Part shown: piece by piece, positions 1-64,000 of the stretch
Numbering within the stretch: position 1 is the stretch's first letter
How the letters are laid out: each line of letters begins with the position of its first letter
Assembly (NCBI GenBank): GCA_001643675.2
Contig: LSRY02000008.1
Location: forward strand, 1,736,001 to 1,800,000
Reading direction: 5' to 3'
From: Monocercomonoides exilis PA203
Taxonomy: Eukaryota > Protista > Preaxostyla
Length of the DNA stretch: 64,000 bases
Notes under the pieces: generated by a model
What the model was told of the DNA's origin: nothing
Databases searched by the model: none
The model's input: the letters and a program-made list of their open reading frames with translations, nothing else
Made by a program: the position numbers and the translations under genes

Positions 1-56
1 GCTCCTAACCTTGTTCCATTCGCATCCATTCATTTTGAATATTCACGCAAAAGCTC

Positions 57-154
57 CTGCTATCATTTAAAAAATATTTAATAAAACAAAAATTTAAAAA
101 TATACAAAAATATAAAATTGTTAAAAAAAAATTCCAATAATAGAAAGCCCGTAC
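57..154 (-). other. Putative spliceosomal intron in a cassette leader (GTAC...CAG)
   Basis: AT-rich, bounded by GTAC/CAG. Homologous position at 2992-3051(+), 36935-37042(-) and 52025-52099(-). Window 1-450 matches 36880-37340, implying a minus-strand cassette just left of the window. Confidence 0.6.
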
Positions 155-1399
155 CACTACCATCTTCCGCTTCTTCTTCTCAAATTTCTCAAATTTCTTC
201 TTCTGTCATATCATCAATTCCTTGATCTCATTTTTCGCTTTCGTTAAGATTCATTATATATGTCTTCCAAAACCTTCAAATAAAAATATATCTTCTTCTC
301 TTTTCCTTTCATTTATATTTGCGCCAGCTCACTCCACCAAACGCCTTCCAATTATTATCTCCAGATTTCTTTATATGCATCCAATATCCCCTCTTTCCAT
401 ACTCCTTGTTCATTCGTTTTCGTTGAACATTCTAGTTTCATAAAAAATAATATATGAAAAATTATAATTAAAAATATCCAAACCTATATCTTTCACAATG
501 ACCGCCTTTCGCTGGCTTTTCTTTCTTCTTCTTTTTAAAATATTAACAAAAGCTCAATCTTCTGTTCTGCTTCCTCTCAAATTACCTCCACAAATTCCAT
601 TCTTTTAAAAAACTGGCAAAAGAAGAAGATTCAAATCTCTTCCATCCCTTCTCTTCTTCTTCTCCATTTCCCCAAAACAACAATAATACCACCACGCCAA
701 ATATCACAATCCCTGTCTCCTCATCTCCCATGCCCTTCTTCCAACCAAAAAAAAAAAAAAACGTCTCTTTCCATTGCAAAATACTCTCTCATTGTCAGCC
801 CTTCATCTTCCTCTGTCTCCACACCTCCAATGCAAAGTGTGATCCTTCTTCCTGTCTTTCTCCACCTCTGCCTCCAACACTTGCCCTGCAAATGAGAGGC
901 GCGGCCAAACGGTTCACAAAATAAATAATATAAATTTGAAGAATATTTTTCTTCACTTTTTTTCTTCAATCCACTTTTCCTTCTTATCAAACATAAGCCC
1001 ACAAAATCTCTTCTCTTTGTTCCGCCTCATATGCCTCCCTCCTCTCTCTCCCTGCATTTGAAAAAAAAATATCCCTTTCCATATCTCTCCATCTCTTATC
1101 CTCCTCTCCAATAAATATATTCCATTCACTCCACCTTTCTTGTTTTCCTTATCCCACCTCCTCAACAACAAATTCCTTTTCTCAAATAATAAACACTGCC
1201 TCAACACCTTCCCAATGATAAAAATCGAAAAAAACCCTCAAAATCCCATCCAAATCCGCACATCCGTTTTGCATCTGAAATCTCAAAAACACACAAAAAC
1301 ATCCTTTTGTCAAAACCCTGTTTCCTCCAAGAACTCAACTCCTTCACCCCATACCATCCTTTTGTTATCGCATTGTCTTCATATGCCCATTCAGCCACG

Positions 1400-2340
1400 A
1401 CACATCGAGTTGTGCTCCTTTTCTTTGAGACTCTTATTCGTTATGGAAAATGATCAAGCAATATCAAATGCTCAGAAACTGCCAACGGAGTGAGACTCCG
1501 AAGCTAAAACAAAGGCAGATTGACCAAGTGAAATATTTCCAGCGAATGGGTTGAGTATTGCAAAAGAATATTTGTTTAATGGAAGATGAAATTGTTCATA
1601 TTGATTGCTGGATGGCTGTGTAACAACAATATTTTCGATGGAAATGAAGAATTTTTGATGTATGTAATTTTTATTGTTCTATTTGTTGTGAAGATATTTC
1701 CATCCGTATCCTCTCCAAAGTCGTGATTCAGACAAATTATTTAAAATGGACAATTTATTCTTTGCAGAGGAGAACAGCAATGAAGTGAGACAAACATTAT
1801 TTTACAAATATATTACTAGAGCCTGAATATTTTGTCATAAACTGGCAATTATTTTGGACTCAACATGCGCGATGGATAGAAATGCGACGAAAAATGAGTT
1901 TTGATGGAGCAGAAGTCAACGGGATTGGAAGACTTCCAAGGCAAAAATGGAAGAATGCTCAATATCTATGAAAAGGGAGAGTTTTTAAAAAGAGGAAGAG
2001 GACATTTTCATTTTTAAGTTTGTTGGAGAGATTGGGGCAAATAACTGAAACAGGAGATTGAAATCAGTTTGGACAGAACAATGCGCCTTTCTTTTGGAGA
2101 AGAAGGACAAGACATTGATTTTACGGACTGAGGAGGGATGGAACTGCTTTTTCATTGCTTGGCTTGAGCGAAAAACGAGAAAAACAGACAGTTTGCGTAA
2201 TACGGCAGCTGGAGGCAAATTACAGGCAAAATGGACTTTGAACCATTGCTATCGCCTTTTGCATTGCATCATCGAAGGGTTATTCACAAGGAGAGCAGAA
2301 CGAGGTTGCGATGCTGAAGATATCTTCTGACAGAAGACAC
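1400..2340 (+). other. Decayed 'core' element upstream of cassettes (copy 1)
   Basis: Homologous by eye to 15500-16470, 27240-28210, 53070-53990(-) and, more distantly, 39130-39540(-). No long ORF. Contains the conserved motif and a putative 34-nt intron (1660-1693). Confidence 0.7.
1686..1722 (+). other. Conserved 37-nt motif TTGTGAAGATATTTCCATCCGTATCCTCTCCAAAGTC
   Basis: Also at 15779-15813(+), 27518-27553(+), 39241-39277(-) and 53690-53726(-). Function unknown. Confidence 0.8.
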
Positions 2341-2991
2341 ATAGTATTCAAACTTGAAAATAACATCGCATTCACCAACTTTATCATCTTCATCTCTATC
2401 ATCGCCATCACCGCTGTCATTATCTTCTTCATCTTCATTAAAATTATATTGAAGCATTTTTATTATTTGTGTGTTATTCGAGCGGAATCAGTGCCGAGAA
2501 TTGGAAATGAAGCAAGTTTTTGGAAGCAGAACAGAATCACTTTCATTGGCAATGAAACATACAAGGGAAGCAAGGTTTTTGTTGGCAGAAAAGAACAATA
2601 TTTTGAGAGGCATTCGAAGAAGAAGAAGAAAGTGTGAAGATTGGCGATAAATATATTTCAGAGTTTGTTTTGTATTATTTTTCCTCCAATTTTTCAAACA
2701 TTTTATTTTTTTTTTTTGAGGGATTGAGATTTATGGAAGGACATTTTCAGGCAACGAATGAACATGTATTTGATGAGAAAGCATGACAATTTTTTGAGAA
2801 TATCGAAGAATGAGCTGGAGGAAATCAATGAAATGAATGGAGGGGGGCTTTGAAGATTTGTGCAGCGATTTGAAAAGGGAGGCAACAGAAAATAATCGGA
2901 AAATTGAGGAAATGGCTGAAGAAGAAATGTGACAGGAAGTCAAGAAGGATATGAAGATGAAGAAAAGGAAGCAGATTGCGAAAGGAAAATA

Positions 2992-3051
2992 GTACTGGTT
3001 TGTGATATTTTGTATTACATTTTAAATATTTTTTTCTTTTTTTTATGACAG
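2992..3051 (+). other. Putative intron in leader of cassette 1
   Basis: GTACTG...T-rich...GACAG, same context as three other copies. Confidence 0.6.
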
Positions 3052-3220
3052 GGTTTTGCATGAATATCAAAAGGGATGAATGCGAATGGAATGGAGAAAG
3101 AAGGAAGAAAAACGGAAACAGAAGGAAAAAAGATTTAGGCGAAAACATTCCTATCAGAAGAGGCGAGCGAGACAAAAAAGATACTAAAACTTATTGGGAT
3201 ATTTTGCAAAATTTTTCTGA

Positions 3221-4640
3221 ATGAAGGGGAAGAAGGAAGAAACGTTGAAGGAAAGAAATTTCTTGTCCAATCTTCAACCCCATTCCTCATCACCTTCAAT
3301 CCCTCTTGTTTCACTCTCAAACTCAGCAAATGAAGCATGCTCACCTTCAACGACTACATCATCCCAAACCTCATATCTAATGAATAGTTGTTCATTCTCA
3401 TCAGTTTGTGACGTTTATGATAGCGGGATTGTTCATTCCCTCAATGACCCCTTGACCTCTTTGACCACCTCAAACACCTCGTTTGTTGGGTGTTGCAGAA
3501 CAAAAATGTTGAATGCAATGGAACTGAAACTAATAAGAAACAACCAGAAAGACAGAACATAACAGCCAATGGACCGAATACATTCACGTGGTGTGAGTGG
3601 AGTGGATCGAAGACAACAGGAGAAAGCGATTCTGTTTCAGATGGAATATCGAGTGGCGGGGCTATCTGCATGTACAATCTCAATTCTGGAGAGCTCTCTG
3701 TTTCACATTGTCTGTTTAATAATTGCTTTGCATACAGCCGTGGAGGTGGAATTATGTGCAACACAATCAAGACTGTGCGTATCGAAAATAACATGTTGTC
3801 TTGCACAGCAACCATTACGGAGGAGGATTATACGTTGTAACGATTTCAACATGTGTACGAATCAGCGGATGTGAATTCAAAATTGTAAAGCAAATTATAA
3901 TGGAGGAGGTCTTGATCTTGATAATTTTAATGCCATAGGAGCAGGATGCATTCCAACAGAAAATGGAGAAGGGGAGAGTGCGTGTGTGTTTGACTGCAGT
4001 TTCACTTCATGCTCGGTGACAAATTACTACGGTGGAGGCATGTATTGTGCAAATATTCCAATCACGCAATTCAAAATGAGGAGCATTCAGTTTATTTCAT
4101 GTTCAGCATCGGCACATGGAGGTGGATTGGAGCTGTATCCATACAGACAAGCATCACAAAATGACGTGATTTATTGTTATTTTTTGTTCTTTCATGAATG
4201 CAAATGCTCTGCAGATACGCCATATGGTCATGATATGGTATATTATGATCGATATAATGTTTTCTTATCTTCGAATAATCCGTTCTATGAATGTTACACC
4301 ACAAACACAGATGACCAGAGGGTGCTATGGACATGATTATACGGATTCCAAGGGTTGGACATATCAGCACACAGAAAAGTGGGATTGGCTGAAGAGAGGA
4401 TTCTCAACCGATTTGTGGCTGTGAGTGGTGGCGGTGAAGAAGTTGTGTGGACTGGATGAGTCAAGTGCATGCAGAACCATTGGTGTTGCAGTTGAAAAGA
4501 GCGTGATTCAGGTGAGCCTGTCAGTCACGCTGATGGGAGGGGATCACACAAGCGAGGTGACAACAATTGAGATTGGAGAAAAGAAGATTTCAGTCATTGG
4601 GAAAGAAGAGAAACACGTTCGATTGGAACAGAAACAAATT
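3221..4640 (+). pseudogene. Cys-rich GGG-repeat beta-helix cassette 1 (C-module type A), frameshifted
   Basis: ORF pieces 3221-3562, 3490-3840, 3986-4336 and 4425- carry family motifs (SCSFSSVCDVYD, FTWCEW, GGAICMY, FDCSFTSCS, YGHD, NPFYECYTTN, CGLDESSACRTI). It has several multi-base deletions, and homology ends at SIGTE (~4632). Confidence 0.85.
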
Positions 4641-7600
4641 TTTTATATTTCATCATTCTCTTCTTTATCTTTTTCTGCTCATTCTTTCTTCTCCCTATTT
4701 ATCAACTATCCTCGAGAAAAAGTGATTCAACAGCTTCAGCTCATTTCATGTCAACTATTAATCTACAAAAATCTTATTTTCAACATCCCTTCTCCTGTTA
4801 TTTTTCCGAGCAGATATTTGAGACAACAAAGAACTCGGAGCAGAAAGACAGATTCAGAGCATTTGTTGATACTGCTAATTGCGAAGGATATGCTTAATAT
4901 TCATTTGTTCTTTCCAACTTTTTCATCAATAATTTTTATTTGTTCAAAAAAGCTTTTTATCCCTCTTTTTATTCCTCATCTTCTTCTTCATCCTCATCTC
5001 AATTTTTTATTCTTTCTTTTCCTTTTCTTTCATTTTGTTTCCTTGTGTTATCTTTTATTATTGTTCTTTTATCAAATTAAAGTGAATAACAATGATATTT
5101 TTTTTAACTTTTTCTTTATTGGATGAAAATTGATTGGGACAACACGTGTCGATTGAACGACATACTGTGTGAGAAAAACAAAAATCAAAACAAAGGAGAA
5201 AACAAAAGAAAATAATGTTGAATGTCATGGAGAAATAGGATTGTCCATTTTCAAGGAAAGCTTTTCAGCTCCAAATGGCTATTCGATGCATCGGCTGGCT
5301 GAAAATATAAACATGCGTGATAATAAAATTCAATCTGTTGATCAAATAATGTTGGCGAAAGCCAAAAACAAAAATCTGTTTGACAAAAATGAAAAAGAAA
5401 AATCTAATTCGAAAATAATCAAAGAAAAAAAGAATAAAAATTATAAGAATATTTAAATACCATCGAAATTGATGAAGCAAATGATGATATCCTCACACTC
5501 AGAAGATAAATTCGTCATTATTTCGCAAGTGCTTCTTCCACACCAACACCAACTCCAATGCCAACACCAACAGACAGCACAACAGCTGAGCCTCATCTCT
5601 TCCAATTGGCCACTTCTCAAAATGACAAATTTCTTTCTTTTTCTCTCTTTTTCTCTCTTTCTCTCTTTCTCTCTTTATGTTTCTCCTGTTTCGCAGTTGC
5701 ATCTCAAATCATTCGCATCTTCTATCTGACAAAGCACACAGCCTTCTTCTGCTCTGCTTATCCCCCTTGCTGTCTCAGATGGCCACACACACGCACACAC
5801 ACAAACACCTCTTCCTTTCCCAATGCAACAAATTGGCGCTCAATTCCTCATCAAGAATTCATTTCTTGCCTTTGAAAAAAGATACCCATGTTGAAAAGAA
5901 AAATCGTGAAAATTGTGCTTTTCTTCTTCTTTTCCCTCTTTTCTGATGAAAAATCAATTGATCAAAAAAATAAATAAATCAATTAATCAATAAAACAAAC
6001 AAACAAACCTTCAAACATCATCAATTTGAATGTCTCTTCACCCATTTTCCCCTTCCATTGCAAATATCAAATGAATATTTCATCCCATCTTCATTTCTTC
6101 ATCCAAATTGCTTGGCTGTTTCCTCCTCAATAAAGAAAGCAATTAGCGAATAACGCTCTTCATTCATCTCTCTGCCTCAATCGCCTTCTTCTGATCTGTC
6201 ATTGAAATGTGATTGAAACAAACAACGAAGAAATAATTTCATTTTCGTTATAAGAACTTTTTGTGTGAATCAGTGAAGAATGATGATGTTGTTGTTGAAG
6301 ATGGCTTCGTATTCCAACAAATGCTGCAATCAAATAGAACCAATGATGGCAGGGGAAGGATGTTCATCATTGATTGAATGGCAAATGGCAGTCTCGTTGT
6401 CTTTTCATATCGTTTCTTTGGTAGAGTTTCTCCACTGAGGCTGAAATTGGTGGTAAGACAATGAATGTGGTGAAGAAATATGTAGAATTTCTTTGTAGGA
6501 GGACAATAATATGCTTGGTCGAAAATCATGTTCCGAGGCTCCAATAACGCTTCTTTGGAGGGAACGGTGAATAACTCAAAAGGATCAGTGAAAAATCATC
6601 AAGACTCAATCTGCAAAAATGCTTGCGAGCTTCATCAGCTCAATCCATGATACGAATTATTGCATTTCGCTCATTTTGGAGACAAACAAATCGCTTTGTT
6701 CAAATCAACGGAGAAATTGTGACAAGCAACCAAAAAATCGTCATCGGCTCAAGTCGGCAAAGACATCGAAGAGAAAATATCGGATATACGCTTGATCATG
6801 TAGCAATACTCCAAATATTCTCATTCCACGTGATTTGTGAGGGATTCAGTTCTGCAATGTTTTGTAAAAAAAATAATAAATTCAAATACTGCATCGGTTG
6901 TTGTCCAAAAAATAGTGCATGAAATCCATGTGGCAGGATTCATGTTTGGCAATATGCAACCAGTATTTCGAGCAATCGCACTCAATCTTGAGTGTTCATG
7001 AAAACATCTCGTTTCTTGTCGTTTCCCCTCCTTTCACACAAAACACAAAATGGAAAGATTCGCTGAAGCTGCTCGTGCGCCAGACTCTGTTGGTGGATGC
7101 CCAGCAACTGCGAGTGTCTTTTTGTGGAACAACTGCTGGAACAAACAGAATGAGGAAAGTTAGTGATTTCGATGCAAAACTGTTCATTGTTCGTTCCAAA
7201 AAAGACATGTCATTTTCGGTAATGAAGCACCTGGCAAGCCTCTCCATTCTGCTCGCGATGTCACATCGTTGCTCAAGAAGTATTCGGTGTTTCTGGAGAA
7301 AAAAAATAAGTTTTGTTCTCACAAAATCACATTCCAACTTATATTTCGATCAATAAATTAGAAAAAAACAATCAATCAACTTGAATTCAACAAAAAATAA
7401 AGATAATAAATTATTATTAATTGTGATTATTGTTGATAGTTGTTTTGTTGCAAAAGGCGAGTTTTGAATCGTTTCTTTTTTGAAAAAAATATATTTGAAA
7501 AATTCGAAATAAATATCATTTCAAGGAATTTGGACAAGATAACAGTGAATCCGCAAACCGTGATATCAAAAACTCTTTGTCTAAATATCTTGTTGATTTG

Positions 7601-9922
7601 AACAAAAAAAATCATATTTTTCATTTTTTGATTTGAAAGAATAACAGTGATTCATTAAAATTCACTTCAAAAAGAAGAATAAACTGATTAGAATTTAAAA
7701 GTCAAAATCTATTTGATTTGAATGATTTATTGAACCGAGAACACATTTCCTTTTTAATATCCAAAAGAAATTGAAATTTTGTACTCCGTCGAGTTCAGTA
7801 GTATTATCTCTTCAAGGTTGAAACATTATTTCAGTTCGGTCAATGACATGGAGAATGAATGACAGAAAGAAATATGAGATAAAGGATGGAACTTCAATCA
7901 CTTTTTATAAAAAATACGAATAGTGAATAAAATTTATAGTTTTTAAAAAAAACACTTAAAATAAAAATTGTTTGAAAAACACATATTCCTTGTTTCCAAA
8001 CAATATTTCATCAAAATTCTTGTATTTCATAACAAACATGAAAAAGAAATTTATTCATGATTTCCAGCCAGAATGTTGAGTTTATTTGGAGAAGAGAAGT
8101 TATGATGAATTGTGAAAAAAAATGCTTGAAAATCAACATTCTAAATGAAGTCGGATATTTGTTTTGCACCTGAATTGATGTCTGGAAATATTTGTGGTTT
8201 CACAAAAATGATTGTTTCACAGAAAATGAAGATTTCCTTTGAAGGACTCAACACACATTCACACATTTGTTATTCAAAAGAAAAAGTCATACCAATCAGA
8301 TCGATTTTTCTTTTTTATTGGAGTGTGGGTGATTCTTTTTGATTTCACATTTTTCCTATCAATATTTTGGAATCAACAATTTGTCACAAATTCTTTGAAA
8401 TCAATCCATTATTTCAATAAAAATCTTGAATGATCTTTTCTGTCTTTCAATGACAATGTGTGTTTGGAAAACAATAATTTGAAAACATGTGACACTTTTG
8501 TTAAAATTCTTTTGCAAATAACTGCGAATCAGAAAATGACACATTCTCCGAAAAATGTTTTGATTTAAAAAACAATTATAAATATTCTCATTTGAATGCT
8601 TTCCCCAATTTAATCGTTTTATTTTGATTGAGCCCTTGCGTTTCAGTTGAGTGTTCGAAAAGAAGTGAAAAAGCAAAAACACTCAATCCCTTCAAATAAT
8701 CACAAACAAATCACAGAAAACATTTTCAACTCAATGAAAGATTCAGCCAGATTTTTGGGTGATTATTTTTGAAACCACAATTCTCATGCTGGATTGTTAT
8801 TCAACAAAAACAGCTTCATTCAAATGAATCCGCATCATTACTATTTTTGATTGTTTTTAGAAAAAGTTATTTTTCATGAACACAATTCAATTGATGTTTG
8901 AATAAAAAGAAAAGAAAAAGAAAACTCGGAATGTGCATGTTTTTTTTGAACAAAACAATAATATGTCATAAAGTCTGAAATATTAATCAAAATTCTGATA
9001 ATATTGAAAATTTTCGTTCTGTCTTTAAATTCATCCGTTATTTTTTTTCGTCCTTCTTTGAATTCACATGTTAAAAAAAATTTAAGAAACAAGAAACAAT
9101 TTTATAACTTTATTTTTTCCCATTGAAAACAGGAATAATTTGGGTCATTCATTTTGAAAAGTCGCAAATGTTTAATTTTCAAATAATTCAAAAATTTCAT
9201 ATTGTGTTCAAATTTTCGTTTCCACTTATGAATCTTCTTTCGAATGTGTGAAATAGCATCATCCTTAAATACATTCCATATTAGTGAAGTTTGGTGTATG
9301 CCAACGAAAATTTGAGCCAAATATGAAGTTTTTGATTTATTTGAAAATTTAACATTTGCGACTTTTCCAAAAGAATTAACCATTTTTTTCAAATATCTCT
9401 TCTTTGATGAAAAAAGAAATGAAAGATCATATTTGAAAATTCAATAAAACAAACAAACAAATGAGTAAAAAAGATAATGATTTAAACAAAAAATACAAGA
9501 AATGAGATTATTCTGTTGAAGGTGAAAAAGATTTTTTGTTAGGCATAAGAATTTCATTCTTTATGAGTAATATTCACAAGATGATGAATATTTCATGAAA
9601 AGAATTATTTTCAATATTACTTTTTCAACAATCTTTTCTCTTTTCAAGAAATGAAAAAATGGCATTGAAGAGGTTTTTCTTCTTTTCTTCTTTTTCATTT
9701 ATTCTTGAAAAAATAACAAATATTTGAATTTTTGAAAAATTATTTCTTTTTCCATCTCGCAAAAAATCCATAAAAATTATAATGAAATGAAAACAATATG
9801 CATTTGAAAACAAAACACAACGAAATATGAATATAACAAATACAAAAAATCAAACAAATAACATGCAACTTTTGAGACATTGTCTTTCTCCATTTCTCAT
9901 TTGACAAAATTACTTTAAAATT

Positions 9923-11850
9923 CTAATGAATATATTTCACTTTCATAAAAACAACCACACTCGGCGAAGGACTTGCACTTGAGTTGCAATCAACCTCCAT
10001 GTGCAATAAACCAAGATGACCTGTCGTCACACTGAACAACGTTCCTACTGCTGATGATGATGAAAGGGCTCCTGTTCCAATCGAACTCTCCGTCCTCCCT
10101 TTCCCAATGACTGAAATTTTCTTCGATCCAATCTCAATTGTTGTTGTCTCGCTTGTGTGATTCCCTTCCATCAGTGTGACTGACAGGCTCACCTGGATCA
10201 CGCTCCGACTGACTGCAACACCAATGGTTCGGCATGCACTTGACTCATCCAGTCCACATAACTCTTCTGCGTTTCCTCCGCTCACCGCCACAAACCGATT
10301 GAGAATCCCTCTTTTCAGCCAATTCCACTTTTCGGTGTGCTTGTGGATCCAATTAGTACCATCATAGTGTTCATAAAACATTCTCCTATCATCAGCATTT
10401 GTAGTATAGCACTCGTAAAACGGATTACCAGAATCCAAAAATTGTTTGTGATAATCTGCATATGCAATATCATGGCCGAATGGAGGATTGGCCGAGCATT
10501 TGCATTCATGGAAGAAAAGGAAATAGCAATAAATAATATCATTTTGCGATGTTTGTCTATTCGGATACAATCTTAAACCTCCGCCATATGCAGTTGCAGA
10601 GCAAGAAATAAACTGAATGCTCCTCATTTTGAATTGCGTGGCAGGAACAGAAGCGCAATACATGCCTCCACCATAATTATTTGTAATTGAGCATGAAGTG
10701 AAACAGCAGTCAAACACGCACGCACTCTCCCTTCTCCATTTTCTGTTGGAATGAATCCTGTTCCTGAAACCTTGAAATCATTAAGATAAAGCCCTCCTCC
10801 ATAGCCAGAAGCCTGACAACTCCGAAATTCACATTCGCTGATTCGAGTGCATGTTGAAGTTGTATAAACACATATCCCTCCTCCAATCCATGTTCGAGCA
10901 GTGCACGAGTCGAATGTGTTATTTGTAATATCAACCGATTTGATGTTGTAGCAATGAATGCCTCCTCCCGAATAATACGCTTCACATCCACTGAACGAAC
11001 AGCATTTCACTGAAAGCGTTCCAGACGATAAGCTGAACATGCAGATTGCTCCACCATTCGAAGAGCCATCGGTGTATGAGCTAACTTCTCCTGTTGTCTT
11101 CGATCCGTTCCACTCGCACCAAGTGAATGAATTAGCTCCATTGGCTGTTGTGTTCTGTCTCCCTGGCTGTTTCTTATTATCTGCATTTCCTTCACATACA
11201 ACATTTCTTGTCCGACAACATCCAACGAATGATGTGTTCGAAACAGATAAGGAAGCCAAGGGGCTGTTCAGAGAAGGAACAATCCCATCATATGCATCAC
11301 AAACAGACGAAAATGAGCAACTGCTCATCAAACATGAGGCTTGGGTTGACGTAGTTGTTGAAGGTGAACATGCATCATTTGCTGTCGAGATGTTGAAAAA
11401 GTGAGTTTGGAGAGGGACATTAGGGAATAGAAGGGGATGACAGGAATGGGGCTGATGAGACACAAAAAGAAGAGAAATGTGATTCACTCACTGAAATACT
11501 CCCTTCAATGCCTTCTCCATCTCCATCTCCTTCTCTTCCTTTTCCTCTTCCTCTTTCTCCTCCTTCTCCTCCTTTTTCTTCATCTCCACTCTTCTCCCTT
11601 CCATGTCCCTTCCCTCCAAACAGCCTGCCTGAATAGATCTCTCTCCCTCTTCCCCACCCTTTCAATGTAATGTTTGTCAACACCCCAATGCTCCCACTCA
11701 CATCAAATGCCCCTGCCCCATCATCCTTCCCCATTCCCACAACACACCCTCTCACCACAACCACACTCCCCTTCCTTCCACTCACCCCCAACCACCAGCC
11801 CTGCCCTCTTCATCTCAACTGATGAGTTCCACAACTCTCTCATATAAATA
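9923..11850 (-). pseudogene. Beta-helix cassette 2 (type A module, longer 3' end, Gly-rich N-terminal part retained)
   Basis: ORFs 11420-11791, 10624-11487 and 9923-10717 join through small indels in homopolymer runs. Full family motif set present. May be an intact frame in vivo. Confidence 0.85.
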
Positions 11851-12599
11851 TTTCTTCCTCTTCTTCTTTCTTTCTATTTTTCCTCAAGCATCCCTCAAAA
11901 TCATATAATCCATCTTCTCTTTCCCTTCTTTCTTCTCATTCACAGATTTTCATAAAACTTTCTCTTTCAATCGAAGTTCCAAAAAATATTTCTTCTTCTC
12001 AATCTCTCGTCAGACTCCTTCTTCTGTCATTTCATCAGTTTTTTTTTTTTTCTTTTCTTTTGGCATGATTGCACTATATGCCTCACAAAGCAATAAAAGG
12101 ACTCCTCTTCTATTCGTTTCCATTGTTGAGCCCGCATTTTCCTTTATCTATACAAAAACCGTTGAACCTTTTGCTGAGCAAAAATGTCAAAACGCCATCT
12201 TTCCATATTCCTTGCGAGTGCATTGGCATTGGGAATTTGTGCAAACATTCCAATATCATTAAAAGAAAATATTTGAAAAATTGAAAAAGAAAAATTGAAA
12301 AAGAAACATTTTTATTTCATGAGCTTCAAAAATAATCACACTTCATTTACATATTCTTCTTCATCATCATCTTTTGTCTTTCAAAATATTGCTCCTTTCT
12401 GCTTGCAAAACCCATCTGCTATGTCTCAGCTGCCAGTATCACAGCCAATAGCATTGCTTCTCTTCTGCTCCAAAATTGTGCTCATTTCCAATCTCAGCTT
12501 CGCTCGCACTCGAACAATTCATGCAACCAAAATGTTTAAAATTGACGAGAATAACGAAGAAAGCGAAGAAGAGGAAGAAGATGAAAATTGTTGAATAAG

Positions 12600-14138
12600 G
12601 AAAAACAGCTTCTGTTCCAATCGAACTCTCCGTCCTCCCTTTCCCAATGACCGAAATCTTCTTTGATCCAATCTCAATAGTTGTTGCTTCGCTTGTGTGA
12701 TTCCCTTCCATCAGCGTGACTGACAAGCTAATCTGCACCTCACACATCTCAAACGCCTTCTTCACTGTCAGACACGGATATGTTTCATTTGACCCACACA
12801 ACTCAAAATTATCATTTCCACCAACAGAAACATATATCGTCTTATCCTTTAGCCAATCCACTTTTCTGTGTGTTGATATGACCAAGCACCTGCATCAGCA
12901 TAATTGTTGCAAAGCAGATCCTCTTATCATTTGTGTTTGTGGTGTAACATTCATGAAACGGATTTCCTGAATCCAAATACAGATTGTATGTATCGACATA
13001 CTCAATATCATGCCGTATGGATTAGTTGCATCCCTGCAATTGCATTCATGAAAGAAAAAAATAACAATAAGTTCCATTGACTGGTTTTTCTGTTTATTCT
13101 GGTCAATCTTAATCCTCCTCCCTCTTGTCGCGCCGAACATGAAATGAACTGTATGCTCCTCATTTTGAATGCAACTGGAACAGTGTACAACACATCCCTC
13201 CACCAATCAGAATTTACAACCGAGCATGAAGTGAAACTGCAGTCAAACACACACGCACTTTCCCCTTCTCCACTTTCTGTTTCAATGCATCCTGTTCCAG
13301 ATACCTGAAATGATTGCAATATTAATCCTCCTCCATAGCTTGATGCCTTGCAATTCCGGAATTCACAATCACTGATCCGAGCACATGATGAAATAGAGCT
13401 GGCATACATTCCGCCTCCATGTTGGTTTTGAGCTGTACACGCATTGAACACATTATTTTCGATATACACAGATTTGATTGTGTTGCACATAATTCCACCT
13501 CCACGGCTGTATGCAAAGCAATTATTAAACAGACAACGTGAAACTGAGAGCTCTCCATTTCCCTTGTTGTACATCCAAATTGCACCTCCACTCGATTTTC
13601 CATCAGCATACGAATCACTTTCTCCTGTCGTCTTCGATCCATTCCATTCACACCAAACAAATTTATTCGCTCCATTTTCTGTTGTATTTTGCCTCTCTGG
13701 AGTCAACTTTCTGTCTGAAGTTCCTTCACAAACAACATTCCTTGCCCGACAACATTTAATAAAAGAGGTGTTTGAAGCAGTCAGAGAAGTAAAGGGATTG
13801 TTGAGGGAAGTGACAATCCCGCCATCATATGCATCACAAACAGACGTAAATGAGCAGCTGCTCATCAGACATGTAGCTTGGGTTGACATTGTGGTTGAAG
13901 GTGAACATGCGTCATTTGCTGTTGATATGTTGAAAAATGTCAAATGAGAAAGAGATATAAGGGGTGAAGACTCATGATAAAAAATTGGCAAAAAAGAAGA
14001 AGTGCAACTCACACACAAAAATACTATCTTCGACGCTGTCTTCTCTTCCTCTGCCTCTTGGAGCAATCTGGCAAAATATTTAATAAATTCAAAATCCTTC
14101 TTCCCGCCTCTTCCGCTGCTTCTCAAAGGGATATCCAT
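12600..14138 (-). pseudogene. Beta-helix cassette 3 (type B module), frameshifted
   Basis: ORFs 13008-14138, 12895-13206 and 12439-12885. Module WLKDKTIYVSV..CGSNETYPCLTVKKAFEMC. Homology ends at SSIGTE (~12610). Confidence 0.85.
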
Positions 14139-15499
14139 AAGAGAAAAGCATCTTTTTCTTCAGTGCCACCAAATGGATACGGAACTCCAATGTTATTTGT
14201 CAACTGTTTTCCACAGAATCTCTTTTTCTTCTGTTGTCATTTCCTGTCTTCTTTCCAAATTCAATTTTCTCGCATATATTTTGAACACATGCAAGGGCTC
14301 CGGTATCAATAAAAAAACAGAAAAAAATAAAGAAAAATTACAGACAACGAAAATAAATATATTTCAATATAAAAAAGATGAAATTAAAAACAAAGTATTT
14401 TTATAAAAATAAAAATTAATAAATAAACTGTTCCTCTTTCTTTTTGCAATCTTCCTCTTCTCCTTCCTCTTCTTTTCCTGCCAGCCCCAGCCTATTCAGC
14501 ATTGCTTTCCTCCGTTCTTCACCTCGCAAACAGACCTCCCAGCCCTGTCACTTCTCAATGCTTCCAATGCTATTTCGTGCTATCCTCTCATTGCGCCAGA
14601 TCAATCTTCACTTTTGTCAATCATTTTCACAAAAAGCACATATCTCTTTGAAAATAAAACCATAAACAAACAAACAAATAAACAAATAAACAAATAAATA
14701 TCGAATTCACAAACGCAACATGTGTCAACATCCAGAAATGATAACTGCCCCCTTCCGCTTCCCTTCCCCTCCTCTTCCCTGTCCTTTCCGCTCAACTCTC
14801 CCTCCCCCAGCAAAGCACACGACCCACACCCTGACCATTTGCTTCATCGCAGCAACACCAAAACCCCAAGATGTCACCTCTCTCAGCCATCATTCACCCC
14901 ATTTTTCTGCCATCTTCCTTTGCTCTTTCCTTCTCATCCCATCTGCTCCCCTCTCCTGCTGCCAATTTCCAACACTTCCACAGCCTTCATCTTTCTGTTG
15001 CCTCTTCGCCTTTTTCCCTCCTCCCTTTCATTCCTCTATTGATTTATTTCATTTTTTCATATGTAATTTTCCATTTTTCTCTCTTTCTCTCTCTAAAACA
15101 TCACAATTCCCCAACCAACACTCTTCTGCTAGCATCCATTTCATTTGCAGTGTGCAACACTGCCCCCACCGTTACTGCCCGCAATACACATTATCCACAA
15201 CAAATCACAAGAATCAAAAAAACATAGCAAACACATCCTAACAACCTGCTGAAAACAAAAGGCAAAACATCCTCATCTTCTAAAATTTTCTTTCCTCTTG
15301 TCCTCCCTTCATCTCCACAATTCTCCCCAAAAAACACACAAAACAATCCCAATTATCGAATTTGCCAACAACCCAGACATCAAATCCCTTTCAAATTCAA
15401 AACACCCACAACCACCTCGCCGTAATGCAAATAACAGCCGTCATTGCACATCCACCGGCCTTTGCCTCAGTGCTCGGAGTGTACCGAGAAAAATACAAT

Positions 15500-16470
15500 T
15501 TGTCTATTCCAGTCTTCAATTATGCATACGATCGTCACAATTTTGAAAAAAAGAAAAAACTGAAAACTACCTTTGTAAATGGGAGGGCATCAGACAATAA
15601 TATTTTATGGTGGATTTGCTGAATTATTGTTTTTGAAGGCGTCTTGTGCGACTGGGACTGGTGTTGAATTTGGAAAGACTTGAAGCGATTTTTTGTACAA
15701 GAAAGGGGATGGAGCACCGATGCTTTGAAAATATTATATATATCACGGGATATATGTATTTCTGATAATTCTATATAATGTGAAGATATTTTCATCCGTA
15801 TCCTTCCCAAGTCATGATTCGGACAATTTTATATTAAAAGTCAATTTATTTTTTTGAAGAGGACAATAGCAGGGAATCACACCAATATTACCTACAAACA
15901 GCAAATATTAAAACATGAGGATTTTTTAACGAAAAATTTCACAGTTATTTTTGATGCAATATGCAATGGGTCGAAATGCAACGAAAAACGAGTTTTAATG
16001 GAGCAGAAATTCATGGAGTCGGAAAATGCCAAATACAAAAAGGAAGTGTGACCAATTTTTCTGAAAAGGCTGCCTTTTTTTTAAAAAGAGGAAGAGGACA
16101 TTTTCAGAAAATTTGTTGGAGGGATTGGAGTGGATGCATTGAATGGAAAATGGAGACAAGTGGCTGAAACAAGAGATTGGCGGTTGTTGCTGGACGAATG
16201 GATTTTCTTGGGTTGATAAGGACAAGACAATATTTTTATGGACTGAGAAGAGTAGTGGAACTAAATTTGATTGCTTGGTTTGAGAGCGATAATGCAAGAA
16301 AAACAGGCAGTTCGGCGTAATACAAGCAGCTGGAGGCAAATGACAGGCAAAATGGATTTGAATCATTTTGCAATCGCCTTTGGCATTGTATCATCGAAGG
16401 GTTATCCATTGAAGCAGAGAACGAGGTTTTTTTTGAAGCAATCTTCGACAGAAAATATCCGACATTAAAG
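15500..16470 (+). other. Core element copy 2
   Basis: Shares GAGGAAGAGGACATTTTCA, GCAGCTGGAGGCAAAT..CAGGCAAAATGGA and the conserved motif with copy 1. Confidence 0.7.
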
Positions 16471-17308
16471 ATCTTTAAATCCTCTTCTACACTTTCAGTC
16501 TCATCGTTTTCTTCATCTTCATCCCCTTCATCTACTTCATTTCCTTCATCGAATTCTTCTCTGTCATTATTTTCAAATGCATCTCCTCAACAAAGAAATT
16601 ATATATTTTTTCACCCCTTCTTGGTCATTATCTTCTTCTTCTTCACCAAATCGTTTTGAAGGATATTTGTTGAAAGAGTTATTTGAGAAGAAGCAGAACA
16701 GGAGAATGGAAATAGGATGTTTTTTTGGAGAAGCAGAAGAGAAGCAAAGCTGTTGAATGAATGATGGAAGATGGAGATGAGGGGAAATGGGTGCTTTTGC
16801 AGAAAGAAAAAATGATCTAGAGAAGAAGAAAGAAGAAAGAAGAAGAACAGAAGCAATGAAGAATAGAGATTGTCAAAGGCATGAACACATAATTTTTTGA
16901 ATAAAAGAAATAACATTTTATCAAACTTTTCTAATATATATTTTTATTTGAAATTAGGATCTTTTTGGAAGAATATCTTCGTTGGTTAAAAGCGCGAGGG
17001 ATGAGGAAAGATGGATTTTGAGGCGATCCCGGGAAGATGGCAGAAGGCAGGAAATGGAATGGGCATAGATGAGTGAGCAAAGGGAAACATATGAAATGTG
17101 TGGAAAAGATGGGATTTGCGAAATGGAAAAGGTATTTTGAAAAGGGGGAGGGGAAGCGATAAAAGATAGAGAGAAGAGAAATTGATGATAAGGCAGAAGG
17201 AGAAATTTGAGAAATAATTGAGAAGAAGAAGGCATTAATAAGAAAACAGATTGAAAACGGATGAAAGGCGAGGAAATGGAGGAAAAAGGAATTTGAAGAT
17301 AGAATGTT

Positions 17309-19066
17309 TTGAGGAGCATTTGCAGAAGAGTGGGAAAAAGGGAAGAGGATGAAAAGTTTGTTGTGGGGATGGGGAAGGATATTGAGGCAGGGGCATTTGA
17401 TGTGAGTGGGAGCATTGGGGCGTTGACAAACATCACATTGAAAGGATGGAGAAGAGGGGAGAGATATACTCGGGAAGGCTGTTTGGAGGGAAGGGATATG
17501 GAGGGGAGAAGGGTGGAGATGAAGAGAAAGGAGGAGAAAGAGGAGAAGGAGGCAGAGGAAGAGGAAGAAAAGGAGATGGATATGGAGAAGGTATTGAAGG
17601 GAGTATTTCGGTGAGTGAATCACGATTCTCTTCTTTTTGTGTCTCATCAGCCCCATTCCTGTCATCCCCTTCAATACCCCTTGTATCCCTCTCCAAACTC
17701 ACATTTTTCAACATCTCAACAGCAAATGATGCATGTTCACCTCCAACCACTGCATCAATCCAAACCTCTTGTTTTATGAACAGTTGTTCATTTTCGTCTG
17801 TTTGTGATGCATATGATGGCAGGATTGTTCATTCCCTCAACAATCCCTATGCCTCTTTAACTGCCTCAAATACCTCGTTTGTTGGATGTTATCGGACAAG
17901 AAATGTTGAATGCAGTGGAACAGCAGAGGTTCCTTTGAAGCCAGACAGACAGAACGAAACATTCAATGGAGCTAATTCATTCACTTGGTGCGAATGGAAT
18001 GGATCGAAAACATCAGGAGAAAGTGATTCATGGACGGATGGAGAATCGAGCGGAGGGGCAATCTGTGTGAATGGTTTATCATCTGCCTCTGTGTCTGTTT
18101 CCCATTGTATATTTAATAATTGTTTTGCATACAGTCGTGGAGGGGGAATAATGTGCGCAAGCATAAAAGAAGTTAAAATAGAGAACAACTCATTTAATGC
18201 ATGCACAGCTCAGAATCATTATGGGGGTGGAATGCTTATTTATGCGATTTCATTGTGTGCTCGAATCAGCGATTGTGAATTCCAGAATTGCAAAGCAAAT
18301 AGCTATGGAGGAGGGCTTTATCTTAATAATTTTAATATTTCAGGAACCGGATGCATTGAAGCAGAAAATGAAGGAGGAGAGAGTGCGTGTGTGTTTGACT
18401 GCAGTTTCACTTCATGTTCGGTTACAAATTATTATGGTGGAGGCATGCGTTGTTACAATGTTCCTAATCAATTCAAAATGAGGAGCATTCAATTTATTTC
18501 ATGTTCAGCATTAAGAGAGGGAGGAGGATTATTATTACAGCCAAATCGAGAAACAATACCAAATGATGGAATTCATTGTTATTTTTGTTCTTCCATGAAT
18601 GCAGCTGCAGGGATGCAAATAATCCACGTGGGCATGACGTTGAATATGTTGATTATTACAATCTGTATTTGGAATCAGGAAATCCATTTTATGAATGTTA
18701 CACCACAAACACAGATGAGAAGAGGATCTGCTTTGCATACAATTATGCAATTGCAAATGTTTGGACATATGACGAAATATCAAAAAGGATTGGCTGAAGA
18801 GAGGGATTCTCAATCGATTTGTGGCAGTGAGTGGAGGAAACGCAGAAGAGTTGTGTGGATTGGATGAGTCAAGTGCATGCAGAACCATTGGTGTTGCAGT
18901 TGAAAAGAGCGTGATTCAAGTGAGCCTGTCAGTCACGCTGATGGGAGGGGATCACACAAGCGAGACAACAACTATTGAGATTGGAACAAAAAGATTTAAG
19001 TCATTGGGAAAAGAAGAGGATTCATCATCTTTGGAAATATCGGACTCACAATGGAAACATCATTGA
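17309..19066 (+). pseudogene. Beta-helix cassette 4 (type A); duplicate of cassette 6
   Basis: ORFs 17309-17614, 17446-18867, 18576-18797 and 18821-19066. As far as compared, it differs from 29050-30810 only by homopolymer length. Confidence 0.9.
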
Positions 19067-20999
19067 GATGATGTTTATTGTTTGAGCACTTTTAATTGCC
19101 AGCACAAGATTTTGAACAAAACATTTCAAGGCAATGGCCATGTGGATCTGCATTCTGTGCTTTGGAAGATGTTGAGCACCTGAGCCAGGAAAGCACAGAA
19201 TGAATGATCGTTTTTGTTTCTTGAAGTGCTGAATGGCGATGGGAAGAGGAGTGCTTTCCACTTAGATCTGAGCAATTGGTTGTCATGTTAATGCTGCTGA
19301 AACGTATTGACAGGCAAAAGGGGTTTGAAGCATATGAAGCGGAAGATGGCAGGTTAAAGGTGCCTTTGAGGAATTTACTTGAACGGTGATAAACAAATGA
19401 AGTGAGCCTTGGGGTTTGTTTGTTATTGGATGGAGAAAAGTATTGTTGGAAGAGAATAAGAGTGAAGCAGCGTTTGATTTGTTCATTAATTTTAGAAGAG
19501 TTTTCTTTTTTTTTTTTTTTTTTCAATTTTTGCAAAAATCAAATGTATTGCCATTTTTGAGATATTTTGTGCTTATTATTCTTTTTCTTGAGTAGTTCTG
19601 ATGATAAATAAGTGTGCAAAAATTAAAATTGACGAGATAAAATGTTTTAGGGATAATATGAATTGGGTATTGGATATGGACAAGGAAATGGGGCATTTCA
19701 AACATTTTCATTGAAAAAAGTATCTGTGAAAAAGAATGAGAAAGAATTATTGCAATGAGCCCAAAATGGAGCCAAGAACAGAAAATATCGAGACACATCC
19801 AAACAGTTGTTTTAGAAAAATTCTTTATTCCAACTGTTCAGAGAGGATCAAGTCAAATGTGAAATTGAATTTTGTGTAAAACTCGAGAAACATTTTCAAA
19901 TCATCAAAAAGAGTCAGTTCTGATATGTGAGGATTTTGAAACACAAAAAAAGGTGACTTTATTTTTTCTCTATTATTATTTTTAAAACGACGATTTTCAT
20001 TTTCATTTCCTTAATTTTTTGATTGTTTCTGAGGATTGTCAAAATGGTTCGAAGAGATGATGAAAAGAGAAAAAAATGAAGATTTGGACAAGCGATGCAA
20101 TCAATTCAGATTAAAAATACAACAGGAATTAAATAATTTGAAACAGGGGTTTTCAACCTTGTTGGCTGTATCATGATTCAATTATCATCCAAATCACTTT
20201 CTTTTGGAAAACACAAAATTTTTCAAATTTTTTAGAAAATGAAACTGAGTGATTTGTTTTCACATCATTCTTTTTCTTTCAAGAAATTTTAATTAAAGTA
20301 TTGTTTTTATTTTTAACAAACGGATATGAAAAATAATGAAACAGCCTATTCTCAAGTTAATTATGTTCCGTTACATGTTTGTGGTGAATGCTTTATAATG
20401 AAAAACATGTTATTCTTTTTGAAACATCGCAAATGTTTGATTGACAAGTGGGAACACAAAACATCATTTGATCTATTTTGAAACAAACTCTTCAAACTGT
20501 TCAAAGACACAATAAAAATGAAGTGGTCTTGTCTGCATATTGAAACTCGTATTTTTATTTATTTTGATTGGACGGTTTAAAGAATTTAGCAAATTATAAC
20601 TTTAATAATTAATTGAATGAATTCAAAATACTTAATTGATTTCACTCTTTATTTGCGATTTAAAAGAAATATCCTTATTTTAGGAAACAAATATTAAAAA
20701 CACCTTTTAAAAACACAAAACTTTAATTAATAACTTTTTGTTCATTTTTTATTCCTTTTAACATTCAAAGGAGTCAAAATCATCTAAATTTTTATTGTCA
20801 TCTTTCATTAATTATCTGAATAAACGATTCACTTTTTTTCTCAAATGACAATTATTCTTCTTCAATTTTTCCAGTTTTCATCTTGTGTTTTTCATAAATC
20901 TCATCCCATTCATCAATAAGTTTTTCTTATGAAATTTCGAATACGAAAAAACCGAAACAATGTGAGTGTGAAGGAATGAAGTATTTAAAGACTGAGGAT

Positions 21000-21560
21000 G
21001 TTTCATTAACACAGATCCAGATTCATTGCTGAGGACTCAGCTGTTAATGAAGGCTTTTTTGATGACTGAAGGGGTGAATGCTGTGTGAAGAGCTTGTGGT
21101 AATACATCTGCAACAGCTGTTCTTTTTGAAGATGAAAAGGTGGATGATGGGGAGCTGTAATTGTTTGAAAGCTCCGACTTCAATACTGCAAAAACACCTC
21201 TGTCCATAGGCTGCGATATGTGTGTAGTATGTGGAACGAAGGTTACGACGTCTATTTCAGCTTCTTAAAACTGTCTCCATATCGTTGGATCTTTCCTTGA
21301 TGAATGTGGATCAATGAGAAGAAGGCAACGATAAGATTCTTTTGTGGGATATTTTTTTCTGTCAATAATTGAAGACAGCAAAATTTTAAGAGTATATATA
21401 CAGAATGATGTTTATTCTTCGTGCCATTATGTTTGGACAAATGTTAAGAAATGATGCGCATAGTAAATAATGTTATTATTGAAAAGTTACGCTCATCCAC
21501 AGTTCGTCTGAAGGATGAAAGAAGCCTTCAGCAGCAATTCCATGTTAACATCTGCATCAC
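21000..21560 (-). mobile_element. pogo/Tigger-like DDE_1 transposase remnant
   Basis: Manual translation: GIAAEG..PS..LW; RCLLLIDPHSSR...F*EAEIDVVTFVPHTTHISQPMDRGVFAVLK...FTPSVIKKAF. Matches DDE_1 motifs LLxDxHxSH and PPxTTHxLQPLDxGVF. Internal stops. Confidence 0.8.
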
Positions 21561-21621
21561 CTTGAAAAGGTGTGCCCTCGTTAGTCAGAGCCCATCTTTT
21601 TTTTTTCATTATTTCCTTTTT

Positions 21622-21654
<33 letters not shown>

Positions 21655-21975
21655 ATTTTTTTTTTTTATTTTTTTTTTTTGATAAAAACAAACACCTTTT
21701 TAAATTATGCTTATGAAAGGATAACTTTCCAATAATTCAATAATTTCTTAACATAAATTTCATCACTATATTCAATCAATAAACCTTAATTAAATATTAA
21801 TTTATTAAAATACTATTTTTAACTTTGACAAAAGTCCTATCATTTTTTGAAAATTATCATCAAAATTTTCTTATTCATTTTTTTATGTTTAAGAAGCTTA
21901 ATTATCAGTGTCTCATTTTTATTATTTTTCATTTTTTAAAAGCTTAAAAACTGTGTGATTATTCATGTTCAATAT

Positions 21976-22231
21976 AAATGATAATTTATGAAATTATAAC
22001 TTTTTTCGGGGTGTTCATTTTTCTAAGCTTGTTTGTCATTGGGAAGAGATTTTGTATTCAAATTGAAAAATCATCAAAACTATTCCAAAAACAAATGTTT
22101 TCACTCAAATAAAGATGAAGATGTCTTCTATGAGTTTTTTCATTTTTCAGTGTTCTTTTGTTGATATCCAAGGAAAATTTTCGAACCGAAATTTTTGAAA
22201 GAAAAAAATTTGATATCAAAAATAATCACTA
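21976..22231 (+). mobile_element. ~256-bp MITE-like element, hybrid copy at the duplication/palindrome junction
   Basis: Left TIR matches the 33726 copy; the body is the inverse of the 22996 copy. Confidence 0.65.
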
Positions 22232-23238
22232 ATATCTATAAGGATAATTGTTTTGATGTTGACCTGTTCAGCCATTTCTTTTTTCAATTATTTGAAAGTT
22301 GTTCTTCCCGAAAAGAAACATCTTTTTTGTTGAACAAATTCAATTTATTATAATTAATGAAACTTAGCAGTTGGTTAAAAACTAATATTTCAAGATACCT
22401 CATCTTTCGTTTTTTCATGAGAGTATCATTTTTGATATCATCGATAAGAATCACGAAGATGGTGTGATGCGCCAGGCAGATATTGAAAAATGGGTAATTT
22501 GTTTTAAAATATATCACTTTTGAATTATTAACTTCATTTGTGACATTCTCATATTGTTATCAACTTTCAATTCACAATCTCAAATTATTATTATGATAGT
22601 TTTGACAGCTTTTCACTCAACACATTTCAATTCAAAAGAAAATTTGAGATTTTGAAATGAAAGTTGATAACAATATGAGAATGTCACAAATGAAGTTAAT
22701 AATTCAAAAGTGATATATTTTAAAACAAATTACCCATTTTTCAATATCTGCCTGGCGCATCACACCATCTTCGTGATTCTTATCGATGATATCAAAAATG
22801 ATACTCTCATGAAAAAACGAAAGATGAGGTATCTTGAAATATTAGTTTTTAACCAACTGCTAAGTTTCATTAATTATAATAAATTGAATTTGTTCAACAA
22901 AAAAGATGTTTCTTTTCGGGAAGAACAACTTTCAAATAATTGAAAAAAGAAATGGCTGAACAGGTCAACATCAAAACAATTATCCTTATAGATATTAGTG
23001 ATTATTTTTGATATCAAATTTTTTTCTTTCAAAAATTTCGGTTCGAAAATTTTCCTTGGATATCAACAAAAGAACACTGAAAAATGAAAAAACTCATAGA
23101 AGACATCTTCATCTTTATTTGAGTGAAAACATTTGTTTTTGGAATAGTTTTGATGATTTTTCAATTTGAATACAAAATCTCTTCCCAATGACAAACAAGC
23201 TTAGAAAAATGAACACCCCGAAAAAAGTTATAATTTCA
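21989..23238. repeat. Fold-back palindrome: 598-bp arms (21989-22586 / 22641-23238), 54-bp spacer
   Basis: Mirror ORFs 22284-22517(-) and 22710-22943(+). The only mismatches seen are at 22570 and 22575, in the innermost 17 bp. Confidence 0.95.
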
Positions 23239-23251
23239 AAAATAATCACCC
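22996..23251 (-). mobile_element. ~256-bp MITE-like element, TIR GGGTGATTATTTTTGAAAT
   Basis: Ends TAGTGATTATTTTTGATAT ... ATTTCAAAAATAATCACCC; non-coding; dispersed copies of equal length. Confidence 0.65.
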
Positions 23252-24305
23252 ACATTTGTTTTTGTTTTTATTCAAGTGAAGAAACATCAAAAATCAAAAT
23301 TATTGAAATTTTTGTTAAAAACTTTTTTTTTTTTAATTTTTAATAATTTTTAATTTTTTTTTGATAAAAATCATTCGTCGATATATCATCTCACACGGAA
23401 TATCAGATATAAGTGGGGAATTATAAATATCGCATTTCTAAGAATAAATCATCAGTTATTGTGAAATTTATTGATGTTTGTGGTATTTTTTTCCTGATGG
23501 AAAAAGCAACATTTACTGAAATAAAAAATCTGATATGATCACCAAAAATTGAGCAAAAGCAAAAGTGATCATATCAATTAATACTGTATTTCTGGTGAAT
23601 TTATTTTATTTGAAAAAAAGGATAAAACTGTATTTGTATTGAATTATCAGTTTCCAATATTTAATAATTAGATTGAAAGATAAAGATAATTTGTGATTCA
23701 TTATCGGCAAAGGAGATTACGGAAAATGGATGCTTTATCAACTTAATTCGTTAATTTTGATAATTCTTTTGAATAAAAACTTTCCATTTCTTTGCGTTTT
23801 GGTATCTAAGAAAAATAAACAAAAAAAATAGTATCAAAATCAATTGCTCAGCCAATGAAGACAATATCTAATCATTGCCAAAATCTTTTTTAATCTCATT
23901 CATTTTTGGATACATTTTTTGTGACTATAAACGATTGTGATTATTAGCAAGGGTCAAAGAGAGTGCATCTACAGCCAAGCCTGTTATAGATGCGATTGTG
24001 AATATTATATTTTTTTTTGATTTTAAACCAAAAAGCCATAACAATTTCATATTTCCATTCCTGATTTTTTTGAAACACTCAAATATATACATTGTTTCAT
24101 CATTGTTAAAGTTTGTATTTTTTTCCTTTTCTTTTTCTTTTTAGCTTCATTGAATACTTTTAAAGTATTACATAAGCAAACTATTTCGATTTTTTTAATC
24201 AAAATACTATTCTATTTCACTTTTTCTAATACAAAAGACAAAAGCTCACAACAGGCAAAAAACTTTGTACCAACAATGAAAAGTGCTCAAACAATAAACA
24301 TAATC

Positions 24306-25936
24306 TCAATGATGTTTACATTGTGAGTCCGATATTTCCAAAGATGATGAATTCTCTCCTGTTCCAATAACTGAAATCTTCTTTGATCCAATCTCAATAG
24401 TTGTTGCTTCGCTTTGATGCTTCCCTTCCATTAATGTGATTGCCAAACTAATCTGCACCTCACACATCTCAAACGCCTTCTTCACTGTCAGACACGGATA
24501 TGTTTCATTTGCCCCACACAACTCAAAACTATCATTTCCATTCACCGAAACATATAACGTCTTGTCCTTCAGCCAATCCTTTTTTGATGTTTGATCAAAT
24601 GTCCAGGCACCTGCATTTGCATAATTGTGTGCATAGCACATTCTCTTGTCATCTGTGTTTGTGGTGTAGCATTCATAGAATGGATTTCCAGAATCCAAGT
24701 ACAAATTGTTATTATCGTAATATATTGCATCGTGCCCATATGGTGTGGATGCAGATCTACACTTGCAATCGTGAAAAAATAAGAAGAAGCAATATAGTTT
24801 ATTATCCGGTGCCGTTTCTCGATTTGGATGCAAACATAATCCACCTCCATTGGATAATGCAAAACATGAAATAAACTGAATGGTACTCATTTTGAATTGT
24901 GTCGCAGGAACGGTAACGCAATACATCCCTCCACCAATCGTATTTGTGACTGAGCATGAAGTGAAACTGCAGTCAAACACACACGCACTCTCCCCTTCCC
25001 CATTTTCTGTTGGAATGCATCCTGACCCTGAAACACTAAAACTGTACAATCGTAAACCACCACCTTCGCTGTTAGCTTTGCAATTCTTAAATTCGCACCC
25101 ACCGATCCGAACACATTCCAAAATCGAATAAGCATACATTCCTCCTCCGTAATGGTTTTGTGCTGTGCAAGCATTGAACACATTATTTTCGATATATACA
25201 GATTTGATTGTATGACATATAATCCCACCACCACGGCTGTACGCAAAACAATTATTAAACAGACAATGCGAAACTGAAAGTTCTCCAGAATTGAGATTGT
25301 ACATGAAAATGGCCCCTCCACTCGATTTTCCATCCGTCCATGAATCACTTTCTCCTGTTGTCCTCGATCCACTCCATTCGCACCAAGTGAATGTATTCGT
25401 TCCATTTTCTGTTTCGTTTTGTCTCCCTGGAGTCAACTTTCTGTCTGAAGTTCCTTCACAAACAACATTTCTTGTCCTTCAGCATTTAATAAAAGAGGTG
25501 TTTGAAGCAGTCAGAGAAGCCAAGGGATTGTTGAGGGAAGTGACAATCCCGCCATCATACGTATCACAAACTGATGAGAATGAGCAACTATTCATCAAAT
25601 ATGTGGTTTGGGATGAGGAAGTGGTAGAAGGCGAACATGCGTCATTTGCTGTTGAGATGTTGAAAAACGTGAGTTGTGAGAAGGAAACAAGGGGAATGAA
25701 GACTCATGAGAATAATTGGCAAAAAGAGGAGAAGTGCAACTCACACACAAAAATACTATCTTCGACGCTGTCTTCTCTTCCTCTGCCTCTTGGAGCAATC
25801 TGGCAAAATATTTAATAAATTCAAAATCCTTCTTCCCGCCTCTTCCGCTGCTTCTCAAAGGGATATCCATAAGAGAAAAGCATCTTTTTTCTTCAGTGCC
25901 ACCAAATGGATACGGAACTCCAATGTTATTTGTCAA
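24306..25936 (-). pseudogene. Beta-helix cassette 5 (type B)
   Basis: 376-aa ORF 24306-25436. The upstream framework continues but has an in-frame TGA at 25479-25481 (IKC*RTRN vs IKCCRARN). Ends with SSSLEISDSQCKHH. Confidence 0.85.
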
Positions 25937-27239
25937 CTGTTTTCCACAGAATCTCTTTTTCTTCTGTTGTCATTTCCTGTCTTCTTTCCAAATTCAATTT
26001 TCTCGCATATATTTTGAACACATGCAAGGGCTCCGGTATCAATAAAAAAACAGAAAAAAATAAAGAAAAATTACAGACAACGAAAATAAATATATTTCAA
26101 TATAAAAAAAGATGAAATTAAAAAACAAAGTATTTTTATAAAAATAAAAATTAATAAATAAACTGTTCCTCTTTCTTTTTGCAATCTTCCTCTTCTCCTT
26201 CCTCTTCTTTTCCTGCCAGCCCCAGCCTATTCAGCATTGCTTTCCTCCGTTCTTCACCTCGCAAACAGACCTCCCAGCCCTGTCACTTCTCAATGCTTCC
26301 AATGCTATTTCGTGCTATCCTCTCATTGCGCCAGATCAATCTTCACTTTTGTCAATCATTTTCACAAAAAAGCACATATCTCTTTGAAAATAAAACCATA
26401 AACAAACAAACAAATAAACAAATAAACAAATAAATATCGAATTCACAAACGCAACATGTGTCAACATCCAGAAATGATAACTGCCCCCCTTCCGCTTCCC
26501 TTCCCCTCCTCTTCCCTGTCCTTTCCGCTCAACTCTCCCTCCCCCAGCAAAGCACACGACCCACACCCTGACCATTTGCTTCATCGCAGCAACACCAAAA
26601 CCCCAAGATGTCACCTCTCTCAGCCATCATTCACCCCATTTTTCTGCCATCTTCCTTTGCTCTTTCCTTCTCATCCCATCTGCTCCCCTCTCCTGCTGCC
26701 AATTTCCAACACTTCCACAGCCTTCATCTTTCTGTTGCCTCTTCGCCTTTTTCCCTCCTCCCTTTCATTCCTCTATTGATTTATTTCATTTTTTCATATG
26801 TAATTTTCCATTTTTCTCTCTTTCTCTCTCTAAAACATCACAATTCCCCAACCAACACTCTTCTGCTAGCATCCATTTCATTTGCAGTGTGCAACACTGC
26901 CCCCACCGTTACTGCCCGCAATACACATTATCCACAACAAATCACAAGAATCAAAAAAACATAGCAAACACATCCTAACAACCTGCTGAAAACAAAAGGC
27001 AAAACATCCTCATCTTCTAAAATTTTCTTTCCTCTTGTCCTCCCTTCATCTCCACAATTCTCCCCAAAAAAACACACAAAACAATCCCAATTATCGAATT
27101 TGCCAACAACCCAGACATCAAATCCCTTTCAAATTCAAAACACCCACAACCACCTCGCCGTAATGCAAATAACAGCCGTCATTGCACATCCACCGGCCTT
27201 TGCCTCAGTGCTCGGAGTGTACCGAGAAAAATACAATTT

Positions 27240-28210
27240 GTCTATTCCAGTCTTCAATTATGCATACGATCGTCACAATTTTGAAAAAAAAGAAAAAACT
27301 GAAAACTACCTTTGTAAATGGGAGGGCATCAGACAATAATATTTTATGGTGGATTTGCTGAATTATTGTTTTTGAAGGCGTCTTGTGCGACTGGGACTGG
27401 TGTTGAATTTGGAAAGACTTGAAGCGATTTTTTGTACAAGAAAGGGGATGGAGCACCGATGCTTTGAAAATATTATATATATCACGGGATATATGTATTT
27501 CTGATAATTCTATATAATGTGAAGATATTTTCATCCGTATCCTTCCCCAAGTCATGATTCGGACAATTTTATATTAAAAGTCAATTTATTTTTTTGAAGA
27601 GGACAATAGCAGGGAATCACACCAATATTACCTACAAACAGCAAATATTAAAACATGAGGATTTTTTTAACGAAAAATTTCACAGTTATTTTTGATGCAA
27701 TATGCAATGGGTCGAAATGCAACGAAAAACGAGTTTTAATGGAGCAGAAATTCATGGAGTCGGAAAATGCCAAATACAAAAAGGAAGTGTGACCAATTTT
27801 TCTGAAAAGGCTGCCTTTTTTTTAAAAGAGGAAGAGGACATTTTCAGAAAATTTGTTGGAGGGATTGGAGTGGATGCATTGAATGGAAAATGGAGACAAG
27901 TGGCTGAAACAAGAGATTGGCGGTTGTTGCTGGACGAATGGATTTTCTTGGGTTGATAAGGACAAGACAATATTTTTATGGACTGAGAAGAGTAGTGGAA
28001 CTAAATTTGATTGCTTGGTTTGAGAGCGATAATGCAAGAAAAACAGGCAGTTCGGCGTAATACAAGCAGCTGGAGGCAAATGACAGGCAAAATGGATTTG
28101 AATCATTTTGCAATCGCCTTTGGCATTGTATCATCGAAGGGTTATCCATTGAAGCAGAGAACGAGGTTTTTTTTGAAGCAATCTTCGACAGAAAATATCC
28201 GACATTAAAG
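27240..28210 (+). other. Core element copy 3 (inside the 8-kb duplication)
   Basis: Near-identical to 15500-16470. Confidence 0.75.
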
Positions 28211-29049
28211 ATCTTTAAATCCTCTTCTACACTTTCAGTCTCATCGTTTTCTTCATCTTCATCCCCTTCATCTACTTCATTTCCTTCATCGAATTCTTCT
28301 CTGTCATTATTTTCAAATGCATCTCCTCAACAAAGAAATTATATATTTTTTCACCCCTTCTTGGTCATTATCTTCTTCTTCTTCACCAAATCGTTTTGAA
28401 GGATATTTGTTGAAAGAGTTATTTGAGAAGAAGCAGAACAGGAGAATGGAAATAGGATGTTTTTTTGGAGAAGCAGAAGAGAAGCAAAGCTGTTGAATGA
28501 ATGATGGAAGATGGAGATGAGGGGAAATGGGTGCTTTTGCAGAAAGAAAAAATGATCTAGAGAAGAAGAAAGAAGAAAGAAGAAGAACAGAAGCAATGAA
28601 GAATAGAGATTGTCAAAGGCATGAACACATAATTTTTTTGAATAAAAGAAATAACATTTTATCAAACTTTTCTAATATATATTTTTATTTGAAATTAGGA
28701 TCTTTTTGGAAGAATATCTTCGTTGGTTAAAAGCGCGAGGGATGAGGAAAGATGGATTTTGAGGCGATCCCGGGAAGATGGCAGAAGGCAGGAAATGGAA
28801 TGGGCATAGATGAGTGAGCAAAGGGAAACATATGAAATGTGTGGAAAAGATGGGATTTGCGAAATGGAAAAGGTATTTTGAAAAGGGGGAGGGGAAGCGA
28901 TAAAAGATAGAGAGAAGAGAAATTGATGATAAGGCAGAAGGAGAAATTTGAGAAATAATTGAGAAGAAGAAGGCATTAATAAGAAAACAGATTGAAAACG
29001 GATGAAAGGCGAGGAAATGGAGGAAAAAGGAATTTGAAGATAGAATGTT

Positions 29050-30744
29050 TTGAGGAGCATTTGCAGAAGAGTGGGAAAAAGGGAAGAGGATGAAAAGTTT
29101 GTTGTGGGGATGGGGAAGGATATTGAGGCAGGGGCATTTGATGTGAGTGGGAGCATTGGGGCGTTGACAAACATCACATTGAAAGGATGGAGAAGAGGGG
29201 GAGAGATATACTCGGGAAGGCTGTTTGGAGGGAAGGGATATGGAGGGGAGAAGGGTGGAGATGAAGAGAAAGGAGGAGAAAGAGGAGAAGGAGGCAGAGG
29301 AAGAGGAAGAAAAGGAGATGGATATGGAGAAGGTATTGAAGGGAGTATTTCGGTGAGTGAATCACGATTCTCTTCTTTTTGTGTCTCATCAGCCCCATTC
29401 CTGTCATCCCCTTCAATACCCCTTGTATCCCTCTCCAAACTCACATTTTTCAACATCTCAACAGCAAATGATGCATGTTCACCTCCAACCACTGCATCAA
29501 TCCAAACCTCTTGTTTTATGAACAGTTGTTCATTTTCGTCTGTTTGTGATGCATATGATGGCAGGATTGTTCATTCCCTCAACAATCCCTATGCCTCTTT
29601 AACTGCCTCAAATACCTCGTTTGTTGGATGTTATCGGACAAGAAATGTTGAATGCAGTGGAACAGCAGAGGTTCCTTTGAAGCCAGACAGACAGAACGAA
29701 ACATTCAATGGAGCTAATTCATTCACTTGGTGCGAATGGAATGGATCGAAAACATCAGGAGAAAGTGATTCATGGACGGATGGAGAATCGAGCGGAGGGG
29801 CAATCTGTGTGAATGGTTTATCATCTGCCTCTGTGTCTGTTTCCCATTGTATATTTAATAATTGTTTTGCATACAGTCGTGGAGGGGGAATAATGTGCGC
29901 AAGCATAAAAGAAGTTAAAATAGAGAACAACTCATTTAATGCATGCACAGCTCAGAATCATTATGGGGGTGGAATGCTTATTTATGCGATTTCATTGTGT
30001 GCTCGAATCAGCGATTGTGAATTCCAGAATTGCAAAGCAAATAGCTATGGAGGAGGGCTTTATCTTAATAATTTTAATATTTCAGGAACCGGATGCATTG
30101 AAGCAGAAAATGAAGGAGGAGAGAGTGCGTGTGTGTTTGACTGCAGTTTCACTTCATGTTCGGTTACAAATTATTATGGTGGAGGCATGCGTTGTTACAA
30201 TGTTCCTAATCAATTCAAAATGAGGAGCATTCAATTTATTTCATGTTCAGCATTAAGAGAGGGAGGAGGATTATTATTACAGCCAAATCGAGAAACAATA
30301 CCAAATGATGGAATTCATTGTTATTTTTTGTTCTTCCATGAATGCAGCTGCAGGGATGCAAATAATCCACGTGGGCATGACGTTGAATATGTTGATTATT
30401 ACAATCTGTATTTGGAATCAGGAAATCCATTTTATGAATGTTACACCACAAACACAGATGAGAAGAGGATCTGCTTTGCATACAATTATGCAATTGCAAA
30501 TGTTTGGACATATGACGAAATATCAAAAAAGGATTGGCTGAAGAGAGGGATTCTCAATCGATTTGTGGCAGTGAGTGGAGGAAACGCAGAAGAGTTGTGT
30601 GGATTGGATGAGTCAAGTGCATGCAGAACCATTGGTGTTGCAGTTGAAAAGAGCGTGATTCAAGTGAGCCTGTCAGTCACGCTGATGGGAGGGGATCACA
30701 CAAGCGAGACAACAACTATTGAGATTGGAACAAAAAAGATTTAA
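29050..30744 (+). CDS. Beta-helix cassette 6 (564-aa open frame, type A), no ATG-led signal peptide
   Basis: Uninterrupted ORF (TTG start in the track) with a Gly/Glu-rich segment and the full repeat domain. It stops at TAA where paralogs have Ser (KKI*VIG). Confidence 0.85.
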   Translation: MRSICRRVGKREEDEKFVVGMGKDIEAGAFDVSGSIGALTNITLKGWRRGGEIYSGRLFGGKGYGGEKGGDEEKGGERGEGGRGRGRKGDGYGEGIEGSISVSESRFSSFCVSSAPFLSSPSIPLVSLSKLTFFNISTANDACSPPTTASIQTSCFMNSCSFSSVCDAYDGRIVHSLNNPYASLTASNTSFVGCYRTRNVECSGTAEVPLKPDRQNETFNGANSFTWCEWNGSKTSGESDSWTDGESSGGAICVNGLSSASVSVSHCIFNNCFAYSRGGGIMCASIKEVKIENNSFNACTAQNHYGGGMLIYAISLCARISDCEFQNCKANSYGGGLYLNNFNISGTGCIEAENEGGESACVFDCSFTSCSVTNYYGGGMRCYNVPNQFKMRSIQFISCSALREGGGLLLQPNRETIPNDGIHCYFLFFHECSCRDANNPRGHDVEYVDYYNLYLESGNPFYECYTTNTDEKRICFAYNYAIANVWTYDEISKKDWLKRGILNRFVAVSGGNAEELCGLDESSACRTIGVAVEKSVIQVSLSVTLMGGDHTSETTTIEIGTKKI

Positions 30745-32744
30745 GTCATTGGGAAAAGAAGAGGATTCATCATCTTTGGAAATATCGGACTCACAATGGA
30801 AACATCATTGAGATGATGTTTATTGTTTGAGCACTTTTAATTGCCAGCACAAGATTTTGAACAAAACATTTCAAGGCAATGGCCATGTGGATCTGCATTC
30901 TGTGCTTTGGAAGATGTTGAGCACCTGAGCCAGGAAAGCACAGAATGAATGATCGTTTTTGTTTCTTGAAGTGCTGAATGGCGATGGGAAGAGGAGTGCT
31001 TTCCACTTAGATCTGAGCAATTGGTTGTCATGTTAATGCTGCTGAAACGTATTGACAGGCAAAAGGGGTTTGAAGCATATGAAGCGGAAGATGGCAGGTT
31101 AAAGGTGCCTTTGAGGAATTTACTTGAACGGTGATAAACAAATGAAGTGAGCCTTGGGGTTTGTTTGTTATTGGATGGAGAAAAGTATTGTTGGAAGAGA
31201 ATAAGAGTGAAGCAGCGTTTGATTTGTTCATTAATTTTAGAAGAGTTTTCTTTTTTTTTTTTTTTCAATTTTTGCAAAAATCAAATGTATTGCCATTTTT
31301 GAGATATTTTGTGCTTATTATTCTTTTTCTTGAGTAGTTCTGATGATAAATAAGTGTGCAAAAATTAAAATTGACGAGATAAAATGTTTTAGGGATAATA
31401 TGAATTGGGTATTGGATATGGACAAGGAAATGGGGCATTTCAAACATTTTCATTGAAAAAAGTATCTGTGAAAAAGAATGAGAAAGAATTATTGCAATGA
31501 GCCCAAAATGGAGCCAAGAACAGAAAATATCGAGACACATCCAAACAGTTGTTTTAGAAAAATTCTTTATTCCAACTGTTCAGAGAGGATCAAGTCAAAT
31601 GTGAAATTGAATTTTGTGTAAAACTCGAGAAACATTTTCAAATCATCAAAAAGAGTCAGTTCTGATATGTGAGGATTTTGAAACACAAAAAAAAGGTGAC
31701 TTTATTTTTTCTCTATTATTATTTTTAAAACGACGATTTTCATTTTCATTTCCTTAATTTTTTGATTGTTTCTGAGGATTGTCAAAATGGTTCGAAGAGA
31801 TGATGAAAAGAGAAAAAAAATGAAGATTTGGACAAGCGATGCAATCAATTCAGATTAAAAATACAACAGGAATTAAATAATTTGAAACAGGGGTTTTCAA
31901 CCTTGTTGGCTGTATCATGATTCAATTATCATCCAAATCACTTTCTTTTGGAAAACACAAAATTTTTCAAATTTTTTTAGAAAATGAAACTGAGTGATTT
32001 GTTTTCACATCATTCTTTTTCTTTCAAGAAATTTTAATTAAAGTATTGTTTTTATTTTTAACAAACGGATATGAAAAATAATGAAACAGCCTATTCTCAA
32101 GTTAATTATGTTCCGTTACATGTTTGTGGTGAATGCTTTATAATGAAAAACATGTTATTCTTTTTGAAACATCGCAAATGTTTGATTGACAAGTGGGAAC
32201 ACAAAACATCATTTGATCTATTTTGAAACAAACTCTTCAAACTGTTCAAAGACACAATAAAAATGAAGTGGTCTTGTCTGCATATTGAAACTCGTATTTT
32301 TATTTATTTTGATTGGACGGTTTAAAGAATTTAGCAAATTATAACTTTAATAATTAATTGAATGAATTCAAAATACTTAATTGATTTCACTCTTTATTTG
32401 CGATTTAAAAGAAATATCCTTATTTTAGGAAACAAATATTAAAAACACCTTTTAAAAACACAAAACTTTAATTAATAACTTTTTGTTCATTTTTTATTCC
32501 TTTTAACATTCAAAGGAGTCAAAATCATCTAAATTTTTATTGTCATCTTTCATTAATTATCTGAATAAACGATTCACTTTTTTTCTCAAATGACAATTAT
32601 TCTTCTTCAATTTTTCCAGTTTTCATCTTGTGTTTTTCATAAATCTCATCCCATTCATCAATAAGTTTTTCTTATGAAATTTCGAATACGAAAAAACCGA
32701 AACAATGTGAGTGTGAAGGAATGAAGTATTTAAAGACTGAGGAT

Positions 32745-33305
32745 GTTTCATTAACACAGATCCAGATTCATTGCTGAGGACTCAGCTGTTAATGAAGGCT
32801 TTTTTGATGACTGAAGGGGTGAATGCTGTGTGAAGAGCTTGTGGTAATACATCTGCAACAGCTGTTCTTTTTGAAGATGAAAAGGTGGATGATGGGGAGC
32901 TGTAATTGTTTGAAAGCTCCGACTTCAATACTGCAAAAACACCTCTGTCCATAGGCTGCGATATGTGTGTAGTATGTGGAACGAAGGTTACGACGTCTAT
33001 TTCAGCTTCTTAAAACTGTCTCCATATCGTTGGATCTTTCCTTGATGAATGTGGATCAATGAGAAGAAGGCAACGATAAGATTCTTTTGTGGGATATTTT
33101 TTTCTGTCAATAATTGAAGACAGCAAAATTTTAAGAGTATATATACAGAATGATGTTTATTCTTCGTGCCATTATGTTTGGACAAATGTTAAGAAATGAT
33201 GCGCATAGTAAATAATGTTATTATTGAAAAGTTACGCTCATCCACAGTTCGTCTGAAGGATGAAAGAAGCCTTCAGCAGCAATTCCATGTTAACATCTGC
33301 ATCAC
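32745..33305 (-). mobile_element. DDE_1 transposase remnant (duplicate)
   Basis: Copy within the 8-kb duplication. Confidence 0.8.
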
Positions 33306-33725
33306 CTTGAAAAAGGTGTGCCCTCGTTAGTCAGAGCCCATCTTTTTTTTTTTCATTATTTCCTTTTTTTTTATTTTTATTTTTATTTTTATTTTTTATT
33401 TTTTATTTTTTTTTTTTATTTTTTTTTTTTGATAAAAACAAACACCTTTTTAAATTATGCTTATGAAAGGATAACTTTCCAATAATTCAATAATTTCTTA
33501 ACATAAATTTCATCACTATATTCAATCAATAAACCTTAATTAAATATTAATTTATTAAAATACTATTTTTAACTTTGACAAAAGTCCTATCATTTTTTGA
33601 AAATTATCATCAAAATTTTCTTATTCATTTTTTTATGTTTAAGAAGCTTAATTATCAGTGTCTCATTTTTATTATTTTTCATTTTTTAAAAGCTTAAAAA
33701 CTGTGTGATTATTCATGTTCAATAT

Positions 33726-33980
33726 AAATGATAATTTATGAAATCATAACATTTTTGGTAGTGTTCATTTTTAAAAGGTTGTTTGTCACTGGGAAGAGAT
33801 TTTGTCTGCAATTTGTGAATTTTTCACAATTGTTTAATAAATAAATCTTTTTGTTCAAATAAAGATGTTGTTGTTTTTTATAGGCCTTTTCACTCTTCAG
33901 CGTTCTTTTGTTGATATTGAAGTTTTATTTTCGATTCGAAATTTTTGTATGAAATGATATGATTTCAAAAATAATCACCC
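33726..33980 (+). mobile_element. MITE-like element, diverged copy
   Basis: AAATGATAATTTATGAAAT ... ATTTCAAAAATAATCACCC followed by (AT)n; body homologous to the other copies. Confidence 0.65.
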
Positions 33981-35029
33981 ATATATATATATATAAGTTA
34001 TTCTTTTTGAAAAGTTGCATATGTTAAATATCCAGGACAAATGAGAATGTTCCTTGTTTGATCAATTTTTGCAAAAAAATCAATCAAGATTTTCCACAAT
34101 TCACATATTCTCGCTTCATATAGGTTGTTTTATTCAAATTTGCAAAGTGATAAAGTCTGATGGATTTATCACCAAAAATTATCAAAAAGGTCAAAATTTT
34201 ATATAACCCTGATATTAAACATTTGCGACTTTTCAAAAAGAATAACGCACACACATTTATATTATCTTTCATTTGTCAAATATTATTGTCACGCTCAGAA
34301 AGAAAGGATTAAAGATGTGATCCACACTCAGAGAAAAGAAATGATTAAAAAAAGAAATACATCCACTTAAAAATTCTTTCACAGAGAATTGATAAATCAG
34401 TGTATTAATAATAATTGTCTTTTTTAAGAACCGAAGTGTTTTTGACAACGATTTATTTCTTTGAATGACAAAACTCGTTTTTTTCGCGTTTCTTGAGTTT
34501 TGGAGATTTTTCTCTTTTCTCCATCGCTTTCATCAATTTGCACGCTTTCTGATAATTAGTGTTTATTGACTGCATTCCAAAAAGGCAAATCTCACAGCTC
34601 ACTCATTTTATTAAAAATTAAAAAATTAATGAATGAAAAATCGAAAAATCATTAAAACGCACTTAAAGCCCCAAAACAATGATTATTGTGGATCTTTTCC
34701 AAATGCTTTTTGATTCAATGAAAAATCAAAAATCCTTTTGATAAAAAAATTTTTTTTGTTTTCCTGACCATTTGTAAAGAATTGACAAAACCAAAAATCT
34801 TCTGATACAAAATCTCAAAGCAACTTCCACTCTCCTCTCGAAAATTAAAAATAGCAAAATATATTTCGTCATCTCAAAGAACCTTTTCAGCCACTTCAAT
34901 AAATCTCTCCCCAGAATATTCATCTCAAAACACTCTCCATTTCGTGTGACTCAGCTTTCATTGTTCGCTTTATCTTTTCTTTTCATTCCCTCTCTCACCC
35001 CACGGAACACTTTCTCTTCCCCACAATCC

Positions 35030-36718
35030 TCACAATTCTGTTTCACAAAACTGCAGCCGTGTAATATTCGTGTCTTTGATCTCCACACCAACCATCGACA
35101 GTTGTGACAGCACCACCACAAACACTGACGAAGACATCACATAGCCTCCAGTTTTACTCGTTGTGATCACAACATCCTCCAATGAGAGTGACCCACTCCC
35201 ATCAGACACCACAACCACACTCGGAGAAGAAGGATTTGCACTTGAGTTGCAGTCAACCTTCATGTGCAATAAACCAAGATGACCTGTTGACACACTGAAT
35301 AGAATTCCTACCGATGAAAGTGCCCCTGTTCCAATCAAACTTTTATCTTTGCCTTTCCCAATGACAGAAATCTTCTTTTCTCCAATCTCAATTGGTGCCA
35401 CCTCGCTTTGATGATTCCCTTCCATCAGCGTGATTGCCAAACTAATCTGTATTTCACACATCTCAAACGCCTTCTTCACTGTCAGGCACGGATTTGATTC
35501 ATTTGCTCCACATGACTCTAAATTGTCATTCCCACTCACAGAAACATAAATCGTCTTGTCCTTCAACCAATCCTTCTTTTCCGTGTGCTGATATGCCCAA
35601 GATCCTGAACTGGAATAGTTATAAACATAACATATCCTTTTATCATTACTGTTTGTGGTGTAGCATTCATAAAATGGGTTTGAGTGTAAATGTGAACTGT
35701 AATAGTCCAGATAATATACATCGTGTCCATATGGTGTTGAAGTTGTTCTGCATTTGCATTCATGGAAGAACAGGAAATAACAATAGAATCCATCATCAGG
35801 CTTTTCTGTTTTTTCTGGTCTGAAGCATAATCCTCCTCCATTTGCAGCTGTTGAGCATGAAATAAACTGAATGCTCCTCATTTTGAATGCAATTGGGATT
35901 CCATAGCAACGCATGCCTCCGCCAACCGTATTAACAACTGAGCAAAAAGTGAAATTGCAGTCAAATACGCACGCACTCTCACCATTATCATTTGCTGCTG
36001 GAATGCATCCAGTTCCTGAAACGTTAAAATTGTTAAGATTAAGACCACCTCCGCGTTCTCTTGCCATGCAATTCTGGAATTCACACCCGCTGATCCGAAC
36101 ACATGTTGAAATAGTAAAAACGAACACCCCTCCTCCAATCCATGTTTCAGAAGCACAAGCATTAAATGTGTTATTCACAATCTCAACTGATTTAATGCTA
36201 TAGCATGAAATCCCTCCGCCTGCGTAATACGCAACACATCCCTTGAATGCACAATGCGAAACTGAAACAGTAGCAGACGATTGACCGAACATGAATATTG
36301 CGCCACCGTTCGAAGTGCCATCGGAATATGTTTCACCTTTTCCTGTTGCCTTCGATTCACTCCATTCACACCAAGTGAATGAATTAGTTCCATTGTCAGT
36401 AATGTTCTGCCTCCCTGGCTGTTTCTTATTATCTGCAGTTCCAGTGCATTCAACATTCCTTGCACGACAACACCCAACGAATGAGGTGTTTGAGACAGTC
36501 AAAGAGGCCAATGGACTGTTCAAAGAAGGAACAATTCCGCCATCATATACGTCACAAACAGACGAAAATGAGCAACTATTCATAAAACTTGATGTTTGGG
36601 ATGAGGAAGTGGTAGAAGGTGAATATGCCTCATTTGATGTTGAGATGTTGAAAAATGATAATTTGGAGAGAGAAGCAAATGGCATCGAGGGAGTTGAGAG
36701 GAATGGAGTTTGACTCAC
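35030..36718 (-). CDS. Beta-helix cassette 7 (562-aa open frame, type B, extended 3' end)
   Basis: Uninterrupted ORF. A deletion at the 5' border removes HFSSFCVSSA and disconnects it from the leader. Continues past SLIGTGALSS into LFSVSTGHLGLLHMKVDC. Confidence 0.85.
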   Translation of the reverse strand: MSQTPFLSTPSMPFASLSKLSFFNISTSNEAYSPSTTSSSQTSSFMNSCSFSSVCDVYDGGIVPSLNSPLASLTVSNTSFVGCCRARNVECTGTADNKKQPGRQNITDNGTNSFTWCEWSESKATGKGETYSDGTSNGGAIFMFGQSSATVSVSHCAFKGCVAYYAGGGISCYSIKSVEIVNNTFNACASETWIGGGVFVFTISTCVRISGCEFQNCMARERGGGLNLNNFNVSGTGCIPAANDNGESACVFDCNFTFCSVVNTVGGGMRCYGIPIAFKMRSIQFISCSTAANGGGLCFRPEKTEKPDDGFYCYFLFFHECKCRTTSTPYGHDVYYLDYYSSHLHSNPFYECYTTNSNDKRICYVYNYSSSGSWAYQHTEKKDWLKDKTIYVSVSGNDNLESCGANESNPCLTVKKAFEMCEIQISLAITLMEGNHQSEVAPIEIGEKKISVIGKGKDKSLIGTGALSSVGILFSVSTGHLGLLHMKVDCNSSANPSSPSVVVVSDGSGSLSLEDVVITTSKTGGYVMSSSVFVVVLSQLSMVGVEIKDTNITRLQFCETEL

Positions 36719-36934
36719 TCACTGAAATGCTTCCTTTTTTGCCTCCTTCTCTTCCTTTCCCCTCTTAGAAAAATATCGCAAAATAACCCAATATGGCTGT
36801 GCACATTTTTCTATCTCTTCTGCCCCTTCTTCATCGTCTGCTTTCCCGGTATTCCTTTTCCTTTTGTTTCCATCTTTTGCTCCTAACCTTGTTCCATTCG
36901 CATCCATTCATTTTGAATATTCACGCAAAAGCCC

Positions 36935-37042
36935 CTGCTATCATTAAAAAAATATATATTTAATAAAACAAAATTTATAAAAAATACAAAAATATAAAAT
37001 TGTAATAAAAATTTCAATTAATTAATATGAAAAGCCCCGTAC
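36935..37042 (-). other. Putative intron in leader of cassette 7
   Basis: GTACGG...TAGCAG, homologous context. Confidence 0.6.
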
Positions 37043-37920
37043 CATTTTCTTTTCACCATCTTCCACTTCTTCTTCTCGACTTTTTCTCAAATTTCTTCTT
37101 CTGCTATATCATCATTTTTCCATTCCCTCCTTTAACTTTTAACAAAATTCGTCCTATATGCCTTCCAAAACATTCAAAAATATATCTTCTTCTCTTTTCC
37201 TTTCATTTATATTTTGCGCCCGCTCATCCCTCCATGCTTCCCTCCAATTATTATATCCTGACTTCTTTTAATGCATCCAATATCCCCTCAAACCATATTC
37301 CTTGTTCATTTCTTGTCGTTGAACATTCTTTCAATTACCCAAATGTTTTCAAAAAAAAATTGAAATATTATAATAAAAATAAATAAATAAATAAATGACA
37401 AACCAATCCATTTCATATCGACCAGCCTTCGCACATTCCTTCTTCTTCTCAAAATATTACTCCCTTCTGCCAATCAAACTCCCCTTCTCTGTCTCCGCTC
37501 CCAATCTCACAACTAATGATATATCTTCTCTTCAACCCCACAAATCATTCTTCTTTAGTCCTCCGTTTCGCTTCCATTCGAATAATTCTAACATCTCAAA
37601 CTACCTCTTTCTTCAAAAAAAGAAAGAAAAGAAAGAAATGGAAAGGAAGATGAACAAAACAAAGTTGCTGAAATAGAAGTTGACAACGATGAAATTATCT
37701 TTGATGAAAAAGAAGAAGATGAAGATGATGAAAATATCAGCGAAGCTGACTATTTAGGATTCTGCGAAGGGAAATTATTCGAATAAAAAATAGAAGAAGG
37801 AGACAACTGAGGAGAAGAAATCGAAAAGGTTTCGGAGAAATACAGAAAAATACAGAAAAATGTGGAGAAAGTGAAAACTGTTGCTAGGGCTGAGGGATAT
37901 GAGTGAATGAAGGCAAAGAA

Positions 37921-38160
37921 GAAGAAAATGATGGTGAAGAAGATGGAGATGAAGAAGATGGAGATGAAGAAGATGGAGATGAAGAAGATGGAGATGAAGA
38001 AGATGGAGATGAAGAAGATGGAGATGAAGAAGATGGAGATGAAGAAGATGGAGATGAAGAAGATGGAGATGAAGAAGATGGAGATGAAGAAAATGGAGAT
38101 GAAGAAAATGATGGTGAAGAAAACAATGGTGAAGAAGATAGAGATGAAGAAAAAGACAGG
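37921..38160 (+). repeat. 15-bp minisatellite (GAAGAAGATGGAGAT), 10 perfect units within 16
   Basis: Perfect units at 37936-38085 with degenerate flanking units; reads (EEDGD)n. Confidence 0.95.
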
Positions 38161-39129
38161 AATGTTCGTGTTTCAGTGTTTTGGAGGGTACGGCACTTCA
38201 TCCATTGCAACAGATAAGTCATTCAAAAATCAACGAGGTTGCAGAAGACGAAGATGAAAGCAGCCGAAATAAAACCAAAATGATTTTTGCTGTTCTTCAG
38301 CAACGTTGTTGAGGAAGAAAGAGGTAAAAAACAGAGGATAAAAAATAAAAAATAAAAAAATAAAATAAAAAATAAAAAAGAAGTTGGCACTCATTCAACA
38401 GGGGTCGTGTGTTCAGATCGCAATGTGAATTGCAATGTGAATTGCAATGCCATCTTCAGCAACCGAGCCGCAAAAGTCGATGAATTGTGCGCAAACACAA
38501 AAGAAGAGCGAAGCAACTGACTTTGCCAAAAGGCAAATGAAGAATGCAGAGCGAGCAAAAGAAAAAAGGAATCTCCAACTTTTCTGGTGCTGGCAGCTGC
38601 TGCGTTGAGCCAGACTGACATTTAAAAAAAGATAAAATAAAATAAAAAATAAAAATAAAATGGTGTTTGTCCTGCAAAAAATCAAATGGCAGACACTTTG
38701 AAGAACAAAATCCACATCCGGATGACTCCAGTTTTGTTTGGTCCCCAACTTCTGTCTGATGGTCGATTGTTTTTGTTCAAAAACGAAATTAGAAATGGAC
38801 TTCCTTCGCTCAAAGAAAATTCCACAAAGCATGGGCACACCTTTTCAATGGCAAAAGAAGATCATTGCTCAAAAGGAATGCCATTCTCCAATTGCACTGC
38901 TTTGCATTGTTTTCTAAGTTTTTATTCACAAGAAATATCCTTCCCTCGATATTTCCACCCACTTTTCTTCCAAAAAACTGTTCTCCCTGCCTTATGCTTC
39001 CAAATGCTATATAATTTTGTGCAGATTTTGTCCTTCACAGAATTCCTTCTTTTTAACTTCATTTTATAATATAAAAGTCGAATTTGTTTTCACCTCTTCC
39101 ACCAAATAAAAAATTATGAAAATCATGTA

Positions 39130-39540
39130 TCTTCCGTAACTTCATTTATTTCCCAATGGCTATACAATAATCAGCTCCATTCTCATCGCATTGCTCCACA
39201 AAGCGGAGATTGGCCATTTCAACAATAAGCAGGATTTCTGGACTCTGGAGAGGATACGGATGGAAATATCTTCACAATCTAAAGAACTATATAAATTACA
39301 TACAATATCATTTTTGTGTGATTGATGAAATTGTTGCATTCCCCTTGGCCATCCAATTGACAAAAATCATCAGGCAGAATTTCAGAATTTTTGCATTGCC
39401 TCGTTTCTTGTTGCCTCCACAGGAAATAATATTTCTAGTTCTACAGGTAATGTTCATTCACGGATTTCTCATTCTGTGATGGAATATTCCGTTTTTTCAA
39501 ATCTGATGATCATTGAATCCATTACAAAAAAGACTCAAGT
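39130..39540 (-). other. Core element copy 4 (highly diverged)
   Basis: 36/37 match to the conserved motif at 39241-39277. Flanks align only weakly to 53640-53990. Confidence 0.6.
39241..39277 (-). other. Conserved 37-nt motif
   Basis: One mismatch to 1686-1722. Confidence 0.8.
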
Positions 39541-39959
39541 TACAAACCGTTGTTTTTCTTCCTGGATGCAAGTCAAAAAATACCAACAGTAAATAGGATG
39601 GCGCGAGCGCAGCTATTTTTGTGATTGCATAACATTGTATTTATTTGCCTGTTTCTTCTGTTCAGGCGTGGGCTCGTTCAATGTGAATGGCGAAATGGCA
39701 TTTCTTTCTGGCTGCAGTGCATTTCCAAAAATGCAGGCTGCACATTGCACAAATAGATGTTTATGGTCTGCAGACATTATTTTAATGGACTTTTTGTCAA
39801 TTTCATTTCTTTTTTTTTTATTATTATTTTTCTTTGATTGAATTTTTGATGAATAATTGTTTTGTGGGCTTGAAGATTTCGCGGAGGATGGGCAGAAACA
39901 GAAAACCCCTTGGATGTTATGGAGTGGATGTATATTGATGAATTTCAATCCGTTTTTGC

Positions 39960-40570
39960 GACAGAGCTGCTCAACAGAATGCAGAAAAAGATGGAGAAAA
40001 AGAAAATATTCACCAGAAAATTCAGTCGTGATATTGAAGGTTGGTGGATGTAATAAAATAATGAAGAGGATCCTTAATCGTCGCTTTCATTTTTTCCGAG
40101 TTGAACAGAAAAGTTGATAGGAATGATTGCTGATGAAACTGAGGAGAAAGAAGAGAAAGAAGGAAAAGCAGGTGACTGATCTTTGCGAATGCCATGATTC
40201 TCTGAGTCAAAACTACCCGCCTGGATTGTTTTCGATTTGTGTGCGTTGCTTTGTGAATGCTTTGTTGAAGAGAGAGGACTATGAGGAGATACAAACAGAA
40301 GTGGATATGGCTTTGCTGAGTTTGAGGCGTGTCAATTACATTCGGGTTTGAAACATTTTTTTTGATTGTTATTTTTGTTATTTTTCAGAAAATAGAAATA
40401 ATATGGAATAGACGACAGAAAGAGAAGGATCCCTGAAGGAGCTGATGGAAATCATGGAGTGTCATCCAGAACACAACAATCTGGCTGGGCTTGTGTGTGT
40501 CGGTCAGCACGGGAGTTTTTGATGTGCAGATGAAGATGAGAAAGGATTGGAAGGTGTGATCGCGGACGTG
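39960..40570 (+). pseudogene. Degenerate member of an expanded helical (ARM-like) hypothetical family of Monocercomonoides
   Basis: Fragments DLCEC..SICVRCFVNALLKREDYEEIQTEVDMALLSL and LKELMEIMECHPEHNNL resemble the recalled family pattern (ICVPCLLKVA..EVEMALLAL..EII.YHQEHHNL). Stops and frameshifts. From memory, not searched. Confidence 0.6.
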
Positions 40571-40713
40571 ACGGCAGTATATTGAAGTTGAATCTTTTTG
40601 TTAAAAATGAAGATGTGTTGATTGAAAACAATATAATTTCTGTGCTTGAATGTTTTATTAATAGTGAATTGCTTGTAAAAAATGAATAATTAGTTTTATT
40701 ATATTATATTTTA

Positions 40714-41802
40714 TTTCTTTTTCTTTTTCTTTTTCTTTTTCTTATTCTTTTTCTTTTTCTTTTTCTTATTCTTTTTCTTATTCTTTTTCTTTTTCTTATT
40801 CTTATTCTTTTTTCTTTTTCTTTTTCTTTTTCTTATTCTTATTCTTTTTTTTCTTTTTCTTTTCTTTTTCTTTTTCTTTTTCTTTTTCTTTTCTTTTTCT
40901 TTTTCTTTTTCTTTTTCTTTTTCTTTTTCTTTTTCTTTTTCTTTTTTCTTTTCTTTTTCTTTTCTTTTTCTTTTCTTTTTCTTTTTTCTTTTTCTTTTCT
41001 TTTTCTTTTTCTTTTTCTTTTTCTTTTTCTTATTCTTTTTCTTATTCTTTTTCTTTTTCTTATTCTTATTCTTATTCTTTTTCTTTTTCTTTTTCTTTTT
41101 CTTTTTCTTATTCTTTTTCTTTTTCTTTTTCTTTTTCTTTTTCTTATTCTTATTCTTATTCTTTTTCTTTTTCTTTTTCTTTTTCTTATTCTTTTTCTTT
41201 TTCTTATTCTTTTTCTTTTTCTTTTTCTTTTTCTTATTCTTATTCTTTTTCTTATTCTTTTTCTTATTCTTTTTCTTATTCTTTTTCTTTTTCTTTTTCT
41301 TTTCTTATTCTTATTCTTATTCTTATTCTTTTTCTTTTTCTTTTTCTTATTCTTTTTCTTTTCTTTTTCTTTTCTTTTTCTTTTTCTTTTTCTTTTTCTT
41401 TTTCTTATTCTTATTCTTTTTCTTTTTCTTTTTCTTATTCTTTTTCTTTTTCTTTTTCTTTTTCTTTTTCTTTTTCTTATTCTTTTTCTTTTTCTTTTTC
41501 TTTTTCTTTTCTTATTCTTTTTCTTTTTCTTTTTCTTTTTCTTTTTCTTTTCTTTTTCTTTTTCTTTTCTTTTCTTTTCTTTTTCTTTTTCTTTTTCTTT
41601 TTCTTTTTCTTATTCTTTTTCTTTTCTTTTTCTTTTCTTTTCTTTTTCTTATTCTTATTCTTATTCTTTTTCTTTTTCTTTTTCTTTTTTTTTCTTTTCT
41701 TTTTCTTTTTCTTATTCTTTTTCTTTTTCTTTTTCTTTTTCTTTTTCTTTTTCTTATTCTTTTTCTTTTTCTTTTTCTTTTTCTTATTCTTATTCTTATT
41801 CT

Positions 41803-41834
<32 letters not shown>

Positions 41835-41878
41835 TTTCTTATTCTTTTTCTTTTTCTTTTTCTTTTTCTTTTTCTTTT
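40714..41878. repeat. ~1.16-kb pyrimidine-rich satellite of TTTTTC / TTATTC / TTTTC units
   Basis: Directly visible; no G on the plus strand. Confidence 0.97.
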
Positions 41879-41937
41879 ATTTGATTCAACAAAATGAATT
41901 TATTTTTTGATCATTACAAAATTGAAAACAAAATTAA

Positions 41938-42600
41938 TTAGTCTTCACTCCAATTTGACAAATTTTCCCCATCATCAACCTCATCACTTGAAGTTTCATC
42001 TTCTTTTGAAATTTTGATTTCATTGATATCATCAATTTTAAAAGGGTCATTTTTTATTTATTCTTATTCTTCCTGATCCTTTTCTATTTTTTCCAAATAT
42101 CTGAATCTCCTTTTTCCTGTTGTTCATCTTGAATTATCTTCTTTTCCATTCATGCTCATCAAATTCTACACTTTTTCTACAGCTTTGTTATACAAAAGGA
42201 TTATGGTTGATTGAATCCATGCATTTCATGTGTTTAACCCTTTTCCAACATCCAACCTTTTTTTTCAAATGAACATCAAAAAGTGCATATTTGAGATTGT
42301 GTTAACTCTTTCCATAATATCAAAATGTTCGAGAAAATTTCTTTGTCAGTTTATTGTTTGCTCATCTTGTGCTTATGAAAATTATCCAGTTATTGTTGCA
42401 CCTGCTGCATATTCAATATCTGTAAGTTTCATTTTTCTAACAACTAAGCAAAACTCAAATGGTGAATTTGACATTCTGGATGTTTGTCTTGATAAATGTA
42501 TTGAAAAAAATTAATCCCCAGGCTTTAATTGCATTCATGAATTTTCCCAAAATATCGAAATAATAATCCTTTTTCTCTTCAAAAACGTCCTTTTAATGAA
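41938..42600 (-). pseudogene. Degenerate ORF remnant with acidic tail, possibly transposase-derived
   Basis: One frame is protein-like with scattered stops (..HFDIMERVN..NAWI..) and ends SSDEVDDGENLSNWSED*. Family not established. Confidence 0.25.
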
Positions 42601-42722
42601 ATTTGATTTGATCAAGCTCACAAAAAGTTGTGAGTTTCACACAATATATTCAAGAAAAATTTAAAAGAGGTCTTTTTTTTCTATTTTCAATTTCAAAAAG
42701 TTCGTTGTAATGATCGAATATA

Positions 42723-42979
42723 TGGTGATTATTTTTGAAATTATAACTTTTTTCGGGGTGTTCATTTTTCTAAGCTTGTTTGTCATTGGGAAGAGATTTT
42801 GTATTCAAATTGAAAAATTATCACAACTGTTTTGAAAACAAATGTTTTCACTCAAATAAAGATGAAGATGTCTTCTATGAGCTTTTTCAATTCTCAGTGT
42901 TCTTTTGTTGATATTCAAGGAAAATTTTCGAACCGAAATTTTTGAAAGAAAAAAATTTATTGAAAAAAAATAATAACTC
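42723..42979 (+). mobile_element. MITE-like element
   Basis: TGGTGATTATTTTTGAAAT start, body close to 21989-22231, (TA)n flanks. Confidence 0.65.
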
Positions 42980-43499
42980 ATATATATATATTGGAAAAAT
43001 AAAGTTTCAAGCACTTCAAAATTATGCAATTGTTCCACCAAATTTGACAAAGTTTGCAGGAAAAAGCATGAAGAATTAAATGGCGAGTCATGCATGTTGG
43101 ATGAAAGGAATTACTGATAGAATGATCAATTGCGACAAAATGAATGAATATCGGAGCTTTCAATTTTGCACCAAAAAAATAGGAAAAGTCATTAACGTTT
43201 CATATTGATACAATTCATAAATTTATAGTTATCGGAAGGTCTTTTGAAGAAGTTTATAAATTTTGATGAAGTTATTAATGTTTGAATAAAAAGTTTATGA
43301 TCAAAAGTGTTTAATGGCAAAATCTGTGGAGGAAAAGAATAGCAAACAATATTTCAATTGAGAGCGTTCTTCTTTGATAAAAAAGAAACTTGAAATTGGT
43401 TTTTTTCAACGTTTTCAAGAGTATGCTGCAAAGGGTTGCCCTATATGCAGAAATAAAAGGAAAGAAAAAGAAGAAACAGAAGGATACAAACACATTTGC

Positions 43500-44370
43500 C
43501 GTCAAACATATTGAAAAAAAACCTCAATATTTCAAAATTCCATTTTTTCCAAAATGAAACTTCCAATTTATATTGTTCTACTAATTCTTTTATATTATTG
43601 GATTGGAATTGGATTGAAACAGATTCATTTGCTGACAGATGTTTCTTGTCCAACAATAGGTTTATGGATAAGCATTGTTCGAGTTGTTTGCACACAAATA
43701 TGGAATGAAATGATATCAAAATTATGAGGATCTTGAAAATTCTTCGAAATTAATGAGGATGTTTGGAGGTGAAGGAAATATGGAAGAGGAAGAAAGAAGG
43801 ACATGCTGTGGATTTTTGGAGGAGTTGAGAGCAAGGAAGGAGGAGGAGCTGGAACATATCCCGTTATCATCGTTCCAAGCGGAACAAAAGAAACATTGAT
43901 CCCGATAATTCAAGATAGAATTTTTCAAGGAACGACAATAATTCGTGAAGAATGGAAAAGCTGCAATTGATTGAAAGATTAAGGATATGTTAATATCATC
44001 GTTTGCCACAAAAGGAACAACAAAGACCCAGAAACAGGTGCTTGCACCAATGCAGTTGAAGAGTTATAGAGTCATTGAAGAGCATTTTTTCCCTTTGCAA
44101 GGTATTAGAAAAACATTCAAAACAAATTGCTTGTGCATGTGGCTTCTAAAACGAATTTCAAACTCAAATTTTGTTGATATTTAACAAAAAATGCAATATT
44201 TTGTTCCAAAAGAAAGACCTATTACTGCGGATGATGAATTGGTTCTGACAGAAAATGATGAAATCTCTGATACGGATGACATTCAACATGAGTTGCACGA
44301 TGCTGAAATTGAAGAAGATTCGTATGGTATTGATGACGTAGAAGTTGCTTCTAATTATTCTGATGAATAA
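43500..44370 (+). mobile_element. Merlin / IS1595 (ISXO2-like) transposase remnant
   Basis: Manual translation: KL*GS*KFFEINEDVWR*RKYGRGRKKDMLWIFGGVE...KETLIPIIQDRIFQGTTIIREEWK / VCHKRNNKDPETGACTNAVEEL*. Matches Merlin motifs VEIDE..RKYxRGR..WVFGGVE..TLxPII..GTxIxSDxW..VNH..DPxTGxxTNxIE. Acidic tail ends TAA at 44370. Confidence 0.85.
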
Positions 44371-45637
44371 ACAGAAATCTTCAGTTGATCAGTTTAAATG
44401 AATATCAATTGATTTGCTTTTTCAAAAACATTTTCTGTCAACTTTTTTTCACATTTCAATCCTTTATTAATACAAAAGAAATCATAAGAGACTTAAATAA
44501 TCTCAATTTGAAAGTTCAGATATTATTTAAATTTGTCTCAATTGCTTTCATTGCTACATATTCAACATGGAAAAACTCAATAACACACTGCCGAGGTGGA
44601 TTTATTTGTCATTTGTTTCAAAGAAGTTTTTTATTATTTTGGTCCATTGTCATAATCAAAGAAATGACAATCTTACAAATAATCTTTTGAATTGAACTTT
44701 TTTGTGTGCTTTATCATTTCCATATTTTTTGATGAATGATTAATTTTCAATTGCTTTCAAGTGGATAATTCATTTCAATACTTATTTCAATTCAGGTGAT
44801 TCTTCTTTGCCAATCTTCAATGATGAATGATGTCTTCCCATAATTTGAATTATGATTCAAGAACATATATCCTTCACGAGATTGTAATTAAACAATGGAA
44901 ATTGCTTATTATCGCATTGTCTTATTTAATATTGTTTATTGGAATAGACTCCTATGATTGAATAAGATGAAGCACAACACAAGAAAAGGATGAAATGAAA
45001 TTATAAATCGAATCATTTTGAAGAACAATATTTCATTTTTTCCAACTTTTTATAAATTAAAAGGATCTTCCACAGAATAATTAATCTAACTGTCGTTCTT
45101 TCTTGAAAAGACATTCATTCTGCATATGAGAAATTCTTTTTGACATCATATTATTTTCTATTTAAAATTCCGATTTGATGTTTTGTTTCAAAAATGAGCA
45201 AACACATGGGAAAAAATTATTTTTGATTTCCAGTTTGATGTCTTTTTTTTCTTTTTGAAATATTCGTTTTTCTTGATTTCAAATTAGGGAACGTTTGTAT
45301 ATTTATTTATTAAAATTTACTAATACTCAAAAAAAAAAAAAAATAAAAAAATAAAAATAAAAAAATAAAAATAAAATAAAAATAAAAATAAAAATTGTTC
45401 ATCAGAATTCAGAAAATAAGCTGGAAACACGTTTCCTTTTTTGAAAAGAATTATTCAAAAATAATTGGACTGCTTTCAATACATCAAACTGATGAACAAA
45501 CATTTTGCATGCAAATACAATAAAAAACAAAAGAATTTCAAATTTGTGCTTATCGCAACTTTTTGTGCACAGCAATGACAACAATATGAAATCAGGGCAA
45601 TTTCATTTCCTAACTGTTTTTGGTGCAGCATACATAA

Positions 45638-47143
45638 CTAGCTTCCGCAAGCTGAAATGCAAACCAATTTGTCTTTCAGCCAATCCATTTTCGTTGTTTG
45701 GCCAAAAACCCAAGAACCTGAACTCGAATAATAATACACATAGCACACCCTCTGATTATCAGTGTTTGTCGTGTAACATTCATTGAACGGATTTCCAGAA
45801 GACAAAAAAACATTGAATTGATCATAATATATCGCATCGTGACCATATGGCGTATTTGCAGAGCACTTGCATTCATGAAAGAACAGAAAATAACAATAAA
45901 AATAATTGGTTGGAACTGCTGTGTTTCTGGATTCAAAATACAATCCCCCTCCATTTGCTGTTGCTGAACATGAAATTAACTGAATGCTCCTCACTTTGAA
46001 TGCAGCAGGAACAGTGTTGCAATACAGCCCTCCGCCCCATGTGCTTATTGTTGAGCACGAAGTGAAATTACACTCAAACACACACGAGCTCCCTCCTTCT
46101 CCATCTTCTTCCCCGATGCACCCTGATCCAGGCACACTGAAATTGAACAACCTCAACCCTCCCCCATCGTGGTGAGCCTTGCACATCTGGAAGTCGCACC
46201 CACTGACAAGGGCACATGAACTTATTTGGTAAGCATACACCCCTCCCCCGCCAAAGTTATGCGCTGTGCACGAATTGAACACGTTGCTCACAATCTTGAT
46301 CGTCTTGATTGCGTGGCACATGATTGCTCCCCCATGGTAGAATGCAGTGCAATCATTGAATGAGCAATGAGATACAGATAGTTCTCCAGAATTGAGATTG
46401 TACATTCGAATTGCTCCACCATTTGAAGCATCATCAGTATAATCATCTTTGTTTCCAGTCGTTTTCGACCCGTTCCACTCGCACCAAATAAACGAATTGG
46501 TCCCATTTTCTGTTTCATTTTGTCTCCCCGGAGTCAACTTTCTGTCTGATGTTCCTTCGCAAACAACATTTCTTGTTCTGCAACATCCAACAAACGAGGT
46601 ATTTGAGGCAATCAAAGAGGCAAAGGGGTTGTTGAGGGAAGGAACAATTCCGCCATCATACACATCACAAACTGATGAGAATGAGCAACTATTCATCAAA
46701 CATGTAGCTTGGGCTGACGTAGTGGTTGGAGGTGAACATGCCTCATTTGCTATTGAGATGTTGAAAAAAGTGAGTTTGGAGAGGGACATTAGGGGAATAG
46801 AAGGGGATGATAGGAATGGGGCTGATGAGACACAAAAAGAAGAGAATCGTGATTCACTCACTGAAATACTTCCTTCAATATCTTCTCCTTCTCCATCTCC
46901 TTCTCTTCCTCTTCCTCTTCCTATTTCTCCTCCTTCTCCTCCTTTTTCTTCACCTCCACCCTTCTCCCTTCCATATCCCTTCCCTCCAAATAGCCTGCCT
47001 GAATAGATCTCTCCCCCTCTTCTCCACCCTTTCAATGTGACGTTTGTCAACACCCCAATGCTTCCACTCACATCAAATGCCCCTGCCTCAACATCCTTCC
47101 CCATTCCCACAACAAACTTTTCATCCTCTTCCCCTTTTCTCAC
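45638..47143 (-). CDS. Beta-helix cassette 8 (501-aa open frame, truncated just after WLKDK)
   Basis: Uninterrupted ORF. Leader and Gly-rich part closely match cassettes 4/6, but the variable domain differs. Confidence 0.85.
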   Translation of the reverse strand: MRKGEEDEKFVVGMGKDVEAGAFDVSGSIGVLTNVTLKGWRRGGEIYSGRLFGGKGYGREKGGGEEKGGEGGEIGRGRGREGDGEGEDIEGSISVSESRFSSFCVSSAPFLSSPSIPLMSLSKLTFFNISIANEACSPPTTTSAQATCLMNSCSFSSVCDVYDGGIVPSLNNPFASLIASNTSFVGCCRTRNVVCEGTSDRKLTPGRQNETENGTNSFIWCEWNGSKTTGNKDDYTDDASNGGAIRMYNLNSGELSVSHCSFNDCTAFYHGGAIMCHAIKTIKIVSNVFNSCTAHNFGGGGVYAYQISSCALVSGCDFQMCKAHHDGGGLRLFNFSVPGSGCIGEEDGEGGSSCVFECNFTSCSTISTWGGGLYCNTVPAAFKVRSIQLISCSATANGGGLYFESRNTAVPTNYFYCYFLFFHECKCSANTPYGHDAIYYDQFNVFLSSGNPFNECYTTNTDNQRVCYVYYYSSSGSWVFGQTTKMDWLKDKLVCISACGS

Positions 47144-47813
47144 TCTTCTTCAAATGCTCCTCAAAACATTCGATCTTCAAATTCCTTTTTCCTCCATTTC
47201 CTCGCCTTTCATCATTTTCAATCAGCGTTCTTATAAAAATCATCTTCTTCTCAAATTCTTGTAAGACTCCTTCTTTGGTCATATCATCAATTTCTCTTCT
47301 CTCTATCTTTTATCGCTTCCCTTCCCCCTTTTCAAAATACCTTTTCCATTTCGCAAATCCCTTCTTTTCCACCCATTTCATATGTTTCCCTTTGCTCACT
47401 CATCCATTCCCATTCCATTTCCCGCCTTCTGCCATCTTCACGGGATCGCCTCAAAATCCATCTTTCCTCATCCCTCGCGCTTTTAACCAACGAAGATATT
47501 CTTCCAAAAAGATCCTAATTTCAAATAAAAATATATATTAGAAAATTTTGATAAAATGTTATTTCTTTTATTAAAAATAAAAAATATGAATTCAAACCTT
47601 GTATAATCTCCATTCTTCATTGCTTCTGTTCTTCTTTTTTCTGTCTTTTCTTCTTTCTCCTTCTCCAGATTATTTTTCCTTTCTGCAAAAGCACCCATTT
47701 CCCCTCATCTCATTCTTCCATCATTCAATCAACAGCTTTGTATCTCTTCTGCTCCTCCAAAAATAAACATTCCATTTCCATTCTCCTGTTCTGCTTCCAT
47801 TCGAATTGCTCCT

Positions 47814-49423
47814 TCAACTTGTGCTTTCATAAAATAGGCGAGGACCACTGAGAAGAGGAAGAAGTGGAAGATGATAATAATTGTTAAGAAGAACAAATAG
47901 AATGAAAAAATGAAATCGACAATTAAGAGGAGTAAATGATGGCGAAGAAGGCGAAGAATACGAATTCACTTCTGTTCCAATCGTACTTTTCTCAATGCCT
48001 GTCCCAACAACAGAAATTTTCTTTGTTCCAATATCAATCGTTGTTGTCTCGCTTGTGTGATCCCCTCCCATCAGTGTAACCGACAGGCTCACCTGGATCA
48101 CGCTCTTTTCAACTGCAACACCAATGGTTCTGCATGCACTTGACTCATCCAATCCACACAACTCTTCTGCGTTTCCTCCACTCACAGCCACAAATCGATT
48201 GAGAATCCCTCTCTTCAACCAATCCTTTTTGATATTTGATCATACACCCAAGAATCTGAAGGATAATGTGCATAGCACACTCTCTTGTCATCTGTGTTTG
48301 TGGTGTAACATTCATAGAAAGGATTGTCTGAATTCAAAAAGATTTTGTAATAATCTAAGTATATCATATCGTGACCATATGGAACATTGGCCAAGCATTT
48401 GCATTCATGGAAGAAGAGGAAATAGCAATAAATTGTTTCATTTGGCGCTGTTTGTTTTGCTGGCTCCAAATGAAATCCGCCTCCCCTTGTCATTGCAGAA
48501 CATGAAATAAACTGCATGCTCCTCATTTTGAATTGATTAGGAACACCATAACAGTACATACCTCCTCCCCATGAGCCAGAAACTGAACATGATGTGAAAC
48601 TGCAGTCAAACACACACGCACTCTCCCCTTCTCCACTTTCTGTTGAAATGCATCTTGTCCCTGAAATATTAAAATTATCTAATTTTAACCCTCCTCCATA
48701 ATCAATCGCTTGACAGTTTTTGAACTCGCATCCACTCACCCGAGCACAAGTAGAAATGCCATACAAATAAACACCTCCTCCATATCGATTTGTGGAGACA
48801 CAACAATTGAAAGTGCTGCTTTCAATACCCACTGATTTGATCGTGTGGCACATTATCCCTCCTCCACCATAATATGACAAGCAGTCGTTGAATGAACAAT
48901 TCGAAACTGTAAGTGAACCAGACGTCAAGCCATACATAAATATTGCTCCTCCATTCGAGGCTTGTTTTGAATAATCTTCGCTCATTTCAGCAGCCTTCGA
49001 TCCGTTCCACTCGCACCAAATAAATGAATTTGCTCCATTGAATGTTTCGTTCTGCCTCCCAGGAGTCAACTTTCTATCTGCAGTTCCAATGCATTCAACG
49101 TTTCTTGCCCTGCAACATCCAACGAATGAGGTGTTTGAAACAGACAAAGAGGCATAGGGATTGTTGAGGGAAGGGACAATCCCGCCATCATACACATCAC
49201 AGACCGATGAGAAAAAGCAACTATTCATCAAACATGTGATTTGTGTTGACGTAGTGGTTGAAGACGAACATGCGTCATTTGCTGTTGAAATATTGAAAAA
49301 AATATGTTGGAAGAGAAAAATACAGAAAAAAGAGAAATGCAGTTCGCTCACTGAAGCACTTCTTTCTTTGCCTCCTTCTCTTCTCAATGCTTCTTGGTGA
49401 AATTTCACAAAATACCTCAACAT
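47814..49423 (-). pseudogene. Beta-helix cassette 9 (type A)
   Basis: ORFs 48215-49423 and 47814-48218 are separated by one missing base in a T-run (~48226-48230). The same lesion occurs in cassette 4 but not in its duplicate, cassette 6. Homology ends at IGTE (~47970). Confidence 0.85.
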
Positions 49424-50381
49424 GGTCGCATCCCTTTTTCCATCTTTTCTGCCCCTTCTTCATCGTCTGCTTTCCCCGTATCCCTTTTTCTTCTGTTGCA
49501 ATCTTCTGCTTGTTTTCAAAAATCCATTTTCTTTCATCGCTTTAATTGGCATTCGTAAAAAAATTCCAAGTACACAACAATACAAATATACAAGAAAAAT
49601 GAACGAAATAAAATCATTTATGAAATATATGAAAATCAGAAAAATAAGCATCAAGGCATAACCTTTGTGCAAGAAAAAAATAAAACAAAATAAAACAAAA
49701 CATACAATAAACCTTTTTATTCAATTTTTTTTTCGCTTACTCTTTCCAATTCGTCGTTTCTTCTTCTTCTTTTCCTCCTCCTCCTCCTCCTCTAAATATT
49801 GCTCCTTTTTGCTAACACACCCGCCTGCTCCATCTCTGCCGGCGATCCCGATGCCAATAGCATTTTCCCCATTTTGCTCAAAAGGAAAGAAAAGAAAATA
49901 GTCAAAGTCCAGTCCTCAGATTCCCTGATTCAAAAAACTTCAACAACTTGATTCCAATAAATAGATCAGAATGGCGAAGAAGGCAAAGAAGTAATTATTG
50001 AAGAAGTATTGAACGACAAATAGAAGGAGATGATAAAACTGATGAATCAGGAGAAGTGGATGATGATGATGTTGTTGTTGATGATGATGACCAAGAAGAA
50101 GTTATTTTAAAAATTATTTACAAAAAAGTTAGTGATTATAAATGAGCATTTGACAGCACCTTCACAGTTAGCAGCTCCAAGTGCTCCACCTCTATCTTTC
50201 TACTCCTCCTTCTTCGTTGTCTCAAAATCTTGCCAGGCAAAAATAATAAGAGAAGGGAAATTGAAAATAAGACGCTTGCAGATTTAAAGTTGAAGTGAAA
50301 TGAATTGAAATAGCCAAGGAACAATTTTTAGAAGAAAAATTGCATGAAGAAAATAAAATGAGCAGAAGAAGATGAGAAGGA

Positions 50382-51800
50382 TTAACGGCTAAAATTCGCT
50401 CCTGTTCTAATTGAACTCTTCTCTTTGCCTGTCCCAATGATTGAAATCTTCTTTTCCCCAATCTCAACTGTTGTTGCCTCACTCACATGATTCCCTTCCA
50501 GCAGCGTGACTGTCAAGCTAATCTGCACCTCACACATCTCAAACGCTTTCTTCACTGTCAGACACGGATATGTTGTATTTGCCCCACAAAGTGGAGTAGT
50601 ATCATTCCCATTCACAGAAACATATATCGTCTTGTCCTTCAGCCAATCCTTCTTTTCCGTGTGCTGATAAGACCAAACACTTGCATTTGCATAATTGTAT
50701 GCATAGCACACTCTCTTGTCATCTGTGTTTGTGGTGTAGCATTCTTTGAACGGATTGTCTGAAGATAAAAAGACACTGTAGTAATCATTATACATAACGT
50801 CATGACCGTAAGAGGGGTTGTTATAACATTTGCACTCGTGGAAGAAAAGGAAATAACAATAGATTCCATCATCAGGTGCTGTTGGCCTGTTTGGATACAA
50901 TCTCATTCCTCCGCCCTCTTGCCGTGCTGAACATGAGATAAACTGCATGCTCCTCATTTTGAATGCAACTGGAACAGCAGCACAATACATACCTCCGCCG
51001 TAATAATTTGTAACCGAGCACGAAGTGAAACTGCAGTCAAACACACACGCACTCTCCCCTTCTCCATTTTCTGTTGGGATGCATCCTGTTCCTGAAACAT
51101 TAAAATTGTTAAGATTAAGACCACCTCCATAGCTATTTGCTTTGCAATTCTGGAATTCACAATCGCTGATCAGAACACATGATGAAATCGTATAAATAAG
51201 CATTCCACCCCCATAATGATTCTGAGCTGTGCATGCATTAAATGAGTTGTTCTCTATTTTAACTTCTTTTATGCTTGCGCACATTATTCCCCCTCCACGA
51301 CTGTATGCAAAACAATTATTAAATATACAATGGGAAACAGACACAGAGGCAGATGATAAACCATTCACACAGATTGCCCCTCCGCTCGATTCTCCATCCG
51401 TCCATGAATCACTGCTTCCTGTTGTTTTCGATCCGTTCCACTCGCACCAAGTGAATGTATTCGGTCCATTGTCAGTAATGTTTTGCCTCCCTGGATTCAA
51501 CTTTCCATCTGAAGTTCCTTCACATACAACGTTTCTTGTCCGGCAGCATCCAATGAATGAGGTGTTTGAAGCTGTCAAAGAGGCCAAGGGGTTGTTGAGG
51601 GAATGAACAATCCCGCTATCATAAACGTCACAAACTGATGAGAATGAGCAGCTGTTCATCATACACGTGGTTTGGGTTGACGTAGTTGTTGAAGGCAAGC
51701 ATGCATCATTTGCTGTTGAAATGTTGAAAAATGACAGGTGAGAGAGGGATACAAGGGGTATGGAAGGTGATGAAAGAAATGCTGTTGAAGATGAGATAAG
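50382..51800 (-). CDS. Beta-helix cassette 10 (438-aa ORF plus open upstream framework, type B)
   Basis: ORF 50382-51698. The upstream frame reads AFLSSPSIPLVSLSHLSFFNISTANDAC. Ends SSIRTGANFSR*. Confidence 0.85.
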   Translation of the reverse strand, partial: LISSSTAFLSSPSIPLVSLSHLSFFNISTANDACLPSTTTSTQTTCMMNSCSFSSVCDVYDSGIVHSLNNPLASLTASNTSFIGCCRTRNVVCEGTSDGKLNPGRQNITDNGPNTFTWCEWNGSKTTGSSDSWTDGESSGGAICVNGLSSASVSVSHCIFNNCFAYSRGGGIMCASIKEVKIENNSFNACTAQNHYGGGMLIYTISSCVLISDCEFQNCKANSYGGGLNLNNFNVSGTGCIPTENGEGESACVFDCSFTSCSVTNYYGGGMYCAAVPVAFKMRSMQFISCSARQEGGGMRLYPNRPTAPDDGIYCYFLFFHECKCYNNPSYGHDVMYNDYYSVFLSSDNPFKECYTTNTDDKRVCYAYNYANASVWSYQHTEKKDWLKDKTIYVSVNGNDTTPLCGANTTYPCLTVKKAFEMCEVQISLTVTLLEGNHVSEATTVEIGEKKISIIGTGKEKSSIRTGANFSR

Positions 51801-52024
51801 AGATTCGCATGTCGAAACGCTTCCATCTTCACCTCCTTATCTTCTCCTTGCTCTTGGAGTCATGTCGCAAAATATCTCAAGAAGCTCATATCCCATTGTC
51901 TTGCCTCTTCCACTTCTTTTGATTACATGCTCTCTTTAAATATCTTTTTCTCCGCTTTTCTCCTTTTGCCTTCTTTCCATATTCCATTCGCATTCTTCGC
52001 TTTTGAATGTTAGCACAAAAGTCC

Positions 52025-52099
52025 CTGTTATGATTAAACAATTAAGAAAAAATATTAAAAATACATAAAATTGTTATTAAAAATATCACAAATCAGTAC
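52025..52099 (-). other. Putative intron in leader of cassette 10
   Basis: GTACTG...AACAG, homologous context. Confidence 0.6.
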
Positions 52100-53069
52100 C
52101 ATTTTCTTTTTGCAATCTGCTTCCTTTTCTTCATCTTCATTTCCTTCTTGACTTCCTGTCACATTTCTTCTTCAGCCATTTCTTCAATTTTCCGATTATT
52201 CTTTTCCGTCGCTTCGCCTTCTTCTTTTTCAAAATTTAACATAAATCTTCAAAGGTCTCCTCTTCCATTCATTTCATTTAAAACCTCTGGCTTATTCATC
52301 TATATTCTCAAAAAAATTGTCATTGCCTGATTTCTGAAAAGCATCCAGCATGCTCTTTCCCCCATGTTCATTCATTCCCTGAAAATGTCCTTCCATAAAT
52401 CTTAATCCCTCAAAAAAAAAAATAAAATGTTTGAAAAATTGGAGGAAAAAAATAATACAAAACAAACTCTGAAATATATTTATCGCCAATCTTCACACAC
52501 TTTCTTCTTCTTCTTCGAGTGCCTCTCAAAATATTGTTCTTTTCTGCCAACAACATCCAGCTGATCTGTCTCCGCTGCCAATCTCAACATCAATGAAAGT
52601 GATTCTGTTCTGCTTCCAAAAATTTGCTTATTTCCAATTCTTGGCGCTGATTCCACTCGAATAACACATAAATAATAAAAATCCATTAAAATGATTTGGT
52701 GAAGAAGAAGAAGATAATGACCAAGAAGGGATAAAATTGACATATAATTTCAATTTCCGAAAAGGAGCATACAAAAACAATGATGGTGAAGAAGATGATG
52801 AAGAAATATAAAAATTAGTTGCATTCGATGAAGAATAAATATTTGCAGAAGGTGATGAAGGTGATGAAGGTGATAATCAAAAGTGAAGAGAAAAATACAC
52901 GATTTCATATCATTTGGAGGTGCATATGGAAACACGATTGCGATGTTGGTGATGAAAACAATAAGGCTGAAGAAGAAAGGGGAGAATAGACGGAATAGTT
53001 GAAGAAGACAATGAAGACGATGAAGAGGATGAATAAGATGTTAAGGAAATTTCATATGAAAGATAATTT

Positions 53070-53990
53070 TCTGTTGGAAGATATCCTCAACATAACAATC
53101 TCGTTCTCTGCTCCAGTTGCAAATACTTCGATGGCACAATGCCTAATGCGATAGCAAAATGACTCAAATCCATTTTGCCTATCATTTGCCTCCAGCTGCT
53201 TGCATCACGCCAAATTGTCTGTATTTCTCGGATTTTCGCCCCTCAACCCAAGCAATCAAGTGCCATTCTACCCCTTTCACCTCGTTCCATAAAATCAATG
53301 TCTTGCCCTTCTTCTCCAAAGAAAGGCACCTTGTTCTGCTCCAATTGCCTCCAATGTCCTGTTTCAGTCACTTGTCCCAATCTCTTCAACAAAATTTTTT
53401 GAAAATGTCCCCGCCATCTTCAAATGGTGCTCCCATTTCATAGAGATTGGCTGTTCTTCCTTTTTGCCTTGGATGTCTTCCAACCCCGTTCATTTCCGCT
53501 CCATCAAAATTCATTTTTCATCGCATTTCGAAACATCGCGCATGTTGAGTCCATTATAAGTCACATAAACATTTGTAACAAAATACATTCAGGCTCTAAT
53601 ATATTTGTAAGGTAACATTTGTCTCGCTTCCTCGTTGTTCTGCTCTGCATAGAATAAATTGTCCATTTTATATAAGTTGTCTGAATCACGACTTTGGAGA
53701 GGATACGGATGGAAATATCTTCACAACATATAGCACAATGTAAAATACATACATTGAAAATTCTTCATTTCCATCGAAAATATTGTTGCTTCACAGTTCT
53801 CCATCAATCAATATGAACAATTTCATCTTCCATTAAACAGATATTGTTTTTGTAATACCCAACCTTTTCACTGGAAATATTTCACTTAGTCAACCTGTCT
53901 TTGTTTTAGCTTCGGAATCTGACCCCGTTGACAGTTTCTGAGCATTTGGCAAAACTTGATCATTTTCCATAACGAATAAGGGCCACAAAA
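53070..53990 (-). other. Core element copy 5
   Basis: Reverse-complement homolog of 1400-2340. Confidence 0.75.
53690..53726 (-). other. Conserved 37-nt motif
   Basis: Exact reverse complement of 1686-1722. Confidence 0.8.
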
Positions 53991-56014
53991 GAAAAGAAAG
54001 TCCTACTCGATGCATTGTGGCTGAATGGACATATAAAGGCAATGTGATTAAAAAAATATGTATTTCTGGTGTGGGGTGATGGAGCTGAGCTTTTGGAGGG
54101 GCAGGGTTACGAAGGGGAAAGGAGCGATAAAAGGATGTTTTTTGTGGAAAAGAGGTGTTTTCGTGAGATTTCAGAGGCAAAATGGATGTGTGGCGGATAG
54201 ATAGGGATGAGATTTAGAGGGGTTGTTTTTGAGATTTTTATCATTGGGAAGGTGTTGAGGCAGTGTTTATTATTTGAGAAAAGGAATTTGTTGTTGAGAA
54301 GGTGGGATAAGATGGAAAACAAGAAGGGCCGAAAATGAGTGGAGTGAATGGAATATATTTATTGGAGGAGAGGACGAGAAATGGAGAGATATGTGGAGGA
54401 GGTGTTATTTATTTTCAAATGCAGGGAGAGAGAGGAGGGCTCATATGAGGCGGAACAAGAAGAAAAATTTTTGTGAGTGCGTGTATAATTAGAGAGGGAA
54501 GCGGGGTTGAAGGGGAAAAAAAAGTGAGAGATATTTTTTTAATCTTTTTTAATTTTTTATTGAAAGGACCGTTTGGCCGCGCCTCTCATTTGCAGGACAA
54601 GTGTTGGAGGCGGATGCGGAGGAAGACGGGAAGAAGGAACATCAGCGCTGGCACTTTGCATTGGAGGTGTGGAGACAGAGGAAGATGAGGAGCTGACTAT
54701 GGGAGGTGTTTTGCAATGGAAAGAGACAGAAAAAGGATGGAGATATTTATATTTTTTTGGTTGGAAGAAGGGGAATGGGAGATGGGGAGACAGGGACTGT
54801 GATATTTGGCGTGGTGGTATTGTTGTTGTTTTGGGGGGAAATGGAGAGAAGAAGAAGAGGTTTTGCGAAAAGAGATGGGAAGGGGTTATTCAGATGGAAT
54901 CTTCTTCTTTACCAGTTTTTTATGGAATGGAGTTTGTGGAGGTTATTTGAGTGGAAGAAGAATAGAGGGTTGTGGTTTGATTAATATTTATTTGAGGAAG
55001 CAGAAAAGAAGCGAAGGCGGGAAAGATGGGCTTTGTTGGCAGAACGGAGAAATATTTAGAAAAGTAGAAAGAAAAAAGTCGCGAAGGGGGGTTGCTATAA
55101 AAGGCATGAATATATATTTTTTTATTACGATTTTTCATATATTATTTTTGTTGAAATCAGGGTTTTTGCAAAGATATTTTATGCAAATGAATGAACATGG
55201 AATATGGAAAGAGAGGATTAAAAATGCATAAAAGAAGTCTGGATGAAATAAATGAAGGGGCGCATAGAGGAGTGAGCTGGAGGAGAAATGCGAAATGAAA
55301 TGAAAGAAAGATAATTTTGAAGGTTTTGGAAGGAGTGCTGGACAAATGTGGTTGAAAGCAAAAAGAGAGAATGGGAAAATGATGAAAAGACAAAAAACAT
55401 GCACAAATAATTGAGAAGAAGAAAAGAAAGTGTGCCTAACAAAGAAGAAAAAGAAAGAGAAAGGAATTTTAGAGAAAACTTGATGTGAGAGGCTTTTATG
55501 AGGAAATAATTCAAAAATTTGGAGAAAGTTCTAAAAAGAAGATGGAAATATACCTCGGAATATTAATCAAAATAAAAGGCTTGAAGATAGAGGTCACACT
55601 CCGCGTCTATTTCAGAAGGGTTTGTTTTTGCGGGAGATAACGGAAGGGACGAGGAAGCGAGGAATGCGGTGATTCTTTGACAAAAGTTGGCAAGATTGAA
55701 GGATAAAAAAGGTATGATATTTTTATTAATTATATTATTTGACTATTTTTTATATGATTTATTGTTTTTTCTTTCTATTTGTTTGAACAAAATTGTTTTT
55801 GCTTGCGTTTTCTAAAACAGCGAGGAAAAGCAGAATAAGATCAGACGATAGAAAGTGAAGGGCAATGAGCAGAATCAGCGTGGGAAAGAGCTTTATAGGA
55901 TCATTAATAATAAAAAGGCATTGGCAGTGAAGGTTCTTTTACACATTTTTTAAACAAGATACTTTATATGAGCAGCGAAAAAGGAAGGAAAAGAGTTTTA
56001 GGGGTATTGGAATT

Positions 56015-57904
56015 ATGATGAAAATAATATTGAGAGGGGTTGGGAGAGGAAGGGATGAAGGAGGACAACGAGGTGGTGAAGAAAGAGGTGGAAAAGGAAG
56101 AGGAGAAGAAAGAGAAGAAGAAAGTGAAGGAGGTGGGAGTGTGTTTGTGTGTGAGTCGAATTTCTCATCTTTTTGTGTGTCTTCAGCCCCGTTTCTGGCA
56201 CCTCCTCTGACACGCCTTGTGACACTCACCCGACTGACCTTCTTCAACATCTCCACAAATCCACCAAAAATAACACATCTGGATGAAGGGCCGAGCCAAA
56301 GAGTGTTTCTGATGAGTGGATGTGAATTTGTGTTGGTATGGGATGTGTATGATGGGGGCATTGTCCCCTCGCTCAACAGCCCTTCATCGTCATTGGCTGC
56401 CTCGAACACCTCGTTTGTCAGGTGCTATCGCACTCAGAATGTTGAAGTCAATGGGAGTGAAGGGAATCCATCGAAACCAGCGAGACAGCAGATAGCAGAC
56501 AATGGGGCGAATTCGTTCACTTGGTGTGTGTGGAATGGGTCAAATACAACTGGAACAAACTCTGGTTATTCTTATGGAGATTCAAATGGCGGAGCGATTT
56601 ACATGTATAACAAGGCATCAGGAACACTTTCAGTGAAGTTTTGTTCGTTCAATGATTGTTATGCGCATTATGATGGCGGAGGAATATTGTGTGTTTCAAT
56701 CAATTCTATCAAGATTGAGAACAACTCGTTCAATGCTTGTACAGCAAAAAATTGGGCTGGAGGAGGATTGTATGCTAATTCGATTTCGTCATGTGTCAGG
56801 ATCAGCGGTTGCGAATTCAAGAGTTGCAAAGCGAAAAATTATGGAGGAGGTTTATGTCTCGATTCTTTTAATGTTTCTGGAACCAATTGTATTGGAACAG
56901 AAAGTGGGAAAGGGGAGAGCGCTTGTGTGTTTGAGTGTTTCTTCGCTTCGTGCTCTCTTACAAATTCTTATGGCGGAGGGATGTATTGTTATGGTGTCCC
57001 ATCTGCTTTCAAAATGAGGAGCCTCCAATTTATTTCTTGCTCAGCAGTGTCATATGGTGGAGGATTTTGGTTTAATCCAAGCCAATCAACAGCTCCAGGC
57101 AACAAGCTTTATTGCTATTTCTTCTTCTTCCACGATTGCAGTTGCAATGCCTCCACTCCATATGGACACGATGTAATGTATTACGATTATTACAATCTCT
57201 TCTCATCGAATAACCCATTCTGTGAATCGTATACAACGAATAGCGATGCAAACAGATTATGCTATGCTTATTATTCAGGCAGTTGGCAATATCAGCATAC
57301 ACAAAAGAAGGATTGGCTGAAGGAAGGGATGAAGGATCGGTATGTTGGGGTGAGCGGAGATGATACAAACAATCTGTGTGGGATGAGTGAGGCAGCGCCG
57401 TGCAAGACAGTGGGGCATGCAGTGGGGTCGAGCATGGCGCAGCTGAGCTCGACAATCACAGTGCTGGGTGGGAGGCATGTGAGCGAAGAGAAGACGATCA
57501 GTGTTGGGGGAAAGAAGATTTCTGTTTTGGGGAGAGGGAAGACGGTGAGTGTGATTGGGACAAGTGCGCTTTCTCCGCCTGCAACAACGCTGTTCAGCAT
57601 ATCTTCTGGCCAACTGGAGGTGGGGCATGTGGGGATCGATCACAACGCGACAAGAAGCTCATCGCCGAGTGTGTTTGTGGTGTCACTGGGGAGCGGGACG
57701 CTTTTGCTGGAGGATGTGGTGATCGACTCTTCGACATCAGGTGGGAATGGAATGACGAAGTGTGTGTTTGAAGTGGCACTGAGGCAGCTGAAAACGATTG
57801 ATGTGGAGATAGAAAATATGAAAGTGAGCCAACTTCTGTTTGTCGAACCATCATCAGTAGGATTGGCATTGAGAGAATATTATTTATTGTTTATTTTGTT
57901 CTGA
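56015..57904 (+). CDS. Beta-helix cassette 11 (629 aa, divergent subfamily, type C module)
   Basis: ATG-initiated uninterrupted ORF with family motifs. Module WLKEGMKDRYVGVSGDD..CGMSEAAPCKTV. No evident signal peptide or TM segment. Confidence 0.85.
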   Translation: MMKIILRGVGRGRDEGGQRGGEERGGKGRGEEREEESEGGGSVFVCESNFSSFCVSSAPFLAPPLTRLVTLTRLTFFNISTNPPKITHLDEGPSQRVFLMSGCEFVLVWDVYDGGIVPSLNSPSSSLAASNTSFVRCYRTQNVEVNGSEGNPSKPARQQIADNGANSFTWCVWNGSNTTGTNSGYSYGDSNGGAIYMYNKASGTLSVKFCSFNDCYAHYDGGGILCVSINSIKIENNSFNACTAKNWAGGGLYANSISSCVRISGCEFKSCKAKNYGGGLCLDSFNVSGTNCIGTESGKGESACVFECFFASCSLTNSYGGGMYCYGVPSAFKMRSLQFISCSAVSYGGGFWFNPSQSTAPGNKLYCYFFFFHDCSCNASTPYGHDVMYYDYYNLFSSNNPFCESYTTNSDANRLCYAYYSGSWQYQHTQKKDWLKEGMKDRYVGVSGDDTNNLCGMSEAAPCKTVGHAVGSSMAQLSSTITVLGGRHVSEEKTISVGGKKISVLGRGKTVSVIGTSALSPPATTLFSISSGQLEVGHVGIDHNATRSSSPSVFVVSLGSGTLLLEDVVIDSSTSGGNGMTKCVFEVALRQLKTIDVEIENMKVSQLLFVEPSSVGLALREYYLLFILF

Positions 57905-60454
57905 CCGCATAACACATTGACTGAAGAGAGAGAGAAAATAGAAATTCTGAGATTAACTTTTTAATATCATTTTTAGTGAAATGAAATATGATGAAGTGTT
58001 ATTTTGCATTGAGAATACGTATGCTTTACAAATTAGATTATTTTTTATGAATATGATTTGTTGATAAAAATTTTGTGGATGAGTGAAAAGATGGAATAAA
58101 TGAAAAAACACACAAAAAACAATGGTAAAATGATAAATTTTAAATGAATTCAAATATCTGTTTTTGACAAATTATTCCAAAAATGATTGTTATTTGAACA
58201 TTCTGATAAAAAAGTTTCAAAATATTTGAAAATAGAAACAAAAATCGAAAATGCTTTAATTATCAAGAAAATTGTATTTATCAATAATCATGATTTATCA
58301 TTCACTTTAGATTGCAATGATAATAAAATTATCATAGATTTATATATGAGTTGCTTCAGTCTTCTGATGATTGTGAATCATGAACACCACAGATAATCTT
58401 GTTTCAATGAGTATATTATTGTGAAGGTATTGAATATATTCAAACTCTGAAAAATATATTATTTTCATTTTTTATAAAAAAAATAATTTAAAAGATAAGA
58501 GAAGAAATTGTGTCAAATCATTTACAGGGATCTGTATTGTTTTCAAAAATTAATTCAAATAGACATTTGTTCATAAATGGGTGATTATTCTTGAAATCAA
58601 ACAATATTTCTGGGAGTGAATTATTTCCTTTCTCACTTTTCAATGAAGTTATTTGTGTTGAATTGAAATTGACACAGAGAATGGTGATGAACAATAAATG
58701 TGATGTTTTTTCATTTTTGAAAGTCATTTGATGTTGTTTTCCAACAATCATCAAAAATCTGAATTTATTGACAGAACGTGTCTGATCTCAAAAAAATGGA
58801 TTAGCCTTGAATAGCATAATCCTCAAGCCAATGAATCATTGTTGGAATGGTATCAACAATTTATCCTTAGAAAAAGACATTTCATCTTGAAACACTCAGC
58901 TCTTGCTCGTTTCTCAATGATCGTTTGTTGTTGAGTCTTTTCATCTCAAACAAATGTTTTGACATATTTTTCTTCTTTATTCCTATTTCTTATTTTCAGA
59001 TGTCTCAACTTTTGTTGAAAAAGTGGAAAATTGAGAAAAAATTGGAATGACAAACTGAAAAGGAAAGGGGGATGGGTATTATTCTTTTTGAAAAGAAACA
59101 AATATTCATTTTAATTTCTGAAATGATTTTTGTGATTTTGTTTATCTTTTTTGTTCCAAAATTTTCAAATATCACGATTAATCAGCAAAAATATTCTATT
59201 TTTCCACATCAAAGAATGATTTCATTTCACATTCTCTTTTATTGAAATGAATATTTGTTTCTTTTCAAAAAGAATAATACCCATCCCCCTTTCCTCTTCA
59301 GTTTGTCATTCCAATTTTTTCTCAATTTTCCACTTTTTCAACAAAAGTTGAGACATCTGAAAATAAGAAATAGGAATAAAGAAGAAAAATATGTCAAAAC
59401 ATTTGTTTGAGATGAAAAGACTCAACAACAAACGATCATTGAGAAACGAGCAAGAGCTGAGTGTTTCAAGATGAAATGTCTTTTTCTAAGGATAAATTGT
59501 TGATACCATTCCAACAATGATTCATTGGCTTGAGGATTATGCTATTCAAGGCTAATCCATTTTTTTGAGATCAGACACGTTCTGTCAATAAATTCAGATT
59601 TTTGATGATTGTTGGAAAACAACATCAAATGACTTTCAAAAATGAAAAAACATCACATTTATTGTTCATCACCATTCTCTGTGTCAATTTCAATTCAACA
59701 CAAATAACTTCATTGAAAAGTGAGAAAGGAAATAATTCACTCCCAGAAATATTGTTTGATTTCAAGAATAATCACCCATTTATGAACAAATGTCTATTTG
59801 AATTAATTTTTGAAAACAATACAGATCCCTGTAAATGATTTGACACAATTTCTTCTCTTATCTTTTAAATTATTTTTTTTATAAAAAATGAAAATAATAT
59901 ATTTTTCAGAGTTTGAATATATTCAATACCTTCACAATAATATACTCATTGAAACAAGATTATCTGTGGTGTTCATGATTCACAATCATCAGAAGACTGA
60001 AGCAACTCATATATAAATCTATGATAATTTTATTATCATTGCAATCTAAAGTGAATGATAAATCATGATTATTGATAAATACAATTTTCTTGATAATTAA
60101 AGCATTTTCGATTTTTGTTTCTATTTTCAAATATTTTGAAACTTTTTTATCAGAATGTTCAAATAACAATCATTTTTGGAATAATTTGTCAAAAAAACAG
60201 ATATTTGAATTCATTTAAAATTTATCATTTTACCATTGTTTTTTGTGTGTTTTTTCATTTATTCCATCTTTTCACTCATCCACAAAATTTTTATCAACAA
60301 ATCATATTCATAAAAAAATAATCTAATTTGTAAAGCATACGTATTCTCAATGCAAAATAACACTTCATCATATTTCATTTCACTAAAAATGATATTAAAA
60401 AGTTAATCTCAGAATTTCTATTTTCTCTCTCTCTTCAGTCAATGTGTTATGCGG

Positions 60455-62343
60455 TCAGAACAAAATAAACAATAAATAATATTCTCTCAATGCCAATCCT
60501 ACTGATGATGGTTCGACAAACAGAAGTTGGCTCACTTTCATATTTTCTATCTCCACATCAATCGTTTTCAGCTGCCTCAGTGCCACTTCAAACACACACT
60601 TCGTCATTCCATTCCCACCTGATGTCGAAGAGTCGATCACCACATCCTCCAGCAAAAGCGTCCCGCTCCCCAGTGACACCACAAACACACTCGGCGATGA
60701 GCTTCTTGTCGCGTTGTGATCGATCCCCACATGCCCCACCTCCAGTTGGCCAGAAGATATGCTGAACAGCGTTGTTGCAGGCGGAGAAAGCGCACTTGTC
60801 CCAATCACACTCACCGTCTTCCCTCTCCCCAAAACAGAAATCTTCTTTCCCCCAACACTGATCGTCTTCTCTTCGCTCACATGCCTCCCACCCAGCACTG
60901 TGATTGTCGAGCTCAGCTGCGCCATGCTCGACCCCACTGCATGCCCCACTGTCTTGCACGGCGCTGCCTCACTCATCCCACACAGATTGTTTGTATCATC
61001 TCCGCTCACCCCAACATACCGATCCTTCATCCCTTCCTTCAGCCAATCCTTCTTTTGTGTATGCTGATATTGCCAACTGCCTGAATAATAAGCATAGCAT
61101 AATCTGTTTGCATCGCTATTCGTTGTATACGATTCACAGAATGGGTTATTCGATGAGAAGAGATTGTAATAATCGTAATACATTACATCGTGTCCATATG
61201 GAGTGGAGGCATTGCAACTGCAATCGTGGAAGAAGAAGAAATAGCAATAAAGCTTGTTGCCTGGAGCTGTTGATTGGCTTGGATTAAACCAAAATCCTCC
61301 ACCATATGACACTGCTGAGCAAGAAATAAATTGGAGGCTCCTCATTTTGAAAGCAGATGGGACACCATAACAATACATCCCTCCGCCATAAGAATTTGTA
61401 AGAGAGCACGAAGCGAAGAAACACTCAAACACACAAGCGCTCTCCCCTTTCCCACTTTCTGTTCCAATACAATTGGTTCCAGAAACATTAAAAGAATCGA
61501 GACATAAACCTCCTCCATAATTTTTCGCTTTGCAACTCTTGAATTCGCAACCGCTGATCCTGACACATGACGAAATCGAATTAGCATACAATCCTCCTCC
61601 AGCCCAATTTTTTGCTGTACAAGCATTGAACGAGTTGTTCTCAATCTTGATAGAATTGATTGAAACACACAATATTCCTCCGCCATCATAATGCGCATAA
61701 CAATCATTGAACGAACAAAACTTCACTGAAAGTGTTCCTGATGCCTTGTTATACATGTAAATCGCTCCGCCATTTGAATCTCCATAAGAATAACCAGAGT
61801 TTGTTCCAGTTGTATTTGACCCATTCCACACACACCAAGTGAACGAATTCGCCCCATTGTCTGCTATCTGCTGTCTCGCTGGTTTCGATGGATTCCCTTC
61901 ACTCCCATTGACTTCAACATTCTGAGTGCGATAGCACCTGACAAACGAGGTGTTCGAGGCAGCCAATGACGATGAAGGGCTGTTGAGCGAGGGACAATGC
62001 CCCCATCATACACATCCCATACCAACACAAATTCACATCCACTCATCAGAAACACTCTTTGGCTCGGCCCTTCATCCAGATGTGTTATTTTTGGTGGATT
62101 TGTGGAGATGTTGAAGAAGGTCAGTCGGGTGAGTGTCACAAGGCGTGTCAGAGGAGGTGCCAGAAACGGGGCTGAAGACACACAAAAAGATGAGAAATTC
62201 GACTCACACACAAACACACTCCCACCTCCTTCACTTTCTTCTTCTCTTTCTTCTCCTCTTCCTTTTCCACCTCTTTCTTCACCACCTCGTTGTCCTCCTT
62301 CATCCCTTCCTCTCCCAACCCCTCTCAATATTATTTTCATCAT
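60455..62343 (-). CDS. Beta-helix cassette 12; inverted copy of cassette 11
   Basis: Mirror of 56015-57904. One frameshift at a G-run (~61991, 3 vs 4 bases), probably a sequencing error. Confidence 0.85.
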
Positions 62344-64000
62344 AATTCCAATACCCCTAAAACTCTTTTCCTTCCTTTTTCGCTGCTCATATAAAGTATC
62401 TTGTTTAAAAAATGTGTAAAAGAACCTTCACTGCCAATGCCTTTTTATTATTAATGATCCTATAAAGCTCTTTCCCACGCTGATTCTGCTCATTGCCCTT
62501 CACTTTCTATCGTCTGATCTTATTCTGCTTTTCCTCGCTGTTTTAGAAAACGCAAGCAAAAACAATTTTGTTCAAACAAATAGAAAGAAAAAACAATAAA
62601 TCATATAAAAAATAGTCAAATAATATAATTAATAAAAATATCATACCTTTTTTATCCTTCAATCTTGCCAACTTTTGTCAAAGAATCACCGCATTCCTCG
62701 CTTCCTCGTCCCTTCCGTTATCTCCCGCAAAAACAAACCCTTCTGAAATAGACGCGGAGTGTGACCTCTATCTTCAAGCCTTTTATTTTGATTAATATTC
62801 CGAGGTATATTTCCATCTTCTTTTTAGAACTTTCTCCAAATTTTTGAATTATTTCCTCATAAAAGCCTCTCACATCAAGTTTTCTCTAAAATTCCTTTCT
62901 CTTTCTTTTTCTTCTTTGTTAGGCACACTTTCTTTTCTTCTTCTCAATTATTTGTGCATGTTTTTTGTCTTTTCATCATTTTCCCATTCTCTCTTTTTGC
63001 TTTCAACCACATTTGTCCAGCACTCCTTCCAAAACCTTCAAAATTATCTTTCTTTCATTTCATTTCGCATTTCTCCTCCAGCTCACTCCTCTATGCGCCC
63101 CTTCATTTATTTCATCCAGACTTCTTTTATGCATTTTTAATCCTCTCTTTCCATATTCCATGTTCATTCATTTGCATAAAATATCTTTGCAAAAACCCTG
63201 ATTTCAACAAAAATAATATATGAAAAATCGTAATAAAAAAATATATATTCATGCCTTTTATAGCAACCCCCCTTCGCGACTTTTTTCTTTCTACTTTTCT
63301 AAATATTTCTCCGTTCTGCCAACAAAGCCCATCTTTCCCGCCTTCGCTTCTTTTCTGCTTCCTCAAATAAATATTAATCAAACCACAACCCTCTATTCTT
63401 CTTCCACTCAAATAACCTCCACAAACTCCATTCCATAAAAAACTGGTAAAGAAGAAGATTCCATCTGAATAACCCCTTCCCATCTCTTTTCGCAAAACCT
63501 CTTCTTCTTCTCTCCATTTCCCCCCAAAACAACAACAATACCACCACGCCAAATATCACAGTCCCTGTCTCCCCATCTCCCATTCCCCTTCTTCCAACCA
63601 AAAAAATATAAATATCTCCATCCTTTTTCTGTCTCTTTCCATTGCAAAACACCTCCCATAGTCAGCTCCTCATCTTCCTCTGTCTCCACACCTCCAATGC
63701 AAAGTGCCAGCGCTGATGTTCCTTCTTCCCGTCTTCCTCCGCATCCGCCTCCAACACTTGTCCTGCAAATGAGAGGCGCGGCCAAACGGTCCTTTCAATA
63801 AAAAATTAAAAAAGATTAAAAAAATATCTCTCACTTTTTTTTCCCCTTCAACCCCGCTTCCCTCTCTAATTATACACGCACTCACAAAAATTTTTCTTCT
63901 TGTTCCGCCTCATATGAGCCCTCCTCTCTCTCCCTGCATTTGAAAATAAATAACACCTCCTCCACATATCTCTCCATTTCTCGTCCTCTCCTCCAATAAA

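Follow-up and report, generated by a model that had tools for sequence, protein, structure and literature searches.

The closest described case to the element reported here is that of the microsporidian 'long introns' located within Poly-A-binding and S23 genes (Whelan et al. 2018, PMC6349667), the likeness lying in the pattern. According to that paper, these are likewise short spliceosomal introns of fixed size that are more conserved than their host exons, their internal conserved region overlaps a small stem-loop, and they carry a C/D-like motif without a proper snoRNA fold and were proposed to be functional RNA (PMC6349667). Poorly conserved non-coding exons around a conserved intron are also a trait of snoRNA host genes such as GAS5 (PMC4408788). 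The Plasmodium var intron and pairing elements, together with RUF6, offer a parallel in that a conserved intron or non-coding element recurs throughout a family of variable surface genes (PMC8957917), and the Giardia 12-nt ncRNA 3'-processing motif shares a pyrimidine-rich tail ending in AA and its place in metamonad ncRNA and introns (PMC3510501).

The window analysed is the whole stretch of 64,000 nucleotides of Monocercomonoides exilis DNA. This organism is a gut protist without a mitochondrion. The tyrosine-kinase-like family is described as the largest of its genome (PMC6759080), 320 TKL kinases overlap unclassified repeats (PMC6759080, PMC8767320), and unclassified repeat makes up ~35% of the genome, much of it overlapping tyrosine-kinase-like receptors (PMC8767320). 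Within the consulted sections of PMC6759080 and PMC8767320, no motif or intron of the kind described below is mentioned. What is found in the window is a real, selected and apparently undescribed intronic element that heads units of the genome's main gene family (Table 1).

Copies of the motif and the conserved unit

The motif was first recognised as a 37-mer, and the initial annotation was accurate as to its best copies, since the 37-mer recurs without change at 1686-1722(+) and 53690-53726(-) and with 1 mismatch at 39241-39277(-), against 0 matches in 100 shuffles. Two diverged copies, announced as a 26-nt core at 15779 and 27518, do exist (at 15778 and 27517) and keep 25/26 of the core, but they belong to a single tandem duplication of 96% identity. 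A profile built from four copies gave exactly 5 matches in the window (E<=1.5e-16), the next match standing at E=1.9. Because the 15k and 27k copies are one duplication, only three independent lineages are represented, namely A (A1 and A53, the 1.7k and 53.7k copies, which lie in one duplicated block of ~78%), B (B15 and B27) and C (C39). The 34-nt spacing from GTATGT to GAAG noted earlier holds as well, with both B copies beginning AT, not GT, and having a GT 4 nt further downstream. Identity of the motif between A1 and A53 is unremarkable, these two copies sharing four longer exact runs (92, 66, 56 and 53 nt vs 52 nt). Between A1 and C39 the motif is by far the longest common run, with 32 nt, the next being 14 nt. 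Judged from these alignments, the conservation signal comes from the 39k and 15k/27k copies and not from A1-A53 identity.

The conserved unit turned out to be a 61-nt intron with a 26-nt core (1687-1712) instead of the 37-mer itself. A1, A53, B27 and C39 align over 61 columns without a gap, and the variable columns are unevenly distributed, with 12/21 in the 5' part, 1/26 in the core and 4/8 in the tail (5' part vs core, Fisher p=5.6e-5, the core having been chosen post hoc). This uneven variation argues for selection over recency, and at the level of the aligned copies purifying selection on the core is established. Homology between A1 and C39 covers 1659-1722, and in pairs with C39 the flanking 30 nt are alike at 10-13/30 positions and the core at 24-26/26. 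Contigs of one DNA run (X1) and of three RNA runs (X5, X6 and X7, all from a single RNA study, unstranded) were compared with positions 300-3000. In the DNA run, contigs of another subfamily break off at 1658 (n=25) and 1721 (n=28), and the consensus of these broken ends resembles the C39 flanks by eye, indicating that C comprises several members which have the intron alone in common. The depth of the DNA run, which is summed contig depth and not copy number, peaks over the motif at 37,270, the next-highest bin reaching 9,834.

Other candidate introns of the window begin with GTTTG or GTCTG, are U-rich and measure 47-100 nt, unlike the motif intron, whose first letters are GTATGT and whose 3' end is rich in C. 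Conservation is poor in the unit's next candidate intron, which served as a control (at best 32/58 in B and 36/58 in C). As for introner traits, the upstream flanks of the window copies show no relationship, but the copies occupy one and the same place in the unit and have related downstream flanks. The B lineage, in which the GT is lost, is 48/61 identical to A1 vs 54/61 for C, though exon 2 of B is far nearer to A. This extra drift in the B intron would fit a relaxation after loss of splicing, and the 25/26 core positions that the B copies keep without GT would fit a site acting at the DNA level. An exact scan with the core gave 0 matches in each of the metagenome, viral and prokaryote collections. 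The CpG o/e of the window is 0.60. Literature searches turned up no paper on this motif.

The motif copies are regularly spaced at ~11-14 kb (1.7, 15.8, 27.5, 39.3, 53.7 and a predicted 64.6 kb), which is probably just the unit size. A giant near-perfect palindrome occupies 54358-64000 (centre 59116-59240), with arms that are 99-100% complementary and a 125-nt spacer, and its mirror predicts a sixth motif copy beyond the window end, at ~64.6 kb on the + strand; the palindrome may be a genuine inverted duplication or may stem from fold-back in the assembly. The 9.6-kb tandem duplication joins 12638-22240 and 24358-33989 at 96% identity, and several single-base homopolymer differences in it may be assembly errors. 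A 1.27-kb MITE- or foldback-like element at 21979-23248 has 608-nt arms (99%) and a 54-nt spacer and adjoins long T runs, with related pieces at 33729-33992 and 42724-42991. A 1.2-kb TTTCTT array is present at 40714-41878, and an array of a 15-nt unit (15.7 copies, 37917-38151) lies downstream of C39.

Table 1. Positions of the intron copies, leader exons and cassettes in the window
Feature	Position	Strand	Description
Intron copy A1	1660..1720	+	61 nt, GT..AG; paralog RNA joints in X5/X6, none in DNA run X1
Near-invariant core	1687..1712	+	26 nt; 1/26 columns variable; predicted weak hairpin over unused AG 1692-1693
Intron copy B15	15752..15811	+	starts AT; 60 nt, C run one C shorter
Intron copy B27	27491..27551	+	starts AT; 48/61 identical to A1
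Intron copy C39	39243..39303	-	54/61 identical to A1; 30-nt flanks 12/30 and 13/30
Intron copy A53	53692..53752	-	56/61 identical to A1; five distinguishing letters in unspliced RNA contigs, 3/3 RNA runs
Leader/host RNA first exon, non-coding	1489..1659 (5' end approximate)	+	X6 contig 1489-1659 joined to 1721
Second exon, non-coding	1721..2335	+	~72% alike A vs B; barely alignable to C
Control candidate intron, U-rich	2663..2720	+	RNA joint 2658->2721 in X6; not conserved across subfamilies
Cassette ahead of A1	3053..4658	+	broken, truncated ectodomain piece
Cassette ahead of B15	17318..19087	+	
Cassette ahead of B27	29044..30810	+	
Cassette ahead of C39	35006..36937	-	
Cassette ahead of A53	50385..52119	-	
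Divergent cassette behind B15	12374..14159	-	
Divergent cassette behind B27	24240..26063	-	
Divergent cassette behind A53	55976..57973	+	

Splicing and retention of the intron in RNA

A joint 1659->1721, which removes 61 nt with GT..AG ends, was found in X5 and X6, and the earlier proposal of GTATGT as a 5' splice site was thereby right. A second joint, 1655->1724 with 7 other letters, occurs in the same two runs and is the same intron in a paralog, and X6 held three loose contig ends at 1721 reading as the upstream exon. Neither intron joint was found in the X7 RNA run, nor any in the DNA run X1. Since the RNA joints use the AG at 1719-1720, the motif lies within the intron and reaches as far as its 3' splice site. 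The skip of 34 nt (1659->1694) corresponding to the intron originally proposed was not among the joints listed for X1 or for the three RNA runs; with 61-nt joints seen and no such skip, the 'YFHPYP' that was read from an exon is intron sequence. The spliced contigs derive from paralogs, one of them differing at 27 positions in 172 nt, and the window's own copies are presumably spliced in the same way. That the motif is intronic in the A subfamily is highly probable.

Unspliced contigs with the five distinguishing intron letters of A53 were present in all three RNA runs, and spliced and intron-retaining RNAs coexist. RNA depth stayed at or below 5.2 in nine bins of 664-1482, where DNA depth was 433-9,155, and was high over 1574-2483 (48-182 in X5, 25-136 in X6 and 4-90 in X7), documenting transcription and not DNA carry-over. 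In the bin 1665-1755 the mean RNA depth was well above the value expected from the 5' half of the intron, an excess possibly due to unspliced RNA of other subfamilies or to minor use of the first AG.

The ends of the intron are of U2-type GT..AG, removed in RNA (paralog contigs of X5 and X6) and present in DNA, and no clear consensus branch point was seen in it by eye. A U12-type intron was rejected, as the start is GTATGT and not RTATCCT; a GTATCCT string sits near the 3' end. The minor spliceosome is reported to be absent from M. exilis (PMC6759080), snRNA candidates of the species are given as 'data not shown' (PMC6679479), and Streblomastix introns are described as having no fused branch-point motif (PMC6260720, PMC1501061).

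The leader transcript and the receptor-kinase cassettes

The second exon of the host RNA was shown to be non-coding, with a best-frame synonymous share of 0.25-0.29 vs 0.27-0.35 in the nulls (p 0.74-0.96), the cassettes having 0.38-0.43 vs 0.22-0.27 (p=0.003, the floor of the test). Positions 2400-3050 gave a borderline codon signal (p=0.053) and may be a decayed ORF start. The leader has an AUG count of ~20-29. At curated score, Pfam found nothing in the YFHPYP frames, the exon-2 ORFs or the cassettes, and when the first 700 residues of each of 92 long family members were compared by tblastn with the leader regions, only low-complexity Ser-rich matches came up, none of them credible. Exon 2 is not unusually structured either (z -0.68, covariation term unfavourable). 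Upstream exons are largely unalignable between subfamilies (z<=2.4 in the first 100 nt), and the homology of exon 2 is clear between A and B (z 8-22) and weak between A and C (z 3.6-4.0, first 100 nt). The G-C skew flips ~250-300 nt upstream of the intron in 4/4 copies checked, weakly in C39. A transcribed non-coding exon of ~620 nt is seen at 1721-2335, 15812-16453, 27552-28193 and 53066-53691; it has blocks conserved between A and B, with exact runs of 23, 16 and 16 nt, and ends at a short palindrome (2313-2327) that weakly mirrors the motif start (E=1.9).

All 5 motifs face a same-strand cassette at a distance of 1,393-2,366 nt, and the initial annotation was right to see a cis feature tied to the cassette system. 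Its statement that the copies lie upstream of a cassette in the same orientation stands in 5/5 cases but is incomplete, as in 3/4 copies with sequence behind them a divergent cassette also lies 1,428-2,224 nt behind the motif, and only 5/12 cassettes have the motif in front. There is one motif per divergent (head-to-head) gene pair and not one per cassette.

Among the matches listed for one cassette (n=120), 118 were named M. exilis proteins and 2 were encoded by the window, several of the named protein models matching the window at 98-100%. Proteins of this family are ~2,700 aa long, and PF07714 was present in 58/107 longer cassette homologs. Full-length members have one strong hydrophobic segment at residues 2215-2274 (6/6 checked), and a C-terminal kinase was found in both full-length members scanned against Pfam. 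Only residues 208-803 of full-length members are matched by the window, and the cassettes are therefore truncated ectodomain pieces of a receptor-like tyrosine-kinase-like family. A sequence search of PDB with one cassette protein gave 0 matches. In all 12 cassettes the match is confined to the N-terminal part, residues ~200-800, of single-pass receptor kinases ~2,700 aa in length, and yet the codon signal is strong; the cassettes may be secreted decoy ectodomains or gene-conversion donors.

Possible functions and comparison with known systems

The reading preferred here, with a probability of roughly 0.4, takes the motif to be the near-invariant 3' half of a spliceosomal intron, 61 nt long and situated in a non-coding leader, and to serve as a cis RNA element deciding between splicing and retention of this intron. 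The core would form a weak hairpin of 7 bp with an 8-nt loop, this hairpin would hide the first AG and thereby direct splicing to the distal AG, and a protein or small RNA would bind the core. With a site common to all subfamilies, one factor could tune the processing of leader transcripts family-wide, and leader processing could in turn tune the expression of the units. Conservation that starts and stops at the splice sites, the gap-free length of 61 nt, the greater drift inside the intron of the GT-less B lineage than of C, and a hairpin kept in 28/28 cells (one G-C to G-U change, no compensatory pair) all support this reading. The predicted hairpin, of 7 bp with an 8-nt loop, spans the unused AG at 1692-1693.

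The same reading is weakened by the poor stability of the hairpin and by covariation in 0/7 of its pairs. Folding energies are no better than in shuffles (whole-intron z -0.64 to +0.74, 37-mer z -1.71), with an intron MFE of -3.2 to -6.4 kcal/mol. It is weakened further by the B copies, in which 25/26 of the core persists despite the missing GT, as might be expected of a DNA-level site, by spliced contigs that are paralogs from 2/3 runs of one study, by a leader that holds ~20 AUGs with a single leader-cassette transcript only putative, and by the failure to find a partner within the unit, as no duplex of the core with its own flanks or unit was significant (p 0.06-0.53). The window held no antisense partner of the core. 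Also counting against a cis RNA element is the length of the invariant 26-mer, which exceeds that of most RNA-binding sites. A far-reaching version, in which an intron-borne regulatory RNA class of oxymonads would have many promoter-proximal non-coding transcripts release or retain the same 26-nt element as a shared signal choosing, among hundreds of receptor-kinase ectodomain genes, those to be expressed, is decidedly unlikely.

Possible, though on the unlikely side, is an element acting as DNA, whereby the core would be a protein-binding site ~300 nt downstream of the divergent promoter and would control the gene pair at the level of transcription or chromatin. The site would consist of GATA/TATC half-sites, inverted and 10 bp apart, and the sole role of the intron would be to exclude the core from the mature RNA. 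A single copy for each divergent pair, set at a constant distance from the skew flip, a core of 25/26 in B copies despite the lost GT and the lack of covariation are what such a site would give, and the var intron of Plasmodium is a precedent (PMC8957917). A protein-binding site would however need neither the exact intron length nor conservation ending at both splice sites, its dyad is unremarkable, and the extra drift of the B lineage inside the intron speaks against it.

It is unlikely that the excised intron, or its 3' 35 nt, is a stable small RNA for which the exons are mere carriers, as in snoRNA host genes. The intron is conserved while its exons are non-coding and unalignable between subfamilies, and a box-C-like heptamer that matches RUGAUGA at 6/7 positions opens the core, where weak C/D-family Rfam alignments fall (E=0.8-5, far below gathering score); 20-50-nt C/D RNAs are described in mouse (bioRxiv 10.64898/2026.07.28.740266). 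Against such an RNA, box D (CUGA) is absent from 5/5 intron copies and no Rfam match reached the gathering score, either among 7 hits in the window or 8 hits in 1450-2450. The longest rDNA complement is 9-11 nt, as in shuffles (112/114 loci of other eukaryotes, only 3 with near-full LSU). In addition, the core continues into the 3' splice site, the closeness of A53 to A1 extends over both exons, and blocks of exon 2 are conserved between A and B. The hairpin is too short for a mirtron, which was rejected for want of a long pre-miRNA hairpin (MFE -3.2 to -6.4 kcal/mol). An H/ACA fold was absent and the tRNA search found none. A MITE or DNA-transposon end was likewise rejected, the only inverted likeness being weak (2313-2327, E=1.9), its duplex not above shuffles and no target-site duplication seen by eye.

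Very unlikely is an intron of no special function, homogenised by short gene conversion or recently spread as a mobile intron. Homology boundaries coinciding with the splice sites and mostly unrelated upstream exons (z<=2.4, first 100 nt) would suit it, but not the very uneven divergence within the intron (12/21 vs 1/26), its same place in the unit in 3/3 subfamilies, or the alignment in register of exon 2 of A and C over the first 100 nt (z 3.6-4.0).

Very improbable is an extended form of the earlier 34-nt intron, in which dual in-frame acceptors 27 nt apart give introns of 34 and 61 nt in a small or decayed ORF and constraint on the 27 nt is twofold, as codons (YFHPYPLQS) and as a splice signal. 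The 27 nt do make 9 codons, A1, A53 and C39 each have a frame that stays open for 31-34 codons past the junction (P 0.08-0.10 for each in shuffles), residues M, N, L and E align between A and C, and mean RNA depth in the bin 1665-1755 clearly exceeds that in the 5' half of the intron. The 34-nt joint is nevertheless absent from 3 RNA runs, and other candidate introns of the window measure 47-100 nt. The check by codon position turned out negative, with A1-C39 differences of 13/9/12 and, for A1-A53, 0 synonymous vs 6 replacement changes. The exon proposed to encode YFHPYP did not hold up either, its frame being broken in A53 and B27 and its flanks giving no codon signal; no protein of at least 77 aa matched the 43-aa frame, and HPYP was absent from 227 family proteins.

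Sites of site-specific recombination include those of the lox/FRT and Pneumocystis CRJE types. That the motif is such a site, swapping cassettes behind promoters, is extremely improbable: different first exons do precede related exon-2/cassette blocks and the cassettes are truncated pieces of full-length genes, but the 8/12 dyad on which the idea was built is reached by 900/9,138 window 37-mers (~10%) and by 4% of shuffled versions of the motif and is down to 6/12 in B copies, the change of homology comes at the splice sites and not in the proposed 8-bp spacer, the breakpoint lying at the GT ~38 nt upstream of it, and the motif is in front of only 5/12 cassettes, 1.4-2.4 kb from the ORF.

A 26-nt element that is fixed while the surrounding exons diverge beyond recognition gives a precise handle on the tyrosine-kinase-like family, and the motif marks an unannotated class of non-coding transcripts. 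If it acts as RNA, as in the preferred reading of a cis element setting splicing or retention, it would join the microsporidian long introns as a second instance in which a tiny intron is preserved on account of its own sequence. If the shared-signal reading is true, a variable surface family would have a system of counting or mutual exclusion that is based on an intron.

Compared with the known systems, the M. exilis intron differs from the var intron in being 61 nt long, upstream of the ORF and present once per divergent pair. The Plasmodium var intron is much longer than 61 nt. It interrupts a coding region and acts as a bidirectional promoter (PMC8957917), and the parallel is limited in that mutually exclusive expression is not known for the M. 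exilis kinases. The 12-nt Giardia processing motif, with 6 invariant positions, has 36 exact matches in the window, none of which (0/36) fall in the motif introns. The cassettes are homologous to the N-terminal ectodomain of the tyrosine-kinase-like family of the same genome (PMC6759080, PMC8767320), but the window copies are without transmembrane segment and kinase. Unlike the introns of snoRNA host genes, the M. exilis intron has no box D, no H/ACA fold and, on the eukaryote rDNA loci scanned, no above-chance rRNA complement, and its conserved block abuts the 3' splice site. In relation to the microsporidian long introns, it is multi-copy in one genome, lies in a non-coding leader, has a core that runs into the 3' splice site and is without covariation, whereas those introns lie within protein-coding ORFs, show conservation between species and feature an extended branch point together with compensatory changes (PMC6349667).

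Follow-up and report, generated by a model that had tools for sequence, protein, structure and literature searches.

Why does one stretch of the Monocercomonoides exilis genome hold a dozen partial copies of one module of a giant-receptor gene family, most of them with long open reading frames? We examined a 64,000-nt window of the ONT assembly (C80:1736001-1800000; positions without a prefix are counted from its first base). The original prediction had treated these copies, here termed cassettes, as silent donors for one or a few full-length expressed loci. Our analysis indicates that they look like a receptor-variant reservoir, not dead gene debris.

Twelve truncated copies of a receptor module

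A tblastn search using a 629-aa ORF as the query recovered one N-terminal module exactly 12 times, at the positions where 12 paralogs had been claimed:

3221..4700, + strand: cassette 1, the most degraded; frame changes at ~3500, ~3810 and ~3880; in-frame stop at 4334
9983..11785, - strand: cassette 2, partial leader kept (GSVVVVRGC...FDVSGSIGVLTNITLKG); two ORFs (264 and 287 aa) and one frame change, at ~10730
12589..14141, - strand: cassette 3, ORF of 376 aa, with the frame shifting in an A7 run at ~13055
17369..19012, + strand: cassette 4, ORF of 473 aa; no substitutions relative to cassette 6
24330..25790, - strand: cassette 5, ORF of 376 aa; in-frame stops at 25706 and 25481 in the 5' part
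29050..30795, + strand: cassette 6, ORF of 564 aa with a partial leader and no signal peptide
35012..36931, - strand: cassette 7, ORF of 562 aa; belongs to the long class, reaching about residue 807 of the full-length protein
45638..47143, - strand: cassette 8, ORF of 501 aa
47967..49423, - strand: cassette 9, ORF of 402 aa, with the frame shifting in a T5 run at ~48225
50382..51824, - strand: cassette 10, ORF of 438 aa
56015..57904, + strand: cassette 11, ORF of 629 aa
60455..62343, - strand: cassette 12, ORF of 503 aa; mirror of cassette 11, differing solely in C-run length at ~61990 (CCCC vs CCC)

Open frames of 376-629 codons had been attributed to seven copies. The range held but the count did not: 10 of the 12 (copies 3-12) contain ORFs of at least 350 aa, and only copies 1 and 2 have shorter ones.

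The full-length relatives are type-I membrane proteins of 3,000-4,500 aa with a signal peptide, a giant ectodomain, one TM helix and a TKL-kinase-like tail; the TM helix and kinase C-lobe were both found in full-length genes. With three such proteins as references, all 12 copies aligned solely to residues ~260-646/713/742/807 (tblastn and HMMER with residues ~260-807; E = 0 to 1e-63), and they form two length classes, spanning residues ~260-710 or ~260-807. No match past residue ~807 of these three relatives was present in the window, nor did a low-stringency search detect any trace there of the signal peptide region (their first ~45 residues). The copies had been called partial genes with a C-terminus lacking a TM helix; they are indeed cut at both ends, and the signal peptide, TM helix and kinase-like tail are absent from 12/12. 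They therefore represent a cut-down, membrane-distal N-terminal beta-helix module of giant TKL receptor-kinase-like surface proteins. At the amino acid level, cassette 11 is 70-80% identical to the full-length N-module, and cassettes 6 and 7 are 65-73% identical to it. The similarity of cassette 11 to full-length genes ends at 57863-57877, and that to fragments in the C42 array reaches the palindrome centre.

We also considered whether the cassettes are full members of the TKL kinase family. Their N-module is homologous to the ectodomain module of that family, but the signal peptide, most of the long ectodomain, the TM helix and the kinase-like tail are missing.

The domain is Cys-rich with many N-x-S/T sequons, as is typical of extracellular domains. 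In an AF2 model, pLDDT values of the core (residues 140-480), taken in blocks of 10 residues, were 53-96 and mostly at least 75. The best Foldseek matches were PL6 lyases, tailspikes and antigen 43, all weak (E = 2e-4 to 3e-2, low TM-scores), and Pfam Beta_helix (PF13229) was detected in one paralog. The model is thus consistent with a right-handed parallel beta-helix, albeit with weak structural matches; the original prediction had named a beta-helix.

Duplications, palindromes and frameshifts

Parts of the window are recent copies of one another:

13950..21926: first copy of a 7.9-kb direct duplication (second copy 25700-33676); left breakpoint inside cassettes 3 and 5
21979..23248: small palindrome with 608-nt arms and a 54-nt loop, lying in AT-rich spacer DNA where cassettes 4 and 5 converge
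47967..59115: left arm of a giant near-perfect palindrome; 125-nt loop at 59116-59240; right arm at 59241-64000, continuing outside the window

The mirrors of cassettes 10 and 9 in the giant palindrome lie at C80:1802533 and C80:1805055. Cassettes 3 and 5 are identical at their 5' ends (from ~13950) and 72-85% identical in the body.

The two copies of the 7.9-kb duplication differ by only two substitutions, both in the last 500-column bin (21432-21926), with none between 14000-21900 and 25740-33650, and all 26 of their indel columns fall in homopolymers. Together with the break between copies 11 and 12, these run-length differences bear out the claim that frame breaks are mostly homopolymer indels; occurring between otherwise identical duplicates, they probably reflect nanopore consensus or assembly error rather than biology. 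Each of the breaks in cassette 4 (18581, 18781 and 18987) is a homopolymer short by a single base and probably an ONT error, and RNA contigs of cassette 9 carry two additional bases at 49295. In practice, repeat frameshifts in the present assembly need polishing before they are read as pseudogenisation. Some of the near-perfect palindrome structure could likewise be an artefact of ONT/Canu assembly, but the same palindrome also occurs in diverged copies at many loci, which speaks against this.

Frame preservation is confined to the module

A stop-rich element co-amplified upstream of the cassettes provided a flanking control:

1500..2393, + strand: co-amplified upstream element, rich in stops
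15749-16453, + strand: further copy
27488-28193, + strand: further copy
39241-39304, - strand: further copy
53011-53913, - strand: further copy

This element has ~100 copies genome-wide, almost all within array regions. Only the copy at 1500..2393 retains a signal-peptide-like mini-ORF (MKLFILIAGWLCNNN...; ~1588-1665), with GTATGT at its end. The element contains ~12 stops per 1000 codons vs ~0.1 in cassettes genome-wide, a ~100-fold difference that upholds the prediction that the frame is kept only in the cassette. The predicted transposase relics were not confirmed: 10 inter-cassette ORFs yielded zero Pfam families above threshold.

Among modules with a common truncation point and spacer, codon positions 1/2/3 differed by 0.120/0.097/0.221 and the spacer by 0.168. 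The dN/dS of modules was 0.31 vs 0.27 for full-length genes, and 0.25 at a dS of ~1 for the window cassettes; the constraint profile along the domain was alike in modules and full-length genes. All 29 sampled cassettes were open, a sample in which loci were picked by score and intact copies may be favoured, and neutral simulation put the chance of staying open at P = 0.002-0.005. These findings confirm that the variable domain is preserved and show that the modules evolve as coding sequence and remain open, despite having no signal peptide, TM helix or tail. The codon-position bias, dN/dS and open frames are not those of neutrally decaying pseudogene fragments; cassette 1 alone looks decayed.

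Transcription and possible translation of modules

Two introns were identified upstream of cassettes:

47514..47596, - strand: leader intron of cassette 8, 83 nt, GT..AG; junction present in 2 RNA libraries and absent from 2 DNA libraries
49540..49820, - strand: intron upstream of cassette 9, 281 nt, GT..AG; RNA-only junction

At least some module leaders thus seem to be transcribed and spliced, with RNA-only junctions in two, which argues against the description of the cassettes as silent; the RNA-library contigs also extend over intergenic DNA, so these libraries may include genomic DNA.

Transcription raises the question of whether the modules are ordinary expressed genes, encoding beta-helix proteins of about 450-750 aa under purifying selection, potentially as soluble decoys, ligand traps, or intracellular or unconventionally exported receptor partners. 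The open frames, the dN/dS of 0.25-0.31 and the two spliced leaders are as such genes would have them, and many related cassettes on other contigs are annotated by NCBI as hypothetical proteins. The 488-aa product of cassette 8 (P0119) is present without source or name in the protein collection, as is copy 11, and P0014 (C8:1940) combines the same truncated C-terminus with a long N-terminal leader (MCVCNGATS...) that matches just past the full-length signal peptide. However, no signal peptide accompanies this extracellular-type domain in any of the 12 copies. The spliced leaders of cassettes 8 and 9 contain several upstream ATGs and short upstream ORFs, that of cassette 9 encoding only a 43-codon upstream ORF without a signal peptide. 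Cassette ORF starts fall in leader or low-complexity sequence, start codon positions are not conserved, and copies 5 and 10 open well upstream of their first ATG. We accordingly regard this explanation as rather doubtful. As a point against the reservoir reading developed below, open frames and transcripts also fit simple translation of the modules.

Gene conversion among modules

Palindrome arms with 0 flank substitutions were found to differ only in patches of 55-450 nt inside the cassette. Such patches between identical flanks are the footprint of gene conversion, and they show that short segments spread between modules far faster than point mutation. In such arms, which differ solely by conversion patches, tract size and the speed of conversion relative to mutation can be seen directly, which is rare. 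Donors could be identified in three cases, at 100% identity, and all three were other cassettes (which counts against a reservoir serving full-length genes); cassettes are hence themselves conversion acceptors. Within the window, bases 51192-51413 of cassette 10 form a 222-nt exact tract common to cassettes 4 and 6, with 82% identity elsewhere.

Exact runs also link modules with longer or full-length genes: 202 nt (with a gene containing a 3,163-aa ORF), 431 nt and 175 nt. Run-length distributions were similar for fragment-full, fragment-fragment and full-full pairs. No sampled full-length gene exceeded about 81-85% DNA identity to a window cassette. In the analysis, ~32 of roughly 330 full-length N-domains were sampled. 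The proposal that the cassettes are recombining donors is thus upheld as regards segmental recombination and recent exact tracts shared with longer and full-length genes, but the donors identified all served other cassettes.

Such active exchange could also make inert sequence look selected. The modules might be functionless by-products, one or a few ancient fragments amplified by palindromes and unequal crossing-over, with constraint imported by conversion and some lesions due to assembly errors. Cassette dS (~0.36) does exceed the spacer p-distance (0.168), and a third-position difference of 0.048 in cassettes between identical-spacer arms implies that much variation is imported, not new. 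A mostly closed neutral pool would nevertheless be expected to gather and spread stops, and the identified donors are fragments, not full-length genes. In the tree, full-length genes are scattered among the fragments, with equal mean distances; the window cassettes, however, are nearer to other fragments (75-89% aa identity) than to full-length genes (73% or less; cassette 11 70-80%). Cassette 1 is visibly decayed, and sequence classed as 'unclassified repeat', which overlaps the TKL kinase family, makes up 35% of the assembly (PMC8767320), both as this explanation would have it; amplification of no part of the 9-13-kb genes other than the N-terminal module is not. On this evidence, we consider such by-products unlikely. 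It may be noted, as a point against the reservoir, that neutral, functionless modules could also stay open if conversion mixed them thoroughly with full-length genes that are under selection.

Genome-wide arrays and full-length receptor genes

Tandem and giant palindromic arrays occur on C80 (about 1.15-1.96 Mb), C42, C53 and C71, and extrapolation from hit lists suggests that the genome-wide module pool probably numbers in the hundreds. Only the N-terminal module of the 9-13-kb genes is amplified, never other parts; nearly all matches to the following 480 residues of the full-length protein are long ORFs, and the C80, C53 and C71 arrays have no match to them. Dozens of family ORFs of 2,000-4,500 aa were among the genome matches, and the predicted tyrosine kinases of M. 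exilis, the largest gene family of its genome, number 332, of which 320 are TKL (PMC6759080). These numbers do not support the claim that full-length expressed loci number only one or a few.

They likewise bear on a classical antigenic-variation archive, in which promoterless silent donors would feed one or a few dedicated expression loci unidirectionally. Two observations resemble such an archive: the cassettes are truncated, open and mosaic, and the C80 array has full-length genes next to or inside it (1156114, 1865002 and 1925837). Against this are the hundreds of full-length genes, each with its own diverged N-domain (PMC6759080), the cassettes that are also conversion acceptors, the two transcribed and spliced leaders, and the lack of >85% identity between any sampled full-length gene and any window cassette. 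This model is highly improbable.

From the constraint, patches and tracts, we consider the chances evenly balanced that the arrays are a recombining reservoir of ectodomain-tip variants exchanging with full-length receptor genes. The modules would constitute a store of tip variants, kept readable by selection; that selection may be second-order, in that broken modules spoil the genes they convert, or may act directly on a product. More tentatively, and with considerable reserve, this reservoir may support cassette-based diversification of the tip that faces ligands or antigens in hundreds of giant receptor-kinase-like surface proteins, with leaderless, selected modules housed in palindromes as donors, generating variety within clonal lineages. 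Module transcription or palindromic structure may then promote recombination.

Comparison with known systems

We found no paper describing truncated module arrays, and term searches of PMC6759080 and PMC8767320, which note the overlap of the family with 'unclassified repeats', showed no mention of such arrays, palindromes or conversion patches. Part of the approximately one-third of the genome classed as 'unclassified repeat' (PMC8767320) is, on this analysis, an organised, selected and actively recombining receptor-tip pool, not junk or a simple family expansion. Should full-length genes receive sequence from the modules, we would have here, as far as our literature search showed, a first cassette-reservoir system for Preaxostyla. 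Its targets would then be receptors of a signalling type, not a simple coat protein, and it would operate in a commensal of the gut, not in a blood pathogen.

The Trypanosoma brucei VSG archive comprises silent genes and pseudogenes with one active of about 15 subtelomeric expression sites (PMC3708902, PMC3431348), and its mosaic VSGs are formed by segmental conversion (PMC3708902). In M. exilis, too, an exposed N-terminal domain is arrayed in hundreds of copies, and mosaics form via segmental conversion. In contrast to VSGs, its modules are nearly all open and its proteins are receptor-like with a kinase tail.

Borrelia vls (PMC11499132), Anaplasma msp2 and Neisseria pilS use partial genes truncated at both ends, with an open variable region and conversion tracts of tens to hundreds of bases, that are transferred unidirectionally to a single expression site. 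The M. exilis cassettes are likewise cut at both ends, open and segmentally converted, but coexist with hundreds of complete genes, are themselves converted and have leaders spliced into RNA. Giardia VSP inverted gene pairs and the ampliconic palindromes of sex chromosomes consist of units with complete genes, whose arm identity is held by conversion. M. exilis shares their tail-to-tail near-identical pairs and long palindromes; its units, however, hold truncated modules, and its arms differ by imported patches.

In chicken pseudo-V arrays and lamprey VLR cassettes, leaderless partial receptor modules are conversion donors for a binding surface, in a somatic, programmed process with a single acceptor locus. 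If the diversification reading is true, these would be the closest functional analogy to the M. exilis arrays, with somatic programming being a feature of the animal systems.

Cassettes match the N-terminal ectodomain of giant receptor-like proteins

Searches with tblastn returned 12 copies of the module in the window, the number originally counted, and ten of them contain ORFs of 376–629 aa. All named homologues of these cassettes (numbered 1–12 from left to right) are from M. exilis, in entries titled "uncharacterized protein MONOS_...". Complete family members, with a signal peptide-like start and a long C-terminus with a transmembrane helix, were sought in the genome assembly containing the window (82.3 Mb, 101 contigs) and found. 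Three were read, each as a single ORF of 4,317–4,494 aa, and all three contain an N-terminal hydrophobic segment resembling a signal peptide and one very strong transmembrane helix near residue 4,000. The cytoplasmic tail resembles the C-lobe of Pfam PK_Tyr_Ser-Thr in two of the three, one assigned by Pfam (C41:579065, E = 9.8e-9; kinase domain matched in the C-lobe only) and the second by eye from the same motifs. The tail of the family member at C80:1865002 is low-complexity. Judging from the loci viewed (C41:579065, C80:1865002, and C69:1418643), numerous family members classed as "TKL kinases" may be pseudokinases or have no kinase at all. These proteins belong to the tyrosine-kinase-like family, reported as the species' largest gene family (PMC6759080); it overlaps the "unclassified repeats" that make up 35% of the assembly (PMC8767320).

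The window cassettes cover only residues ~260 to ~646, 713, 742, or 807 of the full-length proteins; the remaining ~3,500 residues have no counterpart within the window, and a signal peptide is absent from all 12 cassettes. In NCBI-annotated cassette relatives on other contigs, the annotated start is the first in-frame Met. The 480 residues past the truncation point had zero matches in the arrays of contigs C80 (which contains the window), C53, and C71, and their matches elsewhere lie nearly all in long ORFs. Cassette 11 is a member of a subfamily found on contig C42, in which the truncation point (window 57863–57877) and the same AT-rich spacer, through to the palindrome centre, are common to members. 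Homology to the full-length genes ends exactly at this point, which indicates that the ancestor of these copies was already truncated. A short family member at the extreme start of contig C8, P0014 (C8:1940–3682), ends (…ENYLLFILF) at this same truncation point and retains a long N-terminal leader (first residues MCVCNGATS...). It lies in an 833-aa open frame and could be a secreted short form, if a signal peptide is present just upstream within that frame.

The AlphaFold2 model of a cassette has a confidently predicted beta-rich core, and its top Foldseek matches are right-handed beta-helices, albeit weak ones. Pfam searches of three cassette ORFs recovered no family above threshold.

Sequence between the cassettes

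The array region appears to lack ordinary genes: there are no ORFs of at least 200 aa in the 64-kb window other than those associated with cassettes, although a mean coding density of ~63% has been published for complete chromosomes. Scanning the window for Rfam families and tRNAs gave zero hits. Transposase relics had been reported beside the cassettes, a claim that found no backing in Pfam searches of 10 inter-cassette ORFs (nothing above threshold). Between cassettes 7 and 8 lies a stretch free of cassettes, in which (TTTCTT)n is repeated ~197 times over 1.2 kb (40714–41878), forming a microsatellite whose AT skew is extreme. Directly upstream of the cassette 7 leader is a 15-nt tandem repeat of 15.7 copies (37917–38151), one frame of which reads (DGDEE)n.

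Most frame breaks are best read as assembly errors

The following duplicated structures were observed in the window:

7.9-kb direct duplication, left breakpoint inside cassettes 3 and 5
Near-perfect palindrome, centre at 59178, arms holding cassettes 9–11 and their mirror copies outside the window
Small palindrome, 21979–23248

The two 7.9-kb copies (14000–21900 and 25740–33650) differ by no substitutions, bar two in the last 500-column bin. They are separated by 26 indel columns, all of which reflect homopolymer length; cassette 4 is broken relative to cassette 6 by three of them. Between cassettes 11 and 12, one C-run varies in length by a single C. Frame breaks fall at A or T runs in cassettes 1, 3, and 9 (at ~48225 in the last) and close to short C/T runs in cassette 2. 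At 49295, in the 5′ part of cassette 9, Illumina-type RNA contigs from two runs contain two more bases (AA) than the assembly, which reflects an uncorrected error in the assembly or, alternatively, the copy on the mirror arm. Given these homopolymer-type differences and the two extra bases, most cassette "lesions" are best read as residual nanopore errors, bearing out the original attribution of most breaks to homopolymer indels. The PA203 nanopore assembly was produced with Canu, with Nanopolish and Pilon used (PMC8767320). Among the window cassettes, true in-frame stops occur only in cassette 1 and in the 5′ portion of cassette 5. Introns were rejected as the source of the breaks, since the frames overlap without gaps and the breaks themselves are differences in homopolymer length; an alternative genetic code is unnecessary, since the long ORFs are open with the standard code.

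Cassettes are under constraint

In the C42 subfamily, differences at the three codon positions were 0.120, 0.097, and 0.221, compared to 0.168 in the spacer; the full-length genes gave 0.125, 0.103, and 0.247. The dN/dS ratio was 0.31 for C42-subfamily cassettes versus 0.27 for full-length genes, and the constraint profile along the domain follows an identical pattern in both. Window cassettes 3–10 gave a dN/dS of 0.25 at a dS of ~1.1. All 29 sampled cassettes, from loci chosen by score, are open over ~560–610 codons, for which the simulated probability was 0.002–0.005 at 8% neutral lineage divergence. A stop-rich upstream element of ~700–900 nt is co-amplified with the cassettes (~100 copies, nearly all inside arrays). 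By hand tally from tables, it contains ~66 stops in ~5,300 matched codons, compared to ~4 in ~34,000 codons of truncated cassettes genome-wide. We conclude that the cassettes are under constraint.

Patchy gene conversion within the cassettes

In the most variable region, a tract of 222 nt is identical in cassettes 4, 6, and 10; overall, cassette 10 is 82% identical to the other two. In four C42 palindrome pairs, the flanks contain no substitutions and every difference lies in discrete patches of 55–450 nt within the cassette, so conversion far outpaces point mutation, and cassettes act as its acceptors. For three patch alleles, a 100%-identical match was located in another cassette. That the modules are kept only passively, through such conversion, we consider improbable. 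Exact tracts are also common to cassettes and longer genes of the family, at lengths of 202 nt (gene with a 3,163-aa ORF), 431 nt (947-aa ORF), and 175 nt (1,887-aa ORF). Longest exact runs are similarly distributed among fragment–full, fragment–fragment, and full–full pairs, and the sequence context of fragment/full-length tracts shows no readable polarity between donor and acceptor. When C71:4027–6707 (contig start) is compared with window 28061–30741, the upstream elements are 100% identical, with the adjacent C71 cassette at only 89% aa identity to cassette 6; this combination of identical flank and different interior matches the pattern at other loci.

Transcripts and leaders

Two splice junctions upstream of cassettes were detected in RNA libraries:

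47514–47596, cassette strand, GT..AG junction upstream of cassette 8
49540–49820, cassette strand, GT..AG junction upstream of cassette 9

Both were present in RNA libraries (n = 2) and in neither of two DNA libraries. The RNA evidence consists of short assembled contigs rather than reads, which cover intergenic DNA as well, and the splice evidence is limited to these two leaders. The coding capacity of the spliced leaders amounts to short upstream ORFs only. We regard it as unlikely, though conceivable, that the modules are maintained for being translated.

A signal-peptide-like mini-ORF at 1588–1665 (MKLFILIAGWLCNNNIFDGNEEFL), with a GTATGT donor at its 3′ end, points toward cassette 1 from a position ~1.5 kb upstream; the homologous copies preceding cassettes 4, 6, and 10 have been disrupted. 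The GTATGT-linked ORF was rejected as a working signal-peptide first exon of the cassettes, as it is intact in one of three aligned copies (a second contains a stop and the third has lost the GT). Substitutions across the three copies have no clear three-base periodicity. The mini-ORF may be what remains of the first exon of some unknown gene that became amplified along with the array unit.

A recombining pool of receptor-tip modules

Full-text literature searches found no paper on palindromes, gene conversion, or cassette arrays in M. exilis. Our analyses indicate that the cassettes form a pool of receptor-tip modules that is under selection, recombines, is transcribed at least in part, and exchanges sequence with the full-length genes. 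Maintenance for donating sequence is plausible, with the balance about even. The original prediction had likened the cassettes to a silent archive feeding one or a few expressed loci: the core of that idea, partial genes kept open and segmental recombination, is supported by our results, but the specific picture of silent donors serving one or a few expression sites is not.

Follow-up and report, generated by a model that had tools for sequence, protein, structure and literature searches.

The VLR presents one hypervariable aromatic face. In lamprey, its diversity is drawn from donor cassettes (PMC12264053), and Anaplasma msp2/p44 relies on functional pseudogenes and segmental gene-conversion mosaics (PMC2789410). 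In beta-helix lyases the substrate groove is made by T3 and PB1 (PMC9410043), while in Pmp repeats the T3 loop lies on a common face, framed by a motif pair, Fxx[N/C] with GG[A/G]-hydrophobic (PMC10715098). The Pmps of Trichomonas are mostly TM proteins and increase adhesion (PMC6701047).

The bacterivore Monocercomonoides exilis feeds on bacteria with unknown prey selectivity and cannot be grown axenically (PMC12308965). Its largest gene family is reported to be TKL (320 TKL of 332; PMC6759080), which overlaps unclassified repeats (PMC8767320). The family described here resembles EhTMKB1, which is likewise an expanded, mostly truncated SP-ectodomain-TM-kinase family of a gut protist (PMC2880585). 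EhTMKB1 differs in having another ectodomain and members that are at least 95% identical, and its truncations mostly remove the 5' end (PMC2880585), whereas the variable tip is kept here; the terms "gene conversion" and "recombination" are absent from the main text of that paper.

The window analysed here, a stretch of 64,000 nucleotides, comes from M. exilis, and several M. exilis protein models are encoded in it near letter for letter. It holds 12 copies of one domain on both strands, two of which are exact duplicates. Searches of mostly open-access literature on M. exilis and its group gave no description of this ectodomain, its groove or the fragment arrays; a term search of the available text of PMC6759080, PMC10703272, PMC8767320, PMC10463195, and PMC6701047 likewise found no description of the same ectodomain, groove, or arrays, and the available text of PMC6759080 and PMC8767320 makes no mention of the ectodomain, a variable tip, fragment arrays, or lost catalytic motifs.

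A predicted beta-helix and its variable groove

The copy c6 is an open reading frame of 566 aa from stop to stop (29044-30744, plus strand), with nine FxxC, one GGAI, and five GGG-hydrophobic motifs, together with QFISC, GHD, and NPFYECYTTN. Using this frame as query, we found 167 proteins (250-797 aa), of which the best 120 are M. exilis models. A sequence-only reading of this DNA had described a constant Cys/Gly scaffold with residues that differ between copies just before each GGG. The scaffold is present in c6 as described, with an entropy of 0.16 bits across 121 family members, and each rung string listed before GGG occurs among the 12 window copies. The strings NYN, SSY, and TAN, missing from that list, also occur in window copies. 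The alternating positions after GGG had been called variable too, and the outward +2/+4 positions indeed reach 2.44 bits (121 members). The variable sites had further been described as aromatic and charged, which, by comparison with the other outward positions, holds for aromatic residues (Y/W/F/H, 34-36% vs 17.6%) and fails for charged ones (D/E/K/R, 15-16% vs 24%). The variable pattern extends beyond the end given for it (30330) to rung 7, at 30385-30399. As a whole, the observation is confirmed, and the interpretation placed on it is partly supported.

The domain that carries these rungs is the following.

29632..30549, plus strand: V (variable) domain, predicted right-handed beta-helix of ~8 rungs, FxxC...GGG-h-X-h-X

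An AlphaFold2 model (121 sequences) consists of repeated strands; over residues 71-360 its block pLDDT is mostly 76-97, with a dip at 221-240. A VIA structural search matched the model to right-handed beta-helices with Z values of 15-19, the best being 19.1 (252 aligned, rmsd 4.0 A); among the matches listed, beta-helix lyases, hydrolases, and tailspikes predominate. The beta-helix proposed earlier is therefore borne out as a prediction, and the V domain is predicted to fit a beta-helix that is parallel and right-handed, pectin-lyase-like. Foldseek gave nothing at E<=0.001, a PDB sequence search with the family profile gave 0 hits, and Pfam on five window proteins gave nothing credible, PF02415 included. 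Weak matches to distant relatives were found in Streblomastix and Blattamonas at ~28% identity, and leads at the feature level point to Parabasalia and to PF02415 clusters, the recognition score being under threshold. Weak relatives bear PF02415 or PF13229. A scan of metagenome contigs for the family pattern yielded 64 pattern matches, 0 of them confirmed.

Each rung follows the pattern x-V-x-I-x, turn, x-F-x, x-C, x-A, XXX, GGG, h-X-h-X. In our own mapping, the XXX tip corresponds to T3 and the strand after GGG to PB1. Model residue r begins at window position 29425+3(r-1), and the groove sites in c6 are as follows.

29872..29901, plus strand: rung 2 groove, T3 tip YSR and outward PB1, model residues 150-152, 157, and 159
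29953..29985, plus strand: rung 3 groove, QNHY, positions 185 and 187
30040..30069, plus strand: rung 4 groove, NSY, positions 213 and 215
30166..30198, plus strand: rung 5 groove, TNYY, positions 256 and 258
30253..30282, plus strand: rung 6 groove, LRE, positions 284 and 286; top single-tree M2a sites 277 and 284
30385..30399, plus strand: rung 7 groove, after GHD, positions 321, 323, and 325

Across the 121 family members, the T3 tips before GGG have an entropy of 2.41 bits, as compared to 0.81 for PB2, 0.99 for PB3, and 1.43 after Cys among the other outward classes; the groove exceeds the other outward positions by 1.43 bits (permutation p=1e-5). The variable sites thus fall on one face of the predicted beta-helix, as had been proposed, one face being deduced from rung register and DSSP rather than from atomic coordinates. 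The same pattern is seen in 81 full-length receptors, most of them outside the 121-member alignment, with 2.84/2.78 bits in the groove vs 1.07 in PB2 and 1.29 in PB3; the post-Cys position reaches 2.09 bits. Within residues 70-375, 16 of the 30 most variable sites fall among the 31 groove sites, and most of the others are T1 loops or the rung-1 loop beside the same groove. The groove string is distinct in 150 of 151 sequences.

The composition of the groove is also biased. Tyr makes up 20-25% of it vs a neutral expectation of 5-7%, and Leu, Ile, and Pro are depleted, which argues against free drift. Two receptor subtypes, with 16 and 19 sequences, have 0.3-1.4 bits at the equivalent GGG rungs of the stalk vs 2.1-2.7 at the groove positions of tip rungs 2-6. 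Since the stalk GGG rungs are not hypervariable in the same receptors, generic loop drift is disfavoured. A polysaccharide lyase of variable specificity was considered and ruled out; an invariant acidic or basic residue facing the groove was not found.

Full-length receptors and truncated arrays

We found the same domain as the N-terminal tip of ~80 dispersed single-pass receptors, mostly of 2,300-3,700 aa; the receptor analyses rest on annotated proteins rather than DNA and cover 81 non-redundant full-length loci. Of the M. exilis proteins with a length of 1,166 aa or more, 120 of 120 have the domain inside the first 300 residues; by hydropathy alone, 98 have one TM helix and 46 a hydrophobic N-terminus plus TM, and 84 combine TM with WxAPE. 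The receptors start ~250 residues earlier than the V model and run ~800-2,600 residues on to the TM helix. For one long member, the modelled first 1,012 residues begin with an N-terminal helix and a disordered linker; strand repeats follow and run unbroken through the V domain into the stalk.

PF07714 was found in six of 22 scanned long proteins and is precomputed for most longer-form matches, its match spanning profile positions ~157-258 alone. The receptor tail matches the kinase C-lobe alone, with ILK, CSK, and TAK1 as matches. The motifs HRD, DFG, and GxGxxG were found in 0 of 68 tails searched, so the tail is a predicted pseudokinase. Judging from sequence, the receptor architecture comprises a signal peptide, an ectodomain, one TM, and a kinase-fold tail, and it belongs to the dispersed genes, not to the window copies. 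PF07714 occurs in the receptors, which probably form part of the 320 TKL genes counted in M. exilis.

The copies in the window, with the duplication and the junction that connect some of them, are listed below.

3257..4640, plus strand: c1, fragment with six frameshifts
9983..11828, minus strand: c2, fragment
12589..14027, minus strand: c3, fragment with seven frameshifts
17303..18997, plus strand: c4, duplicate of c6, with four single-base homopolymer deletions as the sole differences
24333..25790, minus strand: c5, fragment with an in-frame stop at model residue 70
29044..30744, plus strand: c6, receptor fragment truncated 5' and 3', in which TAA closes the modelled region
35006..36718, minus strand: c7, fragment
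45539..47170, minus strand: c8, fragment that ends directly after the V domain
47970..49372, minus strand: c9, fragment
50397..51854, minus strand: c10, fragment whose alleles match RNA contigs
55931..57925, plus strand: c11, fragment with the farthest 3' reach, 135 residues beyond the model end
60434..62343, minus strand: c12, inverted duplicate of c11
25745..33890, no strand: 8.1-kb duplicated block, near-identical to ~14010-22140 with two mismatches, else short indels
30742..30810, plus strand: 3' truncation junction common to c6, c5 (92% over 131 nt), P0001, P0027, and P0117

At the DNA level, all 12 copies are without stalk, membrane helix, and tail. In c6, the stalk, TM, and kinase-like tail are absent, and a signal-peptide region was looked for and not found. 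Translated searches of the window with 40 long proteins gave no match outside the 12 copies, which extend at most 135 residues past the model end and at most 139 before the model. The signal-peptide-containing parts of 22 long proteins gave no credible match to the window, while 17 of these 22 matched each other. The truncation result is independent of frameshifts, which are unreliable in this assembly. Because c4 departs from c6 by homopolymer deletions of the kind that long-read errors produce, frameshifts were not counted as decay.

Each fragment is centred on the V domain. In most groups of copies that have a truncation junction in common, groove identity is 20-34%; for example, the models P0001, P0027, and P0117, which share the 3' junction of c6, have grooves just 20% identical. 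The left edge of the 8.1-kb block coincides with the start of the c3/c5 domain, so that the same 5' region stands before two different V domains. A near-identical block (model ~280-345) is shared between c1 and the dispersed 2,120-aa protein P0129. The 3' ends of the fragments are ragged and continue into non-coding DNA, and several fragments in the window keep open frames of 480-650 aa. A set of alternative exons that would be joined by splicing to one shared constant region is ruled out by the presence of copies on both strands; this reading is also opposed by the lack of a downstream exon in the window and of a consistent GT at the junctions.

Short and long forms are placed differently in the genome, with contigs told apart by their lengths. 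Four contigs, which we call array contigs on the basis of this same count, hold 82 of the 104 placed short models, whereas the 72 placed receptors are spread over 38 contigs with just one on an array contig. With conserved columns taken from one half of the receptors, departures at these columns amount to 0.55% in fragments, 1.94% in held-out receptors, and 2.21% in 20 dispersed short copies, which indicates that the arrays are not decaying. The fragments are less diverse than the receptors, and their low load may reflect youth or homogenisation. Among the fragments there is no near-copy of any receptor; the closest match between the two at variable columns is 75%.

Four RNA runs from one study contain part of the stretch, and the contigs of two runs were examined; these contigs give no start, strand, or level, and their depth was not used for copy number or expression. 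The contigs are deep over segments conserved in the family, with none over the flank downstream of the c6 frame. At sites diagnostic between c6 and c10, they carry c10 alleles in 10 of 10 cases, with matching difference counts and a depth of 5-8. The family and a c10-type segment are present in the RNA libraries, and the fragments may not be silent. Missing RNA cover at sites specific to c6 is not read as silence.

Segmental exchange and selection

Within the window, c6 and c10 share a long identical tract.

29764..29985, plus strand: c6/c10 putative conversion tract, 222 nt identical to c10 ~51192-51413 (minus strand), rungs 1-3

Within this tract, 162 consecutive polymorphic sites are identical (p at the floor of 2000 permutations). 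Identical runs past the Bonferroni threshold occur in 14 of 45 pairs of window copies at the DNA level, and five segment trees beat one tree by ~360 log-likelihood units.

Exchange was also analysed at the protein level in 226 sequences (231 span the domain, five near-duplicates being removed). Tracts of at least 12 consecutive variable columns were found in 75 of 3,321 fragment-fragment pairs vs a shuffled mean of 3.9, in 37 of 6,642 receptor-fragment pairs vs 4.1, and in nine of 3,240 receptor-receptor pairs vs 1.2; P0172 with P0003 and P0167 with P0036 are examples. Fragments exchange chiefly with other fragments, and 53 of the 81 receptors have no 12-column tract. The receptor P0232 can be painted to 96% from several fragments and one receptor. 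For the longest tract of each receptor, the partner is a fragment in 44 cases and a receptor in 18, as compared to 37:22 with shuffled columns (p ~0.1); the preference for arrays by a binomial test (p=0.0013) is lost under this shuffle control. The per-pair excess between receptors and fragments has p=7e-4 at 10 columns and 0.06 at 12, the pairs being non-independent.

In the receptors, the tip does not follow its flanks, which is the strongest of the results on exchange. Between receptor pairs with stalk identity below 60% and pairs with at least 85%, identity rises from 46 to 78% upstream and from 46 to 79% in the membrane-proximal part, while over the same range there is no such rise in V, with 63-67% in its non-groove core and 20-23% in the groove. 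For example, P0204 and P0229 are 85-91% identical upstream, 50-61% over V, and 88-97% across the next 800 residues. This uncoupling of the tip from both flanks means that receptors receive replacement V sequence, and the sequence comparisons indicate that the tip is exchanged like a cassette.

Codon models were fitted with our own GY94/F3x4 code on 10 of the 12 copies, the two exact duplicates being dropped and frameshift codons masked; the set thus has 10 sequences only, with dS ~1.1. The groove omega is 0.93 (one tree) or 0.81 (five segment trees) vs 0.22-0.25 elsewhere, and 0.22-0.23 on other outward faces; with class-specific dS it is 0.55, and dS is then 1.7-fold higher. With a single tree, M2a vs M1a gives p=0.004 and M8 vs M8a gives p=5e-4, and the three best M2a sites (277, 284, and 323) are groove sites. 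With segment trees, M2a gives p=1 and M8 p=0.18, so that the single-tree signal vanishes. Pairwise NG86 dN/dS is saturated and uninformative. The positive selection proposed for the variable sites is thus not robust. Set against the outcomes that the sequence-only reading had named as refuting it, the result is divided: the sites do not scatter over the faces, and dN/dS above 1 was not obtained robustly.

Explanations and known systems

On balance, we think it probable that the family is a receptor repertoire diversified by gene conversion, in which tip-only array fragments are the likely donors and the groove likely binds ligands. The invariant Cys/Gly scaffold would give homology between rungs and prime gene conversion, which would swap blocks of one to several rungs among ~250 copies. 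Tip-only arrays would keep variants, reshuffle them, and supply them to the full-length receptor genes, presumably giving more than they receive, and the long stalk of each receptor would carry at its end a Tyr-rich groove unlike the others. The fold, the aromatics, and bacterivory suggest that the groove binds diverse external ligands, likeliest bacterial surface glycans or proteins, and the catalytically dead tail may signal as a scaffold. We put forward more tentatively, and with some doubt, an anticipatory repertoire in which about a hundred tip-only cassettes would be copied continually, rung by rung, into dozens of receptor pseudokinases. If true, it would be a protist counterpart of chicken pseudo-V and lamprey VLR diversification on a new scaffold, and would supply new Tyr-rich grooves for bacterial prey or microbes.

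It is unlikely, in our view, that the receptors diversify among themselves and that the arrays are by-product partial duplicates, which receive tracts and homogenise with no donor function. The array-partner preference, which is not above the shuffled control, the tracts shared between receptors (9/3240 pairs), the in-frame stop of c5, and the many frameshifts of c1 and c3 agree with such by-products, as does Entamoeba TMKB1, with six full-length genes among 35 members (PMC2880585). However, the V domain lies at the centre of each fragment, junctions are common to copies with dissimilar grooves in most groups, the scaffold load is lower in fragments than in receptors whereas dispersed short copies carry at least the receptor load, and P0232 can be assembled almost entirely from several fragments and one receptor. 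Antigenic variation, in which the variants would escape a ligand of a predator or parasite, or antibody of the host, rather than serve recognition, appears improbable. Known cassette systems such as msp2, vls, pilS, and VSG serve evasion (msp2: PMC2789410), the organism is a gut endobiont, and the variable domain is membrane-distal; yet evasion is expected to vary every exposed surface, while here one Tyr-rich groove varies and the other exposed faces and ~1,200-2,000 stalk residues are conserved, and there are ~80 recipient loci with a signalling-type tail as opposed to one expression site.

The remaining two readings carry still less weight. That the fragments are functional short proteins under selection, such as soluble decoys or lectins, is very improbable: the several long open frames, the low load, and the c10 alleles in RNA contigs would suit such proteins, but no signal-peptide region was found in the window despite the Cys-rich extracellular domain, the ragged 3' ends enter non-coding DNA, and the RNA contigs may derive from library DNA or from another locus with the same tract. 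We give hardly any credence to relaxed constraint, under which tolerant loop positions drift neutrally. The groove omega near 1 would agree with it, but beta-strand positions make up half of the sites, omega is 0.22 on other outward faces, the stalk GGG rungs are conserved, Tyr is in excess with Leu, Ile, and Pro depleted, and drift leaves the cassette-like uncoupling unexplained. The earlier preference for a ligand-recognition repertoire over drift has the support of the receptor context, the conserved stalk rungs, and the Tyr bias.

For the amitochondriate model M. exilis, these results show in concrete terms how part of its probably largest gene family and some of its "unclassified repeats" are built, and they make the variable receptors a candidate, open to testing, for the recognition of prey or partners. 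With its invariant Cys/Gly scaffold and ~31 free groove positions, the beta-helix would also make a natural scaffold for binders. If the donor role of the arrays is true, cassette gene conversion would serve recognition and signalling in a unicellular eukaryote, beyond immune evasion by pathogens.

As in Pmp (PF02415), a motif pair frames variable T3 loops on one face by rung register. In contrast to Pmp, Cys replaces the ladder Asn here, with nine FxxC and no rung FxxN, and the canonical FxxN/GGA(I/L/V) pair is not found; the T3 loops have 3-4 residues, and variability reaches the PB1 strand. Unlike the chlamydial Pmp autotransporters, there is no C-terminal barrel, and the long forms end in TM plus a kinase-like tail. 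The lamprey VLR likewise has a solenoid scaffold with one hypervariable face. The proposed likeness to a VLR paratope surface holds for variability on one predicted face and is otherwise an analogy only, since there is no LRR here (LxxLxLxxN is absent) and the predicted fold is a beta-helix; unlike VLR, the receptor genes are complete in the germline, and the organism is unicellular.

Our best reading is that the system is closer to the msp2/vls cassette systems than to VLR. As far as the available descriptions of msp2/p44, Borrelia vls, Neisseria pilS, and Treponema tprK go, all share clustered truncated copies centred on a hypervariable region, conserved ends, and mosaics by segmental exchange, with ~100 copies here. 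Segmental mosaics between truncated and full-length genes are also found here (37/6642 vs a null of 4.1). The differences are that those systems have one expression site, whereas ~80 dispersed full-length loci are present here, and that here the host of the system is a eukaryotic gut endobiont, variation is restricted to a groove, and the receptor carries a cytoplasmic pseudokinase tail.

Ectodomain and cytoplasmic tail of the receptors

On the V domain, the variable predicted beta-helix tip of the long single-pass receptors, the outward PB2 face is nearly invariant across rungs 4-7, with C192, R194, C236, F238, K265, R267 and Y298 as its residues. This face is a candidate interface, or may lie beneath the insertion at 217-234.

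Span holding these PB2 residues: model residues 192-300, window 29998-30324 in copy c6

The distance from V domain to transmembrane helix in the receptor ectodomains clusters near 1,180, 1,575 and 1,945 residues, which suggests that whole stalk modules of ~380 residues have been gained or lost. The receptor tails are strongly conserved (P0135, P0149, P0151-P0153, P0159, P0160 and further long receptors). None of 68 receptor tails carries HRD, DFG or the Gly-rich loop, and the catalytic-loop position reads L-x-[NS]-L-[SN]-P in 45 of the tails. Many M. exilis proteins that bear the annotation 'tyrosine kinase' may in fact be pseudokinases.

Repeats and independence of the array

Four repeat features were located in the window.

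21979-22586 / 22641-23248: fold-back inverted repeat, 608-nt arms, 99% perfect, 54-nt spacer
54358-59115 / 59241-64000: inverted duplication, 4.76-kb, 99.9% identity, 125-nt spacer
40714-41878: microsatellite, 6-mer unit, ~197 copies
37917-38151: tandem repeat, 15-mer unit, ~16 copies

The fold-back inverted repeat, which sits where the 8.1-kb duplicated block ends, is either a true palindrome or a long-read artefact. The inverted duplication carries the truncated receptor fragments c11 and c12, and may be an assembly fold-back.

Two other fragments, c1 (3257-4640) and c2 (9983-11828), are near-identical to the protein models P0112 and P0016, whose contig label in both cases is one of 172,346 nt. 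That contig could duplicate a portion of the window's array or be a different assembly of it, and the four contigs where most short models cluster may therefore represent fewer than four independent loci.

Relatives in other species

Outside M. exilis, weak relatives were found in Blattamonas and Streblomastix (P0259, P0161 and P0260), with ~28% identity.

Follow-up and report, generated by a model that had tools for sequence, protein, structure and literature searches.

Our analysis of a 64,000-nucleotide window from the Monocercomonoides exilis PA203 genome (contig LSRY02000008.1, positions 1,736,001 to 1,800,000; "the window" denotes this whole stretch) indicates that a 222-bp tract, identical in otherwise divergent gene cassettes, probably arose through recent ectopic segmental gene conversion between non-allelic cassettes during break repair. 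Self-comparison of the window revealed twelve cassettes with mutual likenesses of 61-79%, except for two duplicate pairs (Table 1); given that cassettes 4 and 6, and likewise 11 and 12, are near-identical duplicates, ten of the twelve are independent. In the initial annotation, the tract in cassette 10 was described as the exact reverse complement of a segment of cassette 4, which was borne out over exactly 222 bases. It is also the exact reverse complement of the equivalent segment of cassette 6, and it can be extended in neither direction. Its 74 codons (SDSWTDG...GGGMLIY) correspond to residues 142-215 of a protein with predicted rungs at a period of ~28 residues, and perfect stretches of 12-16 bp lie directly 5' of it. 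The divergent patch followed by ~47 identical bases that had been reported next to it was found as a 21-bp patch and a second identical block. The clustering of six point changes seen in this patch has a P of about 2e-5 in 290 bp, and no third donor for it was found among 182 proteins. Beyond the tract, cassette 10 does diverge from cassettes 4 and 6 as first described, with 73% identity over the core, 77% in the 5' flank and 73-82% in the 3' flank, and with different leaders and C-modules.

Table 1. Cassettes, duplicated blocks and shared tracts in the window (window coordinates).
Feature	Position	Strand	Remark
Cassette 1	3271..4686	+	Upstream DNA common with cassette 10 (73-78%)
Cassette 2	9923..11747	-	31-aa variable-region identity with membrane-anchored MONOS_14007
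Cassette 3	12439..14159	-	63-bp exact tract with cassette 1
Cassette 4	17401..19098	+	Same sequence as cassette 6 save for single-base homopolymer gaps
Cassette 5	24274..25790	-	Core 79% like that of cassette 3
Cassette 6	29044..30744	+	Open frame, 566 aa
Cassette 7	35030..36718	-	Shares LNLNNFNVSGTGCIP with cassette 10
Cassette 8 with leader	45638..47818	-	79% like cassettes 4/6 over 2.1 kb
Cassette 9 (MONOS_12099)	47814..49459	-	89-bp exact tract with cassettes 4/6
Cassette 10 (MONOS_12100)	50382..51836	-	Open frame of 484 aa, stop at 50382
Cassette 11	55931..57904	+	More distant subfamily
Cassette 12	60455..62427		Mirror copy of cassette 11
8-kb block with cassette 4	13998..21994		Repeat with cassette 6 at 25730-33744
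Palindrome with cassettes 11/12	54358..64000		Runs off the window end; arms at 54358-59059 and 59297-64000
222-bp tract, cassette 10	51192..51413	-	~2.6 predicted beta-helix rungs
Tract copy, cassette 4	18022..18243	+	47-bp block at 18265-18311
Tract copy, cassette 6	29764..29985	+	47-bp block at 30007-30053
21-bp patch interrupting the shared stretch	51171..51191	-	6 differences
Second identical block, 47 bp	51124..51170	-	Common with cassettes 4/6; more conserved region

Chance is excluded as the source of the 222-bp identity. In a Sawyer-type run test of ten cassettes with 2000 permutations (cassettes 4 and 12 were left out as duplicates of 6 and 11), the run shared by cassettes 6 and 10 comprised 156 of 693 polymorphic sites; restricted to third positions it comprised 73 of 317, and the global P was 0.0005 in both cases. 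Ten cassette pairs reached a global P<0.05 on all sites, and only two, 6/10 and 1/3, did so on third positions. The tract falls in the most variable part of the cassettes, which is also the least conserved in the family (mean pS 0.67), and other cassette pairs average 62.5% identity over its columns. Sites private to cassettes 6 and 10 numbered 18 in 215 tract columns versus 3 in 844 columns outside, and pS between the two was 0 in the tract versus 0.43-0.44 in both flanks. Further, AU tests rejected the flank tree on the tract data (p-AU 3.5e-92) and the tract tree on the flank data (p-AU 0.0007). The joined flanks did not reject a clade of cassettes 6 and 10 (p-AU 0.19; 0.049 for the 5' flank alone), and hence the conflict between tract and flanks is mainly one of divergence, not of topology alone. 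The absence of silent differences in the tract, the mutual rejection of trees and the family-wide pattern described below back the recent segmental gene conversion that the initial annotation had proposed. Its scale of one to three rungs is apt as a description of the tract, while rungs as the unit of exchange are without support, and because the tract ends are fixed by the first mismatch, we do not claim rung-aligned breakpoints.

Two shorter peptides had been taken as further signs of such exchange. Both are present, but neither gives evidence of conversion. Specifically, LNLNNFNVSGTGCIP has cassettes 10 and 7 as its sole carriers among 122 proteins, but their DNA differs at 3 silent positions over the 45 bp, and this pair lies outside the 14 best pairs in the run test; SARQEGGG, shared by cassettes 10 and 3 with 4 silent differences, is common in the family (10 of 182 proteins). 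Longer exact tracts do connect cassettes 4/6 with cassette 8 (105 bp upstream of the core; 16927-17031 / 47441-47545) and with cassette 9 (in the C-module; 18827-18915 / 48097-48185).

Across the family, the 222-bp tract is unexceptional. We examined 111 members at the protein level, consisting of 110 entries that are identical in both annotation sources plus cassette 6, and left out single-source entries, all other window-only frames and rows with <85% core cover; an initial run of this test (75 of 5778 pairs) was set aside, as it mixed annotation versions. Under a column-permutation null, 44 of 6105 pairs passed, with patches of 26-115 aa, some of which reach the core end. Under a conservation-aware null, 60 of 6105 pairs passed, touching 58 of the 111 members, although these pairs are not independent events, and the pair of cassettes 6 and 10 ranked 22nd among them. 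Most of the sharing pairs (41 of 60) are between contigs, with same-contig pairs nonetheless enriched (19/719 versus 41/5386, P=3e-5). One quartet exposes the internal nature of such patches: the flanks of cassette 6 are 95% and 88% identical in amino acids to MONOS_14694, against 66% in the tract, and in the interior cassette 6 equals cassette 10 and MONOS_14694 equals MONOS_14690 (100% each), with nearly equal boundaries. Whatever the direction of transfer, this pattern implies at least two events, at least one of which placed an internal patch in a shared backbone. Short members are concentrated on four contigs (61 of 79), where 0 of 16 receptor-type members lie, and patch sharing was found in 9 of 1264 cassette-receptor pairs versus 46 of 3081 cassette-cassette pairs, counts that do not fix its direction. 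Only two cassette-receptor pairs were above the null maximum, and several are within a block conserved in the subfamily; the clearest case is a stretch of 31 aa common to MONOS_14007, cassette 2 and several other cassettes.

Two alternatives would leave the tract in place as real DNA and explain it by other means. That purifying selection held the segment identical is next to inconceivable: the cassette cores are under overall coding constraint (dN/dS 0.21-0.32), but the silent sites of the tract are identical too, in the segment least conserved in the family, and the identity of third positions refutes this reading. A duplication followed by two separate unequal crossovers, one stripping the 5' part and the other the 3' part so that an identical middle remained, is unlikely. 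Such a history would suit an array that carries tandem and inverted duplications together with modular leaders and C-modules, as well as the family patches that extend to the core end. However, both flanks of cassette 6 fit one gene, MONOS_14694, which would be a rare outcome of two independent crossovers; cassette 10 is inverted relative to cassettes 4 and 6, and crossovers between contigs, where most sharing pairs are found, would rearrange chromosomes.

We consider it very unlikely that polishing or collapse during assembly put the sequence of one cassette into the other. The cassette-10 protein is letter-for-letter the same in NCBI and EukProt, the latter apparently an older 454-based annotation, judging by its naming and by genes that differ between the sources, and the family pattern persists in entries identical across both. 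Specific to the tract, RNA of a second study gave a contig that bridges the junction at 51191/51192, having 57 and 88 bases on its two sides and agreeing with the window throughout. In three DNA short-read runs, all from one sample, the tract contig stops precisely at 51413, the point at which the two loci diverge, with about twice the depth (395.6, 21.3 and 139.7) of the cassette-10-specific medians (~209, 11 and 69), contig depth being a poor measure of copy number. No variant letters appeared in 29500-30160 among the matches listed, nor did pieces that bridge the tract junctions of cassettes 4/6; no read or contig spanning the whole tract was found in the short-read DNA and RNA data, and the cassette-6 frame is absent from the protein collection. 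In favour of an artefact are the homopolymer indels between the blocks carrying cassettes 4 and 6, a hole at 51208 in two of the DNA runs, the poorer polishing of multi-copy regions stated in the assembly paper (PMC8767320), and a disagreement with short reads elsewhere in the window. There, in 34393-35000, six bases (34503-34570) and one or two gaps differ from full-depth short-read contigs, and the window is hence unpolished at that place. RNA coverage has gaps at 51305-51371 and over most of cassette 6, and one RNA run gave low depth over cassette 10 and part of cassette 6 and none over 30788-34651.

Between the blocks of 8 kb around cassettes 4 and 6 there are 23 indels, at homopolymer runs, and no substitutions; the blocks could represent either a real duplication or an assembly duplicate. 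Depth over the duplicated block was 48-356 (X2) and 3-18.6 (X3), against 283 and 6.5-10.1 for pieces outside it. We dropped the doubled depth of the tract as proof that cassettes 4 and 6 are one locus, as depth is noisy and the cassette-10 gene has two identical named copies (MONOS_12100c1/c2), so that a tract to cassette-10 ratio of 4:2 fits as well as 2:1. These two copies also suggest that the arms of the palindrome at 54358-64000 are longer than the part seen here, and cassette 10 is likely duplicated beyond the window too, via this palindrome. The palindrome arms measure 4.7 kb or more, show 3 indels but no substitutions relative to each other, and enclose a 237-bp spacer with an imperfect inverted repeat at its edges; either genuine amplification of an inverted repeat or an artefact of the fold-back type could account for the palindrome.

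Other features of the window bear on how the array is built. A tandem duplication (12638-22240 / 24358-33989) starts within cassettes 3 and 5, the cores of which are 79% alike, and the adjoining 8 kb are identical, which places the junction of a crossover or of a conversion near 13998/25730. A small palindrome (21989-23238) with exact arms of 581 bp and an 88-bp spacer marks the right end of this duplicated block, and the outer 260 bp of the palindrome are found again at 42724-42988 (92-93%). Several cassettes are preceded by a shared upstream element that lacks a long open frame and is 70-78% alike between copies (502-2393, 15749-16456 and 53011-55020); the duplicated unit exceeds the coding core. 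The window also contains ~1.2 kb of low-complexity, hexamer-like repeats (40686-41910, T-rich on the + strand) and a tandem array with a period of 15 bp (37935-38091).

As for what the cassettes encode, cassette 10 has 171 relatives of similar length, and all those named among the 120 best of the 171 come from M. exilis. No Pfam family was found in the four cassettes searched, and neither a membrane anchor nor a kinase was found in the frame of cassette 10. A non-standard reading (genetic code 6) is unnecessary, as the standard code yields the named proteins. Longer relatives comprise 61 proteins, 20 of which carry PF07714. The complete ones, of ~2,300 aa, have a hydrophobic N-terminus, the cassette core at residues of about 275-615 and one transmembrane segment near residue 1,860, and cassette 10 aligns solely with the N-terminal part of these long proteins. 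In 18 of the 19 PF07714 proteins scanned, a single transmembrane segment precedes the kinase-like domain. By these alignments, the cassettes correspond to the N-terminal tip of predicted single-pass receptors of ~2,300 aa, of which they are truncated copies. The Pfam kinase match covers only positions 160-258 of the profile, the C-lobe, in 5 of 5 proteins, and an HRD/DFG-type pattern occurs in 0 of the 19 PF07714 proteins, a combination that makes the full-length relatives likely receptor pseudokinases. Tyrosine-kinase-like genes have been reported as the largest gene family of M. exilis (PMC6759080) and as overlapping the unclassified repeats of its genome (PMC8767320). Among proteins counted as tyrosine-kinase-like, the full-length members P0129-P0175 match the kinase C-lobe only and lack catalytic motifs, and many may be pseudokinases. 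Distant long relatives in Streblomastix strix (P0178 and P0179) imply that the domain is older than M. exilis. Many cassette frames are cut short, and the cassettes may encode short products that are functional, serve as donors, or be decaying copies that conversion renews.

The cassette core is predicted to fold as a right-handed parallel beta-helix. A structure model built from 109 sequences had a mean pLDDT of 67, mostly 75-97 over residues 111-380, and in VIA-align it matched right-handed beta-helices (AlgG, polysaccharide lyases and tailspikes) with Z up to 19.3, an rmsd of 3.9 and 247 aligned residues; Foldseek gave no match to the model at E<=0.001. Six rung markers, five GGG and one GGAI, are located at residues 152, 181, 209, 237, 280 and 308. 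The least conserved residues directly precede each GGG, which would fit a stacked variable face. Such a beta-helix might bind glycans, although likeness of fold does not by itself reveal a function.

The preferred reading, a presumably non-reciprocal conversion between cassettes, judged from a single genome, can be put as a sequence of steps. A DNA break in one cassette would be repaired by homologous recombination from a paralogue 70-80% alike, with strand invasion and resolution in the conserved motifs flanking the variable rungs, so that, in the variable beta-helix face, 30-110 codons would be overwritten and both flanks kept. The tract ends do lie within or beside conserved motifs, as homology-driven repair predicts. 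The 222-bp and 47-bp blocks would then probably be one 290-bp event, either discontinuous or micro-patched later. M. exilis is reported to be monoploid and to lack non-homologous end joining, with a fairly complete homologous-recombination pathway (PMC6759080), circumstances that would push repair to ectopic templates. As the cassettes appear to copy the distal receptor domain, conversion among them would reshuffle a predicted ligand-binding surface.

The mechanism is already known from the mosaic variant surface glycoproteins (VSGs) of Trypanosoma brucei; for this M. exilis family we have not found it in print. Searches on Monocercomonoides gene conversion, oxymonad receptor or tyrosine kinases, Blattamonas and oxymonad antigenic variation returned no account of this exchange, "gene conversion" has 0 matches in the main text of PMC6759080 (its supplementary kinase tables may bear on domain architecture), and PMC10703272 gave no match to terms on this subject. 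The passages of PMC6759080 and PMC8767320 that treat the tyrosine-kinase-like family mention no ectodomain, truncated arrays or recombination. In T. brucei, experiments produced RAD51- and BRCA2-dependent templated patches at ~20% mismatch, and the likeness extends to short patches (<300 bp), members ~20% apart, short perfect-match borders and donors, fragments included, that are spread genome-wide (PMC13233330). By analogy, the exchange described herein would work as VSG-type segmental conversion, while membership in antigenic variation goes beyond the data. In contrast to VSGs, the M. exilis patch joins two truncated cassettes and is known from sequence rather than from a single expression site, silencing or switching; further, M. 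exilis is a gut endobiont whose full-length genes are receptor-like and not a coat.

Other systems share parts of this arrangement. The functional pseudogenes of Anaplasma msp2 are likewise clustered partial genes with conserved ends and a variable middle, but they are bacterial, and for them it is established that sequence passes into one expression locus (PMC2789410). The Entamoeba EhTMKB1 receptor kinases form a gut-protist family that is mostly truncated, with 6 of 35 at full length (PMC2880585), whereas in M. exilis the ectodomain is predicted to form a beta-helix and is joined to a degenerate kinase domain. Transmembrane adenylyl cyclases of Trichomonas, another receptor-like metamonad family, include many pseudogenes, which have been put forward as potential sources for conversion; one clear conversion was described there, in genes that are mostly dispersed (PMC2914791), whereas in M. 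exilis more than half of the tested members have patches and the truncated copies are arrayed. Chlamydial and trichomonad Pmp adhesins resemble the predicted fold, with a right-handed beta-helix, a glycine-rich motif per rung and anchored full-length members (PMC6701047). Unlike these, the M. exilis rungs mostly bear GGG, not GGA(I/L/V) and FxxN, the full-length proteins have a cytoplasmic kinase-like tail, and the four cassettes searched gave no Pfam match.

A lone conversion tract in a multigene family would be ordinary, and it is the setting that gives this one its interest. Part of the unclassified repeats of the M. exilis genome appears to consist of arrays of truncated receptor tips, with frequent swapping of rungs within and between contigs, and gene trees of this family are consequently not meaningful. 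We raise only tentatively, as possible but doubtful, the idea that these truncated arrays constitute a donor archive, itself recombining, whose templated patches would diversify the distal beta-helix in receptor pseudokinases that number in the hundreds and lie dispersed. Such an archive would be a recognition generator akin to immunoglobulin pseudogenes or VSGs in a mitochondrion-free gut protist, with bacterial or host glycans perhaps as targets. If patches do reach full-length receptors, this culturable oxymonad would possess a diversifier of surface recognition comparable to the VSG mosaics.
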